From Escherichia phage vB_EcoP_EP32B: a stretch of DNA of 64,000 nt. The stretch lies in sequence record OR544955; one strand, written 5' to 3'. The translations under genes were made by a program, and so were the position numbers. This document shows, piece after piece, positions 1 through 64,000 of the stretch. The notes beneath the pieces are model-generated. The model did not search any database, was not told the origin of the DNA, and saw nothing but the letters and a program-made list of their open reading frames with translations. Every line of letters starts with the position of its first letter. Within the stretch, counting starts at the first letter, position 1.

Positions 1-774
1 TTTACGACCGTAAAATAATTTATCGTACCCAAGAACATACGTGGTATAATCTGTCTGGTAATACACTGTTCTTGATACAGGGTACCCTACACGGTCATTA
101 AACAATTTAACCGATTTCCAGGTTTGTCCCTTATCATTAGAGACTTTAACCACAGGCTGATACCGTTCAAACAAATAAAGAATTCCTTCGGATTCCATCA
201 AATAAACACGGTTTATATCATGACACACCTGTTGAATCGAACCTTGAATTTCATGATACTCATTTTCGCCAATAATGAAATTTTTAATAGATGAAATATC
301 TGCATAAGCAGGGCTAAATTGGAACGATTCATTCATTAGAGCTGCCATTATAGTGTCGTTATTAAAATCGACATAAGCCATGTTGTTATTTGTAAATTTT
401 TCTCTAATAAAAGTGTTAGCCAATTGCATTTCAATCATATGTTGAAATGTATACGCGTTAGTCTGAAATGATTCAAATATTTCGGTATATACCCAATCAG
501 ATCTCTCGAAGCCTTCGGCGGCAGTTGATACACGAATAATATAAGAAGTTAATGGGTCTAAGCTATTTTCGAACCAGTTGCTATTAGGAGTATATCCTAA
601 ATTTATCCATCTGTAGCTGGCAGGGGGAATTATTCCACCGTCTGCCGTTTTAGTCTCAGCGATTTCTACGAAATAGTAGAAATTAGCACCAACGTCATCC
701 CAGCGTATTTGAACTTGGTTAGCGGACAACTTGGATATTCTGAGACTTGTGACTGCTGGCGCTTTTACTGTCAT
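1..774 (-). CDS. 7: baseplate wedge protein gp7, N-terminal part only (gene continues past the left edge)
   Basis: minus-strand ATG at 772-774 overlapping gp6 stop (ATGA); translation begins MTVKAPAVTSLRISKLSANQVQIRWDD; T4 order 7-6-5.4-5.1-5-53. Confidence 0.7.
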   Translation of the reverse strand, partial: MTVKAPAVTSLRISKLSANQVQIRWDDVGANFYYFVEIAETKTADGGIIPPASYRWINLGYTPNSNWFENSLDPLTSYIIRVSTAAEGFERSDWVYTEIFESFQTNAYTFQHMIEMQLANTFIREKFTNNNMAYVDFNNDTIMAALMNESFQFSPAYADISSIKNFIIGENEYHEIQGSIQQVCHDINRVYLMESEGILYLFERYQPVVKVSNDKGQTWKSVKLFNDRVGYPVSRTVYYQTDYTTYVLGYDKLFYGRK

Positions 775-2744
775 TGTGAAATAGGCTCCAAATCTATAGT
801 TAAGTACTGAGGACGTAAGTCATTTTCGAATACGATTAAAGAACCATCCTTTGTAAAAATAATATCATCTGCAGGGTCGGAATAAAGTTCAATTGTTTGA
901 ACTTCAAAACGGTCTGAAGTGAGGTCAATTTTAGCAATGTTCCAATAAATCGAATCGGCAGGATAATTCACTTCACCAATTGAATAGTATTTGTTTCGTC
1001 CGTCAGTAACAGTAAGTTTATTAAAATCATTACCTGTATAAGGTTGTATATTTTCGTTTTCAACAACATCACCGTCTGCAAATGGACCAATAATAACTTG
1101 ACCTATGCCACGGTCATTACGGTCAGAAGATACTATGCGAACACCGTATTTAATAGTTTCGTTTGCATTTTCTGGATTAGGTCTGTGCGAATCAAACGAG
1201 AATATATTAGATTCCATCGATCTATCTTTAATCTGATTATTGTATTTAATACCGGCCTCAGGCGTTTTATAGAAGTTTTGTACTTCGCGAACCATTTGAA
1301 TAGTAGCTGAAGAACCAATAATAGAAATATCTGCATCATCGACATAAGTTAGCATTTTAGATTTTGCAAACGATGAGTTAAAAATTTCTACATCTTCGAT
1401 ATAATATCGGTCTATTTTATTAATAATCTGCCCTTCAAGATATTGTTCTGATTCTTGGAGTTTATTCAACGCGTATGTAACTTTGATATTCATTTTGATA
1501 AACAAATAATCAGGCGAAATAACAACAGGTGTAATAGTCCCTAAGTTATAATCATTTAAATAGTTTTTGATATCATCGCGTTGGACAGAAGTCAAATACA
1601 ATCCAGATTTAGGCTTAGCAGCAATATATGCGTACCCTGGTTTAGATGAATCTGTGAATGTTTGAACCGCTTGAATAATAGAACCAAACCGCTCAGAGAC
1701 GAATGTGTCATAGTCGGAAGCGGTTACACAACGTTGTTGAGTTTCGCGTTTAATTGTGCCTAATTCGCGGATACGTTCAATATCTTCAGGGTCACCGCCA
1801 CCGTCGGCCCCGACAAAGTCTGGGTTATTGCTAGGGTTCTCGTTAATATCGATTACCGTGATATTAGCTAATGTATCAGCATAAGAAAATCCTACAGCAC
1901 CGTTGGCATCTGCGCCATTAGTAGAAATATACTCAATTACGATTTTAGAACCCTGAACAGGTTTAAGGCCACCAATATAGTTAGATGTTAACGCACCTTC
2001 TGATGTGTTAATAGAGATTTCGCCTTCACCAAAATAAAATTCTGTGTTCCCATCAACTGTTTCACGCATATAATAGATTGTTGACGTAGAACCAGCGTGA
2101 ACCATCGACTTACGAGTCCAGTTAATCCATTCTGCTCCGTCAACATACAACTTAACCAAATTACGGTCAATATTCTTATCACGAATAATGATAGGTTTTA
2201 ATCTATCAAATGTTAATTCAGTGCGAACAATACGTCCTTGAGCTAATCGAAGACGTGGAAAATATTGGTTATTTTTGTCTTTAACTACAATGACATCTTC
2301 GGTAGAAACAAAGTTATATGGGTTAACAGAAGTATCTTTAGCGTATGCTAAGAAACGAGTGCCACGTGGAATGGTGATATAGTTTCTATTTAATGCATCC
2401 GTACATGTGAGCATAATTTCTGTTTGTGCTGCTGATTTAGATGAAGGCAGATATCCGTTATCTTGAGCCGCTTGTACAACAGAACTACGCAAGTTTGCAG
2501 TACGCATAAAACTTTCATACACCGCACTATTACTGAACTGTTGGATGTAAAGAGTGTTATATGCTAAAAGGTCGCACAATACGTTTAAGCGTGAACCTTC
2601 AAAATCATAATCAAGAAATTCATTCTGCCCATTAAGCCATTCGATAATGTTCTGTTTGATTTCGGCAAATGTGCCCCCGATAAAAATCTCGGGAATAGCA
2701 TTCGCTGTTCTGGTTAATTGATAATTTACAGGAGTGTTTGCCAT
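771..2744 (-). CDS. 6: baseplate wedge protein gp6
   Basis: ORF 771..2801; start placed at internal Met MANTPVNYQLTRTANAIPEIF (T4 gp6-like N-terminus) with AGGA upstream; 657 aa. Confidence 0.85.
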   Translation of the reverse strand: MANTPVNYQLTRTANAIPEIFIGGTFAEIKQNIIEWLNGQNEFLDYDFEGSRLNVLCDLLAYNTLYIQQFSNSAVYESFMRTANLRSSVVQAAQDNGYLPSSKSAAQTEIMLTCTDALNRNYITIPRGTRFLAYAKDTSVNPYNFVSTEDVIVVKDKNNQYFPRLRLAQGRIVRTELTFDRLKPIIIRDKNIDRNLVKLYVDGAEWINWTRKSMVHAGSTSTIYYMRETVDGNTEFYFGEGEISINTSEGALTSNYIGGLKPVQGSKIVIEYISTNGADANGAVGFSYADTLANITVIDINENPSNNPDFVGADGGGDPEDIERIRELGTIKRETQQRCVTASDYDTFVSERFGSIIQAVQTFTDSSKPGYAYIAAKPKSGLYLTSVQRDDIKNYLNDYNLGTITPVVISPDYLFIKMNIKVTYALNKLQESEQYLEGQIINKIDRYYIEDVEIFNSSFAKSKMLTYVDDADISIIGSSATIQMVREVQNFYKTPEAGIKYNNQIKDRSMESNIFSFDSHRPNPENANETIKYGVRIVSSDRNDRGIGQVIIGPFADGDVVENENIQPYTGNDFNKLTVTDGRNKYYSIGEVNYPADSIYWNIAKIDLTSDRFEVQTIELYSDPADDIIFTKDGSLIVFENDLRPQYLTIDLEPISQ

Positions 2745-2752
2745 TTTAATTC

Positions 2753-3046
2753 CTATTTTATAAAGACTTTTGACGAGGCCTGAGAAACAGTATCCCCGCA
2801 TGAAATTGGGTCGGCCATTTGAACGGCCTTTTTACCGGTGACGTATACTTTAGATGTACGAGGTTCAGTAACACCTCCATGAGTCTCGTATGGTTTTTTA
2901 ATTTCTGTATGAGGTGTTATTTGGTCTCCTGCCACTAGAACAGGAATACCGCCTGTGAACACTTTAGATTGGGAAGCATTTATTACAGTAGGAGGCCATG
3001 CTTCATGACCTGCTGTAACGCACTTGTCGTAACTTAAGCCAGACAT
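2753..3046 (-). CDS. 5.4: PAAR-repeat baseplate spike tip protein gp5.4
   Basis: 97 aa from Met [21 protein letters not shown]; matches recalled T4 gp5.4 almost along its length; position between 5.1 and 6. Confidence 0.85.
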
Positions 3047-3048
3047 TT

Positions 3049-3564
3049 TCACGGCCTCACATAAACATAGTTTCGTAATTGATGAGCCCATTTGCTCCAA
3101 TTTCCTACTATAGTTTTTGTATAAACCTTAGTAAGAGTTTTTTGTACTGGAGCCGGTGGAGGTTCTGTACCAGAGTCACTTCTAGAACCGCCTGATGAAC
3201 TTTCTTCTTGGTAGTTATAAATCATTTCAACCGTATAACTAAACACTTTACGAAGATTCTGAGGAGCTCTCCACAAATATAACTGTGTGGACTCATCTTT
3301 TGGTAAATCATCCCATGAAGATGCGGTTTCAAAATCATCATTTAATCGATATTTCAATGCGTCCGAAGAAAAGCTAAACACACTTTCATATGTTCCATAT
3401 AAACGATTACCGTCTACCGTAATGCCTTGTGTCGGTTCATAATCTGTTATATTTATTGACACTAAAGTTTCGGTTGTTTCTAACTGTGGAGTAAAAAGGA
3501 CGTCAATAGACGCCCCTTCCATGTCTTCTCCTAAGTCGGTATTTAAAGGAAGTATTTGTGCCAT
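3049..3564 (-). CDS. 5.1: hypothetical protein at gp5.1 position
   Basis: 171 aa ORF immediately downstream of gp5 on minus strand; assigned by synteny only. Confidence 0.55.
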
Positions 3565-3567
3565 ATA

Positions 3568-5301
3568 TTACCCAATATCAATACGAGATCCGTCAACAGT
3601 GTATTGTCCTGAAGCTACTGAGCTCATTGTAGACATTGTTTCGGCCCAATCCCCGGCAACAGTCATATCAACATTACCATTAACAGTCCATTTAACGTTT
3701 CCGTTGACGGTGTAATCATGATTCCCTTCGACCTGAGTTTTAGCATCACCTTTAACAAGAATATCTGCATTTCCGTCAACAACTATTTTGATATTACCCT
3801 TAACGTAAAGAGTTCCATCGCCTTCAACAGTTTTAGATTGGTTACCACGAATAAAGATTGTGTCATTGCCGTCTATTTGATGGAGGCGGTCTGCCATGTT
3901 ATAATATATTTCATTAGCACCAACGTTAACAAGCTTATCGCCAGAAATCAAGAAGTTCCCATCACCATTAGTGATGTCAAAAAGGTCTTCTACAGTTTTA
4001 CGAGTACGACGCCCAGATGGAGAAACTTCCTCATATGACCCTGTTGGATGAACTAAACGATAACGTTCATTACCTGGAGTGTCATCAAATTCTTGGATAT
4101 GACCGCTTTCTGTTTCCATAGCATGAACGTATGGATACTCACCACGATAACTTGATTCCGGTTCTTTAAAAAGGATGCGTGAATCTAATGGAACAGGAGG
4201 ACCAGCCGGGTCTTCTGAATCGGTATTTCTAGTAACTAAATCGGCACCAACTCCTGGTGAAGGCGGTGTTTTAACAGGAACACCGTATGATTCCATGTTA
4301 CCGGTTAAAATAATTGTTGTTACACGTGAAGCGCGTCCTTTAGTCTGTTGGAACCATAATGAATCGCGCCCAGATTTGTATGCAGTTTTCCAATCACCTT
4401 CGGCCATTGCTTTAAGCATAGTATTGAATTTTGCTACACCACCAACGCCCATTTGGAAGCACATGTTTTCTAATGCCATTTGGCGAGATCTGTTCATTTT
4501 AGCATAAACAGGACCTACTTTAGAATTAGAACGAATGTCTTTCTGCATCTTAGCAAGGTCCTTCTCAAATAACGCTGTTGCTTCTTCTAATGTAATAGTT
4601 CCCGGATTTCCTGTTACTTCACGCCCTACTTGATCAGATAACAATTTATTAATTCGAGACATATCTCGGGTCTTTTCCATTACGATAAGGTGTCCAATAC
4701 CTACGGTAGGATATCCGAGATGGTCCCAATACACTTTATCACGAAGACCTTCGTCACGACGTAACATTTCTGTTATTGTAAAATTAGGGTCGTCATCTTC
4801 TGGAATATTTGCTAAATCTGTATCGTCTGGGTTTATACCATAATCTAAGTTGTTATCTTGAATTACGTTAGAGTTCGAATAATAACCAGCTTCACCACCT
4901 TGGTTTAATACGTTCGTATCATTACCTAAACGTCGCGGATACTGACCTGTCGGGTCTGAAAAACCTTCAAGTCTATTAGGCTTTTCACGTACAATTCCGC
5001 CATACGTACCAAGTACAATCCCGTTTGTTTTCCATTTGTCTAAGAAATGACCATATACTCGAGTTCCTTCAACAGGACCTGTAACAGAACCACCAATACC
5101 TGACATTGATGCAGACGTAATAGGTTGAATAACAGTCATCCATGGAAGTTTTTCTGTAGGAATACCTTGTACATCACCTTGTGCTCTCTGTGCCGGATGA
5201 AGTCCAACTACTCGCACTCGAACTCGCCCTTGTTTTAATGGGTCCATTCTGTCCTCGACAACACCCACGAACCAATTAAGGCTACTACTAATCATTTCCA
5301 T
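3568..5301 (-). CDS. 5: baseplate hub subunit and tail lysozyme gp5
   Basis: 577 aa; N-terminus [33 protein letters not shown], central lysozyme-like region, C-terminal VxGxxxxx beta-helix repeats. Confidence 0.95.
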   Translation of the reverse strand: MEMISSSLNWFVGVVEDRMDPLKQGRVRVRVVGLHPAQRAQGDVQGIPTEKLPWMTVIQPITSASMSGIGGSVTGPVEGTRVYGHFLDKWKTNGIVLGTYGGIVREKPNRLEGFSDPTGQYPRRLGNDTNVLNQGGEAGYYSNSNVIQDNNLDYGINPDDTDLANIPEDDDPNFTITEMLRRDEGLRDKVYWDHLGYPTVGIGHLIVMEKTRDMSRINKLLSDQVGREVTGNPGTITLEEATALFEKDLAKMQKDIRSNSKVGPVYAKMNRSRQMALENMCFQMGVGGVAKFNTMLKAMAEGDWKTAYKSGRDSLWFQQTKGRASRVTTIILTGNMESYGVPVKTPPSPGVGADLVTRNTDSEDPAGPPVPLDSRILFKEPESSYRGEYPYVHAMETESGHIQEFDDTPGNERYRLVHPTGSYEEVSPSGRRTRKTVEDLFDITNGDGNFLISGDKLVNVGANEIYYNMADRLHQIDGNDTIFIRGNQSKTVEGDGTLYVKGNIKIVVDGNADILVKGDAKTQVEGNHDYTVNGNVKWTVNGNVDMTVAGDWAETMSTMSSVASGQYTVDGSRIDIG

Positions 5302-5876
5302 TATGCAATCTCCATCTCACGAATCAAATCAGTAATAAACGAGTTTATATCTTCTTTTGCAACAATTTTTATTTTACGAAGTTTTTCATTATCTAATACT
5401 GCCGCTTCGTAAGTATCTACTGCAGCTAAAGGTCCTTTATATTGCGGATACTTACGAGCTTCATCACCTTTATCGTACCACACTAAAGGCTCGTCCGGAT
5501 ATGAAACTAAATTGTAAAATTTCTCACGATTTTCATTGATATGATAAAGAACTTGGTCTCCACCGGCATTAGCATATTTCTGAATAGAAGCTTGATACGC
5601 TGCTTCCTGAGATGTAATCCAACCATAATACGGGTCGTAGTTATCGTTACACATCAAAAGAACCCAGTATAATTGAGGGTTGCCATAAATTATGTTTGCT
5701 AGTTCTTCAGGACGCGGAGAGCCTTTAATATAATAAGAACGTAATCTATAATTGGCAGCAACACGCTTAAAGTACTCTTTATAGTTACGAAATATGTCTG
5801 TCATAGGAATAGTAGGTGCATTCTTATTAACTGTTTTAGCACTATATCCTATTGGGTCGAAGAATGTAAATAACAA
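5301..5876 (-). CDS. 53: baseplate wedge protein gp53
   Basis: 191 aa, [33 protein letters not shown], matches recalled T4 gp53; upstream of gene 5. Confidence 0.9.
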
Positions 5877-5903
5877 GATAGTCTCCTTCCAATATGAAAT
5901 TGG

Positions 5904-5911
5904 TATAAATA
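5904..5911 (+). promoter_or_regulatory. T4-type late promoter TATAAATA upstream of gene 4/2 ORF
   Basis: exact TATAAATA about 27 bp before ATG 5938, followed by AGGAGG. Confidence 0.5.
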
Positions 5912-5918
5912 ATAATAC

Positions 5919-5926
5919 TATTTATA
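5919..5926 (-). promoter_or_regulatory. T4-type late promoter TATAAATA (minus strand) upstream of gene 53
   Basis: plus-strand TATTTATA reads TATAAATA on minus strand, about 43 bp upstream of gp53 start; divergent arrangement with the gene 4 promoter. Confidence 0.45.
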
Positions 5927-5937
5927 AGGAGGACAAC

Positions 5938-7134
5938 ATGGCCTACTCTGGTAAATGGGTCCCAAAAAATTTAAAAAAATACCGTGGAGACCATACCAAA
6001 ATAACGTATCGTTCAAACTGGGAAAAATTCTTTTTCGAATGGTTAGATAAAAATCCAGAAATTATTGCATGGGGTAGTGAAACAGCAGTAATTCCATATT
6101 TTTGTAATGCTGAAGGTAAAAAACGTCGATACTATATGGACATATGGATGAAAGATGCATCAGGTCAAGAGTTCTTTGTAGAAATAAAACCAAAGAAAGA
6201 AACTCAACCACCTATTAAGCCTGCAAATCTTACTACCGCAGCAAAGAAACGTTATATGAATGAAATATATACCTGGTCTGTGAACTGTGACAAATGGAAA
6301 GCTGCCTCAGCTATGAGCATATTCCAAATTATATCTGAAGGCGTACAAGCCCCTAAGATTGCTCAGTCTATGAATGAAAGAAAATGGATTGAGATAGGAT
6401 TAGAATACAAGAAAGCTAAAGAGAAAGGAATCACTGCAAAAGCATTTGCAGAATCAAAAGGAATAAAATACTCGTCGTTTACATCTGCAATGTCTAGATA
6501 TGCATCATCTATTAAGACCGCACAGAAAATTGAAACGCTTGAATCTAAACCTAAAAATAAACTCAATAAGCAAGAACGTCAACTTCTGATGATAAACTCG
6601 TTTCGCAGTTCAATACGAGAAAAGATTAGAAATGAAGGCGCAGCAGTAAACAACAAATCATCTAAGTGGTTTGTTGAAACAATTAAGAAAAGTGTAAAAG
6701 GTCATAAAGTAGTCAAGCCTACGCCAGGCAAAATTTATACTTACGTGTATGATGCTAAACATAAAGATACTCTGCCGTATTGGGACAGATATCCTTTGAT
6801 TATTTATTTAGGATTAGGTAAACATAATTTGATGTATGGATTAAACTTGCACTATATCCCACCTAAAGCACGACAACAGTTTCTTGAAGAATTGCTGAAG
6901 CAATATGCTAGCACAACTACTATTACTAATAACACAAAGTTGAAGATAGACTGGAGCAAGGTGAAAGGATTTCAAGGTGCTGACAAAATGATTAAAGCAT
7001 ACCTGCCTGGCCACATTAGAGGAACAATAACAGAAATAGCTCCTAAAGACTGGGCTAACATAATCATGTTACCTACTCAGCAGTTTATGTCAAAAGGAAA
7101 ACGTTTCTCTGCGAATACTGTTTGGAAATCTTAA
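5938..7134 (+). CDS. single 398-codon ORF combining a head completion (gp4-like) N-terminal region and a DNA end protector (gp2-like) C-terminal region
   Basis: ATG 5938 preceded by AGGAGG; [19 protein letters not shown]...; no in-frame stop until 7134; total length close to T4 gp4 (150 aa) plus gp2 (274 aa); internal Met at codon 126 (MSIFQII) leaves 273 codons. Confidence 0.55.
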
Positions 7135-7236
7135 TTCTATTCTCTTCCGTTCGTCTGATATTCTGTTGAACCGGATTAATGGAAGAGACCTAAAACCATT
7201 ATACTGTATTTTTATTAAAGCGTTTTTGAGGTGCTT

Positions 7237-7821
7237 ATGACTCGTCCAGCGAGACAGATTTTTAACCAAACAAATATAACAAACTTTGTTGTGGATATCC
7301 CAGATAGTACACGAACTTCGGGTTTTGTGCTCAATGCCCAAACGGCTCCATTGCCAGGTGTGAGAATTCCTGTTGTTGAAACCGTGACAGGCACAATGGG
7401 GTTAGGACGTGCAATGCGTGCAGGCACCACATTTGAATATGACCCTTTTATTGTACGATTTATAGTTGATGAAGACATGACGTCCTGGATGAACATGTAT
7501 AAATGGATGCTCAGCACTAATAACTATATAACCGGACATAATACGGCACACTCTGATGGTCCTGAGTTTGTTACTTTGCACATTTTAAACAACAATAAGA
7601 CCGAAGTAGTTTTGACGGCAAATTTCTATAAACCGTGGATTTCCGATCTGAGCGAAATTGAATTTAGTTACACTGAAGACTCTGACCCTGCCGTTACGTG
7701 CGTAGCAACTATTCACTACGCGTATATGACGATAGAAAAAGATGGCGAAGTCATTGTATCTCAACAACCACGTCAATCGGTCGAATCTAAATCCATTTCT
7801 AGACACCCTTCCTTGCGTTAA
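7237..7821 (+). CDS. 3: tail completion / sheath stabilizer protein gp3 (by synteny)
   Basis: 194 aa from MTRPARQIF; sits between 2 and 1 as in T4. Confidence 0.55.
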   Translation: MTRPARQIFNQTNITNFVVDIPDSTRTSGFVLNAQTAPLPGVRIPVVETVTGTMGLGRAMRAGTTFEYDPFIVRFIVDEDMTSWMNMYKWMLSTNNYITGHNTAHSDGPEFVTLHILNNNKTEVVLTANFYKPWISDLSEIEFSYTEDSDPAVTCVATIHYAYMTIEKDGEVIVSQQPRQSVESKSISRHPSLR

Positions 7822-7875
7822 TCGCTTCTAGCTCCGTATGTTATAATCACTCATAAATTATATGAGGAAAAACCT

Positions 7876-8610
7876 ATGGAGCTAATCTTTTTAAGTGGCA
7901 TCAAACGTAGCGGTAAAGACACTACTGCTGATTACATCAATTCAAACTTTAAATCCGTAAAATACCAATTGGCATATCCGATTAAAGACGCTCTAGCAAT
8001 AGCCTGGGGACGTAAACATGCTGAAAATCCTAATGTATTCACAGAGTTGAAATACGAATACTTTGAAGGCATTGGATACGACCGTGAAACACCATTAAAT
8101 CTCAATAAGTTGGATGTTATTGAATTATTGGAAGAAGCGCTAATTTATTTGCAAAGCCAATATTTACCAATTAATAATGTTAAAGTATTATCATCGTTAG
8201 AAGGTGGATATTCATATCTAGATATTAAACCGTATGAAGCCCTGCGTGAAGCTATAAATAATATCAACGACACATGGTCAATCCGCCGTCTTATGCAAGC
8301 CCTCGGTACGGATGTTGTCGTTAATTTATTTGACCGTATGTATTGGGTTAAACTTTTTGCATTAAACTATATGGATTATATTGGAAGTGATTTCGATTAC
8401 TATGTCGTAACCGATACACGCCAAGTCCATGAAATGGAAACCGCTAGAGCGATGGGTGCTACAGTTATTCATGTGGTTCGCTCTGGTACGGAATCCACCG
8501 ATAAACATATTACAGAAGCTGGGTTGCCTATTGAAGAAGGCGATTTAGTTATTACAAACGACGGCTCTTTAGAAGAGCTTTATTCTAAAATTGAAACAAT
8601 CTTAAGGTAA
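7876..8610 (+). CDS. 1: deoxynucleoside monophosphate kinase gp1
   Basis: 244 aa; MELIFLSGIKRSGKDTTADYI P-loop; C-terminal region matches recalled T4 gp1 closely. Confidence 0.9.
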   Translation: MELIFLSGIKRSGKDTTADYINSNFKSVKYQLAYPIKDALAIAWGRKHAENPNVFTELKYEYFEGIGYDRETPLNLNKLDVIELLEEALIYLQSQYLPINNVKVLSSLEGGYSYLDIKPYEALREAINNINDTWSIRRLMQALGTDVVVNLFDRMYWVKLFALNYMDYIGSDFDYYVVTDTRQVHEMETARAMGATVIHVVRSGTESTDKHITEAGLPIEEGDLVITNDGSLEELYSKIETILR

Positions 8611-8614
8611 TAAA

Positions 8615-9300
<686 letters not shown>

Positions 9301-9301
9301 T

Positions 9302-9360
9302 TTTCACAAAACAGTTTACATAAGGATGATGGTGTGATACTATCATCCTATCAAATAAAC
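9302..9360 (+). promoter_or_regulatory. early promoter in inverted repeat (PeSL-like)
   Basis: TTTTCACAAAACAGTTTAC upstream element and -35 GTTTAC at 9314-9319; inverted repeat GGATGATGG...CTATCATCC spanning a -10-like GATACT. Confidence 0.45.
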
Positions 9361-9440
9361 AACCTCAAGGAAATAAAATGAAAACATATCAAGAATTTAT
9401 ATATGTTATAGTAGTCCTATCAAAACAAGAGGATAATAAA

Positions 9441-9626
9441 ATGAAACGCGCTGAACTGATTCGTAATGTTGCTGTAGTAATTGCTTCAATGGCTTTTAGT
9501 TTTTCGATGTTTGTAGGATTCATTTGTGGACTACTGACAACAACTGAAAACTCTATCTCATTGGTAGTAGCATTTCTAATCGGCTTAATCGCTATCGTTA
9601 TGGATAAAATTGCAAAAGGTGAGTAA
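9441..9626 (+). CDS. small hydrophobic membrane protein (61 aa)
   Basis: track ORF 9378..9626 begins MKTYQEFI (internal-protein targeting-sequence-like) but a PeSL-like fragment lies inside; likely start MKRAELIR after GAGGA. Confidence 0.4.
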   Translation: MKRAELIRNVAVVIASMAFSFSMFVGFICGLLTTTENSISLVVAFLIGLIAIVMDKIAKGE

Positions 9627-9989
9627 ATGAAATATCATGTATATGCAGATTTTGAAGCAAATCCTTCTAAAGACCATGATTGTCGTTTGATACGCAGACC
9701 ATTTGATTCAGCAGCTCAAGCCTGGGCTTGGATTAAATCTAAATCGCCTGGTTATATGTTCTTTGAAGTAGTCGATGACAATGGTACACTGCATCCGGCC
9801 CCTACAGAAACTATTAATTTCCTTCTGTTTGCTGGTTATGACTGTTATCCTCTTGGTGGTATTGACGACCTTGTTGCTACAGGAAAAACTGTTGAGGCTC
9901 TTCGCGAAATTTATAAAAACGCAGAAGAAAATTTTGACTGGTATCATATTGTTGATGCTCATACCTTTGAAATAGTGGAACATTCATGA
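9627..9989 (+). CDS. hypothetical protein (120 aa)
   Basis: ORF abutting upstream gene, compact T4-style packing. Confidence 0.6.
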   Translation: MKYHVYADFEANPSKDHDCRLIRRPFDSAAQAWAWIKSKSPGYMFFEVVDDNGTLHPAPTETINFLLFAGYDCYPLGGIDDLVATGKTVEALREIYKNAEENFDWYHIVDAHTFEIVEHS

Positions 9990-10276
9990 TTCTTTATGCT
10001 AAGGTAAAATCCGTTGAGAATGGATATGAAAGCGACCGGGGTGCAGCTAAAGCACTAGTCGATGACTACGGTATTCTGACTAACTTTGAGGTTGAAAAGG
10101 TTTATATCGACCGTTCATCTTCACAGGTTAAATTACTCTGTGAAGACAATAAATTTAACACAGTTAATTTTGATTTCTTTATTGAAACTGAATCAGGTCC
10201 TCTTGAATATGATATTTTCAAGAATCCTTTGAAATTACGTTGCATTGAATATAATTACATTAATATGGTACGGTGA
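9986..10276 (+). CDS. hypothetical protein (96 aa)
   Basis: ATGA overlap with upstream ORF. Confidence 0.55.
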   Translation: MILYAKVKSVENGYESDRGAAKALVDDYGILTNFEVEKVYIDRSSSQVKLLCEDNKFNTVNFDFFIETESGPLEYDIFKNPLKLRCIEYNYINMVR

Positions 10277-10280
10277 GTAA

Positions 10281-10772
10281 ATGAATATTTGTTTAGGCAG
10301 TACAATTCCTAAGGGTTACGTAATTGATGTCACTACTTGGGAAAATGACGGTGACAACTATAAAACCAAAACATTATTTGGTGTAGAAGAGCATGAGCTC
10401 CAACAGTTTAAATATCTCTTGAAGAAATTTAAGAGTCGTCATTCTAGTACTAAAGCTGAACGTTACTGTGGTAATACACTATTCAGTGATTGCTCGCTTT
10501 TAATCTATGAATACTTGGTTGAAGGACTGTTCTCAGACCAGCTTTATCCAGAATTCATTAAAAAGGTCTTTGATATTGAAGTCGACCTTGGTAATAAATC
10601 TGAAGAAGACGAATCACGTGTATTTGACCTGTTCCAAGGTCTCATTGATATTCTTGGCCATGCTTCTGAATATTATGACTATGATTTCTTGCGTGTAGTT
10701 GAACGTGTTGAATTCGCTTATATTGAAGAAGAAATTGTTTTGCCGACTGTTAAAATGATTGATTTGCTTTAA
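10281..10772 (+). CDS. hypothetical protein (163 aa)
   Basis: ORF with upstream GTGAGTAA-ATG context. Confidence 0.6.
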   Translation: MNICLGSTIPKGYVIDVTTWENDGDNYKTKTLFGVEEHELQQFKYLLKKFKSRHSSTKAERYCGNTLFSDCSLLIYEYLVEGLFSDQLYPEFIKKVFDIEVDLGNKSEEDESRVFDLFQGLIDILGHASEYYDYDFLRVVERVEFAYIEEEIVLPTVKMIDLL

Positions 10773-11029
10773 GAATTATGTGTTATTATTAATTCATACC
10801 CTCTATTACCAAAGGTGCTCTAAAGTGCCTTTCATAATAGAAAGTTATTTAGGCCCTGTAGCTCAATGGTGCAGTAGCTGCTCTGGAAAACCTGTTCCAA
10901 ATTGCAACAGAAGAACGCGAAGAAGTTACATTATGGATTGAAGATAACGCAGGTCTGAATCTCCAGGACGCGATCTCATTATCCCACAATAGTATCACTG
11001 TTCAAGGCTGGGTATCATCTAGTTATTCT

Positions 11030-11080
11030 TGCTAAAACAGTTTACAACAAGATAGGGCTATGTTATAGTAGTCCTATCAA
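11030..11080 (+). promoter_or_regulatory. early promoter in inverted repeat (PeSL-like)
   Basis: AAAACAGTTTAC -35, inverted repeat GATAGG...CCTATC around TGTTATAGT, then AAATGGAG Shine-Dalgarno. Confidence 0.45.
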
Positions 11081-11097
11081 AACAAATGGAGTCCACA

Positions 11098-11337
11098 ATG
11101 ATTTATTACGAAAGTATCGGAACCAAAGTGGTTGGTAAAACCATTACTCGTGAAAAGTTTGCAAAGATATTCGATATGCGTTATAAAAAATCTGAACACA
11201 AAGGCATCCGATTCGAAGATGCGCACTGTACAATTTGCCCTTATAATGAAGACATAAACGGTACAATCGTTCCATTGGTAGAGGCTTCACATGATGACCT
11301 CTGGGATGAATATAATATCGCATGTCGTGAAATTTAA
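11098..11337 (+). CDS. hypothetical protein (79 aa)
   Basis: ORF 11086..11337, start taken at MIYYES after GGAG. Confidence 0.5.
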   Translation: MIYYESIGTKVVGKTITREKFAKIFDMRYKKSEHKGIRFEDAHCTICPYNEDINGTIVPLVEASHDDLWDEYNIACREI

Positions 11338-11365
11338 GTTAATGAATTAATCCGAGGAAAATATT

Positions 11366-12322
11366 ATGATGTTAGTTATTGGTTCTCGTGCACTTCACTA
11401 TCACGGTCTTATTGATTCTAGCGCTATTAAAAATAGTGATTGGGACTTTATTGCGGACCAAGGTTCTTGGAATGCATTCAAAAATCAAATGATGGGTGTA
11501 TATGTTCACCAAGATAACCCTGATGTCCAAGTTTTCAAATGCTTCCATAATGGACGCGAAACTCATTTTGAAGCATATATTGTTCCGGCAATCACTAGTG
11601 TCCGTGAATTAGTCGGTGAACTCACTCCTGAAGATTTCACGTCTTCTTATGACCTTTTAAAATACGCCAAGAAAAATTTGACTAAAGACCGTTTGAACGG
11701 GTTTTACTGGGCAACTCCTGAGATATGTCTTGCAATTAAGATGTCTCATCGTTTCAAGAAAAATAATCCATTCTTTTTAAAGACTATGAACCATATTCAG
11801 TATCTTCGTGGTAAAGGTGTTAAACTGAACGATGAACTTACTGAAATTATGCTGAAACGCCAGAAAGAAACCTTGAACTATGCTCACCCTGTTCTTGACA
11901 CTTCTAAAAGTGCGTTCTTTAAAGATGACATCTATACATATGACCATGATACTATTCACGAAGCTATTGCACTAACAGACCGTCCGGCTTATACATTTTA
12001 CATGAAAGATGGTTCTGAAGTCATGACCTCACGCGAGAAGTTTGAATCACTTCCGGAAATGGTCAAATTGGCCGGTGTATATGAAGAAACATGTGTACTA
12101 GCGTTAGAACGTTCTCAGATTCCTAATGGCTTTGAAATCCATCCTCGTGATAGTTTTATGATGGCATTAGAAAAGGTCTGTACTTCAATCACATCAGGCT
12201 GGTTCCGTGAGTTCGCTTGGGAAAATTATAGCAAAGTAGTAAGTATGTACCAAAGCTTAGGACACGACGATTACGTCAAGCGTTTCAAACAAAACTTTCA
12301 TATGGTAAAACCTTTCAAATAA
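11366..12322 (+). CDS. hypothetical protein with possible Pol-beta-type nucleotidyltransferase N-terminal motif
   Basis: 318 aa; LVIGSRALHYHGLIDSSAIKNSDWDFIAD resembles the GS...DxD nucleotidyltransferase signature. Confidence 0.6.
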   Translation: MMLVIGSRALHYHGLIDSSAIKNSDWDFIADQGSWNAFKNQMMGVYVHQDNPDVQVFKCFHNGRETHFEAYIVPAITSVRELVGELTPEDFTSSYDLLKYAKKNLTKDRLNGFYWATPEICLAIKMSHRFKKNNPFFLKTMNHIQYLRGKGVKLNDELTEIMLKRQKETLNYAHPVLDTSKSAFFKDDIYTYDHDTIHEAIALTDRPAYTFYMKDGSEVMTSREKFESLPEMVKLAGVYEETCVLALERSQIPNGFEIHPRDSFMMALEKVCTSITSGWFREFAWENYSKVVSMYQSLGHDDYVKRFKQNFHMVKPFK

Positions 12323-12372
12323 TTTCACAAAACAGTTTACAAGGTCTGTAGTTGTTGATACTATAGACCTAT
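12323..12372 (+). promoter_or_regulatory. early promoter in inverted repeat (PeSL-like)
   Basis: TTTCACAAAACAGTTTAC, inverted repeat AGGTCTGTAG...CTATAGACCT spanning GATACTATAG. Confidence 0.45.
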
Positions 12373-12402
12373 CAAAACAAATGAGTGAATGGAGATATCA
12401 AA

Positions 12403-12603
12403 ATGACTACTTTGAATAAACGTTTCGGTAAAGCTAAACCTGGTTGTGCAGCAGAACGTCGTTATGTTTTCGCTCAGTTAGAAGATGTAGAGTATCAGAT
12501 TAATCAAGTTCACATTACTGGTATCGAGCCTATGTGTGGCCTTGAAGCTCTTCGTGAAGTTCGTGATGGGTATCGTCGTGACATCGAAGAAATGTCAAAA
12601 TAA
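12403..12603 (+). CDS. hypothetical protein (66 aa)
   Basis: ORF 12385..12603, start at MTTLNKRFG. Confidence 0.5.
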   Translation: MTTLNKRFGKAKPGCAAERRYVFAQLEDVEYQINQVHITGIEPMCGLEALREVRDGYRRDIEEMSK

Positions 12604-12650
12604 GTGTACAAACTGATAGGACTATGTTATAGTAGTAGTCCTATTAAAAC
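12604..12650 (+). promoter_or_regulatory. early promoter in inverted repeat (PeSL-like)
   Basis: GTGTAC -35 variant, inverted repeat ATAGGACTATGTTATAGTAGTAGTCCTAT, then GAGGAG. Confidence 0.4.
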
Positions 12651-12664
12651 ATGAGGAGAATATT

Positions 12665-12970
12665 ATGAAATTAACAGAAACCAATCGAATTGGTCTTTTA
12701 ACAATACTTGCATCACCTTTTTACGCAACTCTTTCTGTTGCAGTATTACAAAAGGCTTACGATATGGATGGTGTTCCTGGTTTTGTATTCTTATCGCCGT
12801 TTTTGCTATTCGTTGGAGCATTGTTATTATATGCCACGACTGGTTTCGACCATAATGTCTGGGTCAATTATAAACGTAAATTGTCCGAAGAAGAACACGC
12901 AGAAGCTCGTAAAAAAGCTATTGAATCTACCAATCTAGAAAATTTCATTAAAGAATGTCGAGGAAAATAA
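12665..12970 (+). CDS. membrane protein (101 aa, two hydrophobic segments)
   Basis: hydrophobic stretches ILASPFYATLSVAVL and FVFLSPFLLFVGALLLY. Confidence 0.6.
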   Translation: MKLTETNRIGLLTILASPFYATLSVAVLQKAYDMDGVPGFVFLSPFLLFVGALLLYATTGFDHNVWVNYKRKLSEEEHAEARKKAIESTNLENFIKECRGK

Positions 12971-12971
12971 T

Positions 12972-13566
12972 ATGAATAGTTCTAAAGTGTTTAATAGTCA
13001 AGCTCGTGCAGTAGGTGGTTTTGCTCATGCGATTAAAAATGACCAGATTAAAAACGAGCCTATGTTCTTTTGTATTTGATTCACGAGTCCACATGCTGAT
13101 GCCTGGTTGGTATCCTGCTATCCCAGGTTATCACCATGATGACGTACCACGCCCGGATATTCCGGTTGGTCAACATTTTATTACTGCAGGACAACCTGAC
13201 TATGACAATCCTCGCTATTTGTCTGAACATATTCTTGGTCTTGTTAACGCTGATGTGTGTCCTACTCATTTTGCAACAGGAACTGCGGAGTTCAGTCAGA
13301 TTCCTGATGGCGAACTTATCTATCGCCAGTGGCACAAAGAAGTCCTCGAAAAAATCGAAAAAGGCGAACTAGAGAAATGGGAAGCTCCAGACCGTACTCT
13401 TCTTCAGTTTGATTGGCAAACATGGCACACTGGTTCTCGTGCAATTAGTAATGGATGGCGTTGGTTCGGACGTGTATCTCGTAATACAGACCGAGTTAAA
13501 AAGATTACCAATGAAATTCGCGTCAATGCCCAAGTTTATCTGGAATTCCCTATGGAAGGCTGGTAA
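12972..13566 (+). pseudogene. hypothetical gene apparently split by a frameshift
   Basis: ATG 12972 with GAGGAAAA Shine-Dalgarno opens a 34-codon ORF that stops about 13076; the 183-codon ORF 13015..13566 continues in the +1 frame across A5 runs. Confidence 0.4.
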
Positions 13567-13925
13567 TGATTAACAAAACATATTGGTCTAATATTGACGA
13601 CGGCAATGAAGGTATTTCGTACTATTCAGTGGATTGGACAGGATGTCCATCCTACTTAGTGAAACGTATTTGCCAAGAATTTAAAATCGACAAACCAGCA
13701 GGTATTATCGTGAACAGATACATTAATGGATATCAACCTATCGATGAAGTAATACGAACAACTCAAGCTGATCTTGAAAAGTTTTTCAATAAGTGCCAAT
13801 GGATAACAGGATGGATTATATTTGTACCGTCGGTATGGTTTTTTAGTACTAAGGTGAGTTCTTTCGGTTTTGTTGATATTATTGCTATCTTATTAGCATC
13901 TGCTATCATAAGTCATCATTATTAA
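13566..13925 (+). CDS. hypothetical protein with C-terminal transmembrane segment (119 aa)
   Basis: ATGA overlap with upstream ORF; hydrophobic C-terminus. Confidence 0.55.
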   Translation: MINKTYWSNIDDGNEGISYYSVDWTGCPSYLVKRICQEFKIDKPAGIIVNRYINGYQPIDEVIRTTQADLEKFFNKCQWITGWIIFVPSVWFFSTKVSSFGFVDIIAILLASAIISHHY

Positions 13926-14018
13926 TCTTGTTAAAAGTAGTTTACAGGAACGTAAAGACAAGATAAAGGCCAAGAATAACGAAGTTGAACGTTTTATTAC
14001 TGAATGCAGGAATTTGAG

Positions 14019-14255
14019 ATGAGTATAGCAATTTACATTAAATCAGAATCATGTGATAGTTATCTGTACACATACGATAAAGATGTGTCAGAAGAAAAAA
14101 TCAAAGACGACCTTAATACGGATCTTGATATGTTCTGTCCTATTGCAGATTACAAACTTGCGGTCTCTAATAGTGAAAGTCCATCTAAAGAAACGCGCAT
14201 TGAAGAATTTATGTCCGAATTAATGGCCAAATCATGGGACCGAGATGATGAGTAA
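14019..14255 (+). CDS. hypothetical acidic protein (78 aa)
   Basis: ORF 14004..14255; start MSIAIY preceded by AGGAA. Confidence 0.5.
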   Translation: MSIAIYIKSESCDSYLYTYDKDVSEEKIKDDLNTDLDMFCPIADYKLAVSNSESPSKETRIEEFMSELMAKSWDRDDE

Positions 14256-14703
14256 GAAAAATAAAGTGAAAGAACTATCAGCCGGTATTATTTTCCTTAC
14301 CGAAGATAAAGAATTATTCATGGGGCGTGTAACTGGTTCTCGTCCTAAAGGTTCTTTAGCTCATCGCTGGGATATTCCTAAAGGACGTGTCGAGCCCGGT
14401 GAATCTCCTATTGAAGCCGCTATTCGCGAATGCGAAGAAGAAACTGGGTTTACACAATATGACCCTGCCTTCCTGAAAGACCTAGGTGAACATCATTACT
14501 CAGACAATAAGAATATTCATCTGTTCCTATATACCATCCCTGTAGAGCACGAGCAATTCAGAAACAGTGCTTGTAATTCCTATCATACATTCCCAGACGG
14601 ACGACAGATTCCTGAATTTGATGCGTTCGCTTTAATTAAACCTTCTCAATGGGAATATGTGATGGGCAAATCATTATATAAGGTGCTCACTACTATCCTA
14701 TAA
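14245..14703 (+). CDS. nudE: Nudix hydrolase (NudE / e.1-like)
   Basis: Nudix box GRVEPGESPIEAAIRECEEETG; located just upstream of gene e as in T4. Confidence 0.85.
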   Translation: MMSKKNKVKELSAGIIFLTEDKELFMGRVTGSRPKGSLAHRWDIPKGRVEPGESPIEAAIRECEEETGFTQYDPAFLKDLGEHHYSDNKNIHLFLYTIPVEHEQFRNSACNSYHTFPDGRQIPEFDAFALIKPSQWEYVMGKSLYKVLTTIL

Positions 14704-14737
14704 GTAATAAATATCTCCTATAAACGTGGGAGGTATT

Positions 14738-15226
14738 ATGAATATATTTGAAATGCTTCGTAATGACGAAGGTCTTAGACTGACTTTATACAAAGACACT
14801 GAAGGCTTTTGGACGATTGGCATAGGCCACTTGGTAACAAAGAACCCGTCTTTAGCCGTAGCTAAAGCTGAACTTGACAGAATGATCGGTCGTAAATGCA
14901 ACGGTACAATTACCCTTGATGAGGCTGAAAAGCTATTTAATGAAGACGTCGATAAAGCCGTTCGCGGAATCTTGGGTAATGCTAAACTTAAACCGGTATA
15001 TGATTCTTTAGATGCAGTTCGTCGATGTGCATTGGTCAATATGGTCTTCCAAATGGGTGTAGCAGGCGTTGCTGGTTTTACTAATTCTCTTCGTATGCTT
15101 CAACAGAAGCGTTGGGATGAAGCGGCAGTAAATCTAGCCCAATCTAAATGGTACCGTCAGACACCTAATCGAGCGAAACGCGTAATCTCAACATTTAAAA
15201 CAGGAACTTGGAAAGCGTATATATGA
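14738..15226 (+). CDS. e: lysozyme (endolysin), gene e
   Basis: 162 aa [32 protein letters not shown]; about 80% identical to T4 lysozyme as recalled. Confidence 0.95.
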
Positions 15227-15504
15227 AAACATATAGTGAATTTTTATCAGAATCTATTCTTAACGAAGCTACTGACACATTTGCAACTAAGCTAGGTGCA
15301 GCTTTGGTTGAAGCTGAAAGTCTATTAGCACGTATTTCTGAACTTGCCAGTAAGATAGATACTCGCAAATTTGAGCGCACCAGTGATATCGTTAAGCTTG
15401 AAGCCTTGTTACGTATGTGCGATAAACCGGAAGAAATCGCTAAGAACGGCTCGCTGATGAAACAACGTCTTGAAAAATATATTTCAGGCGCTTCAGAAAA
15501 ATAG
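15223..15504 (+). CDS. internal protein (IP-like) with capsid targeting sequence
   Basis: begins [10 protein letters not shown], resembling the T4 IP targeting sequence MKTYQEFIAE with an LxE protease site; located between e and denV. Confidence 0.6.
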
Positions 15505-15505
15505 T

Positions 15506-15558
15506 GTTTACTTCCTCCAAGGACTTTGATACTATACATTCATCAACTACTTGGAGGA
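15506..15558 (+). promoter_or_regulatory. early promoter in inverted repeat (PeSL-like) upstream of denV
   Basis: GTTTAC -35, inverted repeat TCCTCCAAG...CTTGGAGGA whose 3-prime arm contains the Shine-Dalgarno sequence. Confidence 0.5.
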
Positions 15559-15562
15559 AATT

Positions 15563-15976
15563 ATGACTCGTATCAATTTAACACTTGTTTCTGAACTGAC
15601 TGACCAACATCTTATGGCTGAGTATCGTGAATTACCACGCGTATTTGGTGCAGTCCGTAAACATGTTCAAAACGGTAAACGTGTAAAGGATTTTAAAATC
15701 TCTCCAACATTTATCTTAGGCACAGGTCACGTAACATTCTTTTACGACAAACTTGAATTTTTACGTTTACGACAAATCGAGCTAATCGCCGAATGCTTGA
15801 AACGTGGTTTCAAAATCAAGGACACGACTGTCCAGGATATTTCCGACATCCCTGCAGAATTTCGTAATAATTATGTCCCATCCGAAGCGTCCATTGCGAT
15901 AAGTCAAGCACGCTTAGATGAAAAAATTGCTCAACGTCCGACTTGGTACAAATACTATGGTAAATCAATTTACTAA
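15563..15976 (+). CDS. denV: endonuclease V (pyrimidine dimer DNA glycosylase), denV
   Basis: [35 protein letters not shown], near identical to T4 endo V as recalled. Confidence 0.95.
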
Positions 15977-16068
15977 GGAACAAAATGAAAACTCCAACCT
16001 GTAATAATGTCGAGCCCAAGTGCGGTAATGGGTTGCCACGGAATGGCCCAACATAAAAGAGAAACTAA

Positions 16069-16590
16069 ATGAGAACATTTTTAACTGGACCTTATCTATC
16101 CCTGATGAATGCTTTTACACACCATTCTGATGCTAGAGTAGAAGAAATTTGTAAGAACGGTTATGTCCCACCATTTGAAGACGTACTCAAGCAGTACTGT
16201 ACACTTCGTTTAGACGGTGGCAGACAATCCGGTAAATCAATTGCTGTGACTAACTTTGCTGCTAATTGGCTGTATGATGGCGGAACAGTTATTGTTCTTT
16301 CTAATACTTCAGCTTATGCTAAAATTTCTGCTGGTAACATTGAAAAAGAATTTTCTCGATATTCTAGCGATGATATTCGATTCCGTTTATTTACTGATTC
16401 TGTTCGTAGTTTTATTGGCAATGAAGGTTCTAAATTCCGTGGATTAACGCTTTCTCGTATTCTGTATATAATTGACGAGCCTATTAAAGCTCCTGATATG
16501 GATAAGATTTACAATGTCCATATTAAAACAGTTACTGTTGCAAAAGCAAATATTGCATCGGCGGTAATGCTCGTCCTCAATTTTTTGTGA
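16069..16590 (+). CDS. small P-loop NTPase-like protein (173 aa)
   Basis: Walker A GGRQSGKS and Walker B-like LYIIDEP. Confidence 0.6.
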   Translation: MRTFLTGPYLSLMNAFTHHSDARVEEICKNGYVPPFEDVLKQYCTLRLDGGRQSGKSIAVTNFAANWLYDGGTVIVLSNTSAYAKISAGNIEKEFSRYSSDDIRFRLFTDSVRSFIGNEGSKFRGLTLSRILYIIDEPIKAPDMDKIYNVHIKTVTVAKANIASAVMLVLNFL

Positions 16591-16600
16591 TTGGAATGCA

Positions 16601-16909
16601 ATGATGACCACTATTGAAGTTTTTGAATATTGTTATAACAGTCCAGTATGCAATAAAAGGGCCCTTGTAGAAAATTACGAGATTTACCATTTTAAACCTA
16701 AACGATATCGTTTGACTAAAGGTCCGTTCGCAGGGCAGCAGGTTCTTTGTACTGCTCCTAATGCACGACTGATGACTAGTATTCCACATTTCAAAATGGA
16801 ATTTATTGATGGGCCATTTAAGGGATTAACCACTCAAAGTTTAATGGCGTTTAGTTCTGACCCATTTTTGATTAAAGAAAAAACTTGGATAAATTTATTT
16901 TCTAATTGA
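16601..16909 (+). CDS. hypothetical protein (102 aa)
   Basis: ORF following upstream gene. Confidence 0.5.
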   Translation: MMTTIEVFEYCYNSPVCNKRALVENYEIYHFKPKRYRLTKGPFAGQQVLCTAPNARLMTSIPHFKMEFIDGPFKGLTTQSLMAFSSDPFLIKEKTWINLFSN

Positions 16910-16915
16910 GGTTAT

Positions 16916-17278
16916 ATGAAAGCATATCAAATTCTTGAAGGTGCACATAAAGGCACTATTTATTTTGAAGACGGTACTCAAGCCCGGATTATTGTCTCTA
17001 AGACTTTTAAAGAAGACGCTATTGTAGACCCGGAAATTTTCTACGGTTTGAATGCCCGTGAAATTGAAATTGAACATCAACCTAAAGTTAAAATTGAAGG
17101 TGGTCAACACCTGAACGTTAACGTTCTGCGTCGCGAAACTCTGGAAGATGCAGTTAAGCATCCAGAAAAATATCCGCAGCTGACCATCCGTGTATCCGGT
17201 TATGCAGTTCGCTTTAACTCTCTAACTCCGGAACAGCAGCGCGACGTTATCGCTCGTACCTTTACTGAGAGTCTATAA
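16916..17278 (+). CDS. autonomous glycyl radical cofactor (GrcA/YfiD-like, T4 Y06I-like)
   Basis: C-terminal 60 residues [61 protein letters not shown] contain the RVSGY glycyl radical motif and match E. coli GrcA as recalled; local GC visibly higher. Confidence 0.85.
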
Positions 17279-17502
17279 TGGCTAAATTGATTATAGAAGG
17301 GTCTGAAGATGTTTTAAAATGTTTTGCCGCCTGGTTTAGTTGCTCAGGCGAGCAATCATTCATTGAAGCATTTAGAATGGGTGATATTACTGGAAACTAT
17401 CCGACAACTGATATCACTGTACGTGGATATGGTATTAATGAGCCTATCCAATTGGTCGAATATGACCTTGCCACCGATGAGGAAATTCCTTATGTCGATT
17501 GA
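17278..17502 (+). CDS. hypothetical protein (74 aa)
   Basis: ATAATG overlap with GrcA stop. Confidence 0.5.
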
Positions 17503-17890
17503 AGACATCAAAGGCTATAAGCCGCATACCGACGATAAAATCGGTAAAGTGAACGCTATTAAAGATGCAGAAGTTCGAGGAAAAATACTAATGGCTCAAA
17601 TCCTATCAGGCTTTGGAACTCATTATGAAGCATCTAGACGCATAACTGAAAGCAATCCTTTTGGCCTTGTTCCGAAGCACAAGAAAATTCAAAGCCTTGA
17701 TGACTTTGAGAACCGCCTATGGGCCCTCTTTAATGAGTACAAGGCATATCTGAAAGAAGACGCTGACGATTGTCTTGAAGAAGATGAGATTGCGTATTAC
17801 GAACAACGCCTTGAACAGCTCAAGAACTTCCATCAGGTTCGTGACGAAGTATCTAAAGCAGTTAAAAAGTTAATTCCTTTCAAAGAGTAG
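17492..17890 (+). CDS. hypothetical protein (132 aa)
   Basis: start at [12 protein letters not shown] overlapping upstream stop (ATGTCGATTGA); frame of track ORF 17324..17890. Confidence 0.5.
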
Positions 17891-17939
17891 TTTACTTCTC
17901 CTCTAGTTGTGTTACTATAGACATGTCAACTAGAGGAGA
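17890..17939 (+). promoter_or_regulatory. early promoter in inverted repeat (PeSL-like) upstream of regB
   Basis: GTTTAC, arms TCTCCTCTAGTTG / CAACTAGAGGAGA flanking GTTACTATAG. Confidence 0.5.
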
Positions 17940-17946
17940 AATCAAA

Positions 17947-18405
17947 ATGACTATCAATTCAGACGTTTTTATCCGCCGTAATAAACTCCGTCGAATCTTT
18001 GAAACGGAGTTCCGCAAAATAAATGCCGGTATAAAAGATGCTGCAAAGTCTCTTGGACTACCAGGCTTTCATATCAAGTATTCTCAACATCTCTTAGATC
18101 GTGCCATCCAGAGAGAAATAGATGAGAATTACGTTTTTGAATTATTTCATAAAGTAAAAAATCATGTTAAAGAAGTTGCAGAATTTTTATCAATGCCGGC
18201 ACGTCCAGATGTTGATGAAGATTTTGTCGAAGGTGTCGAGTATCGTCCAGGCCGTTTAGAAATAACTGATGGAAATCTTTGGTTAGGACTTACAGTCTGT
18301 CGCGAAAATCCAGCATTCAAAATGAAGACTCTTCAATGCAGAATGGCTATTATTAACAGTAAACGACTACCAGGAAAAGCTTCTAAAGCAGTGATTAAAA
18401 TCTAG
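17947..18405 (+). CDS. regB: endoribonuclease RegB
   Basis: MTINSDVFIRRNKLRRIFETEF...NSKRLPGKASKAVIKI, matches recalled T4 RegB. Confidence 0.9.
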   Translation: MTINSDVFIRRNKLRRIFETEFRKINAGIKDAAKSLGLPGFHIKYSQHLLDRAIQREIDENYVFELFHKVKNHVKEVAEFLSMPARPDVDEDFVEGVEYRPGRLEITDGNLWLGLTVCRENPAFKMKTLQCRMAIINSKRLPGKASKAVIKI

Positions 18406-18413
18406 AGGTAAAC

Positions 18414-18956
18414 ATGAGAAAAGCACTACTCGCTGGTCTATTTGCTCTTTCATTATCAGCACATAGCTCCGAGCATACTTTTAGTAATGTCCAACTCGAT
18501 AACTTGAATTATGCTTATCAGTTTGGGGAACAGTTTTCTAAGGACGGAAAATTTAAAACGCATGAAAATATGCATAAGAAAGGACTTGGATACATAATGG
18601 CCGCAATACTATGGCAGGAATCATCTGCCGGTATTAATCTTAAAGATAAGAAAGGTCACCATGCGTATGGAATGTTCCAAAATTATCTACCAACAATGAG
18701 GGTAAGAATTAACCAGCTTGGTTATAATATGACTGATGCCCAAATTAAGAAAATGCTATCTAAGCGGTCTAATTCAGCCAGATGGGCTTATATCGAATTT
18801 TCTTATTGGTTAAATATACATAACGGGGATATAAGAAAAGCTATATCCTCATATAATGCGGGATGGAAGACAAGTGCTGGAAGTAAATATGCTTCTGAAG
18901 TCCTAGAAAAGGCTAATTACCTTAAATCAAATAAACTACTGGAAATAAAAGAATGA
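18414..18956 (+). CDS. secreted lytic transglycosylase-like protein
   Basis: signal peptide MRKALLAGLFALSLSAHS; SLT-like motifs WQESSAG, GMFQ, SYNAGW. Confidence 0.6.
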   Translation: MRKALLAGLFALSLSAHSSEHTFSNVQLDNLNYAYQFGEQFSKDGKFKTHENMHKKGLGYIMAAILWQESSAGINLKDKKGHHAYGMFQNYLPTMRVRINQLGYNMTDAQIKKMLSKRSNSARWAYIEFSYWLNIHNGDIRKAISSYNAGWKTSAGSKYASEVLEKANYLKSNKLLEIKE

Positions 18957-19300
18957 CCAAAATGTTGGCTTTAATAGTTGGCTTGGTTTCATTTAGCGCT
19001 CTTGCTAATACTACATATACTGATGTAACGGAGTATACAAACAGAACGGCGTCTGATTATTGTGGTAAAAGTCAAGAGTGTAAAGTAGATTTTTCACAAA
19101 AATTGTTATATGCGTATAAAGACGGAGAAAAAGATGGGGCGTCTAGTAGGTTCAAGGCGTCTACCTTAATTAAAAGATACTATAAAAAATGGCAAATATT
19201 AGAATGCTCGGTGGCGGAACCTAAAGATAAGGCAGCATGCAATTCTATGGTGGACCGTCTAGTTGACTCTTATAATAGAGGACTTGCAGCAAGTGATTAA
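18953..19300 (+). CDS. secreted Cys-containing protein (115 aa)
   Basis: signal peptide MTKMLALIVGLVSFSALA. Confidence 0.55.
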   Translation: MTKMLALIVGLVSFSALANTTYTDVTEYTNRTASDYCGKSQECKVDFSQKLLYAYKDGEKDGASSRFKASTLIKRYYKKWQILECSVAEPKDKAACNSMVDRLVDSYNRGLAASD

Positions 19301-19760
19301 AAACTATATCAAGGGCGATATTGTCGCCCTGTTTTCTAAAGGTAATAATATTGCTCATGGGTGTAATTGTTTTCATACAATGGGCGCTGGTGTGGCAGGA
19401 CAATTAGCAAAGGCTTATCCAAAAATTTTAGAAGCCGATAAACTTCAAACCGAATTCGGAGACGAGTCTAAACTCGGGACTTATTCGGTTTATGAAAAAT
19501 ATTTTAAGACCCATAAAGCTTATTGCTTTAATCTTTATACACAGTTTGAGCCTGGACCTAATTTTGAGTACTATGCTTTAATGAATTGTATAATAGAATT
19601 AAATGAATTCGGAAAGAATAAGATAACAAAGCCTGTAATTTATATGCCAAGAATTGGTGCAGGTATCGGTGGCGGAAACTGGGATGTCATCGAAGAGATT
19701 TTAGACACATATTCCACTAAACTAGAAATTGTGATTGTTGATTGGGAACCATTATTATGA
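19293..19760 (+). CDS. macro domain protein (ADP-ribose binding/processing)
   Basis: NCFHTMGAGVAGQLAKAY and PRIGAGIGGGNWD resemble the two glycine-rich macro-domain motifs; start uncertain (GTG 19293 or TTG 19263). Confidence 0.6.
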   Translation: MIKNYIKGDIVALFSKGNNIAHGCNCFHTMGAGVAGQLAKAYPKILEADKLQTEFGDESKLGTYSVYEKYFKTHKAYCFNLYTQFEPGPNFEYYALMNCIIELNEFGKNKITKPVIYMPRIGAGIGGGNWDVIEEILDTYSTKLEIVIVDWEPLL

Positions 19761-19969
19761 ATATACATTATCCACATCCATATGACCCAAAGAATAAGGC
19801 AGTAATTATTCGTCAATGGGAACGCATTTGCCGTACTAAATGCCCAATTAATAGTCCACATGATGTAGATAAAGACTATATTGGAACATTCGTTGAATAT
19901 ACCTTTATTGATAAGAAAGGTCGTAAACAACATGTAGAAGAATATTGCTTAAAGGTTACATGGTTATGA
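19757..19969 (+). CDS. hypothetical protein (70 aa)
   Basis: ORF 19742..19969, start at MNIHYPHPYD. Confidence 0.45.
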   Translation: MNIHYPHPYDPKNKAVIIRQWERICRTKCPINSPHDVDKDYIGTFVEYTFIDKKGRKQHVEEYCLKVTWL

Positions 19970-20496
19970 GTCTTACTGCCGCCCATAACTATAAAGAACG
20001 TGGCATGGGTGTATTAGTTCTTAAACCGGCTATTGATACTCGCGATTCAAAAGGTGAAATAGTCTCTCGTATTGGTATTCGTCAGGACGCCAATATAATT
20101 ACAAAAGACATGGATATCTTTGAATTCTATAAATGGGCTGCAGCACAAAAGGATATTCATTGTGTATTTGTTGACGAAGCTCAGTTCTTAACTACTGAAA
20201 AGGTGTATCAACTTAGTCGTATTGTTGACGTATACAATGTGCCGGTAATGGCATATGGACTACGAACAGATTTTAAAGGTAATCTATTTGAAGGTTCTCA
20301 AGCATTAATGGCTATTGCCGATAAGCTTGTTGAACTTAAAGGTGTCTGTCATTGCGGTAAAAAGGCCACAATGGTAGCTAGAGTCACGGAAGACGGACTT
20401 CCAATTACAGATGGCAGTCAAATTGAAATTGGTGATACTGATAGATATGTGTCATTATGCCGGAAGCATTGGAATGATTTGACAGGGTTGTTATAA
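19960..20496 (+). CDS. tk: thymidine kinase homolog lacking the N-terminal P-loop (probable remnant)
   Basis: MVMSLTAAHNYKERGMGVLVLKPAIDTRD... aligns with TK1-family Tk from just after the GKS Walker A; in-frame stop 19924-19926 upstream. Confidence 0.7.
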   Translation: MVMSLTAAHNYKERGMGVLVLKPAIDTRDSKGEIVSRIGIRQDANIITKDMDIFEFYKWAAAQKDIHCVFVDEAQFLTTEKVYQLSRIVDVYNVPVMAYGLRTDFKGNLFEGSQALMAIADKLVELKGVCHCGKKATMVARVTEDGLPITDGSQIEIGDTDRYVSLCRKHWNDLTGLL

Positions 20497-20523
20497 ATAC
20501 TAATATCTAACCAAGAGGTATAT

Positions 20524-20736
20524 ATGCAGCAATTAAACGAAAGACAACTTCGTAATCTTACTGTAACCCAATTGGATGAAATCCGAAGAGAATTAGGACA
20601 TTCTATTTCTCATTTAAACGAGGATATCCGTCAAACTGGTTCTAAAGCTGATTATACACGCAAGCGCAAGCTGGAAAAATACCTCACAGATGTTAAGGCC
20701 GTCCAAAGGCGAAAAATAAATACTGGCCAAAATTAA
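20524..20736 (+). CDS. hypothetical basic protein (70 aa)
   Basis: ORF with Shine-Dalgarno GAGG. Confidence 0.5.
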
Positions 20737-20748
20737 CAGGAGGCCTAT

Positions 20749-21051
20749 ATGGCCTTAAGAGCGATAGCTGTCATGGCGATGCTGGGGTTTTTTGCAGCAA
20801 CAACTCCTATCGTTGGTACTGCATATACCGACCCATATTTTGACAACTTTATGGAATCAGGGATTAAAAACGTATATACTTTGTTTGAAATTCAAAATGT
20901 CGAGAATTCTGAAAAATTCTATAAGTATATGGCAAAGCATTACAAAAATAGCCCCTGTGATGATGCATTTGAATGTCATGAACAAGGCATAAAAACTGCC
21001 AGACAATTTGCCGAGTTCATGAAAATAAAATTAGAGCCTACATCTATCTAA
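20749..21051 (+). CDS. rI: lysis inhibition regulator rI
   Basis: MALRAIAVMAMLGFFAATTPIVGTAYTDPYFDNFMESGI...KIKLE matches recalled T4 RI; N-terminal signal-anchor. Confidence 0.85.
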   Translation: MALRAIAVMAMLGFFAATTPIVGTAYTDPYFDNFMESGIKNVYTLFEIQNVENSEKFYKYMAKHYKNSPCDDAFECHEQGIKTARQFAEFMKIKLEPTSI

Positions 21052-21058
21052 TTTACTA

Positions 21059-21085
21059 GCCCCTTCCTTACGGTTGGGGCTTTTT
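21059..21085 (+). terminator. rho-independent terminator after rI
   Basis: GCCCC-TTCCTTACGGTT-GGGGC stem-loop followed by TTTTT. Confidence 0.6.
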
Positions 21086-21096
21086 GGCATCTATCA

Positions 21097-21146
21097 GTTT
21101 ACTTCTCCTCAGGTTGTGTTATAGTAGACCTTACTTACTAGAGGAG
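21097..21146 (+). promoter_or_regulatory. early promoter in inverted repeat (PeSL-like)
   Basis: GTTTAC, arms CTCCTC / GAGGAG around GTTATAGTAG. Confidence 0.45.
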
Positions 21147-21152
21147 AACGTT

Positions 21153-21332
21153 ATGTCACGTAAAGAAAAAATTTCTAAGTTGATGTTTTTGATTGAAGAG
21201 TATGCTAATGCGGTGTCTGATTGGGAAAATGCTCATGGGTGCGAAGATGGAGACATCGACATTAACAGAGCTATGAAAAAGATGGCTGATACTCACACCG
21301 AATTGCAAATGTATGTTAACGAGATTATGTGA
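21153..21332 (+). CDS. hypothetical protein (59 aa)
   Basis: ORF 21084..21332, start MSRKEKISKL after the promoter hairpin. Confidence 0.5.
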   Translation: MSRKEKISKLMFLIEEYANAVSDWENAHGCEDGDIDINRAMKKMADTHTELQMYVNEIM

Positions 21333-21339
21333 GGACATT

Positions 21340-21546
21340 ATGCTTTACGATTATACTGGAAAATCTGAAGACGGTGTACTTGAACTTTTACCTGAAAGCG
21401 CTGAAGACGATGATATGGTGGTGATGTTTTGTAAAAATGGCCCTGGGGATAAGGGATGGATTTATCTTCGCCAAGAAAATGACTTAATTGTTTTGGACCC
21501 TAAACAAGTTGAAGAACTTTATCAACATTTAAAACACAATCGGTAG
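21340..21546 (+). CDS. hypothetical acidic protein (68 aa)
   Basis: ATG preceded by GAGGAC. Confidence 0.5.
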   Translation: MLYDYTGKSEDGVLELLPESAEDDDMVVMFCKNGPGDKGWIYLRQENDLIVLDPKQVEELYQHLKHNR

Positions 21547-21590
21547 TTTACGTCTTGGTAGGACTATGATATAGTAATCCTACCAAAACA
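21546..21590 (+). promoter_or_regulatory. early promoter in inverted repeat (PeSL-like)
   Basis: GTTTAC, inverted repeat TTGGTAGGA...TCCTACCAA around TGATATAGT, then AAATGGAG. Confidence 0.45.
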
Positions 21591-21603
21591 AATGGAGAAC
21601 AAA

Positions 21604-21714
21604 ATGAAACTTTTGCTTATCGCTTATGTTGTAGTACAATACAATTATCCGATGTTTACTTATAACATGGTAAACGGCATAGTGAATCTTATTGAAACGA
21701 GTATGGTAAAATGA
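21604..21714 (+). CDS. small hydrophobic peptide (36 aa)
   Basis: ATG right after the PeSL with GGAGA Shine-Dalgarno; below track length cutoff. Confidence 0.35.
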   Translation: MKLLLIAYVVVQYNYPMFTYNMVNGIVNLIETSMVK

Positions 21715-21891
21715 CCCGTGAACAAGCTAATAAATTGATGGACCTTATCCGTGACTTACGTGAAGCCGATTCAGATTTGAGTGATGTAGCTTATCATGCG
21801 GTAAATGATAACGGAGACTTTTATGAAAATCAGGTTGATGCTTGCCAGAATGCTTTGGTGAATTTTGTTGAAACTTTAATTGGTGAATAAT
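21712..21891 (+). CDS. hypothetical protein (59 aa)
   Basis: MTREQANKLMDLIRDLREADSDL...; ATGA overlap with previous small ORF. Confidence 0.4.
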
Positions 21892-22422
21892 ATGAAAACT
21901 GTAATTGAAACAACCGAGTTGTTTGGTGATTTATGTATCGAAAAACGTGGTTATGTGTATGTTCTGACACAAGAAGATGATGCTGCTACTATTCTTCCTA
22001 TGGAACTGGACAAGATTTTGAAACTCAATCCGCCAGGCCATGCATCTGTAATTAACATCGATGAAGACCTTCAAGTTCGTTTTTATCACGGTCTTTATAG
22101 TGGGGTTAATATCGAAACTGAAGACGAATGTTTTTCTATCAATAATTGGAAAACATTCGTCACTAAGGTGAAAGAATTAATGGAATCTGAAACAGCCAAA
22201 AAGGCCAAACTTCAATGGGCTAAATGCCGTAATGCTTTTATTACAAATCAGGACCGCCCTGACTATACAACGGTCCTAGGCGTTAATCCTTCTTATGAAG
22301 ATGGTGATGTCGTAGTTATTCGTCAAATTGATGACCTTCGTCAACATATCGTTACATTAGACAAAGATGAAGCAGTTGCTCTTAAAGCTTATCTTGATTC
22401 TATTATACCGACTTTGAAATAA
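21892..22422 (+). CDS. hypothetical protein (176 aa)
   Basis: ORF 21880..22422, start MKTVIETTELFG. Confidence 0.6.
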   Translation: MKTVIETTELFGDLCIEKRGYVYVLTQEDDAATILPMELDKILKLNPPGHASVINIDEDLQVRFYHGLYSGVNIETEDECFSINNWKTFVTKVKELMESETAKKAKLQWAKCRNAFITNQDRPDYTTVLGVNPSYEDGDVVVIRQIDDLRQHIVTLDKDEAVALKAYLDSIIPTLK

Positions 22423-22431
22423 GGAATTATT

Positions 22432-22905
22432 ATGATTATCAATGAAAACTCTTGGCACTTTAAAATTTATGCCGCGTTTAATAGTACATGGAATCGCCCG
22501 AAAACGTTGTGTGCTTATTTTTGGAAAACGTTAATCCCGGTATTGGCTGTTTCAATTATTGGATTTGCGATTTTAGCAGCAGTCGTAATCATTGGCCAGG
22601 AAATTTTAACTAAATTCTTTGTTTTTAGTAGTCTATGGACATTAGTTCCGGCCTCAATTGGCGTAGGCATTTTAATGGTAGCAGTCATGGCTTTTATTGC
22701 TACCGGGTTGGTAATTGGTCCGTCTTGGTTGTTAGACAAATATAACGACAGAAAATATTATAAAGAAATCGAGCTCATTGCACAAAACCAAGAACGAATT
22801 AAAAATGGACTTGAACCTATTGAACGTAAGAAATCATTAATAGGTGAATACCTTAAAGCTCGTAAAGAAAAAATCTGTCCTACTCTTGAATATAAGGCTA
22901 AATGA
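22432..22905 (+). CDS. membrane protein (157 aa)
   Basis: three hydrophobic segments followed by a basic C-terminal tail. Confidence 0.6.
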   Translation: MIINENSWHFKIYAAFNSTWNRPKTLCAYFWKTLIPVLAVSIIGFAILAAVVIIGQEILTKFFVFSSLWTLVPASIGVGILMVAVMAFIATGLVIGPSWLLDKYNDRKYYKEIELIAQNQERIKNGLEPIERKKSLIGEYLKARKEKICPTLEYKAK

Positions 22906-23891
22906 TGAAAACAATTATGAAAGGCTACTTTGGTAGCCACCTTTATGGAACGTCTACTCCTGAATCTGACGTCGATTTTAAAGAAATTTATGTCCCTCAT
23001 GCTCGTGATATCTTGACCGGTAACGTTAAAGAACACATGAGCAAGAACACGAATAACACATCTTCTAAGAACACAAAAGACGACGTGGACCATGAGTTGT
23101 ATAGTCTCAAATATTTCTTTAAACTAGCTGCGGATGGTGAAACCGTCGCATTAGATATGCTTCACACTCCACCAAGTTTAGTAGTTAAATCTGATTTGCC
23201 TGATGTATGGAAGTATATTCAAGATAACAGGTCTCGTTTCTATACCACTAACATGAAATCTTATTTAGGGTATGTCCGTAAGCAAGCTTCTAAATATGGT
23301 GTCAAGGGTTCTCGACTGGCTGTTCTTCGTCAAGCCCTTAAACGTTCTAATGAATGGGGACAATACTTTGATAATGGTGCAGTAATTCGTTTATCACATA
23401 TGAAGAATGTTCTGCCTGTAGGTGAATTTGCTTCGTGGGTTGAAACTGAAAACGAGAAAACAGGTAAGCAAACATTCTATAATCTGTTAGACCGTAAATT
23501 CCAAGACACATTAACTAATAAAGAGTTCAATGCCATCCTGGTTAAACTGGAAGAGAACTATGGTGAACGTGCTCGTAAGGCAGAAGCTAACGAAGGTATT
23601 GACTGGAAAGCATTGAGTCATGCATGTCGTGGTGGACTTCAATTATTAGAAATTTACAAAACAGGCGATCTGGTTTACCCACTTCAGGATGCTCCATTTA
23701 TTCTCGATGTTAAGCTTGGTAAACATACGTTTAAAACTGTACAAGAATTCCTAGAAGATATCGTTGACCAAGTTGAACATGCGTCAGAACAAGCTGCCAA
23801 GAACGGTATGCAACAAAAAGTAGATATGAGTTTCTGGGATGACTTCCTTGAACAAGTCTATCTCGAAAATCATAATTCTTACTATAAATAA
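22902..23891 (+). CDS. putative Pol-beta-type nucleotidyltransferase-fold protein
   Basis: N-terminus MKGYFGSHLYGTSTPESDVDFKEIYV fits the GS-x(n)-DxD minimal nucleotidyltransferase signature; 329 aa. Confidence 0.6.
   Translation: MMKTIMKGYFGSHLYGTSTPESDVDFKEIYVPHARDILTGNVKEHMSKNTNNTSSKNTKDDVDHELYSLKYFFKLAADGETVALDMLHTPPSLVVKSDLPDVWKYIQDNRSRFYTTNMKSYLGYVRKQASKYGVKGSRLAVLRQALKRSNEWGQYFDNGAVIRLSHMKNVLPVGEFASWVETENEKTGKQTFYNLLDRKFQDTLTNKEFNAILVKLEENYGERARKAEANEGIDWKALSHACRGGLQLLEIYKTGDLVYPLQDAPFILDVKLGKHTFKTVQEFLEDIVDQVEHASEQAAKNGMQQKVDMSFWDDFLEQVYLENHNSYYK
23884..23891 (+). promoter_or_regulatory. late promoter TATAAATA
   Basis: exact TATAAATA about 32 bp before ATG 23923. Confidence 0.4.
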
Positions 23892-23922
23892 GTAGATAAA
23901 TAACCATTAACTTGAGGTAAAT

Positions 23923-24204
23923 ATGAAAAAATTAGTAATTGGTTTATTCGCAGTAATGATGGCATTCTCTGTTGGTGCTACCACGGGTGCTGCTGGCGGT
24001 AGTGCAGGAGCTGGTGGTAACCAGTCTTCTGGGCCTTCTAATGGTTCGGTAAATGCATCACATTCTCAGGGTATTGAGAACATTAGATCAAGCTATATTA
24101 ATAGCACGGCCGGACAAGCAACTGAAGCATGGTCAAAGGGCCGAGTAGTTACTCGCTCCGTATTCTGTGATATGCCTAATTATGTTGCTAAGTGCGATAA
24201 GTAA
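23923..24204 (+). CDS. secreted Gly/Ser-rich protein (93 aa)
   Basis: signal peptide MKKLVIGLFAVMMAFSVGA, low-complexity Gly-rich region, two Cys near C-terminus. Confidence 0.6.
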   Translation: MKKLVIGLFAVMMAFSVGATTGAAGGSAGAGGNQSSGPSNGSVNASHSQGIENIRSSYINSTAGQATEAWSKGRVVTRSVFCDMPNYVAKCDK

Positions 24205-24207
24205 ATG

Positions 24208-24232
24208 TGGGGACCTTCGGGTCCCTTTAGGG
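24208..24232 (+). terminator. UUCG-tetraloop hairpin terminator
   Basis: GGGGACC-TTCG-GGTCCC followed by TTT. Confidence 0.55.
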
Positions 24233-24256
24233 GGTCAAAATATTTTTAAAAAGTAG

Positions 24257-24296
24257 TGTACATGCTTTTAGGATATGTTATTATAGACCTATCGAA
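24257..24296 (+). promoter_or_regulatory. early promoter (PeSL-like)
   Basis: GTGTAC -35 variant, -10-like TTATTATAGACCTATC. Confidence 0.4.
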
Positions 24297-24322
24297 ACGA
24301 AATGAGTAAATTGGAGAATAAA

Positions 24323-25303
24323 ATGTTCAACGTTCAAATCAAAAAAGGTATCTATCGTAATAACGAAATCTCTGGTTCTTATGTTGCCACAAAGACCTGG
24401 TTCCCGGCAAAGCTTAATCCTGAATGTTCCCACTTAGGTGATGGTAAAATTTTCGTTATGATTGATGGTTCTGAACGTGGAGTATGGGTCTTCAAATCAG
24501 ACATCGTAATGGAAGGAGTTGAGACATCACCGGTTGCAGTTGTTGAAAGCACTGAAGATATGAAAACTCGTATCAACAAACGCTTTAAAGTAATGAACAT
24601 GATGACGAATGGCATTATCGATGGTAAAATTCGTTCACTCATTATTTCAGGTGCAGCTGGTATTGGTAAGACGTATTCTCTGGATAAAGCACTTAATAAC
24701 GCTAATGATAATGGTTTCATCAAATACAAAAGCATTAATGGTAAAATCTCCGGTATTGGCCTTTACGAACAACTTTGGCTCAACCGTGATGCAGACAGCG
24801 TTCTCTTAATCGACGACGTTTACGTATTCTCGGATATGGACATCTTGAACCTTCTTAAAGCAGCATTAGATACTGGAGATAAACGCAAAGTTTGCTGGAG
24901 CACGGCGTCATCTTATCTCGATGATAAGGGTATTGATAAAGAATTTGAGTTTGAAGGTACTATCGTTTTCATTACAAACGTTGATATCGATAAAGAGTTA
25001 GAACGCGGTTCGAAACTTGCTCCGCACCTTCAAGCTTTAGTATCTCGTTCAGTGTATCTCGACCTTGGAGTACACTCTAATGAAGAGATTATGGTTCGAG
25101 TTGAAGATGTAATATTATCTACTGACATGATGCAGAAACGTGGTCTGACGGATGCAGAAACGTATAAAGCATTGTCCTGGATGAAGGCTAACGTATCTCG
25201 TCTTCGCAATGTATCATTACGTACGGCTCTTTATGTAGCAGATTTTATTTCAACTGATAAAGATGGTTGGGAGGAAATCTCCGAAGTAACTTTACTGAAA
25301 TAA
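24323..25303 (+). CDS. P-loop ATPase with N-terminal extra domain
   Basis: Walker A GAAGIGKT, Walker B VLLIDDV; ORF 24302..25303 with start MFNVQ after GGAGAATAAA. Confidence 0.65.
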   Translation: MFNVQIKKGIYRNNEISGSYVATKTWFPAKLNPECSHLGDGKIFVMIDGSERGVWVFKSDIVMEGVETSPVAVVESTEDMKTRINKRFKVMNMMTNGIIDGKIRSLIISGAAGIGKTYSLDKALNNANDNGFIKYKSINGKISGIGLYEQLWLNRDADSVLLIDDVYVFSDMDILNLLKAALDTGDKRKVCWSTASSYLDDKGIDKEFEFEGTIVFITNVDIDKELERGSKLAPHLQALVSRSVYLDLGVHSNEEIMVRVEDVILSTDMMQKRGLTDAETYKALSWMKANVSRLRNVSLRTALYVADFISTDKDGWEEISEVTLLK

Positions 25304-25441
25304 GCTTATAGGAAGTTCTGAGGTAACAAAAGCCATAAAGATGAATAATCATATGGCTTACCTCAAAGAAGGACACCAGGAACCTACTGAGGGCATAGAA
25401 ATATTTAAAAATAATGTTGTACAAATCAAAGAGGCTATGTT

Positions 25442-25729
25442 ATGGATTTTATGCAAAAAATTAAAGCCGCAGTCGAACTGTATGCTCATCGTATGGTTAG
25501 TTCTACAATGCAATATAGCGAGGAGGTTCGCCAGGACTCTTCCTTGAAAGGAAAAACTAAAGCCTTAATTACCTTAGACCGTTTGCAAAAGAATGTCATA
25601 GAGATGCTCCAGTACGACAAGGGTGTATATAAGAAAGAACAGGAAGAGAAACTTAAATCTGAAAAATTACAAAAAATCCCGAAGTCGGTTTGGTTCAGTG
25701 GAAAAAATACCGAAAAAAGTTTCTTTTAG
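25442..25729 (+). CDS. hypothetical protein (95 aa)
   Basis: ATG preceded by AAAGAGG; overlapping ORF 25341..25547 judged less likely. Confidence 0.45.
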   Translation: MDFMQKIKAAVELYAHRMVSSTMQYSEEVRQDSSLKGKTKALITLDRLQKNVIEMLQYDKGVYKKEQEEKLKSEKLQKIPKSVWFSGKNTEKSFF

Positions 25730-25731
25730 TT

Positions 25732-25780
25732 GTTTACAAGGTCTATGTTTATGTTATTATAGACCTATCAACTACTGGAG
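25732..25780 (+). promoter_or_regulatory. early promoter in inverted repeat (PeSL-like)
   Basis: GTTTAC, inverted repeat AGGTCTAT...ATAGACCT around GTTATTATAG, then ACTGGAGG. Confidence 0.45.
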
Positions 25781-25787
25781 GTAAAAC

Positions 25788-26315
25788 ATGAACGCTAAAG
25801 ATATTTTCAACCTGGTAAATTATAACGACGGTAAATTTAAATCCGAAGCACAAAGCAAGTTCTTTAATGACGTTGCTTATGGTAACGAGATTACTGTGGA
25901 CGGAGGTCAGATTTTCAAATCTCGCTGGAATTGGATTGTTATCATCGATTCAGTTGGAATTGTGGAAGTCTACAAAAACACTAACAAAAAACGTACATTA
26001 TTCTGGTCTCGTGAAACTAACGAGCAGTACAAAAAGGATAAAGCATCTCGTTTATCCAAAGTAACCCAGGAAGATATCGAGTTTATCAAGAAAGATATCG
26101 AGATGTACGAAAATTTAATCGCTGAAGACCAGGCAGTACTCGATAAGTTTGATGAAATTAAAGCTTCTCGTGAAATCCCTGACTTCATGAAAGAAACAGT
26201 AAACGAACGATACGCTCTCACTTCAGAACGTATTGCAAACTATACAAAACAGAAATCAGAACGTATTAGTACTCTTCGGAAATTTGAAGAACGTTTAAAG
26301 ACGGTTCACGCATAA
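25788..26315 (+). CDS. hypothetical protein (175 aa)
   Basis: ORF after promoter hairpin. Confidence 0.6.
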   Translation: MNAKDIFNLVNYNDGKFKSEAQSKFFNDVAYGNEITVDGGQIFKSRWNWIVIIDSVGIVEVYKNTNKKRTLFWSRETNEQYKKDKASRLSKVTQEDIEFIKKDIEMYENLIAEDQAVLDKFDEIKASREIPDFMKETVNERYALTSERIANYTKQKSERISTLRKFEERLKTVHA

Positions 26316-26377
26316 ACGCTTTACCCAAGGACGGGTTATAATGGTTTTGAGTTCCAATTCAATCTGAGGAAATAGTT

Positions 26378-27373
26378 ATGAGCATTACATCTGATGCTGT
26401 AAAACATGAAATTAACGGTTTATGTGCTTCACAGATTAAAGTGTGGTTTAAAGACCATAACGATCGCAGAGCACTTAATTATGAGCAAATTGCTATCCAA
26501 GTTCATCAATTACTGACTAGTAAATTTGATTTTCATATGCCGTCTGAAATCTATACTAATCTACCGCGAGCGCTTATTAAAGCGTGTAAAGGTTACGGAA
26601 AATCAATGGCTGATGGAATCTTCAGCGCGCTGAATAAACTTAACGTTCTGTCGATGATTAACTCTAACAACATCCTGCGTAATCTAGGACGTACTGATTT
26701 GTTCGGTCGTGAACAGTGTAAAATGCCTTTGAAATGGATTGTTGCTCATCTTAACGAGAACCAAACACGTTTTATGGCCGTATCAGCACGCTTACAAATG
26801 GGCCTAGATCGTCAGATGAACTTTAAAACTCATCCACGTTATTCAGGTTCAACAGACTTTTATAAATGTGAGCTTCAAAAGGTCGGTGGCAAAACCGTCT
26901 TAGTAGTTCGTGTAACGTTTGAAGGACGACGTCAAGGATATTTTGACCTAATCGGCTCTGGTCTTAAACATTGTGGATTTATTGACGAAGTTGATATCAA
27001 GCGAGACGGCATTGGATACCGTATTGGATATGTTTGTACTCTTAAAGAAGAGATTTCAGGACCAGCACCAGGACTAAAAGACGTTAGATATAAAGACGAG
27101 CTCATTGAAGAAATAAAAGAAGTTGAATATGATATCAACCAAGAAGATGCTCTTAAAGACCTTATTGATGAACTAAACCAAGACGTTATTCCGGTTCAGA
27201 AATTTGAATCAAAACACGCTGAGCAAATCAAATACTTTGAAGCTTTGATTAACGAACTTAATGTAACTATTCAACAAACTGATGATGAAATCTCACGATT
27301 AGCAGGCTTAAACGGTAAAAATAAAACAGAACGAGCTAATCTTATTCAGGTAGTAAAACTTCTTAAGGAATGA
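26378..27373 (+). CDS. hypothetical protein with C-terminal coiled coil (331 aa)
   Basis: preceded by GCTTTAC / GTTATAATG promoter-like pair and GAGG. Confidence 0.6.
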   Translation: MSITSDAVKHEINGLCASQIKVWFKDHNDRRALNYEQIAIQVHQLLTSKFDFHMPSEIYTNLPRALIKACKGYGKSMADGIFSALNKLNVLSMINSNNILRNLGRTDLFGREQCKMPLKWIVAHLNENQTRFMAVSARLQMGLDRQMNFKTHPRYSGSTDFYKCELQKVGGKTVLVVRVTFEGRRQGYFDLIGSGLKHCGFIDEVDIKRDGIGYRIGYVCTLKEEISGPAPGLKDVRYKDELIEEIKEVEYDINQEDALKDLIDELNQDVIPVQKFESKHAEQIKYFEALINELNVTIQQTDDEISRLAGLNGKNKTERANLIQVVKLLKE

Positions 27374-27402
27374 TGTACAACCAAGGATGGTTGGAGTATA
27401 AT
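27371..27402 (+). promoter_or_regulatory. early promoter; first copy of a 27-bp direct repeat
   Basis: TACAACCAAGGATGGTTGGAGTATAAT at 27376-27402, -10 TATAAT. Confidence 0.45.
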
Positions 27403-27428
27403 AAATTTTTCAACATGAGGAATATAAA

Positions 27429-28250
27429 ATGGCTTTTATTACACGTAGAGAACTTATCAAAGAATTTACCTCGAACGCATATACTCCAGGACCTAATCCT
27501 ATCCGTATGCCTGTAAAGACTCCTGAAGAGATTGAGGAAATCTGTTCATATTATGGGATTACTTCTCGTAAGTTTACTCAATTTGAATGCGTTACTAACA
27601 CACCCGTTAAAGAGTTCATTAAAAATGGTGAGTTCAGCCGTTTATTAGCCAAACAGAAACTTCGTAATTTTTGTATTGGCGGTGAAGGACAATATTTCGC
27701 TAAGCAGTTTCGGAATAACCTTAACAATCTGATGGCCATTGCTTCTCGTATTCGTCCTCAAGCAATTAATATGAAACATTTGAAATATACTTACGATAAG
27801 TTGGAAATCATGGTTATCAGTGAGAATGAGTTCACTCTCACGTATAAACCTAAGAATGATAACGTTGCTCGTGTATTCCACCAAGCGTTGGAAGTGTTAG
27901 GTGATAATATTCACCAGATTAAAGCAATTTATTCTCGTGAGCTTAATATTATCAACCCTATCAAGAATAAGGGCCATATCGCTATCCAGGCTCGTGTATC
28001 TATTGGTAAAAAGGTTCCTGCGCCATGGTGGCACAAAGACTCCGAATATTATCAAAATCTTAAAAAGGAAAATGCACTAATGACCTTCTTCCGGCCGAAG
28101 ATTACCATTACAATCAAATCAAGGCCACTATGGACCAACTGTCTGTTGAACTTGACAAAGCACAAGCTAAGCTTCGTGATGCTCAAAGTGTTGTAACGAA
28201 TCTCCAGTTGCAGTACTCTAAACTTTTTAACGCAATGAATGCATTAAAAT
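27429..28250 (+). CDS. hypothetical protein, apparently frameshifted near its 3-prime end
   Basis: 255-codon ORF 27429..28196 ends in an implausible hydrophobic tail while the +2 frame encodes a coiled-coil C-terminus MDQLSVELDKAQAKLRDAQSVV...NALKS ending about 28250. Confidence 0.5.
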
Positions 28251-28257
28251 CATAAAT

Positions 28258-28289
28258 CAGTTTACAACCAAGGATGGTTGGAGTATAAT
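28258..28289 (+). promoter_or_regulatory. early promoter; second copy of the 27-bp direct repeat
   Basis: GTTTAC plus identical TACAACCAAGGATGGTTGGAGTATAAT at 28263-28289. Confidence 0.45.
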
Positions 28290-28318
28290 GAAATCTATCT
28301 TAACGAGAGGAAAATATT

Positions 28319-29263
28319 ATGACACGTTCACATTACGTTGATTATTTTGCAGGTCTTATCGCTAACGTTCATGCCCAACGTGCTTCTGGTGCACTAGGAT
28401 TTGATGTTCCACACCGAGATGTAGTAAGTGGCATTCTTCGAGATTTTGGTACATACACAGGTCAAGAAAATCATATCTGTAAAGATACTCAGAATGCGTA
28501 TTCTCATTCATTAGGGACGCTGCTTCAATGGTTTAAACGTTCTCGTTTATTATCTTCTACTGTGGCTCGTGATAACATTAAAAACTTTATGAAGCCGAGC
28601 TTTATTAAATCTGTGACATCTAAAACCGATTTGGTTGAATTCACTATTGTTAATGATGTTAAAAAGGCTCATTTGGCTGATTGGTTCTCTACCATTCCTG
28701 AAACTAAATTTGCTGATAAATTTGCTTGTGAATTCAATAACCAAGTGAATATGCTTTTTAAACATTCACGTAAATTATTCACTGGCGGCGATGGCCGTAC
28801 AAATAAAGTTCATGTTAAAGATTGGGTTACTGCAGTATTCAAACCAACTGGTAATGGTAACGCATCGTTATCAATTGATATCCAGGTTCCTTATTATTAC
28901 TCACGTAATCTCGGTACCATGAAAGCCGAAGAAATTAATAAGCGCAACAAAACCATTCGTTCTCTGTCTTATAAACTTCGCATGATGTTACAGACTATGG
29001 ATGTTGTTGAAATGTTCGACGAAACCGAAGATAACGGTTCAATGTTATTCAGTTCTCGAATTAAAATTAAACTGAAGAACCCTAATGTGTTTAAGCCTAT
29101 TAAAGAACCTAAAGCAGAAAAGGTCGATATCATGGCCGAAGAACGCGAATATCTCAAATCTCGTCTGAAAGAAGTCGAAGCCCAGATTGCAGAACAAACT
29201 AAATCGTTAAAAGCTCTGAATGCGAAAGCGGACGGTTTACGAAATGCCATTGAGGTGTTATAA
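28319..29263 (+). CDS. hypothetical protein with C-terminal coiled coil (314 aa)
   Basis: ORF with GAGAGG Shine-Dalgarno. Confidence 0.6.
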   Translation: MTRSHYVDYFAGLIANVHAQRASGALGFDVPHRDVVSGILRDFGTYTGQENHICKDTQNAYSHSLGTLLQWFKRSRLLSSTVARDNIKNFMKPSFIKSVTSKTDLVEFTIVNDVKKAHLADWFSTIPETKFADKFACEFNNQVNMLFKHSRKLFTGGDGRTNKVHVKDWVTAVFKPTGNGNASLSIDIQVPYYYSRNLGTMKAEEINKRNKTIRSLSYKLRMMLQTMDVVEMFDETEDNGSMLFSSRIKIKLKNPNVFKPIKEPKAEKVDIMAEEREYLKSRLKEVEAQIAEQTKSLKALNAKADGLRNAIEVL

Positions 29264-29568
29264 TGAACCTACGTCTTCTAGAGGATATTGATATGAGCAC
29301 TAATCATGGCTTGGTTAAGTTTATTGACGATAGTTCAAAGATTGAATTTGTTCAGCGAGATAAAATCCACGGTGAAGAAGAGTTCGTTCCTCCGGCATGG
29401 AACGAAATAATGAAAATGGTTGAACGACGTGAAAATGCTGCCAAATCGGCAGCAAAACATCCATGTCCGGAATGTGGAACTATCCAAGTCCAACTGGTTA
29501 ACTGGACCACTGATAACTTGAAATTGAAATGCCGTAAATGCTTCCACAAATTTGAGAGAACATTATAA
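29263..29568 (+). CDS. zinc-ribbon protein (101 aa)
   Basis: CPECG...CRKC four-cysteine motif. Confidence 0.55.
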   Translation: MNLRLLEDIDMSTNHGLVKFIDDSSKIEFVQRDKIHGEEEFVPPAWNEIMKMVERRENAAKSAAKHPCPECGTIQVQLVNWTTDNLKLKCRKCFHKFERTL

Positions 29569-29981
29569 TGAGATATAGCCTTCGTTGTTTTATCGCAGCT
29601 TTAGTTTTTGCCATCATTCCATTCATTTGGAACAGCCAGAATACTTACATGGAAACTAAAGTAATTCCTGTGGAGGTAGTGGAATTAATTTCAGGTCAAT
29701 CTACAGGAAAATATTCTAAATTGGAATTTATTGCAGTTTATAAAGATGAACAAGGTCGAGTTTTTGACAGGCATGTATCACCATCGTTTTATACGCTTCT
29801 TAATAAAGGTGATACGATAGCTATAGAAATTCGTGAGATGGATATCAAACAAACTACTAAAGATAACCTGATTTGGTTCTTTGGTACAGTGTTGATGTTC
29901 TCTATCGGTATCACAGGTTTTATTACATGCATTGTATTTGGTGTTGCATATTTAATCGATGAAAGGAAAAATAATGTTTAA
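29568..29981 (+). CDS. membrane protein (137 aa)
   Basis: N- and C-terminal hydrophobic segments. Confidence 0.55.
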   Translation: MRYSLRCFIAALVFAIIPFIWNSQNTYMETKVIPVEVVELISGQSTGKYSKLEFIAVYKDEQGRVFDRHVSPSFYTLLNKGDTIAIEIREMDIKQTTKDNLIWFFGTVLMFSIGITGFITCIVFGVAYLIDERKNNV

Positions 29982-30237
29982 AGTGTACGGGTATGACTCT
30001 ACTATTCATAAATGCATTTATTGCGATAATGCGAAACGATTGCTGACTGTTAAGAAACAGCCATTCGAATTCATTAATGTTATGCCAGAAAAAGGTGTGT
30101 TCGATGATGAGAAAATTGCTGAGCTTCTGGTTAAGCTTGGCCGTGAATCACAAGTCGGATTGACTATGCCTCAAGTGTTTGCTCCTGATGGAACTTCGAT
30201 CGGTGGCTTTGACCAACTACGAGAATATTTTAAATGA
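29974..30237 (+). CDS. nrdC: thioredoxin/glutaredoxin NrdC
   Basis: MFKVYGYDSTIHKCIYCDNAKRLL...GGFDQLREYFK, CxxC motif, matches recalled T4 NrdC. Confidence 0.9.
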   Translation: MFKVYGYDSTIHKCIYCDNAKRLLTVKKQPFEFINVMPEKGVFDDEKIAELLVKLGRESQVGLTMPQVFAPDGTSIGGFDQLREYFK

Positions 30238-30377
30238 CAATGGTTACCATTACCGTTGAAGAATATAATCGCCTGCAAGCCATTGAAGAGCTTCTTTGGG
30301 AAATTGAATCTGATTTGCCATCTGGGCTAGAATCCTGGGTTGATTATGAAGAGATCAATAAGCTCCGCGGTTAAACC
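30237..30377 (+). CDS. small acidic protein (46 aa)
   Basis: ATGA overlap with nrdC stop; below track cutoff. Confidence 0.35.
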
Positions 30378-30502
30378 GTGGTATTCGGCTCGATGGGAGA
30401 CAGTCGAGCCAGACGTCGAAACGGTTTACAACTACGAAGAACCATGTTATGATGAACCTTCAATAAATGAATTAATTGATATGGAAATGGGAAGAGATTA
30501 TT

Positions 30503-30673
30503 ATGCAAGTTAAATTATTATACCGTTTATTAAAAAATGGCAAGCATGATTGGTATTTGCTTATTAAAACCGATCCGAATTTTTTCTCTGGACAACCATT
30601 TACAGTTCGTCCTACTAAACGTCAGCTTCGCAAAGCTAAACGTTCTCATCGTAACTTTTATAGAGAATATTGA
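30503..30673 (+). CDS. small basic protein (56 aa)
   Basis: frame of track ORF 30476..30673, start MQVKLLYRLL. Confidence 0.35.
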   Translation: MQVKLLYRLLKNGKHDWYLLIKTDPNFFSGQPFTVRPTKRQLRKAKRSHRNFYREY

Positions 30674-30674
30674 T

Positions 30675-31088
30675 ATGAATATTTCTGAAACTCGCGGTAA
30701 ATGGTTCAAGATTGTTAAAGAAGACGAAGAACTCCAAGATAAGTTTCCTGAATTAAAGAAAGATACGATCATCAAGGTAATTGGTACTACTACCGAAGAT
30801 GGTTATGGCGACCATGGCATTATCGAAGTGATGTTGAACACAGGTGAGAAACTTTGCATCTATGACCGTGATACTTCTCTTTGGTGCTTCTGGGAATCCC
30901 ATTCAATAGATGAACTCGAAGAAATTGACCAAGTAGTTTGTGATGGTGGTCTTGGCGAATTCGAAGGTGAACGTATTTCTTATGCTTTAGCTAAATTAGC
31001 CGGTCAAGAAAATAACGACGGTTATGAAGGTAATCTGATGCAAGCAGCCGCAGAATACATTGAATATTTAGAAAGACGTTTAAGTTAA
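30675..31088 (+). CDS. hypothetical acidic protein (137 aa)
   Basis: start MNISETRGKWF overlapping upstream stop (TGATATG). Confidence 0.55.
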   Translation: MNISETRGKWFKIVKEDEELQDKFPELKKDTIIKVIGTTTEDGYGDHGIIEVMLNTGEKLCIYDRDTSLWCFWESHSIDELEEIDQVVCDGGLGEFEGERISYALAKLAGQENNDGYEGNLMQAAAEYIEYLERRLS

Positions 31089-31127
31089 GTAATAAATACC
31101 CTTATCTATTTAAGGTAAGGGTTTATC

Positions 31128-31601
31128 ATGTTATTATCAGGCGCAAAATATAAAGAAGAAAAACAAAAATTTTATGATGCACAGAATGGTAAGTGTCCTA
31201 TTTGCCACCGTGAATTAGACCCTGATGTTCAAGGTAACCATCTTGACCACGACCATGAATTAAACGGGCCAAAAGCCGGTAGAGTTCGTGGGTTACTATG
31301 TAACCTGTGCAATGCAGCAGAAGGTCAAATGAAGCATAAGTTCAACCGTTCTGGTCTTAAAGGTCAAAACGTTGACTACCTCGAATGGCTTGAAGCTCTT
31401 CTTGCTTATTTGAAACAAGATTATTCTGATAATAATATCCATCCTAATTTTGTTCCAGACAAAACTAAAGAGTTCTCAAGACTAGGTAAAGAGGAAATGA
31501 TGGCCGAGATGCTTCAAAGAGGATTTGAATATAATGAATCTGATACTAAAACACAATTAATAGCTTCATTCAAAAAGCAGCTTAGAAAGAGTTTAAAATG
31601 A
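31128..31601 (+). CDS. 49: endonuclease VII (Holliday junction resolvase) gp49
   Basis: MLLSGAKYKEEKQKFYDAQNGKCPICHRELDPDVQGNHLDHDHELNGP..., matches recalled T4 endo VII. Confidence 0.95.
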   Translation: MLLSGAKYKEEKQKFYDAQNGKCPICHRELDPDVQGNHLDHDHELNGPKAGRVRGLLCNLCNAAEGQMKHKFNRSGLKGQNVDYLEWLEALLAYLKQDYSDNNIHPNFVPDKTKEFSRLGKEEMMAEMLQRGFEYNESDTKTQLIASFKKQLRKSLK

Positions 31602-33415
31602 AAATTGAAAAAGAAATTGAAGGATTAATTCGTAAAACTAATAAAGATCTTTTAAACGAGAATGCTAATAAAGATTCTCGTGTTTTTCCAACTCAACGGG
31701 ACCTTATGGCTGGTATTGTGTCTAAGCACATTGCCAAAAATATGGTCCCGTCTTTTATTATGAAAGCGCATGAAAGTGGAATTATCCACATGCATGATAT
31801 TGATTATTCTCCTGCTCTTCCGTTTACTAATTGTTGTTTAGTCGATTTAAAGGGGATGCTTGAGAACGGATTTAAATTAGGCAATGCTCAAATTGAAACG
31901 CCTAAATCGATTGGTGTTGCTACTGCAATTATGGCACAAATTACTGCACAAGTTGCTTCACATCAGTATGGCGGAACTACATTTGCAAATGTCGATAAAG
32001 TTCTTTCTCCTTATGTTAAACGCACATACGCTAAACATGTTGAAGATGCGGAAAAATGGCAAATCGCTGATGCGTTGAATTATGCTCAATCCAAAACAGA
32101 AAAAGATGTCTATGACGCGTTCCAAGCTTATGAATATGAAGTAAATACTCTCTTTAGTTCAAATGGGCAAACGCCTTTTGTAACAATTACATTTGGTACG
32201 GGAACCGACTGGACTGAACGAATGATTCAGAAGGCAATTCTTAAAAACCGCATTAAAGGTCTTGGTCGTGATGGAATAACTCCTATTTTCCCTAAGCTTG
32301 TTATGTTTGTTGAAGAAGGTGTTAATCTTTATAAAGATGATCCGAACTATGATATTAAGCAGCTTGCTCTAGAGTGTGCAAGTAAAAGGATGTATCCTGA
32401 CATTATTTCGGTTAAGAATAATAAAGCTATTACCGGTTCTTCAATTCCAGTTTCTCCAATGGGTTGCCGTAGTTTCTTGGGCGTATGGAAAGATTCGACT
32501 GGTAATGAAATTCTTGATGGACGTAATAATCTCGGTGTTGTAACGCTGAATCTTCCTCGAATTGCGTTAGATTCTTATATTGGAACACAATTTAACGAAC
32601 AGAAATTTGTTGAATTATTCAATGAACGAATGGATTTGTGTTTTGAAGCATTGATGTGTAGAATTAGTTCCTTAAAAGGAGTTAAAGCGACTGTTGCTCC
32701 TATTCTTTACCAAGAAGGTGCATTCGGGGTTCGTCTTAAACCCGATGACGATATAATTGAGTTATTTAAAAACGGTAGAAGTTCAGTGTCCTTAGGATAC
32801 ATTGGTATTCACGAATTGAATATTCTTGTTGGTCGTGATATTGGACAAGAAATTTTAACTAAAATGAATGCTCTTCTTAAACAATGGACTGAAAGAACTG
32901 GGTTTGCTTTTAGCTTGTATTCTACACCTGCTGAAAACCTTTGTTATCGTTTCTGTAAACTAGACACAGAAAAATATGGAAGTGTAAAGGATGTTACTGA
33001 TAAAGGATGGTATACTAACAGTTTCCACGTTTCAGTAGAAGAAAATATTACTCCGTTTGAAAAGATTTCTCGTGAAGCACCATATCATTTCATTGCGACA
33101 GGTGGTCACATTTCTTATGTTGAACTTCCTGATATGAAAAACAACCTAAAAGGACTTGAGGCTGTATGGGATTATGCTGCACAGCATTTAGATTATTTTG
33201 GTGTTAATATGCCAGTAGATAAATGTTTTACATGTGGAAGTACCCATGAAATGACTCCGACTGAAAATGGATTTGTTTGTTCTATTTGTGGAGAAACTGA
33301 TCCTAAAAAGATGAACACAATAAGAAGAACATGCGGCTATTTGGGGAATCCGAACGAACGAGGATTTAATCTCGGCAAAAATAAAGAAATCATGCATAGG
33401 GTTAAACACCAATGA
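31598..33415 (+). CDS. nrdD: anaerobic ribonucleoside-triphosphate reductase NrdD
   Basis: 605 aa contiguous ORF; C-terminal Cys cluster CFTCGSTHE...CSICG and glycine-radical region. Confidence 0.95.
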   Translation: MKIEKEIEGLIRKTNKDLLNENANKDSRVFPTQRDLMAGIVSKHIAKNMVPSFIMKAHESGIIHMHDIDYSPALPFTNCCLVDLKGMLENGFKLGNAQIETPKSIGVATAIMAQITAQVASHQYGGTTFANVDKVLSPYVKRTYAKHVEDAEKWQIADALNYAQSKTEKDVYDAFQAYEYEVNTLFSSNGQTPFVTITFGTGTDWTERMIQKAILKNRIKGLGRDGITPIFPKLVMFVEEGVNLYKDDPNYDIKQLALECASKRMYPDIISVKNNKAITGSSIPVSPMGCRSFLGVWKDSTGNEILDGRNNLGVVTLNLPRIALDSYIGTQFNEQKFVELFNERMDLCFEALMCRISSLKGVKATVAPILYQEGAFGVRLKPDDDIIELFKNGRSSVSLGYIGIHELNILVGRDIGQEILTKMNALLKQWTERTGFAFSLYSTPAENLCYRFCKLDTEKYGSVKDVTDKGWYTNSFHVSVEENITPFEKISREAPYHFIATGGHISYVELPDMKNNLKGLEAVWDYAAQHLDYFGVNMPVDKCFTCGSTHEMTPTENGFVCSICGETDPKKMNTIRRTCGYLGNPNERGFNLGKNKEIMHRVKHQ

Positions 33416-33882
33416 ATTATGATAGATTTTATCCTTGCGATTTTGTGAATGGCCCTGGTTGCAGGGTCGTTCTTTTCGTTACGGGTTGTTTGCATAAATG
33501 CGAAGGGTGTTATAATAAATCAACATGGAATGCTAGAAATGGTACTCCATTCACTGGAGAGACACTAGAACAATTAATTGAATGTTTGAATAATGATTAT
33601 ATAGAAGGATTGACTATAACCGGAGGAGACCCTCTCTATCCTGATAACCGAGATGTTATTCATCGCATTGCTCAAACAGTAAAAAATCTTTATCCTAATA
33701 AAAGCATTTGGTTGTGGACAGGATACAAGTTTGAAGATATTAAACAACTAGAAATGCTTAAATATGTTGATGTTATTATTGATGGGAAGTATGAGAAAAA
33801 TCTTCCGACTAAAAAGCTGTGGCGAGGATCAGATAATCAGCGACTTTGGTCAAATACCGATGGGGTGTGGAAACATGATTAA
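33412..33882 (+). CDS. nrdG: anaerobic RNR activating enzyme NrdG (radical SAM)
   Basis: CLHKCEGCYN radical-SAM cysteine motif. Confidence 0.9.
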   Translation: MNYDRFYPCDFVNGPGCRVVLFVTGCLHKCEGCYNKSTWNARNGTPFTGETLEQLIECLNNDYIEGLTITGGDPLYPDNRDVIHRIAQTVKNLYPNKSIWLWTGYKFEDIKQLEMLKYVDVIIDGKYEKNLPTKKLWRGSDNQRLWSNTDGVWKHD

Positions 33883-33992
33883 ATTGAATTACATTATGGA
33901 TACTATAAATGATATGATTTTTCGTTTTGGTCCAGAATTTTATTCGCAATATAGTTTAATGATTATCAATGCTTAGTTAATTAAGGGTAAAT

Positions 33993-34208
33993 ATGTACAA
34001 ATTTCGTAAAGGTTTAGCTGATTTTCTTACAACTGTAACGTTCTTTTTGTTTATGGCAGTTGGAGCTATTTTTCTTATTCCTTTTACTGCTGTATTTTTC
34101 GTGATTAGTTTAATTTCTCCGGAAAAGGGTTTATCCTCCAGCGAATTCAATGAACGTTTGGACAAAATTACTAATAAACTGAATTCTGTTCTTGATAAAA
34201 AGGCTTAA
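33993..34208 (+). CDS. membrane protein (71 aa)
   Basis: two hydrophobic helices. Confidence 0.5.
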   Translation: MYKFRKGLADFLTTVTFFLFMAVGAIFLIPFTAVFFVISLISPEKGLSSSEFNERLDKITNKLNSVLDKKA

Positions 34209-34210
34209 TT

Positions 34211-34519
34211 ATGATTAGTTTTGAGATTGAAATTTATGGCATCCCTGAAGAAGTAGGACGTTGTCCAGGATGTTATACTGTTACAAAACTTTTAAAGGAA
34301 CTCAATGCTCCTTATACATTTTATAAAGTCCTCACTAATAATGGTAAGATTGAATATGACCGTCCTTTAATCGTATCTCTTGCTAAACGTGCAGGATTCA
34401 CTTCACTTAATATTCGTTATCCTGTCATATTTTTAAATGGTAAGAAACAAAAGAATATTGCAGAGTTTAAAAAGTCCTTGATTTCATTAGGATACGACTC
34501 TGATATCATAGAAGATTGA
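34211..34519 (+). CDS. glutaredoxin-like protein (NrdH-like?)
   Basis: CPGC redox motif near N-terminus, about 100 aa, adjacent to nrdG. Confidence 0.5.
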   Translation: MISFEIEIYGIPEEVGRCPGCYTVTKLLKELNAPYTFYKVLTNNGKIEYDRPLIVSLAKRAGFTSLNIRYPVIFLNGKKQKNIAEFKKSLISLGYDSDIIED

Positions 34520-34545
34520 CCAGGTGCTGCCTGGTCTTCTTTATC
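34519..34545 (+). terminator. possible terminator hairpin
   Basis: ACCAGG-TGCTG-CCTGGT followed by a T-rich tract. Confidence 0.4.
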
Positions 34546-34685
34546 CCATTTCTAATATAATCCATTGGAATCTTCACTTCACTATCTCCTTGTGCCCCTC
34601 TCAAATCAAAAATATTTTCATAAAACAGTTTACATCCTCAATAGATATGTTAAGATTAACACCATCTACCACAGAGGAAAATAAA

Positions 34686-34868
34686 ATGACAATTGAAGAT
34701 AAAGAAATTAAGGCTGACCAGTACTATTCTGTCAACGGTAATGCAGTACAGATAACCAGAGTTTCAAGCCTGGATGTTTGGTACCGTTCAATCAAATATC
34801 CAGAAATTGGTGAAATGCTTTGTGACCGTGGTATCTTCTGTTCAATTGCGAAGGAAATTAAGCCATGA
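34686..34868 (+). CDS. hypothetical protein (60 aa)
   Basis: start MTIEDKEIK after GAGGAAAATAAA; upstream CAGTTTAC promoter. Confidence 0.5.
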   Translation: MTIEDKEIKADQYYSVNGNAVQITRVSSLDVWYRSIKYPEIGEMLCDRGIFCSIAKEIKP

Positions 34869-35092
34869 TTAGTTTAGATTCAAAGAAAGTTGTTCTAACC
34901 CTTAAAGTTAATGCGATTTGCATGTTGAAATTGCTAATGGCGTTCGTACTTATCAAGCAAATAAAACTCATTGGGATTATATCCCGATGTTGACGCTTAC
35001 TCAGCGTTTAGAATCAATCGGTCTTAAAGACCTTTCAGTAAGTGAAGTGAATTTTATCAAACGCGTTGTATCAATCAACCTCTGAGGTACTT

Positions 35093-35254
35093 ATGGGTAA
35101 AACGTATCGTCGTAAAGATTTGAAAGTTCGCGATTATGACTATTTTGGTAAACGTAAAGCTCCTGACGGTGTTAGCCACAAAGACATGGTTGAAAACATA
35201 TTCCGCTCTGATAAATGGAAGCGTATGAAAGGCGTTGATTCTGAAGTCAAATGA
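35093..35254 (+). CDS. hypothetical basic protein (53 aa)
   Basis: start MGKTYRRKDL after GAGGTA. Confidence 0.45.
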   Translation: MGKTYRRKDLKVRDYDYFGKRKAPDGVSHKDMVENIFRSDKWKRMKGVDSEVK

Positions 35255-35255
35255 A

Positions 35256-35384
35256 ATGAATCGACAACTCCGCAAAGAAGTTCGTAAGTTGAAAAAAGAT
35301 GTTTACAGTAAAGAAGAGTATGATTATAATACTTCTCATACTGAAGCCAAACGTAAAGCTAACGAATGTTATCGTTACAGTTGA
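35256..35384 (+). CDS. small basic protein (42 aa)
   Basis: MNRQLRKEVRKLKKD...; below track cutoff. Confidence 0.3.
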   Translation: MNRQLRKEVRKLKKDVYSKEEYDYNTSHTEAKRKANECYRYS

Positions 35385-35391
35385 GGAAATT

Positions 35392-35526
35392 ATGAATATC
35401 AAACGAATGCTTTTTAAGCAGGGATTATATACTTTAAATGTTAATCCAAAGGGTGATACAACTAAATGGTCTGTAAATGACTGGATTAAGTTCATCGATG
35501 AAAATGGGGCGTGGAACACAAAATGA
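35392..35526 (+). CDS. small protein (44 aa)
   Basis: MNIKRMLFKQG after GAGGAAATT. Confidence 0.35.
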   Translation: MNIKRMLFKQGLYTLNVNPKGDTTKWSVNDWIKFIDENGAWNTK

Positions 35527-35723
35527 ATCCTGAAAATATTGTGTCATGGCAACTTCGTGAAGAACGTGCCGAATTCTTTGCCAATATGAAACTCAACGGT
35601 GTTGAGGATGAAGACTTTTTACGTTGGTTCTGGATTTACAAATACAAAGAATGCCAACATGCTGTGCTATTGACTTGCGCAGTTATGTACGAAGGCTGGA
35701 AAGGCGCTAAAAAGTTCGGTTAA
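35523..35723 (+). CDS. hypothetical protein (66 aa)
   Basis: ATGA overlap; MNPENIVSWQL. Confidence 0.45.
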   Translation: MNPENIVSWQLREERAEFFANMKLNGVEDEDFLRWFWIYKYKECQHAVLLTCAVMYEGWKGAKKFG

Positions 35724-35786
35724 TAATATACAACGATAGGAAGATAATAACATGACTTCCTATCGTCTTAAAATGAGGAAAATATC

Positions 35787-36026
35787 ATGGCCCAAGAATT
35801 AGATTTTATCAAATTCAAAAAACACCTCGACGTTAAAATTGGGGATTCAATTGTTAGGATTGAGTATGACATTTTAACAGATGCTATTACTGTTAGTTGT
35901 GATGGAAATAGTTTCAGCTTCGATACAACCGAAAACAAATACCCAATATATAAAGGTATCTTTGATATGGGTGTCGATATCAGCCCACGCGATACAAATT
36001 ACTTGCTTTTCATGCTTAAAAAATAG
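35787..36026 (+). CDS. hypothetical protein (79 aa)
   Basis: ORF with GAGGAAAAT Shine-Dalgarno. Confidence 0.5.
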   Translation: MAQELDFIKFKKHLDVKIGDSIVRIEYDILTDAITVSCDGNSFSFDTTENKYPIYKGIFDMGVDISPRDTNYLLFMLKK

Positions 36027-36055
36027 TGTACAGACTCTTGAGAGCAGAGTATAAT
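36027..36055 (+). promoter_or_regulatory. early promoter
   Basis: GTGTAC -35 variant and GAGTATAATG -10. Confidence 0.4.
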
Positions 36056-36092
36056 GCCCTCGTTGGATAATAAAATAACCGAGGAAAATAAT

Positions 36093-36425
36093 ATGTCTAC
36101 TAAAATCAAAAACGTAGTTAATTCTTTCGCTTTCGATAAAGTTGTTGCTCTTCTGGAATCCGGCAATATTGTTACTCCTCAAGTTCTTGACGCGTGGGAA
36201 TTCCGTCTTTATGAAATCATGCAAAAACACGACCAGAAAATTGGACGTAATTCTATTCGTGAAATTCTAGTACAATATATTCTTTCTGAATTTGACGTTG
36301 CTGCATTTGGTGTTGAATCTAAAGCTTATCAGAAACATGAAATCTCTGAAAAGACTATCCGTCGTATGAAAAATCAACGTAAGAAAAAATTCGCTGACTT
36401 GAAAATTGTTAAGGCGGTAAAATGA
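36093..36425 (+). CDS. hypothetical protein (110 aa)
   Basis: start MSTKIKNVV after GAGGAAAATAAT. Confidence 0.55.
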   Translation: MSTKIKNVVNSFAFDKVVALLESGNIVTPQVLDAWEFRLYEIMQKHDQKIGRNSIREILVQYILSEFDVAAFGVESKAYQKHEISEKTIRRMKNQRKKKFADLKIVKAVK

Positions 36426-36649
36426 GCGTATTAACAGAAACTTTGATTAATGACCTGCGTCTAGCTGGTTACGAAGTTGGTACAAATAGCCTAGGTCTTC
36501 CTCAGATTGAAGGTCCTGGATTTATTTTGGAATATGAATTCAAACAATGGTGGTTATATGCTACGGTTGACGATGCGTTGAATATTGATTTCGTTGACCA
36601 ATTTGATTCGCTGGATGCTGCTCTTGAAGCAGCAAAGGAACTAGAATGA
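36422..36649 (+). CDS. hypothetical acidic protein (75 aa)
   Basis: ATGA overlap. Confidence 0.5.
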   Translation: MSVLTETLINDLRLAGYEVGTNSLGLPQIEGPGFILEYEFKQWWLYATVDDALNIDFVDQFDSLDAALEAAKELE

Positions 36650-36915
36650 AATTAACTCGAATCAGTATAACTGAAGAAAAGCTGGGCGAATTTTATGTTG
36701 ACGAATACATGAAAGTTACGTATTTTCCATTCGTTAAAGGTGTTGGTTTTTGGGAAACTCATGTATCTCAATTAAACGAAGGCGACTATAACGAAACACA
36801 TGAGAACTTTTTAGATTTTCTTTATAATGCCGGTCTTACTGAGCTTTATATCGATATCCATGAGTTCAAACGTTTAATGGAAAAAGTGTTTCAGGCTTAT
36901 TGTTTGCTCCGATAG
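36646..36915 (+). CDS. hypothetical protein (89 aa)
   Basis: ATGA overlap. Confidence 0.5.
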   Translation: MKLTRISITEEKLGEFYVDEYMKVTYFPFVKGVGFWETHVSQLNEGDYNETHENFLDFLYNAGLTELYIDIHEFKRLMEKVFQAYCLLR

Positions 36916-36922
36916 TATCTCG

Positions 36923-36958
36923 TGCTTTAAGATAGGTCTCTAAATATTATGATATAAT
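36923..36958 (+). promoter_or_regulatory. possible MotA-dependent middle promoter for gene 55
   Basis: TGCTTTA MotA-box-like element about 20 bp upstream of GATATAAT; inverted repeat AGGTCT...AGACCT. Confidence 0.4.
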
Positions 36959-36987
36959 AGACCTATGAATTGAGCCAAGAGGTACTT

Positions 36988-37545
36988 ATGACTGAACAAA
37001 AACCTAAAAATAACTATGTGAATAATAAAGAGCTTCTCGCCGCTATAATCGAGTGGAAAAAGGAGCTCTTAAATAATAAAGACCCAAACAAAATTATTCG
37101 TCAGAATGATACCATCGGTTTAGCAATTATGCTTATCGCCGAAGGCCTGTCCAAACGTTTCAACTTTTCAGGATATACCCAGTCTTGGAAGCAGGAGATG
37201 ATTGCAGATGGGATTGAAGCCTCTATTAAGGGACTTCATAATTTCGACGAAACTAAGTACAATAACCCACATGCATACATAACTCGAGCTTGTTTTAATG
37301 CTTTTGTCCAACGTATCAAAAAAGAACGTAAGGAAGTTGCAAAGAAATATAGTTACTTCGTTCATAATGTCTACGACAGTCATGACGATGATATGGTAGC
37401 GTTGGTAGATGAAACGTTTATTCAAGACATCTACGATAAAATGACGCATTATGAAGAATCCGCTTATAAAGCTCCTGGGGCTGAAAAGAAGGAAGTTGTT
37501 AGCGATTCGCCTAGTTTGGATTTTTTATATGAGGATGACAATTGA
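36988..37545 (+). CDS. 55: late transcription sigma factor gp55
   Basis: [63 protein letters not shown]..., matches recalled T4 gp55. Confidence 0.9.
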
Positions 37546-37744
37546 CATCTCTAACTACTTAGAAGAACCTTTTGACGAAGCAATCCCTTATTTGGTAAAA
37601 CTGTTGGGTCGTGAATTTAAAATTAATTTTGACATCGACCCTTTGAACCCACACGACGTGTCATTTTCGATAAATGGGACTCCAGTTGAGTACGAGTTCT
37701 GTATTGAAGAGGATGGACGTTTTTATTTTAATTTAATGAGATAA
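37529..37744 (+). CDS. hypothetical protein (71 aa)
   Basis: frame of ORF 37451..37744; start [10 protein letters not shown] overlapping gp55 end. Confidence 0.4.
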
Positions 37745-37745
37745 T

Positions 37746-38069
37746 ATGACTACCGAGATTATTGAAAATAAAGAAGCAGAAGATGCAGTAGCTAAAATGC
37801 TACAAGAAATCCAAAAGAAAAATGAAGCTGAAGCACGTAAAAAATCCGAAAAGATTCTTAAAAAGAATCGTTTTGAACTAAACCGTCTTTATGCTCACGC
37901 TCAAGAAGCAGCAATTCAAAACAACTTCGAAGCTTACGAATATGCTATTAAGAAATCTCGGGATATTCTACGACAACCATATAATGACAAGTTAATTAAA
38001 ATCCAGTGGGTTACTACTCGTCAGGCTATTGAGGACATTATTAATGGCGCTAGTTCAAACAAAGTTTAA
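37746..38069 (+). CDS. hypothetical protein (107 aa)
   Basis: charged helical ORF. Confidence 0.5.
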   Translation: MTTEIIENKEAEDAVAKMLQEIQKKNEAEARKKSEKILKKNRFELNRLYAHAQEAAIQNNFEAYEYAIKKSRDILRQPYNDKLIKIQWVTTRQAIEDIINGASSNKV

Positions 38070-38250
38070 ACGTCTGAAACTGAACGCAGGGTTCACCCTT
38101 AAATTGGGAGGTCCTCTTTGTGTTAAAATTTCTGAAAAGGAATATCACGACGGTTCTATTACAGAAATTTGTCCGCCTATTGTAAAGGCAGACCCAAAAC
38201 AACTCGTATGGGTCGATTCATTTCAAGTTAAGAAATGGTGGAAACGATGA
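38044..38250 (+). CDS. hypothetical protein (68 aa)
   Basis: frame of ORF 38029..38250, start MALVQTKFKRL. Confidence 0.4.
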   Translation: MALVQTKFKRLKLNAGFTLKLGGPLCVKISEKEYHDGSITEICPPIVKADPKQLVWVDSFQVKKWWKR

Positions 38251-38289
38251 GAGAAATTGATTTAGGCATTTTCTGAGAGGTGCTTATGC

Positions 38290-38463
38290 ATGACGAACAT
38301 CCCGACTTCTGAAAATTTCGATAAAATCCGTAAAGGCAAAGCAGAAAGAATGAGACGTTTTAAAGAGTCTTATGATAAAGCTAAAGCCGAAGGAACTATT
38401 ACATACAAGCCCATTCGATTTAAAAGTTCAAATGAGCCTCTGTACGGCGTACTATGTGGATAG
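38290..38463 (+). CDS. small basic protein (57 aa)
   Basis: MTNIPTSENFDKIRKGKAE...; GAGGTG upstream; ends at terminator. Confidence 0.35.
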   Translation: MTNIPTSENFDKIRKGKAERMRRFKESYDKAKAEGTITYKPIRFKSSNEPLYGVLCG

Positions 38464-38487
38464 GAACTCTTCGGAGTTCCTTTTTTT
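38463..38487 (+). terminator. UUCG-tetraloop hairpin terminator
   Basis: GGAACTC-TTCG-GAGTTCC followed by TTTTTTT. Confidence 0.6.
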
Positions 38488-38533
38488 GCTTTATAAACGG
38501 ATGATAGAATGAATTAATTAATGAGGAAATAAT

Positions 38534-39553
38534 ATGAAAATTTTGCACTTAGGCGACTTCCATATCGGAGTCAAACAAGACGACCCATGGGTTCAAGATA
38601 TTCAACGTGATGGTATTCGTCAAGCAATTGAATACTCTAAGAAACACGGGATTAAAACTTGGATTCAGTACGGTGATTGGTTTGACGTCCGTAAAGCAAT
38701 AACGCATCGTACAATGGAATTCAATCGTGAAATCGTTGATATGATTTCTAAAGCAGGCATTCACGTTCATGTCACGATAGGAAACCATGACATGGCGTTT
38801 AAGAATACAATAACACCTAACACTGTTTCTGAATTGTTAACTCAATTTGAAAACTTTACTATTTACGAACATCCAACTACTGTAGATTTTGACGGATGTC
38901 TGATTGATATCGTTCCATGGATGTGTGAAGAAAATACAGGTGAAATCTTAGAGCACATCAAGACTTCTTCTGCGGCGTATTGTGTTGGTCACTGGGAACT
39001 GAACGGCTTCTATTTCTATAAAGGAATGAAGTCTCATGGGCTTGAACCTGATTTCTTAAAGACCTATAAACAAGTTTGGTCCGGCCACTTCCACACAATC
39101 TCTGAAGCTGCTAACGTCAAATATATTGGAACACCGTGGACCCTTACTGCAGGCGATGAGAACGATCCTCGCGGATTCTGGGTATTTGACACTGATGTTG
39201 AACGTATGGAATTTATTCCTAATGAAACAACATGGCATCGACGAATCACTTATCCATTTAAAGGCAAAATCAATTATTCTGATTATACTAATCTAGCCGT
39301 ACGTGTTATAGTATCAGAAATTGATTCAGAGTTGACTAAGTTTGAATCTGAACTTGAAAAAGTAGTTCACTCTCTTCGTATGGTTTCTAAAGTTGATAAC
39401 AGTGTTGAATCTGATGACGACCAGGAAATCGAGATTAAATCACTTCAAGATATCATTAAAGAATATATTGACGCGATTCCGGATATCTCAGACGAAGACA
39501 GAGAAGCGCTGGTCAAATATTCAAACGAACTTTATATTGAGGCAACACAATGA
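38534..39553 (+). CDS. 47: recombination nuclease subunit gp47 (Mre11/SbcD-like)
   Basis: 339 aa; phosphoesterase motifs LGDFHIG, GDWFD, GNHDM. Confidence 0.9.
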   Translation: MKILHLGDFHIGVKQDDPWVQDIQRDGIRQAIEYSKKHGIKTWIQYGDWFDVRKAITHRTMEFNREIVDMISKAGIHVHVTIGNHDMAFKNTITPNTVSELLTQFENFTIYEHPTTVDFDGCLIDIVPWMCEENTGEILEHIKTSSAAYCVGHWELNGFYFYKGMKSHGLEPDFLKTYKQVWSGHFHTISEAANVKYIGTPWTLTAGDENDPRGFWVFDTDVERMEFIPNETTWHRRITYPFKGKINYSDYTNLAVRVIVSEIDSELTKFESELEKVVHSLRMVSKVDNSVESDDDQEIEIKSLQDIIKEYIDAIPDISDEDREALVKYSNELYIEATQ

Positions 39554-39807
39554 CTTTAGATGAATTTAACAATGCCGGGCTTGGGCTTGAAGTTGAAATA
39601 GACGTTAAAGATGATGATGGATTCGAGAACACTATTAAGTATTGGATTGAGCCATTACGCGTTGAAGGCAATGAAGTTAAAGCCGTTCATGTCTGTACCG
39701 ACTGGGCTATTGAATTTAGCTTTAATATAATGGACACTGATACTCCTGGCTCTATTCTTAAAATGGCTGAAGCGTGTATTGAGGATGCGTATAATGACGA
39801 AGACTGA
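39550..39807 (+). CDS. hypothetical acidic protein (85 aa)
   Basis: ATGA overlap with gp47. Confidence 0.5.
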   Translation: MTLDEFNNAGLGLEVEIDVKDDDGFENTIKYWIEPLRVEGNEVKAVHVCTDWAIEFSFNIMDTDTPGSILKMAEACIEDAYNDED

Positions 39808-40015
39808 TTATGAAATCCATCGTCATGAATTTAGTATTGGTGACGGTTATATTGGTATAGTTTTATGAGGAGACAACTCCTCGTTTCTTTGGAACCATGT
39901 ATGTTACTTGTGAGTACGCACCAGGTGTTGTTATGTATGCAGAACTAGATGAATATTTTGCTGATAGAGATGACATGTTAAAATATGTAGAGGACTTCAT
40001 TCGAAGAGAATACAT

Positions 40016-41578
40016 ATGAAATCATTTAAATTAAATCGTGTTCGTTATCAAAACATCATGTCAGTAGGTGGGAATCCTATTGATATCCAATTAGATAAAG
40101 TCCAAAAGACATTAATCACTGGTAAAAATGGCGGTGGTAAATCTACGATGTTAGAAGCCATTACTTTCGGACTTTTCGGTAAACCATTTCGTGATGTTAA
40201 GAAAGGACAAATCATTAATAGCATGAACAAGAAAGAGCTCTTAGTTGAGCTTTGGATGGAATTCGATGATAAAAAATACTTCATTAAACGTGGCCAAAAG
40301 CCCAATATTTTCGAAATCTCCGTTGACGGTGTTCGTCTCGATGAATCTGCCAGCAGTCGTGACTTCCAAGAAGAATTTGAACGTAGCATCGGAATGTCAT
40401 ACGCGTCTTTTAAACAAATCGTTGTGCTTGGGACGGCAGGGTATACCCCTTTCATGGCTCTTAGCACCCCTGCTCGTAGAAAGCTTGTTGAAGACTTATT
40501 AGAAGTTGGCACACTCGCTGAAATGGATAAAATCAATAAGTCTCAAGTTCGCGAACTTAATTCTCAGGGACAAGTTCTTGATGCCAAGAAAGATGGTATT
40601 ATCCAACAAATTAAGATTTATAACGAGAATATCGAACGTCAAAAGAAATTATCTGGTGATAATGTAGCGCGTCTACAGAATATGTATGACGACCTAGCCA
40701 AAGAAGCTCGGTCATTAAAAGCAGAAATCGAAGAAGCTAATGAGCGACTACTTAATATCGTTCTTGATGAAGACCCTACTGAGGCATTCAACAAGATAGG
40801 ACAAGAAGCATTCTTGATTAAATCTAAAATTGACTCATATAACAAAGTTATTAAGATGTATCATGATGGCGGTACATGTCCTACTTGTGCATCACAGTTG
40901 CACCAGGGTGACCCTATTGTCTCTAAGATTACCGATAAGCTTCATGAATGTAATCACTCATTCGAGCAACTTACATGTCACAGAGATAATCTGAGTGTCC
41001 TAGTGGACGAATATAGAGCTAATGTCAAGACTAAACAGGACCTTGCATCTGATATTCGTACCAAGAAACAAGCAATGATTGCCACTATTGATAAAGCTAA
41101 GAAAGTTAAAGCTGCAATAGAACAAGCCTCAGCAGAATTTATCGACCATGCCGATGAGATAGCTTTGCTTCAAAAAGAACTTGATAAAATCATTAAAACA
41201 AAATCGGATATCGTTCTTGAAAAATACCATCGTGGTATTATCACAGATATGTTAAAAGATTCTGGTATTAAAGGTGCTATCATTAAAAAATATGTGCCTC
41301 TGTTCAACAAGCAGATTAACCATTATCTTAAAATCATGGAAGCTGATTACGTGTTTTCTATTGACGAAGAATTCAATGAATCTATAAAATCACGTGGCCG
41401 TGAAGAGTTCAGTTATGCTTCATTTAGTCAAGGCGAAAAAGCGCGTATCGATATCGCATTGTTGTTTACATGGCGAGATATTGCTGAAAAGGTCTCTGGT
41501 GTTAAAATCAACACAACGTGTTCATTATTTCTCACAGAGACCATGACCCACAAGCTTATGGACAACATCTTCAAATGA
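40016..41578 (+). CDS. 46: recombination ATPase subunit gp46 (Rad50/SbcC-like)
   Basis: 520 aa; Walker A GKNGGGKST, long coiled-coil, CPTC zinc hook. Confidence 0.9.
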   Translation: MKSFKLNRVRYQNIMSVGGNPIDIQLDKVQKTLITGKNGGGKSTMLEAITFGLFGKPFRDVKKGQIINSMNKKELLVELWMEFDDKKYFIKRGQKPNIFEISVDGVRLDESASSRDFQEEFERSIGMSYASFKQIVVLGTAGYTPFMALSTPARRKLVEDLLEVGTLAEMDKINKSQVRELNSQGQVLDAKKDGIIQQIKIYNENIERQKKLSGDNVARLQNMYDDLAKEARSLKAEIEEANERLLNIVLDEDPTEAFNKIGQEAFLIKSKIDSYNKVIKMYHDGGTCPTCASQLHQGDPIVSKITDKLHECNHSFEQLTCHRDNLSVLVDEYRANVKTKQDLASDIRTKKQAMIATIDKAKKVKAAIEQASAEFIDHADEIALLQKELDKIIKTKSDIVLEKYHRGIITDMLKDSGIKGAIIKKYVPLFNKQINHYLKIMEADYVFSIDEEFNESIKSRGREEFSYASFSQGEKARIDIALLFTWRDIAEKVSGVKINTTCSLFLTETMTHKLMDNIFK

Positions 41579-41617
41579 GCAAAGTTGGACGATTTACGGT
41601 AATGACTGTTTCATAAA

Positions 41618-41651
41618 CGCTTTAACACGATGTGGTTATAATGACCACATC
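41618..41651 (+). promoter_or_regulatory. promoter in inverted repeat
   Basis: GCTTTAAC, inverted repeat GATGTGG-TTATAAT-GACCACATC with TATAAT in the loop. Confidence 0.4.
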
Positions 41652-41670
41652 AAATTAAATGGAGAACAAC

Positions 41671-41859
41671 ATGGAGTATTCAACCGGTCAACATCTTCTT
41701 GTTGTCCCTGAAATTAAAAAATATGTTTTGACCAATACGTTTTCAGGTGAAGAACATATTGTTACTGAACAAATGCTCAAATCTGCTTTTAAAGATGAGT
41801 ATAATAAAATAATGTCTAATCGCAATTCCGCATGGACAGTTACCGACTTCTACGAATAA
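41671..41859 (+). CDS. hypothetical protein (62 aa)
   Basis: start MEYSTGQHL after GGAGAACAAC. Confidence 0.45.
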   Translation: MEYSTGQHLLVVPEIKKYVLTNTFSGEEHIVTEQMLKSAFKDEYNKIMSNRNSAWTVTDFYE

Positions 41860-41871
41860 GAGAGAAATAAT

Positions 41872-42288
41872 ATGTTTACTACTGCTAAAGGTTTTACCGC
41901 TGCTGATCTGAAAGTTACTTCTATCCGTACTGACGCTAACCCGCATAACCATAATCGTGTTCGTAAAGCATGGGTCCTGCATTGTGATGACGCAAGTGCT
42001 AAAAAGCTTCAATCTTTGCCACAAGAAACTCGTTTTATGATTTATGGTTTTATTGATAACGATGTATCTGATATGTGGATTCATTTGATGCGTAAGCACT
42101 ATAAAGATTCTATCGAAGCAGGTGCTAAAATCGTTCTTGATAAAGATGGTTCTGAGCGTCTGGAAGATTTCTACTGTGTTGATGCCGATGAACAATTAAT
42201 TGCAGCTGGCGAAATTGTTGCTTCTAAAATTCCAGAATATATTGAATCACTGCCTGAAGCTATTAAAAAGCAGATGGTTGCTGCATAA
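41872..42288 (+). CDS. rpbA: RNA polymerase binding protein RpbA (by synteny)
   Basis: 138 aa between gene 46 and gene 45 as in T4. Confidence 0.6.
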   Translation: MFTTAKGFTAADLKVTSIRTDANPHNHNRVRKAWVLHCDDASAKKLQSLPQETRFMIYGFIDNDVSDMWIHLMRKHYKDSIEAGAKIVLDKDGSERLEDFYCVDADEQLIAAGEIVASKIPEYIESLPEAIKKQMVAA

Positions 42289-42330
42289 TAAATTTGTTAT
42301 AAACTTTGAATTGTCTTGAAAGGAAATAAA

Positions 42331-43017
42331 ATGAAACTGTCTAAAGATACTATCGCTATTCTGAAAAACTTTGCCTCTATTAACTCAGGCATTCTGCTGA
42401 GTCAAGGTAAATTTATTATGACTCGTGCAGTTAATGGCACCACTTATGCGGAAGCAAATATCTCTGATGAAATTGATTTTGACGTAGCACTTTATGATTT
42501 GAATAGCTTCTTAAGCATTTTGAGTCTAGTGTCTGATGATGCTGAAATTTCAATGCACACCGATGGCAATATTAAAATTGCAGACACACGTTCCACAGTT
42601 TATTGGCCTGCCGCTGACAAGAGCACCATTGTTTTTCCTAATAAGCCAATTCAATTCCCAGTGGCTTCTGTGATTACTGAAATTAAAGCTGAAGACCTTC
42701 AACAATTGCTTCGAGTTTCACGTGGTCTTCAGATTGATACAATTGCTATTACAAATAAAGATGGTAAAATTGTTATCAACGGCTATAATAAAGTTGAAGA
42801 TTCCGGACTAACTCGTCCTAAGTATTCTTTGACTCTTACCGATTATGATGGCTCTAATAACTTTAACTTTGTAATCAATATGGCTAATATGAAAATCCAG
42901 CCAGGTAACTATAAAGTAATGTTGTGGGGAGCTGGTGATAAAGTTGCAGCTAAGTTTGAAAGCTCTCAAGTAAGTTATGTTATTGCAATGGAAGCCGATT
43001 CTACTCACGACTTCTAA
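42331..43017 (+). CDS. 45: sliding clamp gp45
   Basis: 228 aa from MKLSKDTIAILKNFASINSGILL. Confidence 0.9.
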   Translation: MKLSKDTIAILKNFASINSGILLSQGKFIMTRAVNGTTYAEANISDEIDFDVALYDLNSFLSILSLVSDDAEISMHTDGNIKIADTRSTVYWPAADKSTIVFPNKPIQFPVASVITEIKAEDLQQLLRVSRGLQIDTIAITNKDGKIVINGYNKVEDSGLTRPKYSLTLTDYDGSNNFNFVINMANMKIQPGNYKVMLWGAGDKVAAKFESSQVSYVIAMEADSTHDF

Positions 43018-43092
43018 GACAAAGATTTACGTTTAATGTGATACGATTATGGAGGAGAAATCCTCCAGTTTAATGATAATGAGGAAAATTAC

Positions 43093-44055
43093 ATGATTAC
43101 TATCAATTCCAAAGAACACATTCTAGAACAGAAATATCGTCCTTCTTCCATTGACGAATGTATTCTGCCTGCGTATGACCATGAAACATTCAAGTCTTTA
43201 GTATCTAAAGGAAAACTTCCTCATATTATTTTACACTCTCCATCTCCTGGTACCGGTAAAACCACCGTGGCAAAAGCATTATGTAATGATATCAACGCTG
43301 AAATGATGTTTGTCAACGGTTCTGATTGTAAAATTGATTTTGTACGCGGTCCGTTAACTGCATTTGCTCGTTCAGTCTCAATGGAAGGCAAGCCTAAAGT
43401 TATTGTTATTGATGAATTTGACCGTAGTGGCCTCGCCGAATCACAACGTCACCTTCGTACGTTTATGGAAGAATTCTCTAGTAACTGCTCTATTGTTATT
43501 ACTGCTAACAACATTGATGGAATTATTGAACCATTACGTAGCCGTTGTCGAGTTATAGAATTCGGTCGTCCGACTGAAGAAGATAAAATCTCGATGATGA
43601 AGAAAATGATTCATCGTATGGTTGAAATCTGTAAGAATGAAAATATCGAAATCGCTGATATGAAAGTTGTTGCAGCTCTGGTTAAAAAGAACTTCCCGGA
43701 CTTTCGTCGTACAATTGGTCAATTAGACCAGTACTCGTCTAAAGGTGTTCTTGATGCAGGTATTTTGTCTATCGTAACTAATGACCGTGGCACAGTCTCT
43801 GATGTTATCGAAGCAATGAAGAACAAAGATATCAAACAACTTCGTGCATTAGCTCCAAAATATGCTGCAGATTATTCATGGTTCATCGATAAATTAGTTT
43901 CAGAATGTTATGACCAAGTTGCACCTGGTAAAAGTATTATTTCGCTTTATGAAATTGCAGGCGAAAATAATAAGTTTCATGGATTAGCAAGTAATATTGA
44001 ATTACATGTTATGTATATGCTTCTTCAACTGACCTGCGAACTGACTTGGAAATAA
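43093..44055 (+). CDS. 44: clamp loader large subunit gp44
   Basis: [22 protein letters not shown], Walker [11 protein letters not shown], motif VIVIDEFDR. Confidence 0.95.
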
Positions 44056-44056
44056 T

Positions 44057-44620
44057 ATGAACTTATTTGATGATGACGTCCGGCTTAACGAGCACCAAAT
44101 TGCATGGAAGTCTAATGACGCTGATGCGATTCAAAAATGTGCTGACATGTTTAAAGAAAAACCTGAGAATGAATTCTTTAAAATCATTAATGCTATTAAT
44201 GAAAAGAAATCTATGTCAATTGCTCAGGTCGACTACTCAAAATTTATGGTTGAGAACTCATTATCACAGTTCCCGGAATGTATGCCAGCTGTTTACATGA
44301 TGAACTTAGTCGGTTCTGAATTAAGTGATGAAGCGCACTTCAACTATATGATGGCGGCAATTCCGCATGGTCGTCGATTCTCTAAATGGGCTAAACTAGT
44401 CGAAGACACTTCAGAGTTACTAGTTATCAAACTGTTGATGAAACGTTACACAATCAACATGAATGATGCTACCGAGTATAAGCGGCTCCTTGAAAAAAAT
44501 AACAAGCTGCCAATAGTCCTTAAAGAACTGAAGGCCATGGTCACTGATGAGTTTCTCAAAGAAGTTACAAAAAATGTGAAAGAACAAAAACAATTTAAAA
44601 AATTAGCATTGGAATGGTAA
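44057..44620 (+). CDS. 62: clamp loader small subunit gp62
   Basis: 187 aa directly downstream of gene 44. Confidence 0.85.
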
Positions 44621-44622
44621 AA

Positions 44623-44991
44623 ATGATCGAAATTAAATTGAAGAACCCCGAAGATTTTCTTAAAGTCAAAGAGACTCTGACCCGTATGGGCATCGCTAAT
44701 AACAAGGATAAAGTTCTTTATCAGTCCTGTCATATCCTCCAAAAGCAAGGTAAATATTACATCGTCCACTTTAAAGAAATGTTGCGTATGGACGGGCGTC
44801 AAGTTGATATTGATGGTGAAGACTACCAACGACGTGATTCGATTGCCCAGTTGCTTGAAGACTGGGGATTGATTGCTATTGAAGACTCTGCTCGTGAAGA
44901 TCTGTTTGGCCTAACTAATAACTTCCGTGTTATCTCTTTTAAACAGAAAGATGACTGGACTTTGAAAGCAAAATATACAATTGGTAATTAA
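44623..44991 (+). CDS. regA: translational repressor RegA
   Basis: MIEIKLKNPEDFLKVKETLTRMGIANNKDKVLYQSCHILQKQGKYYIVHFKEM, matches recalled T4 RegA. Confidence 0.9.
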   Translation: MIEIKLKNPEDFLKVKETLTRMGIANNKDKVLYQSCHILQKQGKYYIVHFKEMLRMDGRQVDIDGEDYQRRDSIAQLLEDWGLIAIEDSAREDLFGLTNNFRVISFKQKDDWTLKAKYTIGN

Positions 44992-44997
44992 AGCAAT

Positions 44998-45011
44998 GGG
45001 ACTTCGGTCCC
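44998..45011 (+). other. UUCG-tetraloop RNA hairpin between regA and gene 43
   Basis: GGGAC-TTCG-GTCCC with no following T-run; possible gene 43 operator or RNA stability element. Confidence 0.4.
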
Positions 45012-45072
45012 ATTTGGAGTATAATAAGTTCATCAACAAACAAAAGACAATAACTCGTCTAAAGGAAATTAA

Positions 45073-47757
45073 ATGAAAGAATTTTACTTAACGGTTGAAC
45101 AGATTGGTGATTCAATTTTTGAACGTTACATCGATTCTAATGGCCGTGAACGTACTCGTGAAGTAGAATATAAACCATCACTGTTTGCTCATTGTCCAGA
45201 AAGTCAGGCTACGAAATATTTCGATATCTACGGTAAGCCGTGTACTCGTAAGTTGTTCGCTAATATGCGTGATGCCTCCCAATGGATTAAACGTATGGAA
45301 GATATCGGACTTGAAGCACTTGGCATGGACGATTTCAAATTGGCGTATTTGTCTGACACTTATAACTATGAAATCAAATACGACCATACAAAAATTCGTG
45401 TGGCTAACTTCGACATCGAAGTAACATCTCCGGACGGGTTCCCTGAGCCGTCACAAGCAAAACATCCGATTGATGCTATCACCCATTATGACTCAATTGA
45501 CGACAGGTTCTACGTATTTGATCTATTGAATTCTCCATATGGTAATGTAGAAGAATGGTCTATCGAAATTGCAGCTAAGCTTCAAGAACAAGGTGGTGAT
45601 GAAGTTCCATCCGAAATTATCGATAAAATCATTTATATGCCGTTCGATAACGAAAAAGAATTGTTGATGGAATATCTCAACTTCTGGCAACAGAAAACTC
45701 CTGTCATTTTGACTGGATGGAACGTTGAGTCATTTGATATTCCATATGTGTATAACCGAATCAAGAATATTTTTGGCGAATCTACTGCGAAACGTTTATC
45801 ACCACATCGTAAAACTCGTGTTAAAGTTATCGAAAACATGTATGGTTCTCGTGAAATCATTACATTGTTCGGTATCTCTGTTCTTGATTATATTGACCTT
45901 TACAAAAAATTCTCTTTTACCAATCAACCGTCGTATTCTCTGGATTACATTTCAGAATTTGAATTGAACGTTGGTAAACTGAAATACGACGGTCCTATTT
46001 CTAAACTTCGTTATAACATCATCGACGTATATCGTGTATTGCAAATTGATGCTAAACGCCAGTTCATTAACTTGAGTTTGGACATGGGTTATTATGCTAA
46101 GATACAGATTCAATCTGTGTTTAGCCCAATTAAAACATGGGATGCTATTATTTTTAATAGCCTTAAAGAACAAAACAAGGTGATTCCACAAGGTCGTTCG
46201 CATCCAGTTCAACCTTACCCGGGTGCTTTTGTTAAGGAACCTATTCCAAATCGATACAAATATGTAATGAGTTTCGACCTTACATCTCTGTATCCAAGTA
46301 TTATTCGCCAAGTGAATATTAGCCCGGAAACAATAGCAGGAACGTTTAAAGTAGCTCCACTGCATGATTATATTAACGCAATCGCTGAACGTCCTTCAGA
46401 TGTGTACAGTTGCTCTCCTAACGGCATGATGTATTATAAAGACCGTGACGGTGTTGTTCCAACTGAAATCACTAAGGTCTTTAATCAACGTAAAGAACAT
46501 AAAGGTTATATGCTTGCAGCTCAACGTAATGGTGAAATAATTAAAGAGGCATTGCATAATCCTAATCTTTCTGTTGACGAACCATTAGATGTTGATTATC
46601 GTTTCGACTTCAGCGATGAGATTAAAGAAAAGATTAAAAAGTTGTCTGCTAAATCTCTTAATGAAATGTTGTTTAGAGCTCAACGTACTGAAGTTGCAGG
46701 TATGACTGCACAGATTAACCGTAAATTGCTTATCAACTCACTTTATGGTGCACTTGGAAACGTTTGGTTCCGTTATTATGATTTGCGTAATGCTACTGCA
46801 ATCACAACATTCGGACAAATGGCTTTACAGTGGATTGAACGTAAAGTTAATGAATATCTGAATGAAGTTTGCGGTACAGAAGGTGAAGCTTTCGTTCTTT
46901 ATGGTGATACAGACTCTATTTACGTATCTGCTGATAAAATTATCGATAAGGTTGGTGAATCTAAATTCCGTGATACCAACCATTGGGTAGACTTCTTAGA
47001 TAAGTTCGCTCGTGAACGTATGGAACCTGCTATTGATAGAGGTTTCCGTGAAATGTGCGAATACATGAATAATAAGCAACATTTGATGTTCATGGACCGA
47101 GAAGCTATCGCTGGTCCTCCGCTCGGTTCTAAAGGTATTGGTGGATTTTGGACTGGTAAGAAACGTTATGCATTAAACGTGTGGGATATGGAAGGTACTC
47201 GTTACGCTGAGCCTAAACTCAAAATCATGGGTCTAGAGACTCAGAAATCTTCGACACCTAAAGCAGTACAGAAAGCTCTTAAAGAATGTATTCGTCGTAT
47301 GCTTCAAGAAGGTGAAGAATCATTACAAGAATATTTTAAAGAGTTTGAAAAAGAATTCCGTCAATTGAATTATATTAGCATCGCGTCGGTATCTTCTGCG
47401 AATAACATTGCTAAATATGATGTCGGTGGATTCCCTGGCCCCAAATGTCCGTTCCATATTCGTGGAATTCTGACATATAACCGAGCTATCAAAGGTAATA
47501 TCGATGCACCGCAAGTTGTAGAAGGTGAAAAAGTATATGTTCTGCCTTTACGTGAAGGAAACCCATTCGGTGATAAATGTATCGCATGGCCTTCTGGTAC
47601 GGAAATCACTGATTTAATCAAAGATGATGTACTTCATTGGATGGACTACACGGTTCTCCTTGAGAAGACATTTATTAAACCACTTGAAGGATTCACATCA
47701 GCAGCTAAACTCGATTACGAGAAGAAAGCATCTCTGTTCGATATGTTTGATTTTTGA
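45073..47757 (+). CDS. 43: DNA polymerase gp43 (family B)
   Basis: 894 aa; exonuclease motif FDIEV, polymerase motifs DxxSLYPS and YGDTDS. Confidence 0.95.
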   Translation: MKEFYLTVEQIGDSIFERYIDSNGRERTREVEYKPSLFAHCPESQATKYFDIYGKPCTRKLFANMRDASQWIKRMEDIGLEALGMDDFKLAYLSDTYNYEIKYDHTKIRVANFDIEVTSPDGFPEPSQAKHPIDAITHYDSIDDRFYVFDLLNSPYGNVEEWSIEIAAKLQEQGGDEVPSEIIDKIIYMPFDNEKELLMEYLNFWQQKTPVILTGWNVESFDIPYVYNRIKNIFGESTAKRLSPHRKTRVKVIENMYGSREIITLFGISVLDYIDLYKKFSFTNQPSYSLDYISEFELNVGKLKYDGPISKLRYNIIDVYRVLQIDAKRQFINLSLDMGYYAKIQIQSVFSPIKTWDAIIFNSLKEQNKVIPQGRSHPVQPYPGAFVKEPIPNRYKYVMSFDLTSLYPSIIRQVNISPETIAGTFKVAPLHDYINAIAERPSDVYSCSPNGMMYYKDRDGVVPTEITKVFNQRKEHKGYMLAAQRNGEIIKEALHNPNLSVDEPLDVDYRFDFSDEIKEKIKKLSAKSLNEMLFRAQRTEVAGMTAQINRKLLINSLYGALGNVWFRYYDLRNATAITTFGQMALQWIERKVNEYLNEVCGTEGEAFVLYGDTDSIYVSADKIIDKVGESKFRDTNHWVDFLDKFARERMEPAIDRGFREMCEYMNNKQHLMFMDREAIAGPPLGSKGIGGFWTGKKRYALNVWDMEGTRYAEPKLKIMGLETQKSSTPKAVQKALKECIRRMLQEGEESLQEYFKEFEKEFRQLNYISIASVSSANNIAKYDVGGFPGPKCPFHIRGILTYNRAIKGNIDAPQVVEGEKVYVLPLREGNPFGDKCIAWPSGTEITDLIKDDVLHWMDYTVLLEKTFIKPLEGFTSAAKLDYEKKASLFDMFDF

Positions 47758-47797
47758 TATAATGCCAAGGACGGCCAACTAATTAAATGAGAGAAAT

Positions 47798-48273
47798 ATG
47801 AAAACTACTCCTATTACTATCGCTATTGACGCAATCATAAAACAAGCTTCTTCTTTGGCCGCTATGGCCAAAGTAATTAGTCAAAACCCTGCTCGTTATA
47901 ATGCTATTCTAGAAACTCTTCGACGCCCTGGACTGAGTAATTATGAAAGTCGTGTAATTATTACAGGTGTTGGTAAGAACGCTAATATCGCAACTAAAGC
48001 TTCCGAGACATTTGCTTCACTCGGTATCCCGAGTATGTACTTGAACACTGGGCATTATTCTCACGGTGATGCAGGATTCATTGCGCCTAATGAGGCATCG
48101 CGGTAGAGGTTGATGAGAATTCTCTGGCTCCGACAATGTCTACTACATTGTTGTTAGCGCTTATCGATACGTTCGCTATCAACCTTTCGTCTGAACGTGG
48201 ATTTACCTCTAATGATTTCCTTAAGTTCCATCCAGGCGGTGCACTAGGTGCCATGTTACGAGGCGAACAATGA
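47798..48273 (+). pseudogene. SIS-domain sugar-phosphate isomerase (arabinose-5-phosphate isomerase KdsD/GutQ-like), disrupted
   Basis: N-terminal fragment RVIITGVGKNANIATKASETFASLGIPSMYLNTGHYSHGDAGFI stops at 48106; a different frame encodes the SIS C-terminus LAPTMSTTLLLALIDTFAINL...FHPGGALGAMLRG; central segment missing. Confidence 0.6.
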
Positions 48274-48413
48274 AAGCAATAACAATAGGACTTTTACTAT
48301 TGATGCTTGTCATGACTATCTACTGGAGCTTAACGGCTCCGGTAATGATTCCAACACTTGTAATTGGATGGATTATGATTGGACTACAAGCAAAGTATGA
48401 ATGCTTTAACTAG
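48270..48413 (+). CDS. small hydrophobic membrane peptide (47 aa)
   Basis: MKAITIGLLLLMLVMTIYWSLTAPVMIPTLVIGWIMIGL; ATGA overlap; below track cutoff. Confidence 0.35.
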   Translation: MKAITIGLLLLMLVMTIYWSLTAPVMIPTLVIGWIMIGLQAKYECFN

Positions 48414-48454
48414 AATAGTGTACAATACACCTACTTACCAATGAGGACTTCAAC

Positions 48455-50140
48455 ATGAAAAAAGCTGTTATTCTTGGTGCTGGACTGGCAACTCGTTTGT
48501 ATCCAATAACGCATCATATTCCAAAAGTTCTTGTGAACTATAAACAAGACACTATTCTGAGCAATTTGTATACAATTTATTCTGACCTTGGCGCAGATGA
48601 AATTATTGTAGTAGTTCATTCAAAATTTGCTGAAACTGTTCGAGCTTATTGTGAGCAAGAAGGGTTCAATGTGACTATTCGTACAGTTGATGAAGCGTAT
48701 GGTTCTGCTTATGCTCTTGCTAAATTACACAAAGATTTAGATGGCCATAACGTAATTGTTAACTGGTGTGATATTATTCCTGATTTTGGTTCATGGTCTT
48801 GGAATGTTAATGCAATCTATGTTAAGGGTGACGAATGTCGATATAATTTTGACGGTGAAAATATCACTAACGTAGGTTCAACAGGTGGTAATGTTGTAGG
48901 AATTTATCAGTTCAAAGACTGGGAATTCTACATGGGTTCTACTGATGAGGAAATTCACGAATACTGCAAAGGTCGTGATTTCGTAGAATTCCTTTACGGC
49001 AGCGCATTCAATAAATCAGAGCTTATGAATCTAATTGATTTAGGTGATATGCCTAAACTTGAAAAAGCTCATGAAGTTCGTGAACTTAATCGTAGTTTTA
49101 ATGCAGTTGAAATTGGTGAAGAAACTGTAACTAAATTCGCATTAACCGAACAAGGTCGAGCTCTTCAAAAAGATGAGATTTCATGGTATTTGAAAGTGAA
49201 ATCAGATTCAGTTCCTCAGTTAGTTTCGGTAAATGAAAATAATTTTGAAATGGAACGCATTAAAGGTAAGCCGGCATTTGAATATATTAAATCCAAATCA
49301 AGTCTTGCTCGTCCACAAATTGTTGATGCAATTTTAGATGCACTGAAATTCAGCACAGACACTTATTTTGTAAGTCCTGAAACTGTTCGTCGTGATTTCA
49401 CTAAAGAATTCTATACGAAAGTTATTGATCGTTGTGAAAGCATTCAGCCATTGATTGATTCATTTGGTAAAATCACACACGTGAACTACACTAAGATTGG
49501 ACGTCTGAAGCCAATGCTGAAGCAAGCTTTAGAACATCTTATTCGTTATCATACCCGTTCTCAGGGACAGTACTCTGTTATTCATGGTGACCCGAACTTC
49601 AGTAATACTATGATTACTGATAATGGCGAAGTCAAGTTTATCGACCCTCGTGGATATTTTGGCGAAACCAAGATTTACGGGCCAAAATTGTACGATGAAG
49701 CTAAAGTGCTTTATGCTGTTTCAGGTTATGATGAATTCAACGCTAATCCGACCTGGGGACAGTTTACTATTGACGAAACAACTTGTAATGTGACTATTAA
49801 CATCAATCCATTAGTTTACAAATATGGAAAGATGAGTTCGTTTAACGAGTATCATCATTTGGCTGTAGCAATTATCTGGATTGCATTAGGTGGTTATTTC
49901 AAGAATAATCCACTTAAAGCGGTAGCCGCATATTATAAAGGTATGGAACTTCTGACTAAGCAATTACGTAACATGGGCCGTGTACTTCAAGACGGCTCTA
50001 TTAGTTATGACGTAGCAGAACCTGTAACGGCTACTCTGATTACAAAAAATCCTGGTAAATGGGTACTAACTGATAAAGAAACTGGTGTTTCTTATCGTCC
50101 AATCGGTGGCGATATCACTCATCAATGGGAACGAATCTAA
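48455..50140 (+). CDS. bifunctional sugar-phosphate nucleotidyltransferase / sugar kinase
   Basis: N-terminus VILGAGLATRLYP (NTP-transferase G-x-G-x-R signature); C-terminal kinase motifs HGDPNFSNTMI and FIDPRGYFG (aminoglycoside/choline kinase-like fold); 561 aa. Confidence 0.75.
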   Translation: MKKAVILGAGLATRLYPITHHIPKVLVNYKQDTILSNLYTIYSDLGADEIIVVVHSKFAETVRAYCEQEGFNVTIRTVDEAYGSAYALAKLHKDLDGHNVIVNWCDIIPDFGSWSWNVNAIYVKGDECRYNFDGENITNVGSTGGNVVGIYQFKDWEFYMGSTDEEIHEYCKGRDFVEFLYGSAFNKSELMNLIDLGDMPKLEKAHEVRELNRSFNAVEIGEETVTKFALTEQGRALQKDEISWYLKVKSDSVPQLVSVNENNFEMERIKGKPAFEYIKSKSSLARPQIVDAILDALKFSTDTYFVSPETVRRDFTKEFYTKVIDRCESIQPLIDSFGKITHVNYTKIGRLKPMLKQALEHLIRYHTRSQGQYSVIHGDPNFSNTMITDNGEVKFIDPRGYFGETKIYGPKLYDEAKVLYAVSGYDEFNANPTWGQFTIDETTCNVTININPLVYKYGKMSSFNEYHHLAVAIIWIALGGYFKNNPLKAVAAYYKGMELLTKQLRNMGRVLQDGSISYDVAEPVTATLITKNPGKWVLTDKETGVSYRPIGGDITHQWERI

Positions 50141-50526
50141 TGCACCGTGTAGAAAACATGCTTAATCTTTGTTTTGATGTCGATGATTGTATAACAGAGT
50201 GGAATAACAATCGTGATTACGTGAACTTCAAACCAGACGTCGAAATGGTGACTGCTATTAATGCCCTGTATGATGCAGGGCATACCATAACGCTTTACAC
50301 TGCTCGTGGTATGAAGTCAGTAGGTCCTGGTCGTATAGCAATTGACATTCTCCCAAGTCTGATTCAGAACTTGGAAAACATTGGTTTGAAGTACCATAAT
50401 TTGCTAACACATAAACCAGTATATGATTGGATTATCGACGACAAAGCTATGCGTCCCGACGAATTCAAAGCTCTTATGAATAAAGGCGAATTCGAAACAT
50501 TTAAATCATATAAACCGAATCTATAA
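50140..50526 (+). CDS. HAD-superfamily phosphatase
   Basis: motif I FDVDDCIT, later DWIIDDK; start MHRVEN overlapping upstream stop. Confidence 0.6.
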   Translation: MHRVENMLNLCFDVDDCITEWNNNRDYVNFKPDVEMVTAINALYDAGHTITLYTARGMKSVGPGRIAIDILPSLIQNLENIGLKYHNLLTHKPVYDWIIDDKAMRPDEFKALMNKGEFETFKSYKPNL

Positions 50527-50582
50527 TAATTTAAGTAAGACCTGCAAAAACCATCGCATAAATTAACGTGAGATGCAAAAAA

Positions 50583-51743
50583 ATGAATACTTTTAAAATT
50601 GGAACGAATTTTGATTTAGCTCTTCTTGATAAAATCGTAGAGCTCAATAAAACTTATCCTAATAGCTTGATAAACGAAGTATACGGCTCTACAAGAGAAA
50701 TGGCTTTTGTAGCAGCCAGACCTGATTTTAGGCTTCCTGACGTTGACAAAAAGATGTTAGAAGATTACGTTAAACGTTGTAACGAATTAGGTATTTGCTT
50801 TAACTATACACTCAACACGATAAATCCTGGTTCAAAAAGAGAACTAGTCGAGTGGAAGAAGAAAGCTATTCAGGATTATGTTCAGTATCTTTGGTCAATA
50901 GGCGTATGGCGTATTACTATCGCTAACCCTGTTGTTATGGAAATTGTTCGTGAAGTCAATAAAGACATTGAGATTGAAGTTTCAACAATTCTACATGTCG
51001 ATGCTGTAACTCAAATAAAATACTTGCATGACCAATATAATATCAAAAAGGTCTGCTGTGGAATTCATAAGAACCGTTCAGTTTCTTTCCTGAAGCGTGC
51101 AGCAGAGTTTTGCAATAAGAACAATATAATATTTGAAGTTCTTGTAAATGAGTTCTGTTCTAATGCTGGTAAAGGGTATACAACACATTGTAGCTATCGT
51201 GACTCTTGCTATATTTTCCATAGTACTGATGTTACAGCCGATGATGCTAAATCCTTAAACGGGTATCCTATGCAGCACTGTATTAAAGCTCGTGATACAG
51301 ACCCATTTAACTGGTTGAGAACTCGTTTTGTTCGTCCTCAAGATTTGAAACTTTATAATGATATTGGTATCACTCAATTCAAAGTTTCAGGACGTACAGG
51401 TAGCACAGACTACATTTTGAAAGTTCTTGAAGCATACGCTTCTGAAAAGTTTGAAGGTAATTTGTTAGAACTGTGGAAGCCTTTAGAGACTATTTTCACT
51501 CTTGAAAATGAAACTGAGTTTTCACATACAGTAAATATTGAAACCTCTTTGTTAGATGGCTTTTTAGAAAAAAGGTGGTTCAGACATCCAGATTTTGATT
51601 GTGCTAATGAAATCTGTGGATCAACGTGTACATATTGTGAAAGATATTATAAACGTCAATTATCTAAAAACGGGTTAGCAGAAAACTCTATATCTATTAT
51701 TGATATAACTAACTCTGATGACGCTTTGAGGTACCCGGAATGA
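50583..51743 (+). CDS. Cys-rich enzyme-like protein of unknown function (386 aa)
   Basis: large ORF inside the modification cluster; cysteine clusters CCGIHKN, EFCSNAGKGYTTHCSYRDSC and CANEICGSTCTYCE. Confidence 0.6.
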   Translation: MNTFKIGTNFDLALLDKIVELNKTYPNSLINEVYGSTREMAFVAARPDFRLPDVDKKMLEDYVKRCNELGICFNYTLNTINPGSKRELVEWKKKAIQDYVQYLWSIGVWRITIANPVVMEIVREVNKDIEIEVSTILHVDAVTQIKYLHDQYNIKKVCCGIHKNRSVSFLKRAAEFCNKNNIIFEVLVNEFCSNAGKGYTTHCSYRDSCYIFHSTDVTADDAKSLNGYPMQHCIKARDTDPFNWLRTRFVRPQDLKLYNDIGITQFKVSGRTGSTDYILKVLEAYASEKFEGNLLELWKPLETIFTLENETEFSHTVNIETSLLDGFLEKRWFRHPDFDCANEICGSTCTYCERYYKRQLSKNGLAENSISIIDITNSDDALRYPE

Positions 51744-51979
51744 TTTCTAGAAAAACTTTTAATCACCAACTTAATGAAGAGATTTTGACTATTAAAATTA
51801 ACACTAACGAACAAATTCTTAAAAAGGCCCTTATGGGCCTGTTTGAAACTAAAGCGGCTAAAGTGATTAAAGAACCTGTTCAATTGGAATACTACGCTGA
51901 TGCATTTCTTCATAGTGTTCTTGGAAGTATCGATGCTGAAGCTTTACGTTATATCAACATTGTCAAGAAATTCAAATAA
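51740..51979 (+). CDS. hypothetical protein (79 aa)
   Basis: ATGA overlap. Confidence 0.5.
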   Translation: MISRKTFNHQLNEEILTIKINTNEQILKKALMGLFETKAAKVIKEPVQLEYYADAFLHSVLGSIDAEALRYINIVKKFK

Positions 51980-52003
51980 GCTTTACGAATTGAGTATATA
52001 ATA
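51980..52003 (+). promoter_or_regulatory. promoter upstream of the hydroxymethylase-like gene
   Basis: GCTTTAC then GTATATAAT at about 17 bp spacing. Confidence 0.4.
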
Positions 52004-52021
52004 AATTGTATTGAGGTAAAC

Positions 52022-52738
52022 ATGGGAAAACATAACACAATGAAATATATCAAAGCCGCAGATTTTCAAACCGCATTTAAAGCAGTCAATCGTGAAATTT
52101 TAGAAAACCCGGAATTCGTAACTGATTCTCGTATTGGACGTTGTAATGAAATTGGGTCTATGACAGTAGTTGTTGACACTCCATCATCATTCAAAATGAC
52201 CGACCCGCGTATTAACCGCATCTCTTATGAATATGCCGAAGACTTCTGGAAGTTTATGATTTCTGGTGGTACTGACGCAGAAGAAGCGTTTAAGGCATAT
52301 CCTAATGTCGCTAAATTTATTTCTAAACCAAAATCAGATGCTTTGCCTGCAAACTTCAACACTTTCTATGGTCCTCGCATTGCGGCCCAATTACCAGCTC
52401 TTCTAAAAGAACTTAAAGAGAAGCCTAACTCCAGAAGAGTTGTGTTCCAAATTCTAGAAAGTTCTGATCAGGCTTTGCTTGATTCGGACGAAACGCTTGA
52501 ATATCCATGTACTGACTCAGTGACTTATTATATTCGTGACGGTAAGCTTTATACCCACTGTCATATGCGTTCCCAGAACTGTGCTGTTGTTATGCAGTTG
52601 GATTTTTATCTCCAAGGAAAATTACTTCATTATATCGCTAACGAATGCGGTGTAGAAGTTGGTGATTATACTCATACCATGGTAAGTGCCCATGTGTTTG
52701 AACGTGATTTTGATTATGTTAAAGGATTCCTTGACTAA
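52022..52738 (+). CDS. thymidylate synthase-fold enzyme, divergent deoxypyrimidine nucleotide hydroxymethylase (gene 42 position)
   Basis: YPCTDSVTYYIRDGKLYTHCHMRSQNCAVVMQLDFYLQ aligns with the catalytic Cys and MRSxD region of TS / dCMP hydroxymethylase; rest of protein unlike T4 gp42 as recalled. Confidence 0.7.
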   Translation: MGKHNTMKYIKAADFQTAFKAVNREILENPEFVTDSRIGRCNEIGSMTVVVDTPSSFKMTDPRINRISYEYAEDFWKFMISGGTDAEEAFKAYPNVAKFISKPKSDALPANFNTFYGPRIAAQLPALLKELKEKPNSRRVVFQILESSDQALLDSDETLEYPCTDSVTYYIRDGKLYTHCHMRSQNCAVVMQLDFYLQGKLLHYIANECGVEVGDYTHTMVSAHVFERDFDYVKGFLD

Positions 52739-53637
52739 TGGCTATTTTCCGCGTACCAATCTTGAGTATGCGGTCTTATGAAACTGGTCAGTATGCTATC
52801 CTTAAGGATGGCAACTTCCAACTTCATTTGCACCGTGCTAATCCGGGTGATGTGATTACATATCCACGTAATGCATCTGATATTAAAGAATGCGAACGTC
52901 TTTTTCCGGAATTTAAGTTTGTTCCATTATGGTATAAAGATAACGCGTATAACACTCGTAAATATTTCTGGTCTGAAAATGAATTTGTGGTTGATTCATT
53001 AATTGCTTATTATGATTGTGATTTTCTAATCACAGATATCACTGGTTATGATGGCGCTTTTGACGTAGAATTCAATTTCAATATCACTGCAGACCCTAAT
53101 AAACCACGTTTTTATATTGATGAATTCTTAAAAACTGATATGTTGTCGGTTAATCGTTCACTTCAAACTACTGTGTTGAATGAACGTCAAAAAGAAGTGC
53201 TGGTTAACGCAGGTGCAGATGGTAATAAGATTATCGTAACGCAGAAAGTTATACGTCCTTCCGTCATGCAGCGTCTTGTAGGTGATTTGGCTCCTATTCA
53301 TCTAGATGGTATTTTTCATCCATTTCGAATTAGTGACCCATGCTATCGTTTTGAACAAGTGGTTGAATGCGCAATTCAATTAGGTCAACCGCTTTATATA
53401 ACTGATCCAAATAATAGTTTCGACAGAAATAAGTATCCTGAAGAAGCGCTGATTCGAATTTTTAATCCAACTAAAACTGAGTACTATCAAATTCTTAAAG
53501 GACGTCCGAAGATTCAATATTTCGAAAATCCTGAAGAAGTATTCCATCCAGGTCTTGGTGAGTTCATCTACTTTAATGCTTTAATTTCTTCACCGTATAA
53601 TATACCTAAATACGAAGATGTCGTAATCGAGGAATAA
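52738..53637 (+). CDS. hypothetical protein (299 aa), candidate DNA sugar transferase by position
   Basis: occupies the slot after the hydroxymethylase where T4 carries beta-glucosyltransferase; no recognised motif. Confidence 0.5.
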   Translation: MAIFRVPILSMRSYETGQYAILKDGNFQLHLHRANPGDVITYPRNASDIKECERLFPEFKFVPLWYKDNAYNTRKYFWSENEFVVDSLIAYYDCDFLITDITGYDGAFDVEFNFNITADPNKPRFYIDEFLKTDMLSVNRSLQTTVLNERQKEVLVNAGADGNKIIVTQKVIRPSVMQRLVGDLAPIHLDGIFHPFRISDPCYRFEQVVECAIQLGQPLYITDPNNSFDRNKYPEEALIRIFNPTKTEYYQILKGRPKIQYFENPEEVFHPGLGEFIYFNALISSPYNIPKYEDVVIEE

Positions 53638-53638
53638 A

Positions 53639-54187
53639 ATGGCTAAAATTATTTTAGTAGACGGGCCGGATAATGCTGGTAAAACAACTTTCATTAATGA
53701 CATAATGGAAATTAGTGAAAGATATGTAAAGATTGATTTCCCTAAACGAACAGTTGATGGGCGTTTCGATGTTAAGTCTCGAAATGAAGTCGGCTGTTTC
53801 GAAACGATGTTGAATTATTTGGACCCTACTAAGATTTATCTGTTAGACCGTGGATATATTAGTAACTGGGTTTATGGACGTATTCGACAAGATGTGGACT
53901 CGGTTCTTGACGTTTATGAACAGGATTATGTTCGTCTTTGCCAAAACCATGATGTGTTCACAATTATTTTAACACGTAACGAAATGACTGAAAGTTTTGA
54001 AGACGACCTTATTACTTTGTCTTCATTCGGTTTTAATACAGTCATTTCATATTTTGAAGAGTTTGCAATTCATAACAAAATCCAAACGTATCAATTACTT
54101 AATCATGATGGTGCTAATAAAGTTATAGGATTTAACGCAAGCGAACGTAATAATTTGATTACAGAAATCATCAAATGGGCTCGTTAA
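53639..54187 (+). CDS. P-loop nucleoside/nucleotide kinase-like protein
   Basis: Walker A GPDNAGKTT at N-terminus, LLDRGY region; 182 aa. Confidence 0.65.
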   Translation: MAKIILVDGPDNAGKTTFINDIMEISERYVKIDFPKRTVDGRFDVKSRNEVGCFETMLNYLDPTKIYLLDRGYISNWVYGRIRQDVDSVLDVYEQDYVRLCQNHDVFTIILTRNEMTESFEDDLITLSSFGFNTVISYFEEFAIHNKIQTYQLLNHDGANKVIGFNASERNNLITEIIKWAR

Positions 54188-54204
54188 GAGCCATTTAAAG
54201 TTTT

Positions 54205-54232
54205 AAATGCTGTATAACCCTTAGTATATAAT
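54205..54232 (+). promoter_or_regulatory. possible MotA-dependent middle promoter for uvsX
   Basis: AAATGCTGTA element about 20 bp upstream of GTATATAAT. Confidence 0.3.
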
Positions 54233-54285
54233 CATCTTATCTTTTAAACATGAGTAAAATATAATGATGCCTATGGAAAAATACA

Positions 54286-55458
54286 ATGTCTGATTTAAAA
54301 TCTCGTCTGATTAAAGCTTCTACTTCTAAAATGACTGCAGACTTGACTAAGTCTAAGCTGTTTAATAATCGTGATGAAGTCCCTACTCGTATTCCGATGT
54401 TGAATATTGCATTAGGTGGTGCACTGAATGCCGGGTTGCAATCAGGCTTAACTATTTTTGCTGCTCCTTCTAAACACTTTAAAACGTTGTTTGGACTAAC
54501 TATGGTTGCAGCGTATATGAAGAAATATAAAGATGCAATCTGTTTGTTTTATGACTCAGAATTCGGTGCTTCGGAATCTTATTTTCGTTCAATGGGTGTT
54601 GATTTAGACCGTGTAGTTCATACTCCGATTCAATCTGTCGAACAACTTAAGGTTGATATGACTAATCAGCTTGACGCGATTGAACGCGGTGATAAAGTTA
54701 TTATCTTTATCGATTCAATCGGTAATACTGCATCTAAGAAAGAAACCGAAGATGCGTTGAACGAGAAAGTTGTAGGTGATATGTCTCGTGCTAAGGCACT
54801 TAAATCTCTGTTCCGCATTGTGACTCCTTATCTGACTATTAAAGATATTCCGTGTGTTGCAATTAACCATACTGCAATGGAAATTGGCGGACTATATCCT
54901 AAAGAGATTATGGGCGGTGGTACAGGTATTCTTTATTCTGCCAACACGGTATTTTTTATCTCTAAACGTCAGGTTAAAGAAGGTACAGAATTGACCGGTT
55001 ATGACTTTACGTTGAAAGCGGAAAAATCTCGTACAGTTAAAGAGAAATCTACTTTCCCGATCACGGTTAATTTTGATGGCGGTATTGACCCATTCAGTGG
55101 CTTGTTAGAAATGGCAACTGAAATTGGATTTGTTGTTAAGCCTAAAGCCGGGTGGTATGCTCGTGAATTCCTTGACGAAGAAACAGGTGAAATGATTCGT
55201 GAAGAAAAATCATGGCGTGCTAAAGCTACTGATTGTGTAGAATTCTGGGGACCTTTGTTTAAACACAAACCTTTCCGAGATGCAATTGAAACTAAATATA
55301 AACTAGGTGCTATCTCTTCTATTAAAGAAGTTGATGACGCTGTTAACGACCTTATTAATTGCAAAGCAACAACTAAAGTTCCGGTTAAAACTTCTGATGC
55401 TCCGTCTGCAGCAGATATAGAAAACGACCTTGACGAAATGGAAGATTTCGATGAATAA
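54286..55458 (+). CDS. uvsX: RecA-like recombinase UvsX
   Basis: 390 aa; MSDLKSRLIKASTSKMTADLTKSKLF, RecA-fold ATPase with acidic C-terminus. Confidence 0.95.
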   Translation: MSDLKSRLIKASTSKMTADLTKSKLFNNRDEVPTRIPMLNIALGGALNAGLQSGLTIFAAPSKHFKTLFGLTMVAAYMKKYKDAICLFYDSEFGASESYFRSMGVDLDRVVHTPIQSVEQLKVDMTNQLDAIERGDKVIIFIDSIGNTASKKETEDALNEKVVGDMSRAKALKSLFRIVTPYLTIKDIPCVAINHTAMEIGGLYPKEIMGGGTGILYSANTVFFISKRQVKEGTELTGYDFTLKAEKSRTVKEKSTFPITVNFDGGIDPFSGLLEMATEIGFVVKPKAGWYAREFLDEETGEMIREEKSWRAKATDCVEFWGPLFKHKPFRDAIETKYKLGAISSIKEVDDAVNDLINCKATTKVPVKTSDAPSAADIENDLDEMEDFDE

Positions 55459-55792
55459 TCTCGATGATTTAAATCTAGAAATCGTTGATGAATCCCCTTC
55501 TTTGGAAGGGGAGGACATTCGCAAAGAACGAGTGTTTAATGAATCTCTTAAAATTGTCCGTTCAGCAATGGAAAATGTCATTCAAGAGATTCTGATTACA
55601 CTTGAAGACGGTTCCCATCATATAGTCTATATTACAAAACTAGACTGGGTTGATGGTAAAATCGTAATGGACTTTGCAGTTCTTGACCAGGACAGAAAAG
55701 CAGAACTTGCGCCACATGTTGAAAAATGTGTTACAATGCAAGTACAACAAGCTTTTAATGAACGGACCAAGAAAAAATTTAAATTCTTTTAA
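55451..55792 (+). CDS. 40: gp40-like protein (by synteny between uvsX and 41)
   Basis: start MNNLDDLN overlapping uvsX stop. Confidence 0.55.
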   Translation: MNNLDDLNLEIVDESPSLEGEDIRKERVFNESLKIVRSAMENVIQEILITLEDGSHHIVYITKLDWVDGKIVMDFAVLDQDRKAELAPHVEKCVTMQVQQAFNERTKKKFKFF

Positions 55793-55801
55793 GGAGTTAT
55801 C

Positions 55802-57244
55802 GTGGTAGAAATTATTTTGTCTCATCTCGTATATGACCAGGCTTATTTTTCTAAGGTCTGGCCTTATATGGATTCTGAGTATTTTGAGCGTGGACCGGCA
55901 AAAAACGTCTTTAAAATTATAAAGAGCCACGTTAACGAATATAATGCAATGCCATCTATCAATGCATTAAAGGTGGCTTTAGATAACAGTTCTTTAACTG
56001 AAGCCGAATATAAAGGAACTTCAGACCTAATTGAAAAATTGGCTGATACTCCTGAAGACCATGAATGGTTGGTTAAAGAAACTGAGAAATATGTCCAGCA
56101 AAAAGCGATGTATAATGCTACATCCAAAATTATTGAGATTCAGTCTAATGCTGAACTACCTCCAGAACAACGTAACAAGAAAATGCCTGATGTAGGAGCT
56201 ATTCCTGATATTATGCGTCAAGCACTTTCAATTTCGTTCGATAGTTATGTTGGGCATGACTGGATGGAAGACTATGAAGCACGTTGGCTTTCTTATCTAA
56301 ATAAAGCACGTAAGGTCCCGTTCAAATTAAACATTTTGAATAAAATCACCAAAGGCGGCGCAGAAACAGGTACACTAAACGTTTTAATGGCTGGTGTTAA
56401 CGTCGGTAAATCTTTAGGCCTTTGTTCACTTGCTGCAGATTATCTTCAAACAGGTCATAATGTTCTTTATATTTCCATGGAAATGGCTGAAGAAGTTTGT
56501 GCTAAGCGTATAGATGCAAACATGCTTGACGTATCACTTGATGATATTGATGATGGTAACGTATCTTATGCTGAATATAAAGCCAAGATGGAAAAATGGC
56601 GTTCAAAAACAACATTAGGACGTTTAGTAGTTAAACAGTATCCTACTGGTGGAGCTAATGCTAATACATTTCGTGCATTGCTTAATGAGTTAAAACTTAA
56701 GAAGAACTTTGTGCCATCTGTAATCATGGTTGATTACTTAGGTATTTGTGGGTCTTGTCGTATCAGAGTTTACACTGAAAATAGCTACACATTAGTTAAA
56801 GCTATCGCAGAAGAACTTCGTGCATTAGCAGTAGAATCTGAAACAGTTCTATGGACTGCAGCTCAAGTAGGACGTGCAGCATGGGATGCTTCGGATATGA
56901 ACATGAGCGATATTGCAGAATCAGCAGGTTTACCAGCAACGGCAGATTTCATGTTGGCCGTAATTGAAACCGAAGAACTTGCACAAGCTGAACAACAACT
57001 TATCAAACAAATCAAATCACGATACGGTGATAAGAATAAGTGGAACAAGTTCTTGATGGGTGTACGTAAAGGCAACCAGAAATGGATTGAGATTGAGCAA
57101 GAAGGCATGAACACACCTAACACAGTAAATGAAAACGCAGGTGCTCAGATGCGTCAGGCAGAGGTGAATCGTACGGAACGCGTAGGTAAAGCCAAAGCAA
57201 CACGTGCTGACCTAGATAGCTTAGCCAATGAGTTAAAATTTTAA
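55802..57244 (+). CDS. 41: replicative DNA helicase gp41
   Basis: 480 aa; GTG start; MVEIILSHLVYDQAYFSKVWPYMDSEYFE, Walker A MAGVNVGKSLG. Confidence 0.95.
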   Translation: MVEIILSHLVYDQAYFSKVWPYMDSEYFERGPAKNVFKIIKSHVNEYNAMPSINALKVALDNSSLTEAEYKGTSDLIEKLADTPEDHEWLVKETEKYVQQKAMYNATSKIIEIQSNAELPPEQRNKKMPDVGAIPDIMRQALSISFDSYVGHDWMEDYEARWLSYLNKARKVPFKLNILNKITKGGAETGTLNVLMAGVNVGKSLGLCSLAADYLQTGHNVLYISMEMAEEVCAKRIDANMLDVSLDDIDDGNVSYAEYKAKMEKWRSKTTLGRLVVKQYPTGGANANTFRALLNELKLKKNFVPSVIMVDYLGICGSCRIRVYTENSYTLVKAIAEELRALAVESETVLWTAAQVGRAAWDASDMNMSDIAESAGLPATADFMLAVIETEELAQAEQQLIKQIKSRYGDKNKWNKFLMGVRKGNQKWIEIEQEGMNTPNTVNENAGAQMRQAEVNRTERVGKAKATRADLDSLANELKF

Positions 57245-57250
57245 TAAAAA

Positions 57251-57270
57251 GGAGACTTCGGTCTCCTTTC
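57251..57270 (+). terminator. UUCG-tetraloop hairpin terminator after gene 41
   Basis: GGAGAC-TTCG-GTCTCC followed by TTTC. Confidence 0.5.
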
Positions 57271-57273
57271 GGG

Positions 57274-57305
57274 GTTTACATCTTCCTCTAGGCATGATAT
57301 GATGT
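57274..57305 (+). promoter_or_regulatory. early promoter
   Basis: GTTTAC then GATATGATG -10-like. Confidence 0.4.
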
Positions 57306-57332
57306 ACTTACACAAACCAAGAGGAAAACATT

Positions 57333-57707
57333 ATGAATATGTCTCAAGCAATTTTTACTGCAATCACCGAAAACACAACTGTTGAAGTAGTTTCTCCGCT
57401 GGCAACCTACGTTATTCTTGCTCCTAAAACTATTGTATCTCGTATGGAAAACATGGGCAAACGTATCGTACAAATAGTTGGAGCTGGAAATCAAAAACTT
57501 GATTATCTACGAACCATCAAAGCTTATGAACATTTCCAACTCGAAAAAGGTTCTCCTATCCAGGTAGAACTCGTAAATGGTGATATCGTTCGAGCAATGT
57601 TCCATCATTTCTATGCATTGAATGACCCATCTAAAGCGGTTCGTTTAATTGCATACGACGCAAACCAAAACGAAATCAACGCAGACATATCTAAATTACG
57701 TTTTTAA
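57333..57707 (+). CDS. hypothetical protein (124 aa)
   Basis: ORF with GAGGAAAAC Shine-Dalgarno. Confidence 0.6.
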   Translation: MNMSQAIFTAITENTTVEVVSPLATYVILAPKTIVSRMENMGKRIVQIVGAGNQKLDYLRTIKAYEHFQLEKGSPIQVELVNGDIVRAMFHHFYALNDPSKAVRLIAYDANQNEINADISKLRF

Positions 57708-57756
57708 GTTTACTTCTCCAGTAGTTGTGTTATTATAGACCTATCAACTACTGGAG
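57708..57756 (+). promoter_or_regulatory. early promoter in inverted repeat (PeSL-like)
   Basis: GTTTAC, arms CTCCAGTAGTTG / CAACTACTGGAG around GTTATTATAGACC. Confidence 0.5.
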
Positions 57757-57762
57757 AACAAA

Positions 57763-58080
57763 ATGAAAACCATCGATTGTAAAGCAGAATTTAAGATTTT
57801 TTATCACGGTTCAAGTAGTTCAGCTAACATCGAAAACATGCTTTGTCCTCCTGAGGAAACAGGAGTTCTGTCTGAAACTGGACGTAAGAAAAACTTGGAT
57901 CGTGTATTCTTTACTGAAGATATCGGTTTAGCAAAGATTTATGCAGGACGAGCAGCACGCTCTTATGGAGGTGAACCACGTCTCTATCGAGTAATTTCTC
58001 CGGTAGATGTAGTTCAAATGAATGATACTAAAGGTGCTACAGTTTATCACGCTGAATGGGCATTTTGCGAGGAAATATGA
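57763..58080 (+). CDS. hypothetical protein (105 aa)
   Basis: ORF after PeSL. Confidence 0.55.
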   Translation: MKTIDCKAEFKIFYHGSSSSANIENMLCPPEETGVLSETGRKKNLDRVFFTEDIGLAKIYAGRAARSYGGEPRLYRVISPVDVVQMNDTKGATVYHAEWAFCEEI

Positions 58081-58331
58081 GCAAATTAACTAAGGTTACT
58101 TTTATCGGTTGGTTTAAAAGCGGTGAGATGTTCACTAAAGATATCATGTTATCAGGTGATCGCGAAGAAATCGAGTGGGTTACGGTACAACTTGCTGAAG
58201 TGAACAAAGCATTAGTTAAAGCGTTTGTTAATGACGAGAAAGTTTTTGAAGCTGATTTCAAGTTTAAAATAGCTGTTTACAAGCCCCACATATTGTGTTA
58301 CTATCTTTCTATCAACTACAGAGGAAATTGA
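58077..58331 (+). CDS. hypothetical protein (84 aa)
   Basis: start MSKLTKVTFIGW after GAGGAAAT; ATGA overlap. Confidence 0.45.
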   Translation: MSKLTKVTFIGWFKSGEMFTKDIMLSGDREEIEWVTVQLAEVNKALVKAFVNDEKVFEADFKFKIAVYKPHILCYYLSINYRGN

Positions 58332-58332
58332 A

Positions 58333-58701
58333 ATGAAAAAATTAATCGCTTTAGCAATGGTATTTGGATTAACCGGATGTGGTGCCCATGGCTTTATCCC
58401 TAATAACGTTGGCCAATTGATTTACAATCCGAATGTTAAACAGTATGACCAACCTAAAGTTGAAGTGGAAGACCCGGTTACTGTAGGTAATCGAATGATT
58501 CAAGCTGATGCCCATGCTCAACGTTATCGTGACTCTGATACTGTAGCATTGTCAAAAGAACAACGCGTTAAAGAACATTGTCTACAGGCTACTGAAATCG
58601 CATTCATTCGCTATGTTGAAACAACTGGTAAAGAGCCTACCCAGAAACAAATAGCGAATAACTACGTCCAGTGTATTGAACGTTTAAACAAATTTAATTA
58701 A
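58333..58701 (+). CDS. lipoprotein (122 aa)
   Basis: signal peptide with lipobox LTGC. Confidence 0.6.
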   Translation: MKKLIALAMVFGLTGCGAHGFIPNNVGQLIYNPNVKQYDQPKVEVEDPVTVGNRMIQADAHAQRYRDSDTVALSKEQRVKEHCLQATEIAFIRYVETTGKEPTQKQIANNYVQCIERLNKFN

Positions 58702-58762
58702 TTGGTTTACACCAAAGTTAAAACAAGATACTATAAACATAACAAATCAAGAGGAAATTAAC

Positions 58763-59011
58763 ATGGAATTATTCGTGGCTAGTTCAGTAGCAGTTTTAAT
58801 CGCAGGTATTGGTTCAATCATCATTTACATGTTGCCTTGGGTAATCGCACTTATTCGTGGCACAAAAAGCACAACAGCAATCTTCTTTGTATCTTTACTC
58901 TTTAACTGGACGATGGTTGGTTGGATTGGAACTTTAATTTGGTCTATCGTTGCCGAAAAGAAATCTGCTCAGCAGCCTCAACAAGTAATTATTATTCGCG
59001 AAAAAGAATAA
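58763..59011 (+). CDS. membrane protein (82 aa)
   Basis: two hydrophobic helices. Confidence 0.55.
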   Translation: MELFVASSVAVLIAGIGSIIIYMLPWVIALIRGTKSTTAIFFVSLLFNWTMVGWIGTLIWSIVAEKKSAQQPQQVIIIREKE

Positions 59012-59015
59012 ACTT

Positions 59016-59055
59016 GTTTACATTATAGATGGACTATAGTATAGTAGTCCTATCA
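59016..59055 (+). promoter_or_regulatory. early promoter in inverted repeat (PeSL-like)
   Basis: GTTTAC, inverted repeat GGACTATAGTATAGTAGTCC, then AAGGAG. Confidence 0.45.
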
Positions 59056-59074
59056 AATCAACTAAGGAGTTAAA

Positions 59075-59368
59075 ATGAAAAAGTTATCATTGGCAGCAAT
59101 CTTACTTGCAGTATCATGTGCACCGGCTCCAGTTACGGCAGGTTATGATAAAGACCTCTGTGAGTGGTCAATGACTGCAAATCAAGAAGATGTTGAACAA
59201 CAAATCTTCTCTGATATCATGAACATCACTAAACGAGACCGTCCTAATATGGTTAATAAAGTTGTTGAACAACTTAAGTCTGGCGGTATCATGCAGTACA
59301 ACTATGTTTTGTATTGTGACCCTAATTTCGATAACAAAGATATCGTAACCGAAATCACAGGTGAATAA
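59075..59368 (+). CDS. sp: Spackle (sp) periplasmic protein
   Basis: signal peptide then AGYDKDLCEWSMTANQ...LKSGGIMQYNYVLYCDPNF, matches recalled T4 Sp. Confidence 0.8.
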   Translation: MKKLSLAAILLAVSCAPAPVTAGYDKDLCEWSMTANQEDVEQQIFSDIMNITKRDRPNMVNKVVEQLKSGGIMQYNYVLYCDPNFDNKDIVTEITGE

Positions 59369-59369
59369 T

Positions 59370-59786
59370 ATGATTTATTATATGCACAAAAATGCGCCAT
59401 TTAAATATGGTAAATTTCCTAATGCACAATGTTATAATATAACGCCTAATGAAAATAATAACGGATACCATCTCGGTGTAATTTTTGTAATTGTTAAAGA
59501 TAACGAAATCGTTGCCTGGGCAGATTTTAAAGGTACAACATATGATGTTAATCCTGTGCCTTTCACATATTATAATTTAATGGATTTGGCATATGATTAT
59601 AATTGGTTTAATCATGAAGGATTTGACATCTCTTATTCTAGCTATTCATTATGTCCTATGAGCCGAGCTCACGGTAAAGATGTATCATATCTTTCAATTC
59701 GGAAACGTGTAAACTTCAAACGTAGTACAGAGTATGTTGGTGGACTCTTTGTTAAAGATAATAAAATAACATTAGTTATCCTCTAA
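59370..59786 (+). CDS. hypothetical protein (138 aa)
   Basis: ORF 59361..59786, start MIYYMHKN. Confidence 0.5.
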   Translation: MIYYMHKNAPFKYGKFPNAQCYNITPNENNNGYHLGVIFVIVKDNEIVAWADFKGTTYDVNPVPFTYYNLMDLAYDYNWFNHEGFDISYSSYSLCPMSRAHGKDVSYLSIRKRVNFKRSTEYVGGLFVKDNKITLVIL

Positions 59787-59993
59787 GTGTAGGCCAAAAA
59801 GATGTTGATGTTGATTTGGACTTAACTGAAAATAACATTAATCGTATTGCTTCTGTATATTTTGATATCGATGAAAAAATTGTAGTGTGTGGATACGAAT
59901 TACCACCTGAAGAAAAGGCCGAAACAATTGAAGTCGAATTAGAAATTTCTGTTGATGACCAAATATTTAATGCATTTATGAATCGAGGTTAAA

Positions 59994-60179
59994 ATGACTA
60001 CTGCAATTTGCACTGGTTCTAAAATTAGTGTTTTTACAAGTTTTGAAGATTATGAAGTTGTTTCAAAACACCAATGCCATATTAGCGTAAAAGCTAATGA
60101 CGGTGTAATTTGGAATATTCCACAGTATGAAGGCACTACATATGAAGTCACAGATAAAGCAATCTTTGTAATTGATTAA
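59994..60179 (+). CDS. hypothetical protein (61 aa)
   Basis: short ORF. Confidence 0.45.
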   Translation: MTTAICTGSKISVFTSFEDYEVVSKHQCHISVKANDGVIWNIPQYEGTTYEVTDKAIFVID

Positions 60180-60198
60180 ATATACTCAGGAGGTACCT

Positions 60199-60666
60199 AT
60201 GGGTATTATTAACACTGCAATAGATTCTGTTTACGCATATAAGTTTATTCGACTAATGCAAAAACCTTTTACCGAATGGAAAGCGTACGAAGCCAAAATA
60301 ATCGATGAACGTGGAAGTGTTCTTAAACGTCCTTCTACTCCTGAAGAGAAAGCGGCTTATACACCTTTTCATGCTTCAGTTCGTTCAATGAAGCGAATGA
60401 TGAGTACTGTTCCAGGTCTTAATGGAATGGCCTCAATGATGTCTGCCTGGAGTGCTGTAGCTTCACGCTATAACATTACTGAAGAACAACAGAAAGAAAT
60501 ATTTAAAGAACTCCCTTTATTTGAGGATATGGTTGCTGGTGATTCAGGCGGCAGTCCTCAAGCTATTGCATCAGGAACAACTACAGGTGCAGTCGTAAAT
60601 AAAGGTCCAGAACAAATTCCTTCCAAGAAAAGAAAGCGAATTAAAGTAAATATTAATAAGTTGTGA
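60199..60666 (+). CDS. hypothetical protein (155 aa)
   Basis: start MGIINTAIDS after AGGAGGTACCT. Confidence 0.55.
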   Translation: MGIINTAIDSVYAYKFIRLMQKPFTEWKAYEAKIIDERGSVLKRPSTPEEKAAYTPFHASVRSMKRMMSTVPGLNGMASMMSAWSAVASRYNITEEQQKEIFKELPLFEDMVAGDSGGSPQAIASGTTTGAVVNKGPEQIPSKKRKRIKVNINKL

Positions 60667-60705
60667 TAAGATGGCCTTATTAATTTAAGGCCTCTGGAGA
60701 ATACT

Positions 60706-61728
60706 ATGGCTGAATGGATAGATAATGAATTTGCTTATCGTGCGTTTTCTCACCTACCTCGTTTTAGACAAATCAATAATTCAAGTACATTTAAATTAAC
60801 ATTTCGATGTCCAGTTTGTGGCGACTCCCAGACAGATGCAATGAAAGCTCGCGGATGGTATTATGGCGGTACTCCTGGTAATGTACATTGCTATAACTGT
60901 CAATACCACAATACAATTTCAGGATACTTAAAAGAGTATGATGAAGAGCTTTATCGCGAATATCTAATGGAAGTTCGTAAAGAAAAAGCTAGAATGGAAC
61001 CAAAGATTGAAAAGGTTCCTGAACATAAACCAGAACCGGAGAAAAAGACTATAAATTCTTTGCCGTCTTGTTCTCGTCTAGACAAGTTGCCTGAAGAGCA
61101 TCCTATTGTGAAATATGTTAAGTCTCGGTGTATTCCTAAAGAATCGTGGAATAGATTATGGTTCACATTAGAATGGCCTAAATTGGTCAACAAGATTCAA
61201 CCTGGTACGTATAAGAAAGAGATTCCCGAGCCACGTTTAGTGATTCCTATTTTTAATAAAGACGGGAAGGCCGAGTCATTCCAAGGACGTGCACTTCGTA
61301 AAGATGCTCCTCAGAAATATATCACTATTAAAGCGTTTGAGTCTGCAACAAAAATTTATGGCGTTGAACGTGTTAAGGAAGGAGACGTCTGGGTAATGGA
61401 AGGCCCTATTGATAGTTTATTCATACCCAATGCAATCGCTATTACAGGCGGCTCGATAGATTTAGATGTGGTACCATTTAAAGAACGACGGGTATGGGTA
61501 ATGGATAATGAACCTAGGCATCCGGATACTATAGCTCGCATGAAGCGATTAGTTGATGCAGGCGAACGTGTCATGTTCTGGGATAGAGCTCCATGGAGTT
61601 CAAAGGATGTGAATGATATGGTAATGAAAGAAAATGCAACACCACAAGAAATTTTAGAATATATGAAACAGAATATTTCAAGTGGGTTGCATGCTAAAAT
61701 GAGATTATCTCGTTATTCGAAGATTTAA
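60706..61728 (+). CDS. 61: DNA primase gp61
   Basis: zinc ribbon CPVCGDS...CYNCQ and TOPRIM region VWVMEGPIDS / VMDNEPRH. Confidence 0.9.
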   Translation: MAEWIDNEFAYRAFSHLPRFRQINNSSTFKLTFRCPVCGDSQTDAMKARGWYYGGTPGNVHCYNCQYHNTISGYLKEYDEELYREYLMEVRKEKARMEPKIEKVPEHKPEPEKKTINSLPSCSRLDKLPEEHPIVKYVKSRCIPKESWNRLWFTLEWPKLVNKIQPGTYKKEIPEPRLVIPIFNKDGKAESFQGRALRKDAPQKYITIKAFESATKIYGVERVKEGDVWVMEGPIDSLFIPNAIAITGGSIDLDVVPFKERRVWVMDNEPRHPDTIARMKRLVDAGERVMFWDRAPWSSKDVNDMVMKENATPQEILEYMKQNISSGLHAKMRLSRYSKI

Positions 61729-61922
61729 ACAAGCCCTATAATAGCAAAGGCCAAATCAACTACAGTATCCAATGGAACAGAAGGAACTATAATACCATGG
61801 GCAACTAACAATGGTGCAATCCCGAAGTTCCATGAAATAATGCCACCTACAACTATTGCAGCGATAGCATTTTTCTTTTTATTGCCTTTAATAGCGTTGA
61901 TTAACGATGGAAGTTTAAACAT
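61725..61922 (-). CDS. small membrane protein (65 aa)
   Basis: only ORF in the 61729-61996 gap; minus-strand AAGGAG Shine-Dalgarno about 6 nt before ATG; two hydrophobic segments. Confidence 0.5.
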   Translation of the reverse strand: MFKLPSLINAIKGNKKKNAIAAIVVGGIISWNFGIAPLLVAHGIIVPSVPLDTVVDLAFAIIGLV

Positions 61923-62011
61923 AATATCTCCTTAGTTACCTATTATTTATTACGCTTTATAAAATTAATGTTAGAATTAACTCACTTATTACTGAATTGA
62001 AAGGAAAAATA

Positions 62012-62326
62012 ATGGCGCACTTTAATGAATGTTCACAACTTATTTCTGGTGTTGATAAAGCAGAAGAAGCTTATTTTAATGCTCTGATTCACGAAGATAA
62101 AGACCCACTTCAGGTAATGCTTGATATGCAGAAATCTTTACAGGTTCGTCTGGCAAATGACAAGCCTGAACATAACAAACATCCTGATGAATTGGCTACT
62201 GCCGGTGATGTTGTTGATTGGCTGCGTAATCAGAAAGATTATATTGATGATGAATTCCGTGAACTGTTGACTTCACTTGGTGGTATGATTATAAATACAC
62301 CTGTAATTAAACAACAAAGGAGTTAA
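62012..62326 (+). CDS. 56: dCTP pyrophosphatase gp56-like (MazG-type), short form
   Basis: MAHFNECSQLISGVDKAEEAYF...ATAGDVVDWLRNQKDYIDDEFRELLTSLG; 104 aa, shorter than T4 gp56 as recalled. Confidence 0.65.
   Translation: MAHFNECSQLISGVDKAEEAYFNALIHEDKDPLQVMLDMQKSLQVRLANDKPEHNKHPDELATAGDVVDWLRNQKDYIDDEFRELLTSLGGMIINTPVIKQQRS
62290..62297 (+). promoter_or_regulatory. late promoter TATAAATA upstream of soc
   Basis: exact TATAAATA about 32 bp before soc ATG, within the 3-prime end of gene 56. Confidence 0.5.
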
Positions 62327-62328
62327 TT

Positions 62329-62472
62329 ATGGGTGGTTATGTAAACATCAAAACCTTTACGCATCCTGCTGGTGAAGGCAAAGAAGTTAAAGGTATGGAA
62401 GTTTCTGTACCGTTTGAGATTTATTCAAACGAACATCGGATTGCTGATTCTCATTACCAAGTAAGTGGTTAA
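62329..62472 (+). CDS. soc: Soc-like small outer capsid protein, shortened (47 aa)
   Basis: GYVNIKTF...HYQVSG resembles Soc N-terminus and extreme C-terminus; AAGGAG Shine-Dalgarno; terminator immediately downstream. Confidence 0.55.
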   Translation: MGGYVNIKTFTHPAGEGKEVKGMEVSVPFEIYSNEHRIADSHYQVSG

Positions 62473-62481
62473 ATAATTTAA

Positions 62482-62506
62482 GGAATCCTTCGGGATTCCT
62501 TTTTTT
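62482..62506 (+). terminator. UUCG-tetraloop hairpin terminator after soc
   Basis: GGAATCC-TTCG-GGATTCC followed by TTTTTTT. Confidence 0.65.
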
Positions 62507-62573
62507 GTTTCTACAGTTTACAACCACTAAAAACTGTGTTAAGATATTTTTACTTACTCAAGAGGAGAACAAT

Positions 62574-62801
62574 ATGTTAAATCGTTGGATTAAACCTAAT
62601 AACACATTAGGTGCTTTGATTGCTCAAGAAGTTTCATTAAAGTACGGTCTTGGATATTACGATGATGTAGTCGTACACTCATTCATGATGGATGGTGAAG
62701 ACGTCAAATTTAATGCCGAAATCCGCTGGGATGACGGTGGTGTTCGTTTTGTTCGAGGAACAATTAATGCTTACGATACTGAAGAAGTTGTTTGCTGTTA
62801 A
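62574..62801 (+). CDS. hypothetical protein (75 aa)
   Basis: start MLNRWIKPNN after GAGGAGAAC; upstream CAGTTTAC promoter. Confidence 0.5.
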   Translation: MLNRWIKPNNTLGALIAQEVSLKYGLGYYDDVVVHSFMMDGEDVKFNAEIRWDDGGVRFVRGTINAYDTEEVVCC

Positions 62802-62814
62802 ACCAGGCGAAGGT

Positions 62815-63015
62815 ATGATGCCTATTCCTGATACACACGAAAAAAGTTGGGAATATATCGGTGACGGCATGATGGAAGAAGTTGTTCGTCCAAAAACAAA
62901 ACAGGTTAATGCTTCAAGCTCTTCAAGTTATAATCATTCATACGTATCGTCTTGGCCTGGTGATTCTGGGTCAAGTTATTCTGATTGTGGTTCAAACTCA
63001 GGGAGCTGCGAATGA
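62815..63015 (+). CDS. Ser-rich hypothetical protein (66 aa)
   Basis: frame of ORF 62692..63015, start MMPIPDTHEK. Confidence 0.4.
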   Translation: MMPIPDTHEKSWEYIGDGMMEEVVRPKTKQVNASSSSSYNHSYVSSWPGDSGSSYSDCGSNSGSCE

Positions 63016-63191
63016 ACAAGATAGTTAAATGGTTTAAAAGCTGGGACGATGGTGTCGGTCCAGAAGATTGGCTGGATGTTCTTGAAGAGAATATGGCTAA
63101 AGAATTCCAAAAACATGAAGAGAAGCTCGTCGAAGATGAAGGCGAACGTATTGTAAAACTTTATATGGGTGAACCATCGAGGAAATTATAA
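63012..63191 (+). CDS. hypothetical protein (59 aa)
   Basis: ATGA overlap; MNKIVKWFKSW. Confidence 0.45.
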   Translation: MNKIVKWFKSWDDGVGPEDWLDVLEENMAKEFQKHEEKLVEDEGERIVKLYMGEPSRKL

Positions 63192-63655
63192 TGGATGCTA
63201 TGTTATTTAAAATGTATTTGCTTGAAGCCAAGTCGTTTAAACATATACCAGTAGAAGATAAGACTCCACTAGAAATAGCTATTCTCATTAACAAAAGTCT
63301 AAATAATCCGCAATATATCGTAGAAGAATTCTGCAAATTGCAGATTCCTAAAGGTTACAAAATTCGTGTAGAGCGAGTTGGAGCTATTACTCGTTCTAAA
63401 AATTCTCCGTTTAGTCTTGAAGAAGGCATAAAGGACTTAGGTTATGAATCTACGGAAAATGCCGTTTATGCGAATCCTGAAAAGCGTTTAGACTTGTTTG
63501 AAAAGCGAGACCACAAATATTTTGCCAAAAAATACTTTATTACATCATTAGCAGATTTAATCCATTTGCAACGAGCTATTTGGAAATTTTTTAAGACAAA
63601 AGGTGTAGCGCTAGAAACATTTTCTGAACCGGCTAGTTTTTATCTCGGTGAATAA
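63191..63655 (+). CDS. hypothetical protein (154 aa)
   Basis: ATAATG overlap with upstream stop. Confidence 0.55.
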   Translation: MDAMLFKMYLLEAKSFKHIPVEDKTPLEIAILINKSLNNPQYIVEEFCKLQIPKGYKIRVERVGAITRSKNSPFSLEEGIKDLGYESTENAVYANPEKRLDLFEKRDHKYFAKKYFITSLADLIHLQRAIWKFFKTKGVALETFSEPASFYLGE

Positions 63656-63656
63656 T

Positions 63657-63836
63657 ATGGACTTGATGAGTATGTTTGATGAGCCTGAAGTTGAGGCTCC
63701 TAAAGTTCATCGTAGTGAACTTGTCGATGAACTAGATAGTATTATACAACGTCACGGCTTTAGTTTACCATTAGAAGTCCTGAAAGACCTTGCCTCTTAT
63801 TATGATGACCCTCCACCATGGAGTCCTTGGAAATGA
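63657..63836 (+). CDS. hypothetical acidic protein (59 aa)
   Basis: frame of ORF 63648..63836, start MDLMSMF. Confidence 0.45.
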   Translation: MDLMSMFDEPEVEAPKVHRSELVDELDSIIQRHGFSLPLEVLKDLASYYDDPPPWSPWK

Positions 63837-63997
63837 AAGAGAAATTGAAAGAGAAATTCTTACTAGAAATCAAGGAAAAAGACTTTGAGACATGGTATCG
63901 AATGGTGAAAGGGTTGACATTGCTTTTTAAAGCATCGTTATTCATGTTAGAACAACCTGGTCCTGATGGTCCTTTAGTAGGAAAGCTTAAAAAGTAG
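63833..63997 (+). CDS. hypothetical protein (54 aa)
   Basis: ATGA overlap; MKEKLKEKFLLEIKEKDFETWY; below track cutoff. Confidence 0.3.
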   Translation: MKEKLKEKFLLEIKEKDFETWYRMVKGLTLLFKASLFMLEQPGPDGPLVGKLKK

Positions 63998-64000
63998 TTT

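Follow-up and report, generated by a model that had tools for sequence, protein, structure and literature searches.

The 398-codon gp4–gp2 reading frame in Escherichia phage vB_EcoP_EP32B is probably a by-product of sequence dropout in its record

The window analyzed here is a 64,000-nt stretch of the genome of Escherichia phage vB_EcoP_EP32B (sequence record OR544955). It belongs to a Mosigvirus, i.e., an RB69-like T-even phage, and shares 97 to 99% identity with many Escherichia and Shigella phages (megablast). The locus of interest lies where two blocks of genes meet: genes 6, 5.4, 5.1, 5, and 53 on the minus strand are followed by genes 4, 2, 3, 1, 57A, and 57B on the plus strand. In a related metagenomic Mosigvirus (ENA ERZ28664131 scaffold_62, positions 4576 to 7205), gene 5 of this neighborhood was called as a 337–amino acid (aa) and a 243-aa piece, followed by an extra 287-aa open reading frame (ORF), which may be a mobile-element or homing-endonuclease insertion.

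In the window, the place of genes 4 and 2 is taken by one ORF on the plus strand (5938 to 7134), comprising 398 codons and a TAA stop at 7132 to 7134, with no stop in between. Direct reading thus bears out the initial annotation, which had described a single uninterrupted frame of this length. The stop-to-stop frame reaches upstream of 5938, and its first ATG, at 5794, would yield a protein of 446 aa; an equivalent upstream start has been chosen in some annotations of related phages. It is at the ATG at 5938, however, that gp4 of T4 and of Mosigvirus starts (MAYSGKW), and this ATG is preceded, 5 nt to its 5′ side, by the Shine-Dalgarno sequence of gene 4 (AAGGAGG; 5926 to 5932, plus strand; direct reading).

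The ORF consists of two recognizable parts. Codons 1 to 125 (5938 to 6312, plus strand) encode gp4, the head completion nuclease with a TnsA-like PD-(D/E)XK fold, from which the C-terminal 24 codons are absent. The gp4-like N terminus noticed earlier is in fact identical to residues 1 to 125 of a Mosigvirus gp4 (MZ234025). Codon 126 is the internal Met that had been picked out as leaving 273 codons, and its ATG can be read at 6313 to 6315. From there to the end (6313 to 7134, plus strand) runs a complete coding sequence (CDS) for gp2, the DNA end protector, with 273 codons and a stop but without a ribosome-binding site of its own. Residues 126 to 398 are 100% identical to a natural 273-aa gp2 (PF26869, Phage_T4_gp2), and an alignment spanning the whole of T4 gp2 gives 77% identity. 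PHROG 429 (“DNA end protector”) matches the gp2 of a near-identical relative, and a search of the gp2 part against a local copy of Pfam returned no match. The open frame therefore did not arise by chance but unites two genuine genes in one frame.

We find that gp4 keeps its catalytic residues and loses the end of its fold. The window ORF matches Pfam PF08722 (TnsA-like endonuclease N-terminal) over residues 39 to 125 (E = 2.1e-15; 57.4 bits against a cutoff of 26.5), covering positions 1 to 71 of the 85 in the profile, where intact gp4 covers positions 1 to 85. The PD-(D/E)XK residues D68, E82, and K84, which are invariant columns in an alignment of 49 sequences, are all present. The absent tail, however, holds five further columns that are invariant among 49 diverse aligned homologs (F134, T138, E139, L142, and G146). 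In the AlphaFold model of an intact gp4 homolog [predicted local distance difference test (pLDDT) score of 95], the best Protein Data Bank fold match of which is TnsA (1t0f and 1f1z), the absent residues form the end of a helix (100 to 129), a strand (132 to 137), and a second helix (139 to 144). The window ORF thus lacks the complete gp4 domain of about 149 to 152 aa, with its C-terminal strand and helix. Nor does gp2 form a cistron of its own here, with a start and a ribosome-binding site directly after gene 4. Searches by sequence for solved structures of gp4 or gp2 found none. Morphogenesis is reported to require the nuclease activity of gp4 (Benler et al. 2020 Virology 543:7, cited in PMC7824862), and genes 2 and 4 belong to the core gene set of T4-like phages (PMC2993671).

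There is also a likeness between the two sides of the junction. The gp2 N terminus, S-IFQIISEG (6313 to 6336), resembles the lost gp4 strand, IKFRVLTEDG (residues 130 to 139 in relatives), and MAFFT aligns the two. This resemblance is probably a coincidence.

Alignment with MZ234025 shows that the window is without exactly 77 nt after position 6312 (6312 to 6313, plus strand), the breakpoint being ambiguous by 1 nt owing to a shared T. The absent 77 nt comprise gp4 codons 126 to 149 (VAEKRNIKFRVLTEDGLRKLGYKG), the TAA stop, and a TT spacer, and the Shine-Dalgarno sequence of gp2 (AAGGGG) falls within them. Their sequence begins and ends as GTTGCTGAAAAG...GGGGTAATT, and in NC_041863 they occupy record positions 71697 to 71773. 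As a result, gp4 codon 125 is joined directly, and in frame, to the ATG of gp2. The same break at 6312, with the relative longer by 76 to 77 bases, appears against MZ234025, NC_041863, LR027391, MN850622, and OR544954. It also appears against a Logan contig encoding an identical gp2 and against six further ENA, NCBI, or Logan loci encoding an identical gp53.

The nature of this gap narrows the options that had been offered for the joined frame, namely that the genes are fused, that gp2 starts internally, or that an indel has merged two overlapping frames. The indel comes closest, although the overlapping frames do not hold: what is missing is a block of 77 nt. Nor does gp4 end in a second open frame that a one-base correction would restore. 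The alignment shows a clean 77-nt gap relative to relatives instead, which rules out both a one-base frameshift and overlapping frames. Taken at face value, the sequence does show the genes “fused,” but the surrounding pattern of deletion-only gaps points to the record rather than to the phage. Slipped-strand deletions between direct repeats are expected to show microhomology; the ends of this gap share only 1 nt, which rules out that origin.

The 77-nt gap has many counterparts across the window. Measured against two to four relatives, the window has about 22 private deletions, set against one private insertion (3 nt). The smaller deletions are of 2, 4, 4, 12, 14, 24, 24, 27, 28, 35, 77, and 88 nt, and the larger of 92, 94, 133, 160, about 216, at least 286, 298, 446, 594, and at least 4277 nt. 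Alignment with NC_041863 is interrupted by 16 block discontinuities, and the window is the shorter sequence at every one of the 16. The breakpoints recur against LR027391, MN850622, and OR544954. Among themselves, the relatives differ only at a few known variable spots, and there in both directions.

Neither the ends nor the lengths of these gaps bear the marks of a selected or repeat-driven process. Microhomology at the junctions is 0 to 2 nt, except for one junction with 5 nt, approximately what random breakpoints would give. Gap lengths are divisible by three in 6 of 20 cases, and the frame is shifted at most junctions. With so little preference for frame, the gaps have not passed purifying selection. 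Selection or design for in-frame junctions is likewise ruled out, as the frame is kept at only about one-third of them. Composition-driven dropout in GC- or C-rich modified DNA was rejected as well: the absent segments are ordinary, with a GC content of 0.36 to 0.47 and no common motif, the exception being one GC-rich absent piece of 35 nt.

Several of the gaps break genes, some of them essential. An 88-nt gap (41514 to 41515, plus strand) in the Rad50/SbcC-like gene 46 (40016 to 41578) shifts the frame, with the loss of the Walker B motif (LILDEVFDG) and everything downstream. A 594-nt gap (62287 to 62288, plus strand) leaves the gp56-like dCTP pyrophosphatase with only the first 92 of its 173 residues, residues 93 to 173 being lost together with soc.2 and soc.1; close by, a 94-nt gap (62460/62461) truncates soc at residue 45 of 78. 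In gene 43 (45073 to 47757), a private in-frame gap of 27 nt (46018 to 46029) leaves the DNA polymerase without ESNHQRYIS, directly before the YNIID Exo III motif. A 160-nt gap (48093/48094) breaks an arabinose-5-phosphate isomerase–like gene, a member of the cluster linked to arabinosyl-hmC DNA modification in RB69-like phages.

Smaller private gaps shift the frame of vs.8 (4 nt at 16532), 55.5 (2 nt at 35249), 46.1 (14 nt at 39862), and a 216-aa ORF (4 nt at 59770), or truncate a 55.x ORF (28 nt at 34913). None of these five lies in a homopolymer, and all of the affected genes are intact in relatives. The largest gap (at least 4277 nt; 4,925 nt against NC_041863) lies at 10870 to 10871 (plus strand), between a start inside tRNA-Met and an end within a small ORF. 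Both tRNA-Met and tRNA-Arg are lost with it, as are about 15 small genes, and a search of the whole window with ARAGORN found no tRNA genes.

A further gap, of 446 nt at 19972 (19966 to 20496), removes the P-loop of tdk (AAMNAGKSS) along with two small genes. What is left of a small ORF, its first two codons, runs on in frame into tdk at codon 20. We regard this stub–tdk joint as a second false “fusion,” of the same kind as gp4–gp2.

In T4, growth depends wholly or almost wholly on each of genes 4, 46, and 56. Poor growth would be expected of a phage with all of the lesions described above. The study that reported the genome describes phages with clear plaques and burst sizes of up to 392 (PMC11657129), observations that conflict with the lesions in the sequence.

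The same study assigns vB_EcoP_EP32b (OR544955) to Mosigvirus and gives its genome as 156,698 bp long, with 0 tRNAs; identity to an O157 typing phage is 97.87%. The methods list enzymatic fragmentation, NextSeq sequencing (100 Mb of 2x150 reads), and assembly with SPAdes, and they mention no finishing step (PMC11657129). The genome is about 12 kb shorter than those of its relatives. A third genome in the study, of about 130 kb, is given with the remark “no TerL found” (PMC11657129).

The sister record, OR544954 (vB_EcoM_EP32a), has a genome about 97% identical to that of the window. Like the window, EP32a has private gaps inside conserved genes, and three of the gap loci are common to both (window positions 13070, 28076, and 41514). 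At these three, the EP32a gap ends are offset from those of the window by 1 to 11 nt, the offset being 1 nt at gene 46, which is annotated as two CDSs in EP32a. EP32a also has gaps of its own: two stretches of the window (17577 to 17884 and 35809 to 36029) have no full counterpart in it, 306 nt being absent from the first and 219 nt from the second. Unlike the window, it has gp4, gp2, and both tRNAs intact. The offset ends rule out deletions inherited in common. Judged from the two sequences, the gaps at common loci would be independent events at reproducible places; near-equal gaps in the same places of genomes that are about 97% identical look like reproducible data holes, not like inheritance or random deletion. 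Both GenBank records probably need re-assembly.

We conclude that the 398-codon ORF is most likely a by-product of the dropout of 77 nt during assembly or consensus building, and that it probably does not represent a real fused protein. The gap exists, it is unique to the window sequence, and it has company: the private gaps, deletions only, number about 22, and several of them destroy essential functions. Such a setting argues that the fusion is a property of the record rather than of the phage. The pattern (many private gaps, all of them deletions, with no preference for microhomology or frame, and some of them in essential genes) is that of dropout. A technical cause is most likely on these comparative grounds: contigs, or stretches with poor coverage, may have been joined with a loss of sequence and with no gap marker to show it. 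In that case, the real phage has a separate gp4 of 149 aa, followed by TAA-TT and a gp2 of 273 aa with its own Shine-Dalgarno sequence.

Some observations speak against dropout. De novo assembly with SPAdes alone does not silently drop stretches of 2 to 600 nt, and an unreported joining or consensus step must therefore be assumed. The junction is clean, in frame, and within one base of the gp2 ATG, as in a real or engineered fusion. It also spares the gp4 catalytic residues and the whole of gp2.

A rival explanation is a genuine 77-bp deletion, carried by the phage itself or by much of the sequenced stock and giving rise to a gp4(1-125)–gp2 fusion protein. We consider such a deletion unlikely. 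The given sequence does encode exactly this protein, in which D68, E82, and K84 and the full gp2 are kept, and the catalytic core of the gp4 nuclease would be tethered to the DNA-end protector. Free gp2 would then arise only by weak internal initiation at Met126, its Shine-Dalgarno sequence being gone, and gp2 would be present mainly as the fusion. Both gp4 and gp2 are products of adjacent, co-conserved core genes with a proposed action on the packaged DNA end (PMC7824862 and PMC2993671), and the gp2 N terminus (IFQIISEG) loosely mimics the lost gp4 strand (KFRVLTEDG). However, the deletion would remove a conserved core strand and helix of gp4 and truncate its Pfam domain, and it would have arisen with only 1 nt in common between its ends, i.e., without direct-repeat microhomology. 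The sister isolate EP32a has gp4 and gp2 intact. Moreover, about 22 equally unselected gaps would have to be accepted on the same terms. These would inactivate gp46 and gp56, among others, and a phage so damaged is incompatible with the reports of vigorous growth.

The junction itself is unique among all the sequences searched. A 44-nt query centered on the junction, designed such that a match is impossible unless the junction is present, found no match by blastn among 50,697 phage records, a collection that includes OR544954 and not OR544955. In a search with 81 nt around the junction, every record listed matched in two pieces spanning 158 nt. Exact junction patterns were absent from IMG/VR, GTDB genomes, and JGI metagenomes, and E. 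coli genome and plasmid collections held nothing similar to the junction. It is more doubtful still that the deletion is real and that the phage also grows while its gp4 nuclease core is covalently fused to gp2.

Improbable, too, is a chimeric consensus drawn from a mixed Mosigvirus stock or from defective deletion genomes, in which each gap would be real in some molecules and no single viable genome would carry them all. EP32a and EP32b were obtained in one study on one host strain, their identity is about 97%, and they have gap loci in common. In addition, EP32b is named as a podovirus (“P”) though its genome is that of a myovirus-type Mosigvirus, which hints at mixed material. Nonetheless, a consensus would not be dominated by genomes so defective as to have more than 20 deletions, and the offset ends at the common loci fit coverage holes better than inherited deletions.

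A natural, evolutionarily fixed gp4–gp2 fusion, as a new domain architecture in a T4-like lineage, is the least credible reading: it has the open frame itself in its favor and nothing beyond, and the absence of any recurrence in the databases searched effectively rules it out. The fused architecture was found in no independent genome. Searched against 5.8 billion proteins, the fusion protein returned, among the best 120 matches listed, only stand-alone gp2 proteins of 263 to 332 aa that covered at most 69% of the query. The gp4 part, searched against the same 5.8 billion proteins, returned only stand-alone proteins of 109 to 158 aa among the best 120 matches listed. The exact 398-aa protein is not on record, and neither the junction nor the protein appears in a gene-position index. 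Queries with exact proteins of the window turned up no assembly from this strain. The length of gp4 is tightly conserved, at about 149 to 152 aa, and all of the loci shown with an identical neighboring gp53 have separate genes for 149 and 273 aa.

A real fusion would have some modest interest, as an experiment of nature on two head-completion proteins that are poorly understood. It would show that the head-completion nuclease and the DNA-end protector are able to function at the end of the packaged DNA as a single polypeptide. It would also show that gp4 can do without its conserved C-terminal strand or that the similar N terminus of gp2 can stand in for it. With dropout as the preferred explanation, the value of the finding is that of a quality flag: OR544955 and its sister OR544954 contain many silent gaps. 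Such gaps create false fusions (gp4–gp2 and stub–tdk), false pseudogenes (gp46, gp56, and soc), and a false “no tRNA” phenotype. Gapped records can in this way seed spurious calls of “fusion” or “gene loss” in comparative and machine-learning analyses.

The phage itself almost certainly makes gp4 and gp2 as separate proteins, as does every other T4-like phage examined. In Mosigvirus relatives (MZ234025, NC_041863, LR027391, and MN850622), which share 97 to 99% nucleotide identity with the window on both sides of its junction, a gp4 of 149 aa is followed by TAA, TT, and the ATG of a 273-aa gp2, whereas the window is without those 77 nt. The Shine-Dalgarno sequence of gp2 (AAGGGG) lies inside the 3′ end of gp4 in these relatives and is absent from the window. 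In T4, where gp4 is also known as gp50 and gp65, and gp2 as gp64, the two genes are separate, as the initial annotation stated; gene 4 is 453 nt long and gene 2 is 825 nt long. Residues 1 to 125 of the window ORF match T4 gp4 closely, and the ORF is 81% identical to T4 gp4 over 151 aligned residues, a figure that includes the mismatched part past residue 125. The T4 gene order, 53 followed by 4, 2, 3, 1, 57A, and 57B, is also that of the window. Genes 4 and 2 of T4 share one base (record position 76885), while in the window the end of gp4, its stop, and the spacer are absent.

Follow-up and report, generated by a model that had tools for sequence, protein, structure and literature searches.

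We analysed a 64,000-nt stretch of the Escherichia phage vB_EcoP_EP32B genome (OR544955; hereafter the window), which belongs to a Mosigvirus (RB69-like T-even phage) with its early genes on the + strand, and identified a dense array of presumably strong T4-type early promoters, most of them associated with inverted repeats. The best explanation for the data as a whole, to which we give a probability of about 0.65, is that these are sigma-70 early promoters whose read-through RNA forms hairpins of two kinds: class B hairpins, which gate the Shine-Dalgarno (SD) sequence, and class A hairpins, which are intercistronic. Sequence comparison suggests that only a minority of the hairpins mask the SD and that compensatory change keeps this masking across genera, as is best seen at regB. 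The array is a genuine feature of an already known type, the PeSL (promoter-early stem-loop) or T4 early promoter, and is as such ordinary for a T-even phage; the translational-gate reading is valid for a subset of its sites only.

The region examined (9300-29300) is in synteny with T4 57B-ipI-tRNA-e-denV-vs-regB-tk-rI-mobD-nrdC.x, and a second promoter block lies 3′ of gene 41 and 5′ of small ORFs. The GTTTAC -35 element described in the first-pass annotation was borne out by motif search, as GTTTAC-N17/18-TANNNT had 22 matches on both strands of the window against ~1.9 expected (N18, 15 against 1.03; N17, 7 against 0.84). Twenty of the 22 were on the + strand, in the early-gene orientation, and nearly all were directly 5′ of an SD and ATG, with a leader of 20–32 nt to the ATG and a single exception of 43 nt. 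The site consensus is ..ttt.a.aaA..aGTTTACA...TaTGtTAtnAT, with the extended -10 TGn present in 17/22 sites, and the 30 nt 5′ of the -35 contain on average 11.5 A and 9.4 T, a UP-like tract; this upstream A/T-richness is missing at a few sites (21097, 29235 and 57274). Within the region we counted 13 early-type sites, GTGTAC and ATGTAC variants included, rather than the 15 or more first claimed, and the recurrence of the elements at 57270-59075 held for five promoters, three of them with a repeat (Table 1). The region also contains a degenerate promoter site at 13940 and, at 10764 and 26317, two look-alikes of the middle-type MotA box. The promoter identity of the sites is well supported by sequence, the motif being strongly enriched, strand-polar and intergenic and the site at 17890 corresponding by orthology to the one promoter-like motif that precedes T4 regB; by orthology, the sites would putatively be active immediately after infection, with the unmodified host RNA polymerase.

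An inverted repeat of at least 6 bp across the -10 was found at 9 of the 13 region sites and at 12 of the 22 window sites. The initial description, with the -10 enclosed in an inverted repeat, stands for these nine (6–14 bp) and fails for four, as 24256 and 29235 have a weak repeat or none and 27373 and 28260 have only a 5-bp repeat restricted to the spacer. Since the helix is missing at these 4/13 sites and at 51/129 sites of a comparative set (129 unique promoter sites from at least nine genera), a promoter of this type need not have it. In class A, which comprises six of the nine region repeats, the 3′ arm lies at about -8 to +3, abutting or overlapping the -10, and stops just 5′ of the predicted start site, with the SD not involved; in class B, the SD itself forms the 3′ arm.

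Table 1. Promoters, repeats and related elements of the window, all on the + strand. Arms are given as 5′ arm / 3′ arm.
Feature	Coordinates	Class	Arms and remarks
Early promoter	9314..9349	A	-35 9314-9319, -10 9338-9343; AGGATGAT 9323-9330 / ATCATCCT 9342-9349; loop 11
Half-element	9401..9443		-10, leader, SD and ATG of a promoter cassette joined to an internal-protein gene start (first 24 nt, MKTYQEF...); deletion junction relative to all relatives
Early promoter	11040..11078	A	GATAGGGCTA 11051-11060 / TAGTCCTATC 11069-11078; one G.U; loop 8
Early promoter	12335..12370	A	AGGTCTGT 12342-12349 / ATAGACCT 12363-12370; one G.U
Early promoter (GTGTAC)	12604..12646	A	TGATAGGACTA 12614-12624 / TAGTCCTATTA 12636-12646; RNA hairpin -16.8 kcal/mol, z -3.0
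Gene e (lysozyme) SD-sequestering hairpin, comparator	14710..14737		AAUAUCUCCUAU-AAAC-GUGGGAGGUAUU
denV early promoter	15506..15565	B	TTCCTCCAAG 15512-15521 / CTTGGAGGAA 15550-15559 (SD); ATG at 15563
regB early promoter	17890..17949	B	TTCTCCTCTAGTTG 17896-17909 / CAACTAGAGGAGAA 17927-17940 (SD); ATG at 17947; read-through fold -26 kcal/mol, z -3.8
Terminator-like GC hairpin with T-run	21058..21085		AGCCCC...GGGGCTTTTT; directly 5′ of promoter 21097
Early promoter	21097..21155	B	TTCTCCTC(AGGT) 21103-21114 / (ACTA)GAGGAGAA 21137-21148 (SD); ATG at 21153
Early promoter	21546..21589	A	TTGGTAGGA / TCCTACCAA within 21552-21566 / 21575-21589; loop 8
Terminator-like hairpin, A/T-rich tract, early promoter	24209..24284		hairpin GGGGACCTTCGGGTCCCTTT 24209-24228; GTGTAC 24256; -10 24279-24284; no repeat across -10
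Early promoter	25732..25766	A	AGGTCTAT 25739-25746 / ATAGACCT 25759-25766; 29-nt exact word common with 57708
Early-type promoter variant (ATGTAC)	27373..27402		spacer repeat CAACC-AAGGAT-GGTTG
Early promoter	28260..28289		near-duplicate of 27373 (27-nt exact word); spacer repeat
Early-type promoter	29235..29264		within 3′ end of upstream ORF; no significant repeat
Second block, five early promoters	57274..59050	A, B	57274 (B, 7-9 bp); 57708 (B, 14 bp, TTCTCCAGTAGTTG / CAACTACTGGAGAA); 58275 and 58705 (no repeat); 59016 (A)

Upstream of regB, 28 unique promoter-to-ATG sequences from across genera form 19 distinct helices, and in a separate count stems of 8–15 bp overlapped the SD in 21/29. Native regB stems had a mean of 9.2 bp, compared to 6.1 bp when paired across lineages (p<5e-5). 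In a covariance-model alignment, which was fitted to the structure and includes some antisense matches and paralogous promoters, both sides had changed in 12 of 14 pairs, 88.5% of the alignment cells were paired (74% when shuffled, ~50% when slid) and the covariation score was 0.354 against 0.135, a level reached by 0/500 shuffles. This regB-type class B covariation covers exactly the SD, and selection appears to act on structure at regB. Compensatory change also sets the arms at 21546 apart from those of the GATAGGA/TCCTATC sites. Inside stems, G.U outnumbered A.C by 28:9, or by ~22:7 with orthologous duplicates removed by hand, an excess made up of a few dozen events of which some are phylogenetically non-independent; two G.U pairs are present in the T4 regB helix. 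The preference for G.U over A.C would favour pairing in the sense-strand RNA.

It could be argued that pairing is not selected and that the complementarity is a by-product of the promoter consensus (TATG 5′ of the -10, ATAG/CCTATC 3′ of it) together with an anti-SD-like run of pyrimidines. Indeed, the innermost 3–4 bp of class A helices come from conserved promoter positions, and cross-paired arms reach at least 6 bp in 30% of cases. However, perfect stems of at least 8 bp were found in 43% of the 129 comparative sites with their native arms, in 5.7% when cross-paired and in 0.6% when shuffled, and the 19 different regB helices show changes on both sides. Within the window's 22 sites, native stems measured 6.7 bp against 4.9 bp for cross-paired arms (permutation p<2e-4), with duplex energies of -11.0 and -7.7 kcal/mol, respectively. 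The complementarity of the arms is site-specific, and the cross-pairing and covariation controls already contradict a by-product origin, which we consider highly improbable. We also give little credence to a signal at the DNA level, where the repeats would be targets in cruciform or hairpin form, or palindromes bound by a protein, steering recombination (PeSL-specific exchange) or promoter opening. Among five close Mosigvirus relatives, cassette indels at two internal-protein (IP) loci and one small gene start and finish in these elements, and Arbiol 2010 (PMC2839356) mapped one crossover within a loop and speculated on a stem-specific binding protein. Yet the 40–55 nt terminal direct repeats of these indels extend beyond the stems and span promoter, leader and the N-terminal (targeting-sequence) codons of the IPs. 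Moreover, none of the 8 differences that set the window apart from all five relatives exchanges one promoter for another: these private deletions of the window make no use of the elements, and no homology was found at their junctions. The earlier suggestion of recombination hotspots has partial support, from the relatives' indels at the IP loci and one small gene, and none from the window's own eight differences. The arms themselves vary by site, with complementarity kept by compensatory change, and offer no common palindrome for one protein; and the G.U preference is a strand-specific signature, whereas a cruciform needs pairing of both strands.

The PeSL authors proposed that the stem-loops are terminators or attenuators, which stop or damp upstream transcription and make each small gene an insulated unit. 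One RB49/phi1 PeSL stem-loop lowered lacZ read-through to a degree comparable to that of rrnB T1 (Arbiol 2010, PMC2839356), the class A helices are positioned exactly between cistrons, and true terminator-plus-promoter pairs exist in the window (21058/21097, 24209/24256, 57251/57274 and 62482/62516). On the other hand, the helices spanning the -10 are AT-rich, 6–14 bp long and without a T-run, and the 19 sites of the region that look like terminators include none of them; the tested RB49 stem is a G/C-rich polyG/polyC helix, unlike those of the window, and class B covariation lies exactly over the SD, which is unnecessary for termination. Termination or attenuation is, in our judgement, an unlikely explanation of these helices.

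As for hairpins in read-through RNA that hide the SD, the helix includes the SD at 3 of the 13 region sites (15506, 17890 and 21097); the first-pass annotation had placed the SD in the 3′ arm generally, which does not hold for the other ten. Folding masked the SD in read-through RNA at 5/13 region sites and 7/22 window sites, among them 27373 (0.01 against 0.61). With start sites placed by geometry at a predicted ~7 nt 3′ of the -10, the probability of an unpaired SD in read-through RNA and in the own transcript was 0.00 and 0.47 for 15506, 0.00 and 0.35 for 17890, 0.00 and 0.56 for 21097, and 0.00 and 0.75 for 57708, and the gating folds had minimum-free-energy z-scores of -3.8 and -3.1. According to these models, the SD would be paired in upstream-initiated transcripts at these four sites, unlike at most sites. 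At 21097, read-through may be low because a terminator-like hairpin already precedes the promoter. Sequestration of the ribosome binding site in read-through RNA, also suggested earlier, is therefore retained for a subset (strong covariation at regB, folding at 5/13) and not as a general rule. We tentatively suggest, at slightly less than even odds, that the early-promoter anti-SD helices form an "own-promoter-only" translational gate that is conserved across Tevenvirinae: only the own early transcript of regB, denV and some small early genes would have a free GGAG, be translated and be cleavable by RegB, and RNA reading through from early, middle or late units further upstream would be silent and RegB-resistant.

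Each promoter would act with sigma-70 through an UP element, a -35 GTTTAC, an extended -10 TGn and a -10 TAnnnT. Only ~55–60 nt separate the genes, and promoter and leader take up this space; therefore, the structure of read-through RNA would be encoded in the sole unconstrained segments, with the 5′ arm placed in the 17–18 nt spacer and the 3′ arm in the sequence 3′ of the -10. Such a hairpin would be possible only in RNA initiated upstream, as the own transcript, presumably starting ~7 nt past the -10, would lack the 5′ arm. Since the class B 3′ arm is the GGAG/GAGG SD, we propose that read-through RNA is translationally silent at these genes; it is probably protected from RegB too, as RegB cleaves GGAG where this is unstructured. 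The own early transcript would stay open, and the protein would thus be made only during the short time for which the gene's own promoter is active. The class A helix leaves the SD free and is most likely an intercistronic hairpin in read-through RNA, for which attenuation, RNA-end protection or lower ribosome loading on the leader are candidate roles. As a side effect, the common 40–60 nt promoter/leader cassettes may offer homology patches to the T4 recombination system and permit the gain, loss and swap of small gene cassettes, as in the PeSL model. In phage VR5 denV and regB are both driven by one cassette, which also drives denV in T4.

The stem-loops are not uniform, and the SD-masking ones, about half of the helices, point to an RNA-level choice of the translatable transcript rather than to a termination or recombination signal; such repeats should not all be annotated as terminators. 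If confirmed, the gate would help explain how the synthesis of some early proteins stops despite continued read-through transcription and why RegB spares many of the GGAG sites in longer transcripts. To promoter shut-off and self-cleavage it would add a third layer of control over regB, and PeSL stem-loops would gain a post-transcriptional function. Such a function goes unmentioned in the PeSL papers and 2010 T4 reviews consulted; the older Miller 2003, Repoila 1994 and Piesiniene 2004 may already describe the helices.

"PeSL-like" is a fair label for the array, which matches the descriptions of Arbiol 2010 and Comeau 2014 and is located in hyperplastic regions alongside small non-essential ORFs; Mosigvirus hyperplastic regions are thus also populated by PeSL-type promoter/stem-loop cassettes. 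As in RB49/phi1 (Arbiol 2010, PMC2839356), where the stem-loops lie mostly between -35 and -10 or over the -10, an AT-rich upstream tract is followed by an early promoter with a stem-loop at the -10, then by SD and ATG, and the elements are dense beside small ORFs, with a proposed role as homology for cassette shuffling. The RB49 elements differ in that their promoters are of the canonical TTGACA/TATAAT type and their stems, G/C-rich (GGGG...CCCC), have been shown to terminate transcription, whereas those of the window have a GTTTAC -35, AT-rich stems without a T-run and a subset that pairs with the SD; Arbiol 2010 nowhere mentions translation, ribosomes or sequestration. Comeau 2014 (PMC4122927) extended PeSLs to T4/PST (TTTACW-N17-TAYWAT, AGNA-loop-TCNT stems), with weaker, more AT-rich stems that resemble the window's AGGNCT...AGNCCT stems, although its figure legend puts the PST stems immediately 5′ of the promoter and those of the window span the -10. 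The PST/T4 PeSLs and the T-even IP-locus elements (Repoila et al. 1994, as cited elsewhere) share the promoter consensus and the tie to variable internal-protein loci, come from Tequatrovirus and Schizo-T-evens rather than Mosigvirus, and are given no translational role in the texts consulted. In our 129-site comparison, the T4 ipI, ipII, ipIII and denV promoters had the same helices. The T4 early "uber" promoters reviewed in Hinton 2010 (PMC2988021) have the same UP-like A/T tract, -35, TGn, -10 and further conserved positions; that review does not describe inverted repeats and uses "stem-loop" solely for terminators.

For the class B sites, the closest systems are the promoter-in-hairpin translational gates of T4 e, soc, 49, I-TevI and segB (PMC3014915, PMC2988022), of which the gene e example is also found in the window; RNA structure is likewise known to shield GGAG from RegB in T4 (PMC3014915). 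In the T4 gates, the SD is in a helix limited to upstream-initiated transcripts, and the transcript of the internal promoter lacks the 5′ strand; both are predicted for the class B sites. The embedded promoters of the window are early-type and not the late-class promoter (TATAAATA) of the T4 family, so that the class B sites would be an early-promoter variant working like this family rather than strict members of it. In the T4 gates the internal promoter is late or middle and translation is delayed, whereas in the window it is early and translation would be limited to the first minutes of infection.

The genomes closest to the 9300-29300 region were those of Mosigvirus (RB69-like T-even phages; 96-98% identity), with E. 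coli O157 typing phage 3 as its best match. The + strand carries the early genes in the window orientation, and the gene order is that of T4 (57B, ipI, tRNA region, e.x, nudE, e, ip, denV, vs.x, regB, vs, tk, rI, mobD.x, nrdC.x); the region is one of the classical T-even hyperplastic regions.

As a generic sigma-70 scan of the window was uninformative (77 matches against 67 expected, no enrichment), a T4-specific motif was needed. Searching the window for GTTTAC-N18-TANNNT and GTTTAC-N17-TANNNT returned 15 and 7 matches, against 1.03 and 0.84 expected, respectively; 20 of these 22 were on the + strand and nearly all lay immediately 5′ of a Shine-Dalgarno sequence (SD) and an ATG. Their consensus, ..ttt.a.aaA..aGTTTACA ... 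TaTGtTAtnAT a.aCcTatcaa, with an extended -10 (TGn) in 17/22 sites, is, to judge from its sequence, of the T4 'uber' early promoter type, for which a UP/-35/TGn/-10 arrangement has been described (PMC2988021). The first-pass annotation had reported a dense array of at least 15 early promoters of one architecture in the region, recurring at 57270-59075. This was confirmed in part: the recurrence was borne out by five more early-type sites in that block, while the count came to 13 early-type sites in the region (numbered by the first base of the -35: 9314, 11040, 12335, 12604, 15506, 17890, 21097, 21546, 24256, 25732, 27373, 28260 and 29235) and the single architecture did not hold. Two sites with 'GCTTTAC', at 10764 and 26317, resemble middle promoters with a MotA box and were probably tallied as early ones. 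No family was found by an Rfam scan of the window. At 9378-9443, the initial 24 nt of an internal protein (IP) gene, encoding the MKTYQEF targeting sequence, are joined in frame to the -10, leader, SD and gene of the next cassette; the resulting ORF (9378-9626) is chimeric and contains an SD and, at 9441, an ATG in its interior.

For each site, we looked for pairing between the spacer, which starts where the -35 ends and reaches to the -10, and the stretch between the -10 and the ATG, and kept the best helix. A helix of 6-14 bp was found at 9/13 sites in the region. As a control, the spacer of one site was paired with the downstream segment of another: over the 22 window sites, native helices averaged 6.7 bp and -11.0 kcal/mol, against 4.9 bp and -7.7 kcal/mol when cross-paired (permutation p<2e-4). 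We also pooled 129 unique promoter sites from the window, T4, five Mosigvirus relatives, 42 IMG/VR regB loci and seven other Tevenvirinae loci (five in further genera, one in a second Tequatrovirus and one with no genus on record); among these, the share with a perfect helix of at least 8 bp was 43% for native pairs, 5.7% after cross-pairing and 0.6% after shuffling. Complementarity is a property of each site and not of the promoter consensus, the cross-pairing controls ruling out chance or a consensus by-product. A shared palindrome or protein operator was also ruled out, because the arms vary among sites and lineages.

Two geometries were found, along with sites lacking any helix (40 class A, 38 class B and 51 without a helix in the pooled set). 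In class A, the 5′ arm lies in the spacer and the 3′ arm runs from the last -10 bases, or just past them, to near the predicted start; the loop of 6-13 nt contains the -10, and the SD, 8-15 nt beyond the 3′ arm, is unpaired. In class B, an anti-SD run (TTCTCCTC...) directly after GTTTAC forms the 5′ arm and pairs with a 3′ arm made of the SD and an extension; the loop is 17-28 nt. Thus, the annotated placement of the SD in the 3′ arm applies to only 3/13 sites in the region. A third geometry, a small hairpin wholly within the spacer (CAACC-AAGGAT-GGTTG), was seen at 27380-27396 and 28267-28283 in two paralogous promoters, matching the 'between -35 and -10' subclass of promoter-early stem-loop (PeSL) elements.

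Promoter-associated features of the window and segments missing relative to all five Mosigvirus relatives (class A, helix with the SD free; class B, helix whose 3′ arm is the SD)
Feature	Position	Sequence or length	Remark
Class A site	9314		
Class A site	11040		
Class A site	12335		
Class A site	12604		
Class A site	21546		
Class A site	25732		
Class A site	59016		
Class B site	15506		denV
Class B site	17890		regB
Class B site	21097		
Class B site	57708		
Class B site	57274		
Separate terminator-like hairpin, then promoter	21058/21097		
Separate terminator-like hairpin, then promoter	24209/24256		
Separate terminator-like hairpin, then promoter	57251/57274		
Separate terminator-like hairpin, then promoter	62482/62516		
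MotA-box-like middle-promoter motif	10764-10789	TTGCTTTA-N12-TATTAT	before tRNA remnant
MotA-box-like middle-promoter motif	26317-26342	CGCTTTA-N13-TATAAT	before ORF at 26378
Degenerate promoter site	13940		
Half-element	9401-9443		-10, leader and SD of promoter cassette
Missing segment	9402	262-616 nt	
Missing segment	10870	4.9-6.0 kb	
Missing segment	13070	~93 nt	
Missing segment	13913	~35 nt	
Missing segment	15992-16034	0.46-1.1 kb	
Missing segment	17577	145-169 nt	
Missing segment	19972	423-626 nt	
Missing segment	28076	117-133 nt	

Selection on the helix is clearest at the regB promoter. The sole early-promoter motif 5′ of T4 regB aligns with window site 17890, and 28 unique regB promoter-to-ATG sequences held 19 different helices, among them TTCTCCTCTAGTTG/CAACTAGAGGAGAA in Mosigvirus, UUUUCCUCUUGACUG/CAGUUAAGAGGAGAA with two G.U pairs in T4, and ATCTCCTTTTAGT/ACTAAAAGGAGAT, ATCCTCATTTG/CAAATGAGGAT and TCTCCTGTAAGT/ACTTACAGGAGA. 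Native regB helices averaged 9.2 bp against 6.1 bp in cross-lineage pairings (p<5e-5), and in a separate count (n=29) the SD was covered in 21/29, with 6/29 class A and 2/29 weak. Since the helices differ in length, plain MAFFT alignment of the leaders misaligned the arms and was replaced by a search for stems in each sequence, by cross-pairing tests and by an alignment with a covariance model. The latter showed both-sided change at 12/14 pairs, 88.5% paired cells (74% shuffled, ~50% slid) and a covariation score of 0.354 against 0.135, with 0/500 shuffles reaching 0.354, but as it was fitted to the structure and included some antisense matches and paralogous promoters, the direct per-sequence results are given more weight. 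When G.U and A.C were scored alike in helix extension and helices scoring at least 6 were tallied, G.U outnumbered A.C by 28 to 9 (~22:7 once orthologous duplicates were taken out by hand), an excess that points to sense-strand RNA pairing and not to a cruciform. In the loop of the window's regB hairpin, position 17923 has an A where relatives have a C (GACATGT for GACCTGT), which adds an in-frame ATG, without an SD, 24 nt 5′ of the regB start.

We compared folds of read-through RNA (from 60 nt 5′ of the -35) with those of RNA from the embedded promoter itself (from 7 nt past the -10). The predicted probability that the SD is unpaired was 0.00 in read-through RNA at each of 15506, 17890, 21097 and 57708; in the promoter's own RNA it was 0.47, 0.35, 0.56 and 0.75, respectively. 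Folding also indicated SD masking via other pairings at 12604, 27373 and 34628, and gave no clear difference at the remaining 15 sites. Read-through folds had z-scores of -3.8 (regB) and -3.1 (denV), and the short regB leader was unstructured. Thus, the proposal that read-through transcripts hide the ribosome binding site finds support from folding at these seven sites, and not as a general rule. Masking by a hairpin that embeds a promoter is known for T4 e, soc, 49, I-TevI and segB (PMC3014915, PMC2988022), where the promoters are late or middle, whereas those here are early; the T4-type gene e hairpin itself was found at 14710-14737. As RNA structure shields GGAG from RegB (PMC3014915), read-through RNA with a masked SD should be both translationally silent and uncut by RegB, given the predicted starts; the start positions and both effects are what we infer. 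The part that merits follow-up is the conserved, covarying, SD-masking helix that regB, denV and a few small genes carry within their early promoters.

Class A helices lie wholly 5′ of the predicted start and would thus be present in read-through RNA only. The PeSL authors regard their stem-loops as terminators or attenuators, which was demonstrated for one RB49 stem (Arbiol 2010, PMC2839356); that stem is G/C-rich, however, whereas the T-even type is AT-rich. No class A helix carries a T-run or was flagged as terminator-like, and an intrinsic-terminator reading of the -10-spanning helices was rejected by sequence; terminator-like hairpins preceding promoters occur as separate elements. Protection of RNA ends after processing and reduced ribosome loading onto the leader are further candidate roles for class A.

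Whether the elements act as recombination hotspots, as the first-pass annotation suggested, was answered differently by the relatives and by the window. Among the five Mosigvirus relatives, several cassette-sized indels had alignment ends overlapping by 40-55 nt, i.e. terminal direct repeats. Two IP loci (ipI-side and post-denV) and a small e.x gene were affected, and the repeats were made up of promoter, leader and first codons of the MKTYQEF targeting sequence. Exact matches between window elements reach 29 nt (25732/57708) and 27 nt (27373/28260). A near-identical 58-61 nt promoter/hairpin/SD cassette lies 5′ of denV in T4 (locus L002, 17354-17414, minus strand) and of both denV and regB in VR5 (locus L009, 1927-1984 and 4036-4094), so whole regulatory cassettes are common to unrelated genes. 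At the sequence level, these observations agree with the PeSL model, and also with what has been credited to Repoila 1994 on IP loci. On the other hand, the eight differences of the window from all five relatives are deletions with junctions essentially without homology; none is a promoter-to-promoter exchange, and a promoter-mediated origin is therefore ruled out for them.

Several of the eight deletions cut into genes, and such a density of illegitimate deletions is unusual given 97-98% identity to the relatives. The 4.9-6 kb deletion truncated a tRNA-Met gene at 10850-10870, a locus with tRNA-Met and tRNA-Arg genes in relatives and also tRNA-Asn in one of them; ARAGORN and Rfam found no tRNA in the 64-kb window. 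The deletion at 19972 takes the tk.x genes and ~57 nt of the tk start (by the O157 typing phage 3 annotation), leaving a TTG-started thymidine kinase ORF (19945-20496) whose 5′ end is apparently lost, and the phage may be tk-deficient.

The promoter/helix array is a real feature, though for the most part an ordinary one among T-even phages. Neither PeSL paper (PMC2839356, PMC4122927) mentions translation, ribosomes or sequestration; 2010 T4 reviews give RBS-masking structures only for e, soc, 49, I-TevI and homing-endonuclease genes, and describe regB control without a hairpin. Our literature search found no genome-wide T4 start-site map. As Miller 2003, Repoila 1994 or Piesiniene 2004 may already note the helices, we do not claim the gate as new. 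PeSL stem-loops lie mostly between the -35 and -10 or overlap the -10 (Arbiol 2010, PMC2839356), and those of T4/PST combine TTTACW-N17-TAYWAT with AGNA-loop-TCNT stems, which the AGGNCT...AGNCCT helices of the window resemble (Comeau 2014, PMC4122927). Thus, the array belongs to the known PeSL kind and places such elements in Mosigvirus, a genus outside both PeSL papers.

Follow-up and report, generated by a model that had tools for sequence, protein, structure and literature searches.

A phage tRNA gene cut after base 19 at a kilobase-scale deletion junction in the tRNA–e region of a Mosigvirus sequence

The gap between called ORFs at 10773–11085 (313 bp) of the window, by which we mean the whole 64-kb stretch of DNA analysed, raises the question of whether it holds the remains of a tRNA gene and, if so, how that gene came to be incomplete. 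The source of the window is a Mosigvirus (RB69-like, T4-type), and the closest record is that of E. coli O157 typing phage 3 (tp3), at ∼98% identity. The initial annotation had seen a 300-bp non-coding stretch with what was probably a decayed tRNA gene, at the site where T4 carries its tRNA cluster. We assign a probability of about 0.9 to a more specific reading, in which a 19-mer within the gap is the authentic 5′ end of a phage tRNA(CAT) gene, cut after base 19 and joined to codon 12 of an ORF of the family phrog_4882. The features of the gap and its neighbours are these:

9378–10276, plus strand: homologs of T4 trna.4, trna.3 and trna.2 (84%, 41% and 85% identity, blastp against T4 proteins)
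10281–10772, plus strand: upstream neighbour ORF, 163 aa, phrog_2290, with 94% amino acid identity to MM02 CDS 473–988
10773–10851, plus strand: 79-nt spacer, leading into the tRNA gene in relatives; identical in MM02 and SCS57
10852–10870, plus strand: tRNA stub, read as the first 19 nt of a tRNA(CAT) gene (5′ acceptor strand, 5′ D-stem and part of the D-loop)
10870/10871, no strand: deletion junction, with 4,925 bp (relative to tp3) or 5,115 bp (relative to MM02) absent and 0 nt microhomology
10871–11035, plus strand: 5′-truncated small ORF, codons 12–65 and TAA of the conserved 65-aa protein phrog_4882
11041–11069, plus strand: promoter-like site of sigma-70/T4-early type, TTTACA-17-TATAGT with TG; a consensus match only, conserved in relatives
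11086–11337, plus strand: downstream neighbour ORF, 83 aa, phrog_3723, intact and 100% identical to MM02 CDS 6428–6667 over 80 aa

The proposed correspondence with the T4 tRNA cluster is borne out by gene order, as trna.4, trna.3 and trna.2 lie upstream of the cluster in T4 and their homologs lie directly upstream here. The intact Mosigvirus set consisted of MM02, tp3, SCS57, RB69, mar006P2 and one IMG/VR contig. In all of these relatives a homolog of ORF 10281–10772 stands directly before a tRNA pair, followed by a 79-nt spacer, tRNA(CAT) and, 3–6 bases on, tRNA-Arg(TCT); the pair in MM02 scores 59.4 and 71.1 bits against the Rfam tRNA model. RB69-type phages carry no tRNA genes besides these two (PMC2993671, Table 2). 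In the window, ORF 10281–10772 has itself lost 24 nt (eight codons) at ∼10636 and encodes 163 aa, against 171 aa in MM02, tp3 and SQ17.

The tRNA-like string GGCCCTGTAGCTCAATGGT lies at 10852–10870, exactly where it had been reported, and has no second match anywhere in the 64 kb when up to three mismatches are allowed (0.01 expected by chance). Its supposed likeness to a tRNA acceptor stem and D-arm proved to be complete identity: the stub matches the tRNA genes of tp3 and SCS57 and T4 tRNA-Ile at 19/19 positions each, the last of these through the alignment with T4 tRNA genes that had been suggested as a check, and it matches the MM02 allele at 18/19. When spacer and stub are taken together (10773–10870), 98/98 positions are identical to SCS57, with the identity reaching tRNA base 19; the 79-nt spacer upstream of the tRNA-Met(CAT) of RB69, tp3 and SCS57 is likewise identical to that of the window. 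Because of the 98/98 identity to SCS57 with the spacer and the 19/19 identity to T4 tRNA-Ile, we regard the 19-mer as homologous to a phage tRNA gene and not as a chance match. Its relationship to RF00005 is thus one of homology, with a 5′ acceptor strand and D arm at the orthologous locus behind an identical 79-nt spacer.

The Mosigvirus tRNA(CAT) gene is annotated as tRNA-Met. In tp3 and SCS57, however, it is identical to T4 tRNA-Ile at 73/74 positions, and we therefore take it to be the ortholog of that AUA-reading tRNA; the CAU anticodon of T4 tRNA-Ile is modified and reads AUA. T4 tRNA-Ile (T4t002) begins with the same 19 nt as the stub and holds the same position downstream of the trna.4–trna.3–trna.2 homologs. 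The T4 gene and its Mosigvirus ortholog are complete, whereas the copy in the window lacks positions 20–74 and is called as a tRNA by no detector. Two divergent CAT-tRNA alleles occur at this one Mosigvirus locus, as observed by comparing MM02 (L003) 1068–1142 with tp3 (L009) 3454–3530, L006 and L007. They are mutually identical at 55/77 positions, and the only parts they share are the spacer upstream and their first 18 nt; the MM02/HX01-type allele matches T4 tRNA-Ile at only 54/76 positions, against 73/74 for the other allele.

The statement that no complete cloverleaf could be drawn agrees with every search made. ARAGORN returned 0 tRNAs over the whole 64-kb window, Rfam cmscan at the gathering score gave no family match, a relaxed Rfam scan with Infernal gave no tRNA match at E ≤ 10 on 10600–11200, and the RNA fold of 10845–10935 was no more stable than its shuffles (z = +1.17). 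Weak Rfam matches to SSRC8, isrI and ST7-OT4 (E 2.6–9.6) fell inside the upstream ORF and were rejected as chance. Neither a covariance model nor ARAGORN recognised the acceptor, D, anticodon and T arms of an RF00005 cloverleaf in the stub. Everything from tRNA base 20 onwards is absent from the locus (positions 20–74, comprising the 3′ D-stem, anticodon arm, variable loop, T arm and 3′ acceptor strand), in line with the earlier failure to find a 3′ acceptor strand, and alignment to tRNAs revealed no degraded sequence resembling positions 20–74 downstream of the stub. It had also been proposed that the tRNA assignment be dropped if a relaxed Infernal search showed no similarity to any tRNA. 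That rule would wrongly reject the stub, since 19 nt is too short for covariance models, and the identification is made by synteny with relatives alone.

Only part of the gap deserves the name non-coding. The spacer and the stub do, and the remainder up to 11035 is a 5′-truncated protein gene, so that the stretch as a whole is best read as a conserved spacer, a 19-nt tRNA stub and a protein gene without a start. Of the 65 codons of the phrog_4882 gene, 54 are held in 10871–11035 (the 3′ five-sixths). The remnant frame, followed from 10862, translates to LNGAVAALENLFQIATEEREEVTLWIEDNAGLNLQDAISLSHNSITVQGWVSSSYSC up to its stop and matches the phrog_4882 profile at positions 12–65 of 65 (E 9.8e-28); the full-length ORF of ∼65 aa with a start codon, which in SQ17 reads MSRELDCAVRTAVAALENLFQ...SSYSC, is reduced here to those profile positions. 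No ATG, GTG or TTG occurs in this frame after the in-frame TAG at 10859–10861, and the ORF list has no entry in it. Over 10871–11085, the window is identical to tp3 and MM02 at 215/215 nt. The further 3′ segment TCTCATTATCC, which had been likened to tRNA, lies at 10975–10985 within this remnant, where it encodes its codons I-S-L-S and is unrelated to tRNA. An expressed micro-ORF in the gap was considered and rejected: the 60-aa TTG ORF at 10759–10941 and the minus-strand ORFs are out of the conserved frame and have no homologs. The promoter-like site at 11041–11069 probably serves the downstream gene and is unaffected by the deletion. A promoter-like sequence of ∼50 nt (…GTTTACA…TATGTTATAGTAGTCCTATCAAAAC…) recurs upstream of several early genes, at 11036–11085, 9402–9446 and 12603–12670 of the window and at 1629–1675 and 1954–2002 of tp3 (L009), and marks edges of gene-cassette differences between relatives.

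Stub and remnant meet at a single position. Both flanks of 10870/10871 are 100% identical to intact relatives up to the break, the left flank stopping at tRNA base 19 and the right one beginning at codon 12 of the 65-aa ORF, which lies downstream in every intact relative. Collinear blocks set the break at 10870/10871, with the 4,925 bp of tp3 or the 5,115 bp of MM02 in between; each flank thus breaks off within a feature that relatives possess in full, as expected of a deletion junction. Across the break (marked by a slash) the window reads GTAGCTCAATGGT/GCAGTAGCTGC. With a parent allele of the tp3/SCS57/T4 type the join is blunt, from ...CAATGGT/TAGCAG... to ...GTACGTACG/GCAGTAG.... Microhomology amounts to 0 nt, the nearest similarity being GCAGCAGT against GCAGTAGC, displaced by 2 nt, and there is no 5–10 nt direct repeat of which one copy is kept, as there would be at a short-repeat deletion. 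An untemplated filler T at 10870, which MM02 as parent would call for, was rejected because the tp3/SCS57/T4-type allele has T at position 19.

Relative to MM02, the window lacks tRNA bases 19–75, tRNA-Arg(TCT), 13 complete annotated ORFs and the first 11 codons of the 65-aa ORF. Across relatives the missing block comprises two tRNAs and 11–13 small ORFs, and a 90-aa ORF is also removed. Every ORF of the block falls in a PHROG family without a known function. Homologs of T4 e.6, e.5, e.4 and e.3 are among them (88%, 47%, 53% and 36% identity), and by T4 gene order the block corresponds to the tRNA-to-e interval. In T4 the tRNA–e region, from trna.2 to the lysozyme gene e, is dispensable on laboratory hosts, and classical deletion mutants exist. 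The junction was found in none of the other sequences searched (50,697 phage records of INPHARED, IMG/VR, JGI metagenomes, GTDB genomes and complete E. coli genomes). Three proteins encoded in the window likewise had no entry of identical sequence, so that these collections do not include the source genome.

The break at 10870/10871 is one of many. In a whole-window alignment to tp3, 16 clean blocks are absent (76, 613, 4,925, 93, 35, 460, 144, 445, 133, 214, 176, 296, 88, 159, 594 and 89 bp), together with losses of 12–28 nt, and the only insertions are two small ones of 9 and 6 nt. At least 22 deletions of 12–613 bp thus accompany the tRNA junction in comparison with this nearest relative. 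The 15 further blocks (35–613 bp) have clean junctions at 6312, 9402, 13070, 13913, 15992–16034, 17578, 19972, 28076, 30239, 31076–31089, 34225, 41514, 48093, 62287 and 62460, with an overlap of 0–2 nt in 13/15; counted over all 16 junctions, overlaps of 0–2 nt occur in 14, which is chance level. Junctions 6312 and 19972 were searched for in phage records and were absent from every one. Once the 4,925-bp gap is set aside, the lengths of the other 22 gaps are compatible with an exponential distribution of mean ∼168 nt (KS p 0.45); on that model, P for a gap of 4,925 bp is about 2e-13. Left breakpoints fall in the first 2–8 codons of an ORF in 5/16 cases (9402, 15992, 19972, 30239 and 34225; binomial p about 0.002), a pattern that random coverage gaps fail to explain and that boundaries between conserved and variable cassettes might. 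Several deletions that start at ORF 5′ ends create in-frame fusions. A control comparison of MM02 with tp3 over the same 12.6 kb showed just two cassette replacements and no clean deletions.

Point differences follow a different pattern. Between the window and tp3, 370/420 fall in the third codon position, and changed codons are synonymous in 373 cases versus 38 non-synonymous ones. Such natural differences indicate that the backbone is a genuine diverged lineage, with nothing that looks abnormal apart from the deletions. Synthetic random mutation of the window was rejected on the same grounds, the differences being overwhelmingly synonymous and in the third position.

Several of the smaller losses fall in genes of known importance. 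Genes 46 and 56 are essential in T4, gene 46 being a conditional-lethal locus, and for this reason a lesion in gp46 is unexpected in a plaque-forming phage. The gp46 ORF (Rad50/SbcC-like recombination nuclease, 40016–41578) has nevertheless lost 88 bp at 41514/41515, including the Walker B motif LILDEVFD, and is frameshifted, with 20 unrelated residues at its end. At 62287/62288, 594 bp are absent, comprising the 3′ half of the gene 56-like NTP pyrophosphohydrolase (dCTPase), a 57-aa ORF and most of a head-protein ORF, soc-region genes among them; the structural ORF that follows has lost another 89 bp, at 62456–62460. The DNA polymerase (gp43 homolog) has an in-frame loss of 27 nt (YISYNIIDV) at ∼46019–46030, including the Exo III YxxxD proofreading motif. 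Thymidine kinase (tdk, 19945–20496, junction 19972) lacks its first ∼19 codons, P-loop (NAGKSSS) included; two small ORFs upstream of it are also gone, and what is left of the gene is joined in frame to the upstream ORF at its ATGAGTC start. The head-completion gene 4 homolog (5794–7134, junction 6312) lacks its last 25 codons and reads on in frame through the start ATG of gene 2 (DNA end protector), the two forming one long ORF. Two internal-protein genes with the capsid-targeting start MKTYQEF are cut after codon 8 (9378–9626, junction 9402) and codon 3 (15985–16034), so that an ipI-like gene, a nuclease inhibitor in relatives, is absent; at junction 9402 the remnant is fused in frame, via promoter-like sequence, to the trna.4 homolog.

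How the tRNA gene was lost can be judged against these data. Gradual decay in place by point mutations and small indels, leaving only the 5′ part recognisable, is what a decayed gene would ordinarily mean, and the want of both a 3′ acceptor strand and a cloverleaf is what it predicts. Yet the 19 nt that remain show no difference from the intact gene, no degraded tRNA sequence lies downstream, and what follows is identical at 215/215 nt to another locus, 4.9 kb away in relatives, and holds the phrog_4882 coding remnant (E 9.8e-28). A pseudogene produced by decay should align to its parent over nearly the full length with substitutions and small indels, whereas here positions 1–19 alone align, at 100%, and bases 10871–10930 align better to the 65-aa ORF than to tRNA positions 20–74, a result that refutes a gradual-decay pseudogene. 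Because the flanks are 100% identical up to the break and nothing like positions 20–74 follows it, slow decay is in effect ruled out and we regard it as very improbable. Of the earlier verdict, the tRNA-gene remnant stands and the decay does not; the gene was truncated by a single break-and-join, through a deletion of ∼4.9 kb at 10870/10871. The stub or junction sequence might instead serve as a functional RNA (a tRNA-like processing signal, tRNA half, small RNA or regulatory hairpin), and the region probably does lie on an early or middle transcript, but nothing positive speaks for such a role. The locus matches no Rfam family even at E ≤ 10, it folds no better than shuffles, and the junction is unique to the window and hence has no conservation behind it, making this the least probable of the explanations considered.

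Truncation by a single break-and-join says nothing of where the break arose, and here an error in the sequence record (gaps closed without Ns in a draft or reference-guided assembly, or another loss of segments) has to be taken seriously, because other deletions in the window destroy essential genes (gp46, gene 56). In that case, the tRNA genes of the real phage would be intact, or a divergent cassette would occupy the site; the question concerns the origin of the junction only, and the anatomy described above holds either way. The one-sidedness of the changes relative to tp3, with clean blocks and short losses throughout and hardly an insertion, is in keeping with such a defect, as are the absence of all three junctions tested from every phage record, the chance-level overlaps, the exponential lengths of the smaller gaps, which random coverage gaps would also show, and the lack of clean deletions in the natural pair MM02 and tp3. 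The natural character of the point differences confines the abnormality to the deletions. Lesions in gp46, the gene 56-like dCTPase, gp43 Exo III, gp4–gp2 and tdk should be lethal or crippling. The 0 nt microhomology at the tRNA junction also departs from the 5–10 nt in PMC5449768 and the 7–16 nt in SQ17. On the other hand, the 4,925-bp gap is a huge outlier that probably reflects another kind of event than the small gaps, and its position coincides exactly with a dispensable region in which natural deletions recur (SQ17; PMC5449768). The segments on either side are well conserved in relatives, with no mapping or divergence boundary that would explain the right end, and the concentration of left breakpoints within the first eight codons of ORFs is unlike purely random gaps. 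On our reading, the window sequence, as it stands, cannot faithfully represent the genome of a plaque-forming phage, and the small gaps look like the product of a record-level process, e.g. collapsed assembly or consensus gaps. For the tRNA junction itself, we consider a record defect slightly less than an even bet, and the odds between a junction real in the phage and one created or blurred at the record level are roughly even.

Whatever its origin, the break-and-join at 10870/10871 removes the rest of the tRNA gene, tRNA-Arg(TCT), 11–13 small ORFs including the e.3–e.6 homologs, the 90-aa ORF and the start of the 65-aa ORF. To judge from the anatomy, a stub lacking the anticodon arm, T arm and 3′ acceptor strand would be neither processed nor charged, and the phrog_4882 remnant, without its start codon, would not be initiated. 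At most, read-through transcripts would include the stretch as a passive part, and stub and ORF remnant are probably inert passengers that have lost their function. The flagged tRNA-like remnant is a truncation scar in a T4-type region already known to be dispensable and plastic, and of little biological weight in itself.

If the deletion is biological, it would represent an illegitimate (non-homologous) deletion in the dispensable tRNA–e region, and the phage would have lost its only two tRNAs, reading AUA and AGA. ORFs in the window use ATA and AGA at 9.9 and 5.7 per 1000 codons, roughly twice the usage of E. coli, and a modest translational cost would therefore be expected on some hosts. 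The isolate would be a naturally tRNA-less RB69-type phage, usable to test the contributions of the AUA and AGA tRNAs and of the e.x genes. A more ambitious and, in our estimate, unlikely proposal is that the loss is both real and selected, with RB69-type phages recurrently shedding the tRNA-Ile/tRNA-Arg and e.x block where it triggers a host abortive-infection or defence system. This proposal leans on the present phage, on SQ17 and on ToxIN-escape deletions in Serratia phages of the T4 family; were it true, the phage would pay by decoding AUA and AGA codons more slowly. Any ‘missing’, ‘truncated’ or ‘fused’ feature of the window calls for a check against raw data before it is interpreted, because many deletions relative to tp3 destroy genes and the three junctions searched were found in no other sequence.

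Comparison with known deletions places the missing block in the dispensable, deletion-prone tRNA–e region. The classical T4 tRNA–e deletion mutants affect the same map interval and are laboratory mutants, whereas the window represents an RB69-type phage with only two tRNAs to lose. The nearest natural counterpart is SQ17 (vB_EcoM_SQ17, MW882907), a natural isolate in which an independent deletion, formed at an exact repeat of 8 nt, removed 4.6–4.8 kb of this block. Like the window, SQ17 is a Mosigvirus without both tRNAs (ARAGORN called no tRNA at its locus) and without the same small-ORF block, and the same downstream gene cluster resumes after the break. Its left breakpoint lies 51 bp upstream of that in the window, 32 bp before the tRNA start, and leaves no tRNA stub; its right breakpoint lies before the 90-aa ORF and, unlike in the window, leaves both small ORFs intact. 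When SQ17 (L001) 2040–2063 was compared with MM02 (L003) 1020–1035 and 5834–5849, the deletion was seen to run between the imperfect 16-nt repeats TATTACCAAAGGTGCT and TATTACTGAAGGTGCT, with the exact core AAGGTGCT, as in a textbook short-repeat deletion. The two SQ17 deletions have overlaps of 8–16 nt and 7 nt, and no repeat of the kind found at the SQ17 junction is present at that of the window.

Deletions of this kind have also been obtained under selection. In T4-family Serratia phages escaping ToxIN abortive infection, 21 spontaneous deletions of 6.5–10 kb were described in viable mutants (Chen et al. 2017, PMC5449768). They removed tRNA genes and ORFs of unknown function, most of their 5′ borders lay inside tRNA genes, and every one was bordered by a 5–10 nt direct repeat (PMC5449768, Table 3). 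The window resembles them in its kilobase-scale loss (4.9 kb against 6.5–10 kb) of tRNA genes and unknown ORFs; it differs in belonging to another phage genus, in having no repeat at the junction and in having no known selection behind it. The kind of event is thus well known; the window adds a new allele, whose only unusual feature is that its junction has no repeat.

Follow-up and report, generated by a model that had tools for sequence, protein, structure and literature searches.

The RB69ORF132c ortholog of Escherichia phage vB_EcoP_EP32B is split over two frames by a 92-nt gap that is probably an artefact of the sequence record

The window considered here is the 64,000-nt stretch of record OR544955 from Escherichia phage vB_EcoP_EP32B (EP32B), an RB69-like Mosigvirus, and the feature under study is a pair of overlapping reading frames at 12972-13566. 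The flanking genes mark a T4-like phage: they code for the NudE Nudix hydrolase, the lysozyme e and a membrane protein like e.2. The RB69ORF132c locus, to which the two frames correspond, has a gene for an ORF133c-like membrane protein on one side and e.2 on the other, with nudE and e following downstream (Table 1). The upstream frame is preceded by a Shine-Dalgarno-like motif that is unchanged in SA79RD, EP32a and phage 55, the annotation of the last of these having a ribosome-binding site (RBS) at this very position. Its first 32 codons are orthologous by alignment to the start of the relatives' gene (nt 1-98 of 687), followed by the out-of-frame residues F-C-I and a TGA. The +1 frame is open from a GTG at 13015 to a stop codon at 13564-13566 (183 aa), and the corresponding GenBank CDS, 13027-13566, was begun at an adventitious ATG, its product WPK28995.1 (179 aa) being equal to the translation from 13027. 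A sequence-only reading of this DNA had described a well-initiated ORF with an ATG at 12972, GAGGAAAA and a 4-nt spacer, a +1 frame continuing for 183 codons, and two A5 runs within the overlap, all of which are read directly from the letters, with GAGGAAAA at 12960-12967 and the A5 runs at 13035-13039 and 13051-13055; it also had the upstream ORF stopping early, which is right, albeit after 34 codons where there are 35 sense codons.

Table 1. Features of the split gene and its neighbourhood, and reference-relative gaps along the window
Feature	Position	Strand	Size	Remarks
Early-promoter-like sites	12336-12364, 12605-12633
Shine-Dalgarno-like GAGGAAAA	12960..12967	+		4 nt before the authentic start of the RB69ORF132c ortholog; read from sequence
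5' gene fragment	12972..13079	+		ATG 12972, 35 sense codons and TGA 13077-13079
Two A5 runs	13035-13039, 13051-13055	+		within the frame overlap; RB69/HY126-type allele
Gap junction ...CCTATGTTCTT^TTGTATTTGATTC...	13069..13070	+		T run makes the placement ambiguous by 1-2 nt
3' gene part, +1 frame	13072..13566	+		residues 65-228 and stop codon
e.2-like membrane-protein gene	13566..13925	+	119 aa	163 aa in orthologs; 35-nt gap 13913^13914
nudE (Nudix hydrolase)	14245-14703
e (T4-type lysozyme)	14726-15226
Gap	6312^6313	+	77 nt	gene 4 C-terminus / gene 2 start
Gap	9402		286-614 nt	ipI
Gap	10635		24 nt
Gap	10870		about 4.3-5.3 kb	begins inside tRNA-Met
Gap	13070 (13069^13070)	+	92 nt	RB69ORF132c ortholog
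Gap	13913 (13913^13914)	+	35 nt	e.2
Gap	15991		345-1054 nt
Gap	16034		29 nt
Gap	17577^17578	+	146-167 nt	vs.4-like gene; ends directly before the next gene's RBS
Gap	19972		446 nt	tk
Gap	28076^28077	+	133 nt	nrdC.5-like gene
Gap	30239		216 nt
Gap	34225		298 nt
Gap	34913		28 nt
Gap	39862		14 nt
Gap	41514^41515	+	88 nt	gene 46
Gap	46010^46011	+	27 nt, in frame	DNA polymerase gp43
Gap	48093		160 nt	kpsF-like gene
Gap	59617		24 nt
Gap	60155		12 nt
Gap	62287		594 nt
Gap	62460		93 nt

A megablast search with the interval 12600-13700 recovered 303 phage records, nearly all from Mosigvirus (RB69-like), and 39 of the 40 matches listed align in two pieces, with a subject span of about 1190 nt per 1101 nt of query. 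In SA79RD, phage 55, RB69, HY126 and mar005P1 the locus is a single 687-nt CDS coding for 228 aa, the RB69 copy being RB69ORF132c (NP_861822.1). Base-level alignments equate ortholog nt 1-98 with window positions 12972-13069 and ortholog nt 191-687 with 13070-13566; ortholog nt 99-190 (residues about 33-64), exactly 92 nt, are absent from the window, and since 92 is 3x30+2, the 3' part (495 nt) is shifted to the +1 frame. This block is the sole length difference of the gene relative to its orthologs, the retained 595 nt being 97-99% identical to them, and the microhomology at the junction amounts to at most 2 nt. The +1-frame ORF shows 98-99% identity to residues 65-228 of a family with 1290 homologs, and the frame-0 ORF from 12972 is residues 1-32 of the same protein: this match of both frames to one protein is far beyond chance, and we are dealing with one gene split over two frames. 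The earlier description of a single interrupted early gene is thereby borne out, as no two separate genes were found at this place in the ortholog comparison. Among the 120 best clusters of homologous proteins, 119 are of full length (220-241 aa) and align over the entire query, and the only one that does not contains the EP32a and EP32B fragments. The 27-mer across the junction 13069^13070 had no match in IMG/VR, the JGI metagenomes, the GTDB genomes or E. coli genomes.

Over its full length the intact ortholog matches PHROG 1843, a family of unassigned function, with an E value of 1e-95. About 1300 homologs, of about 228 aa, occur in T4-like phages of Escherichia, Shigella, Klebsiella, Citrobacter, Serratia, Erwinia and Aeromonas, one of them carrying the title 'Phytanoyl-CoA dioxygenase family protein' in UniRef. 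The protein had no match at E<=1 among Pfam-A and NCBIfam families (including PhyH and 2OG-FeII_Oxy), none in PADLOC and no significant one in a sequence search of the PDB, while a literature search on ORF132c returned only an unrelated gene of Aeh1. From residue 65 onward there is hardly any variation between phages of six host genera, the variable part being residues 10-64; in an alignment of 40 homologs H85, H86, D87, D88, H183, R194 and R198 never vary and S200 hardly ever does. An AlphaFold2 model of the intact protein (pLDDT 89.5, pTM 0.86) has a double-stranded beta-helix fold. The closest known enzymes are PhyH-like Fe(II)/2-oxoglutarate (2OG) dioxygenases, namely EasH (4nao), the ectoine hydroxylase EctD (4nmi), proline hydroxylase H11 (7dzz) and human PhyH (2a1x), with sequence identity of 9-15% to solved enzymes; Foldseek gave weaker matches on the same theme. 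At 228 aa the phage protein is shorter than the solved PhyH-like enzymes (245-290 aa). On the strength of this modelled fold the intact gene is predicted to encode a PhyH-like Fe(II)/2OG oxygenase of unspecified substrate, in which the conserved histidines and aspartate would supply the catalytic triad and confer the corresponding activity. The HHDD, H183 and RxS motifs are all present in the 3' part that EP32B retains (13072..13566). The missing residues, about 33-64, form a strand and three helices at high model confidence and include eight invariant positions; if the deletion were real, the model suggests a product that would in all likelihood lack activity.

The gap at 13069^13070 is one of many. 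A local blastn comparison of the window with O157 typing phage 3, mar005P1, SA79RD and EP32a uncovered about 22 reference-relative gaps in 64 kb, counted from a length of 12 nt upward and reaching about 5 kb, and most of them have a length that is not divisible by three. Insertions specific to the window measure 15 nt at most, relative to typing phage 3, and otherwise the window holds no novel sequence; intact relatives differ from one another by kilobase replacements in both directions. The 35-nt gap in the neighbouring e.2-like gene again causes a frameshift, and the segment lost there is a locally divergent, Gly-rich transmembrane stretch. Microhomology-mediated deletion was considered as a source of the gaps in the window and rejected, as their junctions have microhomology of only 0-2 nt; base-composition bias was likewise set aside, as the G+C content of the lost segments (29-46%) shows no clear departure from the overall 37.5%.

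Several of the gaps at 9402, 15991, 17577, 19972, 30239 and 34225 begin a few codons past a start codon or end before the next RBS or ATG, e.g. ATGAAAACATATCAAGAATTTATAT^ in ipI and ^AGGAAAAATACTAATG before vs.3; such gaps at gene boundaries lie in conserved DNA or take out whole small genes. Some of the larger ones, like those at ipI and in the tRNA region, may be genuine differences in gene content. In the tRNA region the tRNA-Met gene (10850-10871) is cut after about 20 nt, and about 4.3-5.3 kb of DNA found in the relatives after 10870, including tRNA-Arg and e.3-e.6-like genes, is absent. ARAGORN accordingly finds no tRNA gene in the window, where relatives have two, and the published absence of tRNA genes from EP32b is due to the region missing at 10870.

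Genes with known roles in phage growth are among those hit. Gene 46, which codes for the Rad50-like recombination ATPase, is represented by an ORF at 40016-41578 on the plus strand with 520 aa in place of 562, and the truncated gp46 (40016-41575) is exactly WPK29061.1 of EP32B; the 'LILDEVFDG…' segment with the Walker B motif and D-loop is gone and the frame is shifted, i.e. the same class of event as in the RB69ORF132c ortholog. The head-completion gene 4 is likewise affected: the 25 codons at its 3' end are missing and what remains runs in frame into the start codon of gene 2, which codes for the DNA end protector, giving a single ORF at 5794-7134 with the fusion junction at 6312. Among the best 25 of 145 full-coverage Mosigvirus records this gp4/gp2 gap occurs only in the window, and the DNA lost there is conserved, not hypervariable. 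The DNA polymerase gp43 (45073-47757) has 894 aa against 903, nine being missing at about residues 313-321, and this gap falls in DNA identical among the references. The tk ORF (19945-20496) is without its N-terminal P-loop segment; through a 446-nt gap, about codon 20 of tk here follows in frame on the two initial codons of a small ORF upstream, and tk.2-like ORFs are lost as well. Genes 46 and 4 are essential by established T4 genetics, a gp46 defect in T4 resulting in a lethal DNA-arrest phenotype. A phage that plates with an efficiency (EOP) of 1 cannot plausibly carry all these lesions, and the breakage of essential genes in a viable, plaque-purified phage points to an error of assembly or finishing.

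EP32a and EP32b were isolated on one O157:H7 host, J32, went through three plaque purifications, and were viable with an EOP of 1 on that host (PMC11657129). NEBNext FS served for library preparation, sequencing was on a NextSeq (2x150, 100 Mb per sample), and the assembly is given as 'de novo' with SPAdes 3.13.0, without a contig count, coverage or finishing step; EP32b is described as having 156,698 bp and no tRNA genes, and accessions OR544954-6 are cited (PMC11657129). The genomes of relatives measure about 168-170 kb, against 156.7 kb for EP32B. The name vB_EcoP denotes a podovirus morphology, reported with a 'short tail 60 nm', whereas the genome is that of a T4-like myovirus (PMC11657129); this mismatch fits a mixed or mislabelled preparation. 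The genus and family names are swapped in the abstract of the same paper (PMC11657129).

The record of the sister phage EP32a (OR544954) has gaps at four of the same loci, namely ORF132c, vs.4, nrdC.5 and gene 46, with ends staggered by 1-23 nt relative to those in the window. At ORF132c its gap measures 86 nt and has breakpoints unlike the window's; the gene 46 gap, of 89 nt, is one nucleotide off, with the gene annotated as two CDSs; at vs.4 the left end is shared and the right end is 23 nt away; and at nrdC.5 the gap is 129 nt long and offset by about 10 nt. Roughly 140-300 Mosigvirus records match these loci, and no such gap was seen in the others among the matches listed, of which 39 of 40, 60 of 60 and 24 of 25 are intact. 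The EP32a junction in ORF132c can be read as a join at the 6-nt repeat TGTAGT between two alleles, which is compatible also with a genuine microhomology-mediated deletion in EP32a. In the same record vs.3 is gapped too, only ATGGCT…AGAGTAG remaining, and the CDSs of gp53, gp6 and gp4 have odd lengths, truncated products being found in NCBI nr.

Many of the gaps coincide with polymorphic patches. With a third reference added and the count taken per gap, two intact references differ at 20% or more of the positions for ten of 18 gaps (P<0.0002), compared to 0.67 ± 0.80 gaps (maximum 7) in 5000 trials of random placement with the same lengths; an earlier pooled version with two references only was not significant (P=0.24). 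The other eight, e.g. gp4/gp2, tk and gp43, lie in conserved DNA. In the RB69ORF132c ortholog the missing 92 nt coincide almost exactly with the sole hypervariable stretch of the gene: in columns 99-195 the alleles of RB69, HY126/SA79RD and mar005P1 all differ, and conservation over the other ~600 nt is 95% or more. The limits of the gap are the outermost divergent nucleotides of this patch, and base-level alignment shows the same for gene 46, where the patch is biallelic (a typing-phage-3 type versus a PHB12/SA79RD/mar009P5 type). The Walker B patch of gene 46 is itself a notable natural polymorphism of intact Mosigviruses, with sharp bounds and about 60% identity inside an otherwise conserved gene. 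In the region of the vs.4 gap, intact references share 54-58% identity as against 98% in the flanks. Gap ends that sit at the limits of divergence between alleles argue against deletion within one genome, which would have no cause to follow those limits.

We consider it likely that the 92-nt gap is an assembly or finishing artefact in OR544955, such that the block would be missing from the record rather than from the phage. This reading is favoured because EP32a, from the same study, host, run and assembler, has near-coincident yet staggered gaps, and because the gaps are all losses, without novel sequence and without microhomology. As to the computational cause, locally divergent stretches might have been dropped during short-read assembly or finishing and their flanks joined, with the hypervariable patches being what tripped the assembly. 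The trigger could have been more than one allele in the read set, e.g. from the sister phage EP32a out of the same sample, or a stitching of contigs via local alignment to a reference at some step of the pipeline; poorly covered stretches may have been lost in a like manner. Allele divergence does not explain the eight gaps in conserved DNA. Furthermore, a 43-nt island (15991-16034) is kept between two gaps and is shorter than the largest default k-mer of SPAdes, for which reason a simple end-to-end joining of contigs fails as an account of every case. More than one mechanism, coverage drop-outs for instance, may thus lie behind the gaps.

The principal alternative is that the 92 bp were really deleted in EP32B, leaving the oxygenase-like gene as a recent pseudogene, or as a source of a product shortened at its N-terminus and translated from ATG 13027, which AGGTGG precedes by 8 nt, or from ATG 13093 or 13099. 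The deposited sequence does show the loss and the frame shift relative to intact orthologs, and the early genes of this region are non-essential, T-even genomes varying there by small indels. The gene is moreover disrupted in another isolate: the OLB35 ortholog (MH992122) is full length in its DNA and has TGG>TAG at codon 41, within the hypervariable patch, its annotation consisting of a 40-aa and a 157-aa ORF. This nonsense codon indicates that the gene is probably dispensable, and a real deletion in it would therefore be tolerated. The 164 codons downstream of the gap are undecayed, retaining 98-99% identity to orthologs, which is compatible with either a very recent event or an artefact. 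The deletion has to be reconciled, however, with a signature shared with gaps that are impossible in a viable phage (the gp46 Walker B loss and the gp4-gp2 fusion), with gap limits that are the limits of inter-allele divergence, with the near-coincident yet non-identical gap in EP32a, with the lack of both microhomology and downstream decay, and with a junction present in no other public sequence searched; on balance we deem it unlikely. The sequence-only reading had posed the choice as one between a pseudogene and a homopolymer indel: an error in the sequence record is indeed the best explanation, though one of another kind than a homopolymer error, and a pseudogene is a possible but not the best one. 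The indel in question, a 1-nt sequencing error or slippage in an A5 run, was suggested by the two runs within the frame overlap; it is refuted by the alignment, in which columns 64-84, spanning both runs, match intact RB69 and HY126 base for base and gap-free, with the same A runs, the frame change coming from the 92-nt block that sits 15 nt downstream of the second run. We accord it a negligible probability.

If the gaps as a set were real, two sister Mosigviruses on the same O157:H7 host would have deleted the same patches (ORF132c, vs.4, nrdC.5 and the gp46 Walker B segment), a very improbable circumstance; it would mean that these patches are under strong host-imposed selection or are targets of site-directed deletion, and that the canonical ATPase function of gp46 is dispensable to the phage. 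Independent loss of the hypervariable patches by both phages, e.g. through selection by a defence system of the shared host, would account for four loci being gapped in both genomes with differing end points, and an arms race could be behind the patches, in which the variation of otherwise conserved genes is highest. Against this stand the lethality of the frameshifting gp46 Walker B loss expected from T4 genetics, the simpler common cause offered by a shared laboratory, run and pipeline, and the intact state of the other Mosigvirus records among the matches listed; we regard such parallel loss as extremely improbable. A programmed +1 ribosomal frameshift or translational bypass joining the two frames is conceivable from the good RBS on the upstream frame and the long downstream frame, and the gene 60 bypass provides a precedent for recoding in T4. 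The two-frame layout is nonetheless confined to the EP32B record and EP32a, all other orthologs being single ORFs, and no slippery or stimulatory element is conserved: reading of the sequence reveals no X_XXY_YYZ heptamer in frame at the junction and no SD-like stimulator upstream of the shift site that would be needed (...TTC TTT TGT ATT TGA). Even the joined product would still be without 31 residues that include the eight invariant positions, and recoding here has next to no probability.

The split early gene implies no new biology and ought to be left out of any tally of pseudogenes, recoding sites or decaying genes. On the favoured reading of a record artefact, the broader consequence is that OR544955 and OR544954 contain many internal gaps giving false truncated proteins, e.g. 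WPK28995.1, WPK29061.1, WPK28783.1 and the split gp46 of EP32a, which are already spreading into protein databases; both EP32B and EP32a need re-finishing, and their truncated proteins are best treated as artefacts. There are two by-products of the analysis: the 'hypothetical' family RB69ORF132c/PHROG 1843 becomes assignable, by its modelled structure, to the PhyH-like Fe(II)/2OG dioxygenase fold, and otherwise conserved Mosigvirus genes are seen to hold short hypervariable patches with sharp limits, one of them being the Walker B segment of gp46.

Compared with the other members of its own family, the window copy of RB69ORF132c (PHROG 1843) occupies the same locus and differs in being without nt 99-190 and out of frame, where the others have about 228 aa. 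Its resemblance to prfB-type +1 frameshifting and to the gene 60 bypass of T4 consists in two overlapping frames in a T4-like phage; it is unlike them in that the split is unconserved, no signal accompanies it and a 92-nt coding block is absent. Short-read assembly of phage genomes that are mixed, or stitched along a reference, is known to produce a class of artefact in which variant regions are dropped or collapsed. From this class the EP32B record departs in its eight gaps in conserved DNA and its retained 43-nt island, while it agrees with it in showing losses only, no microhomology, a location in polymorphic patches, recurrence in a sister assembly and the breakage of essential genes.
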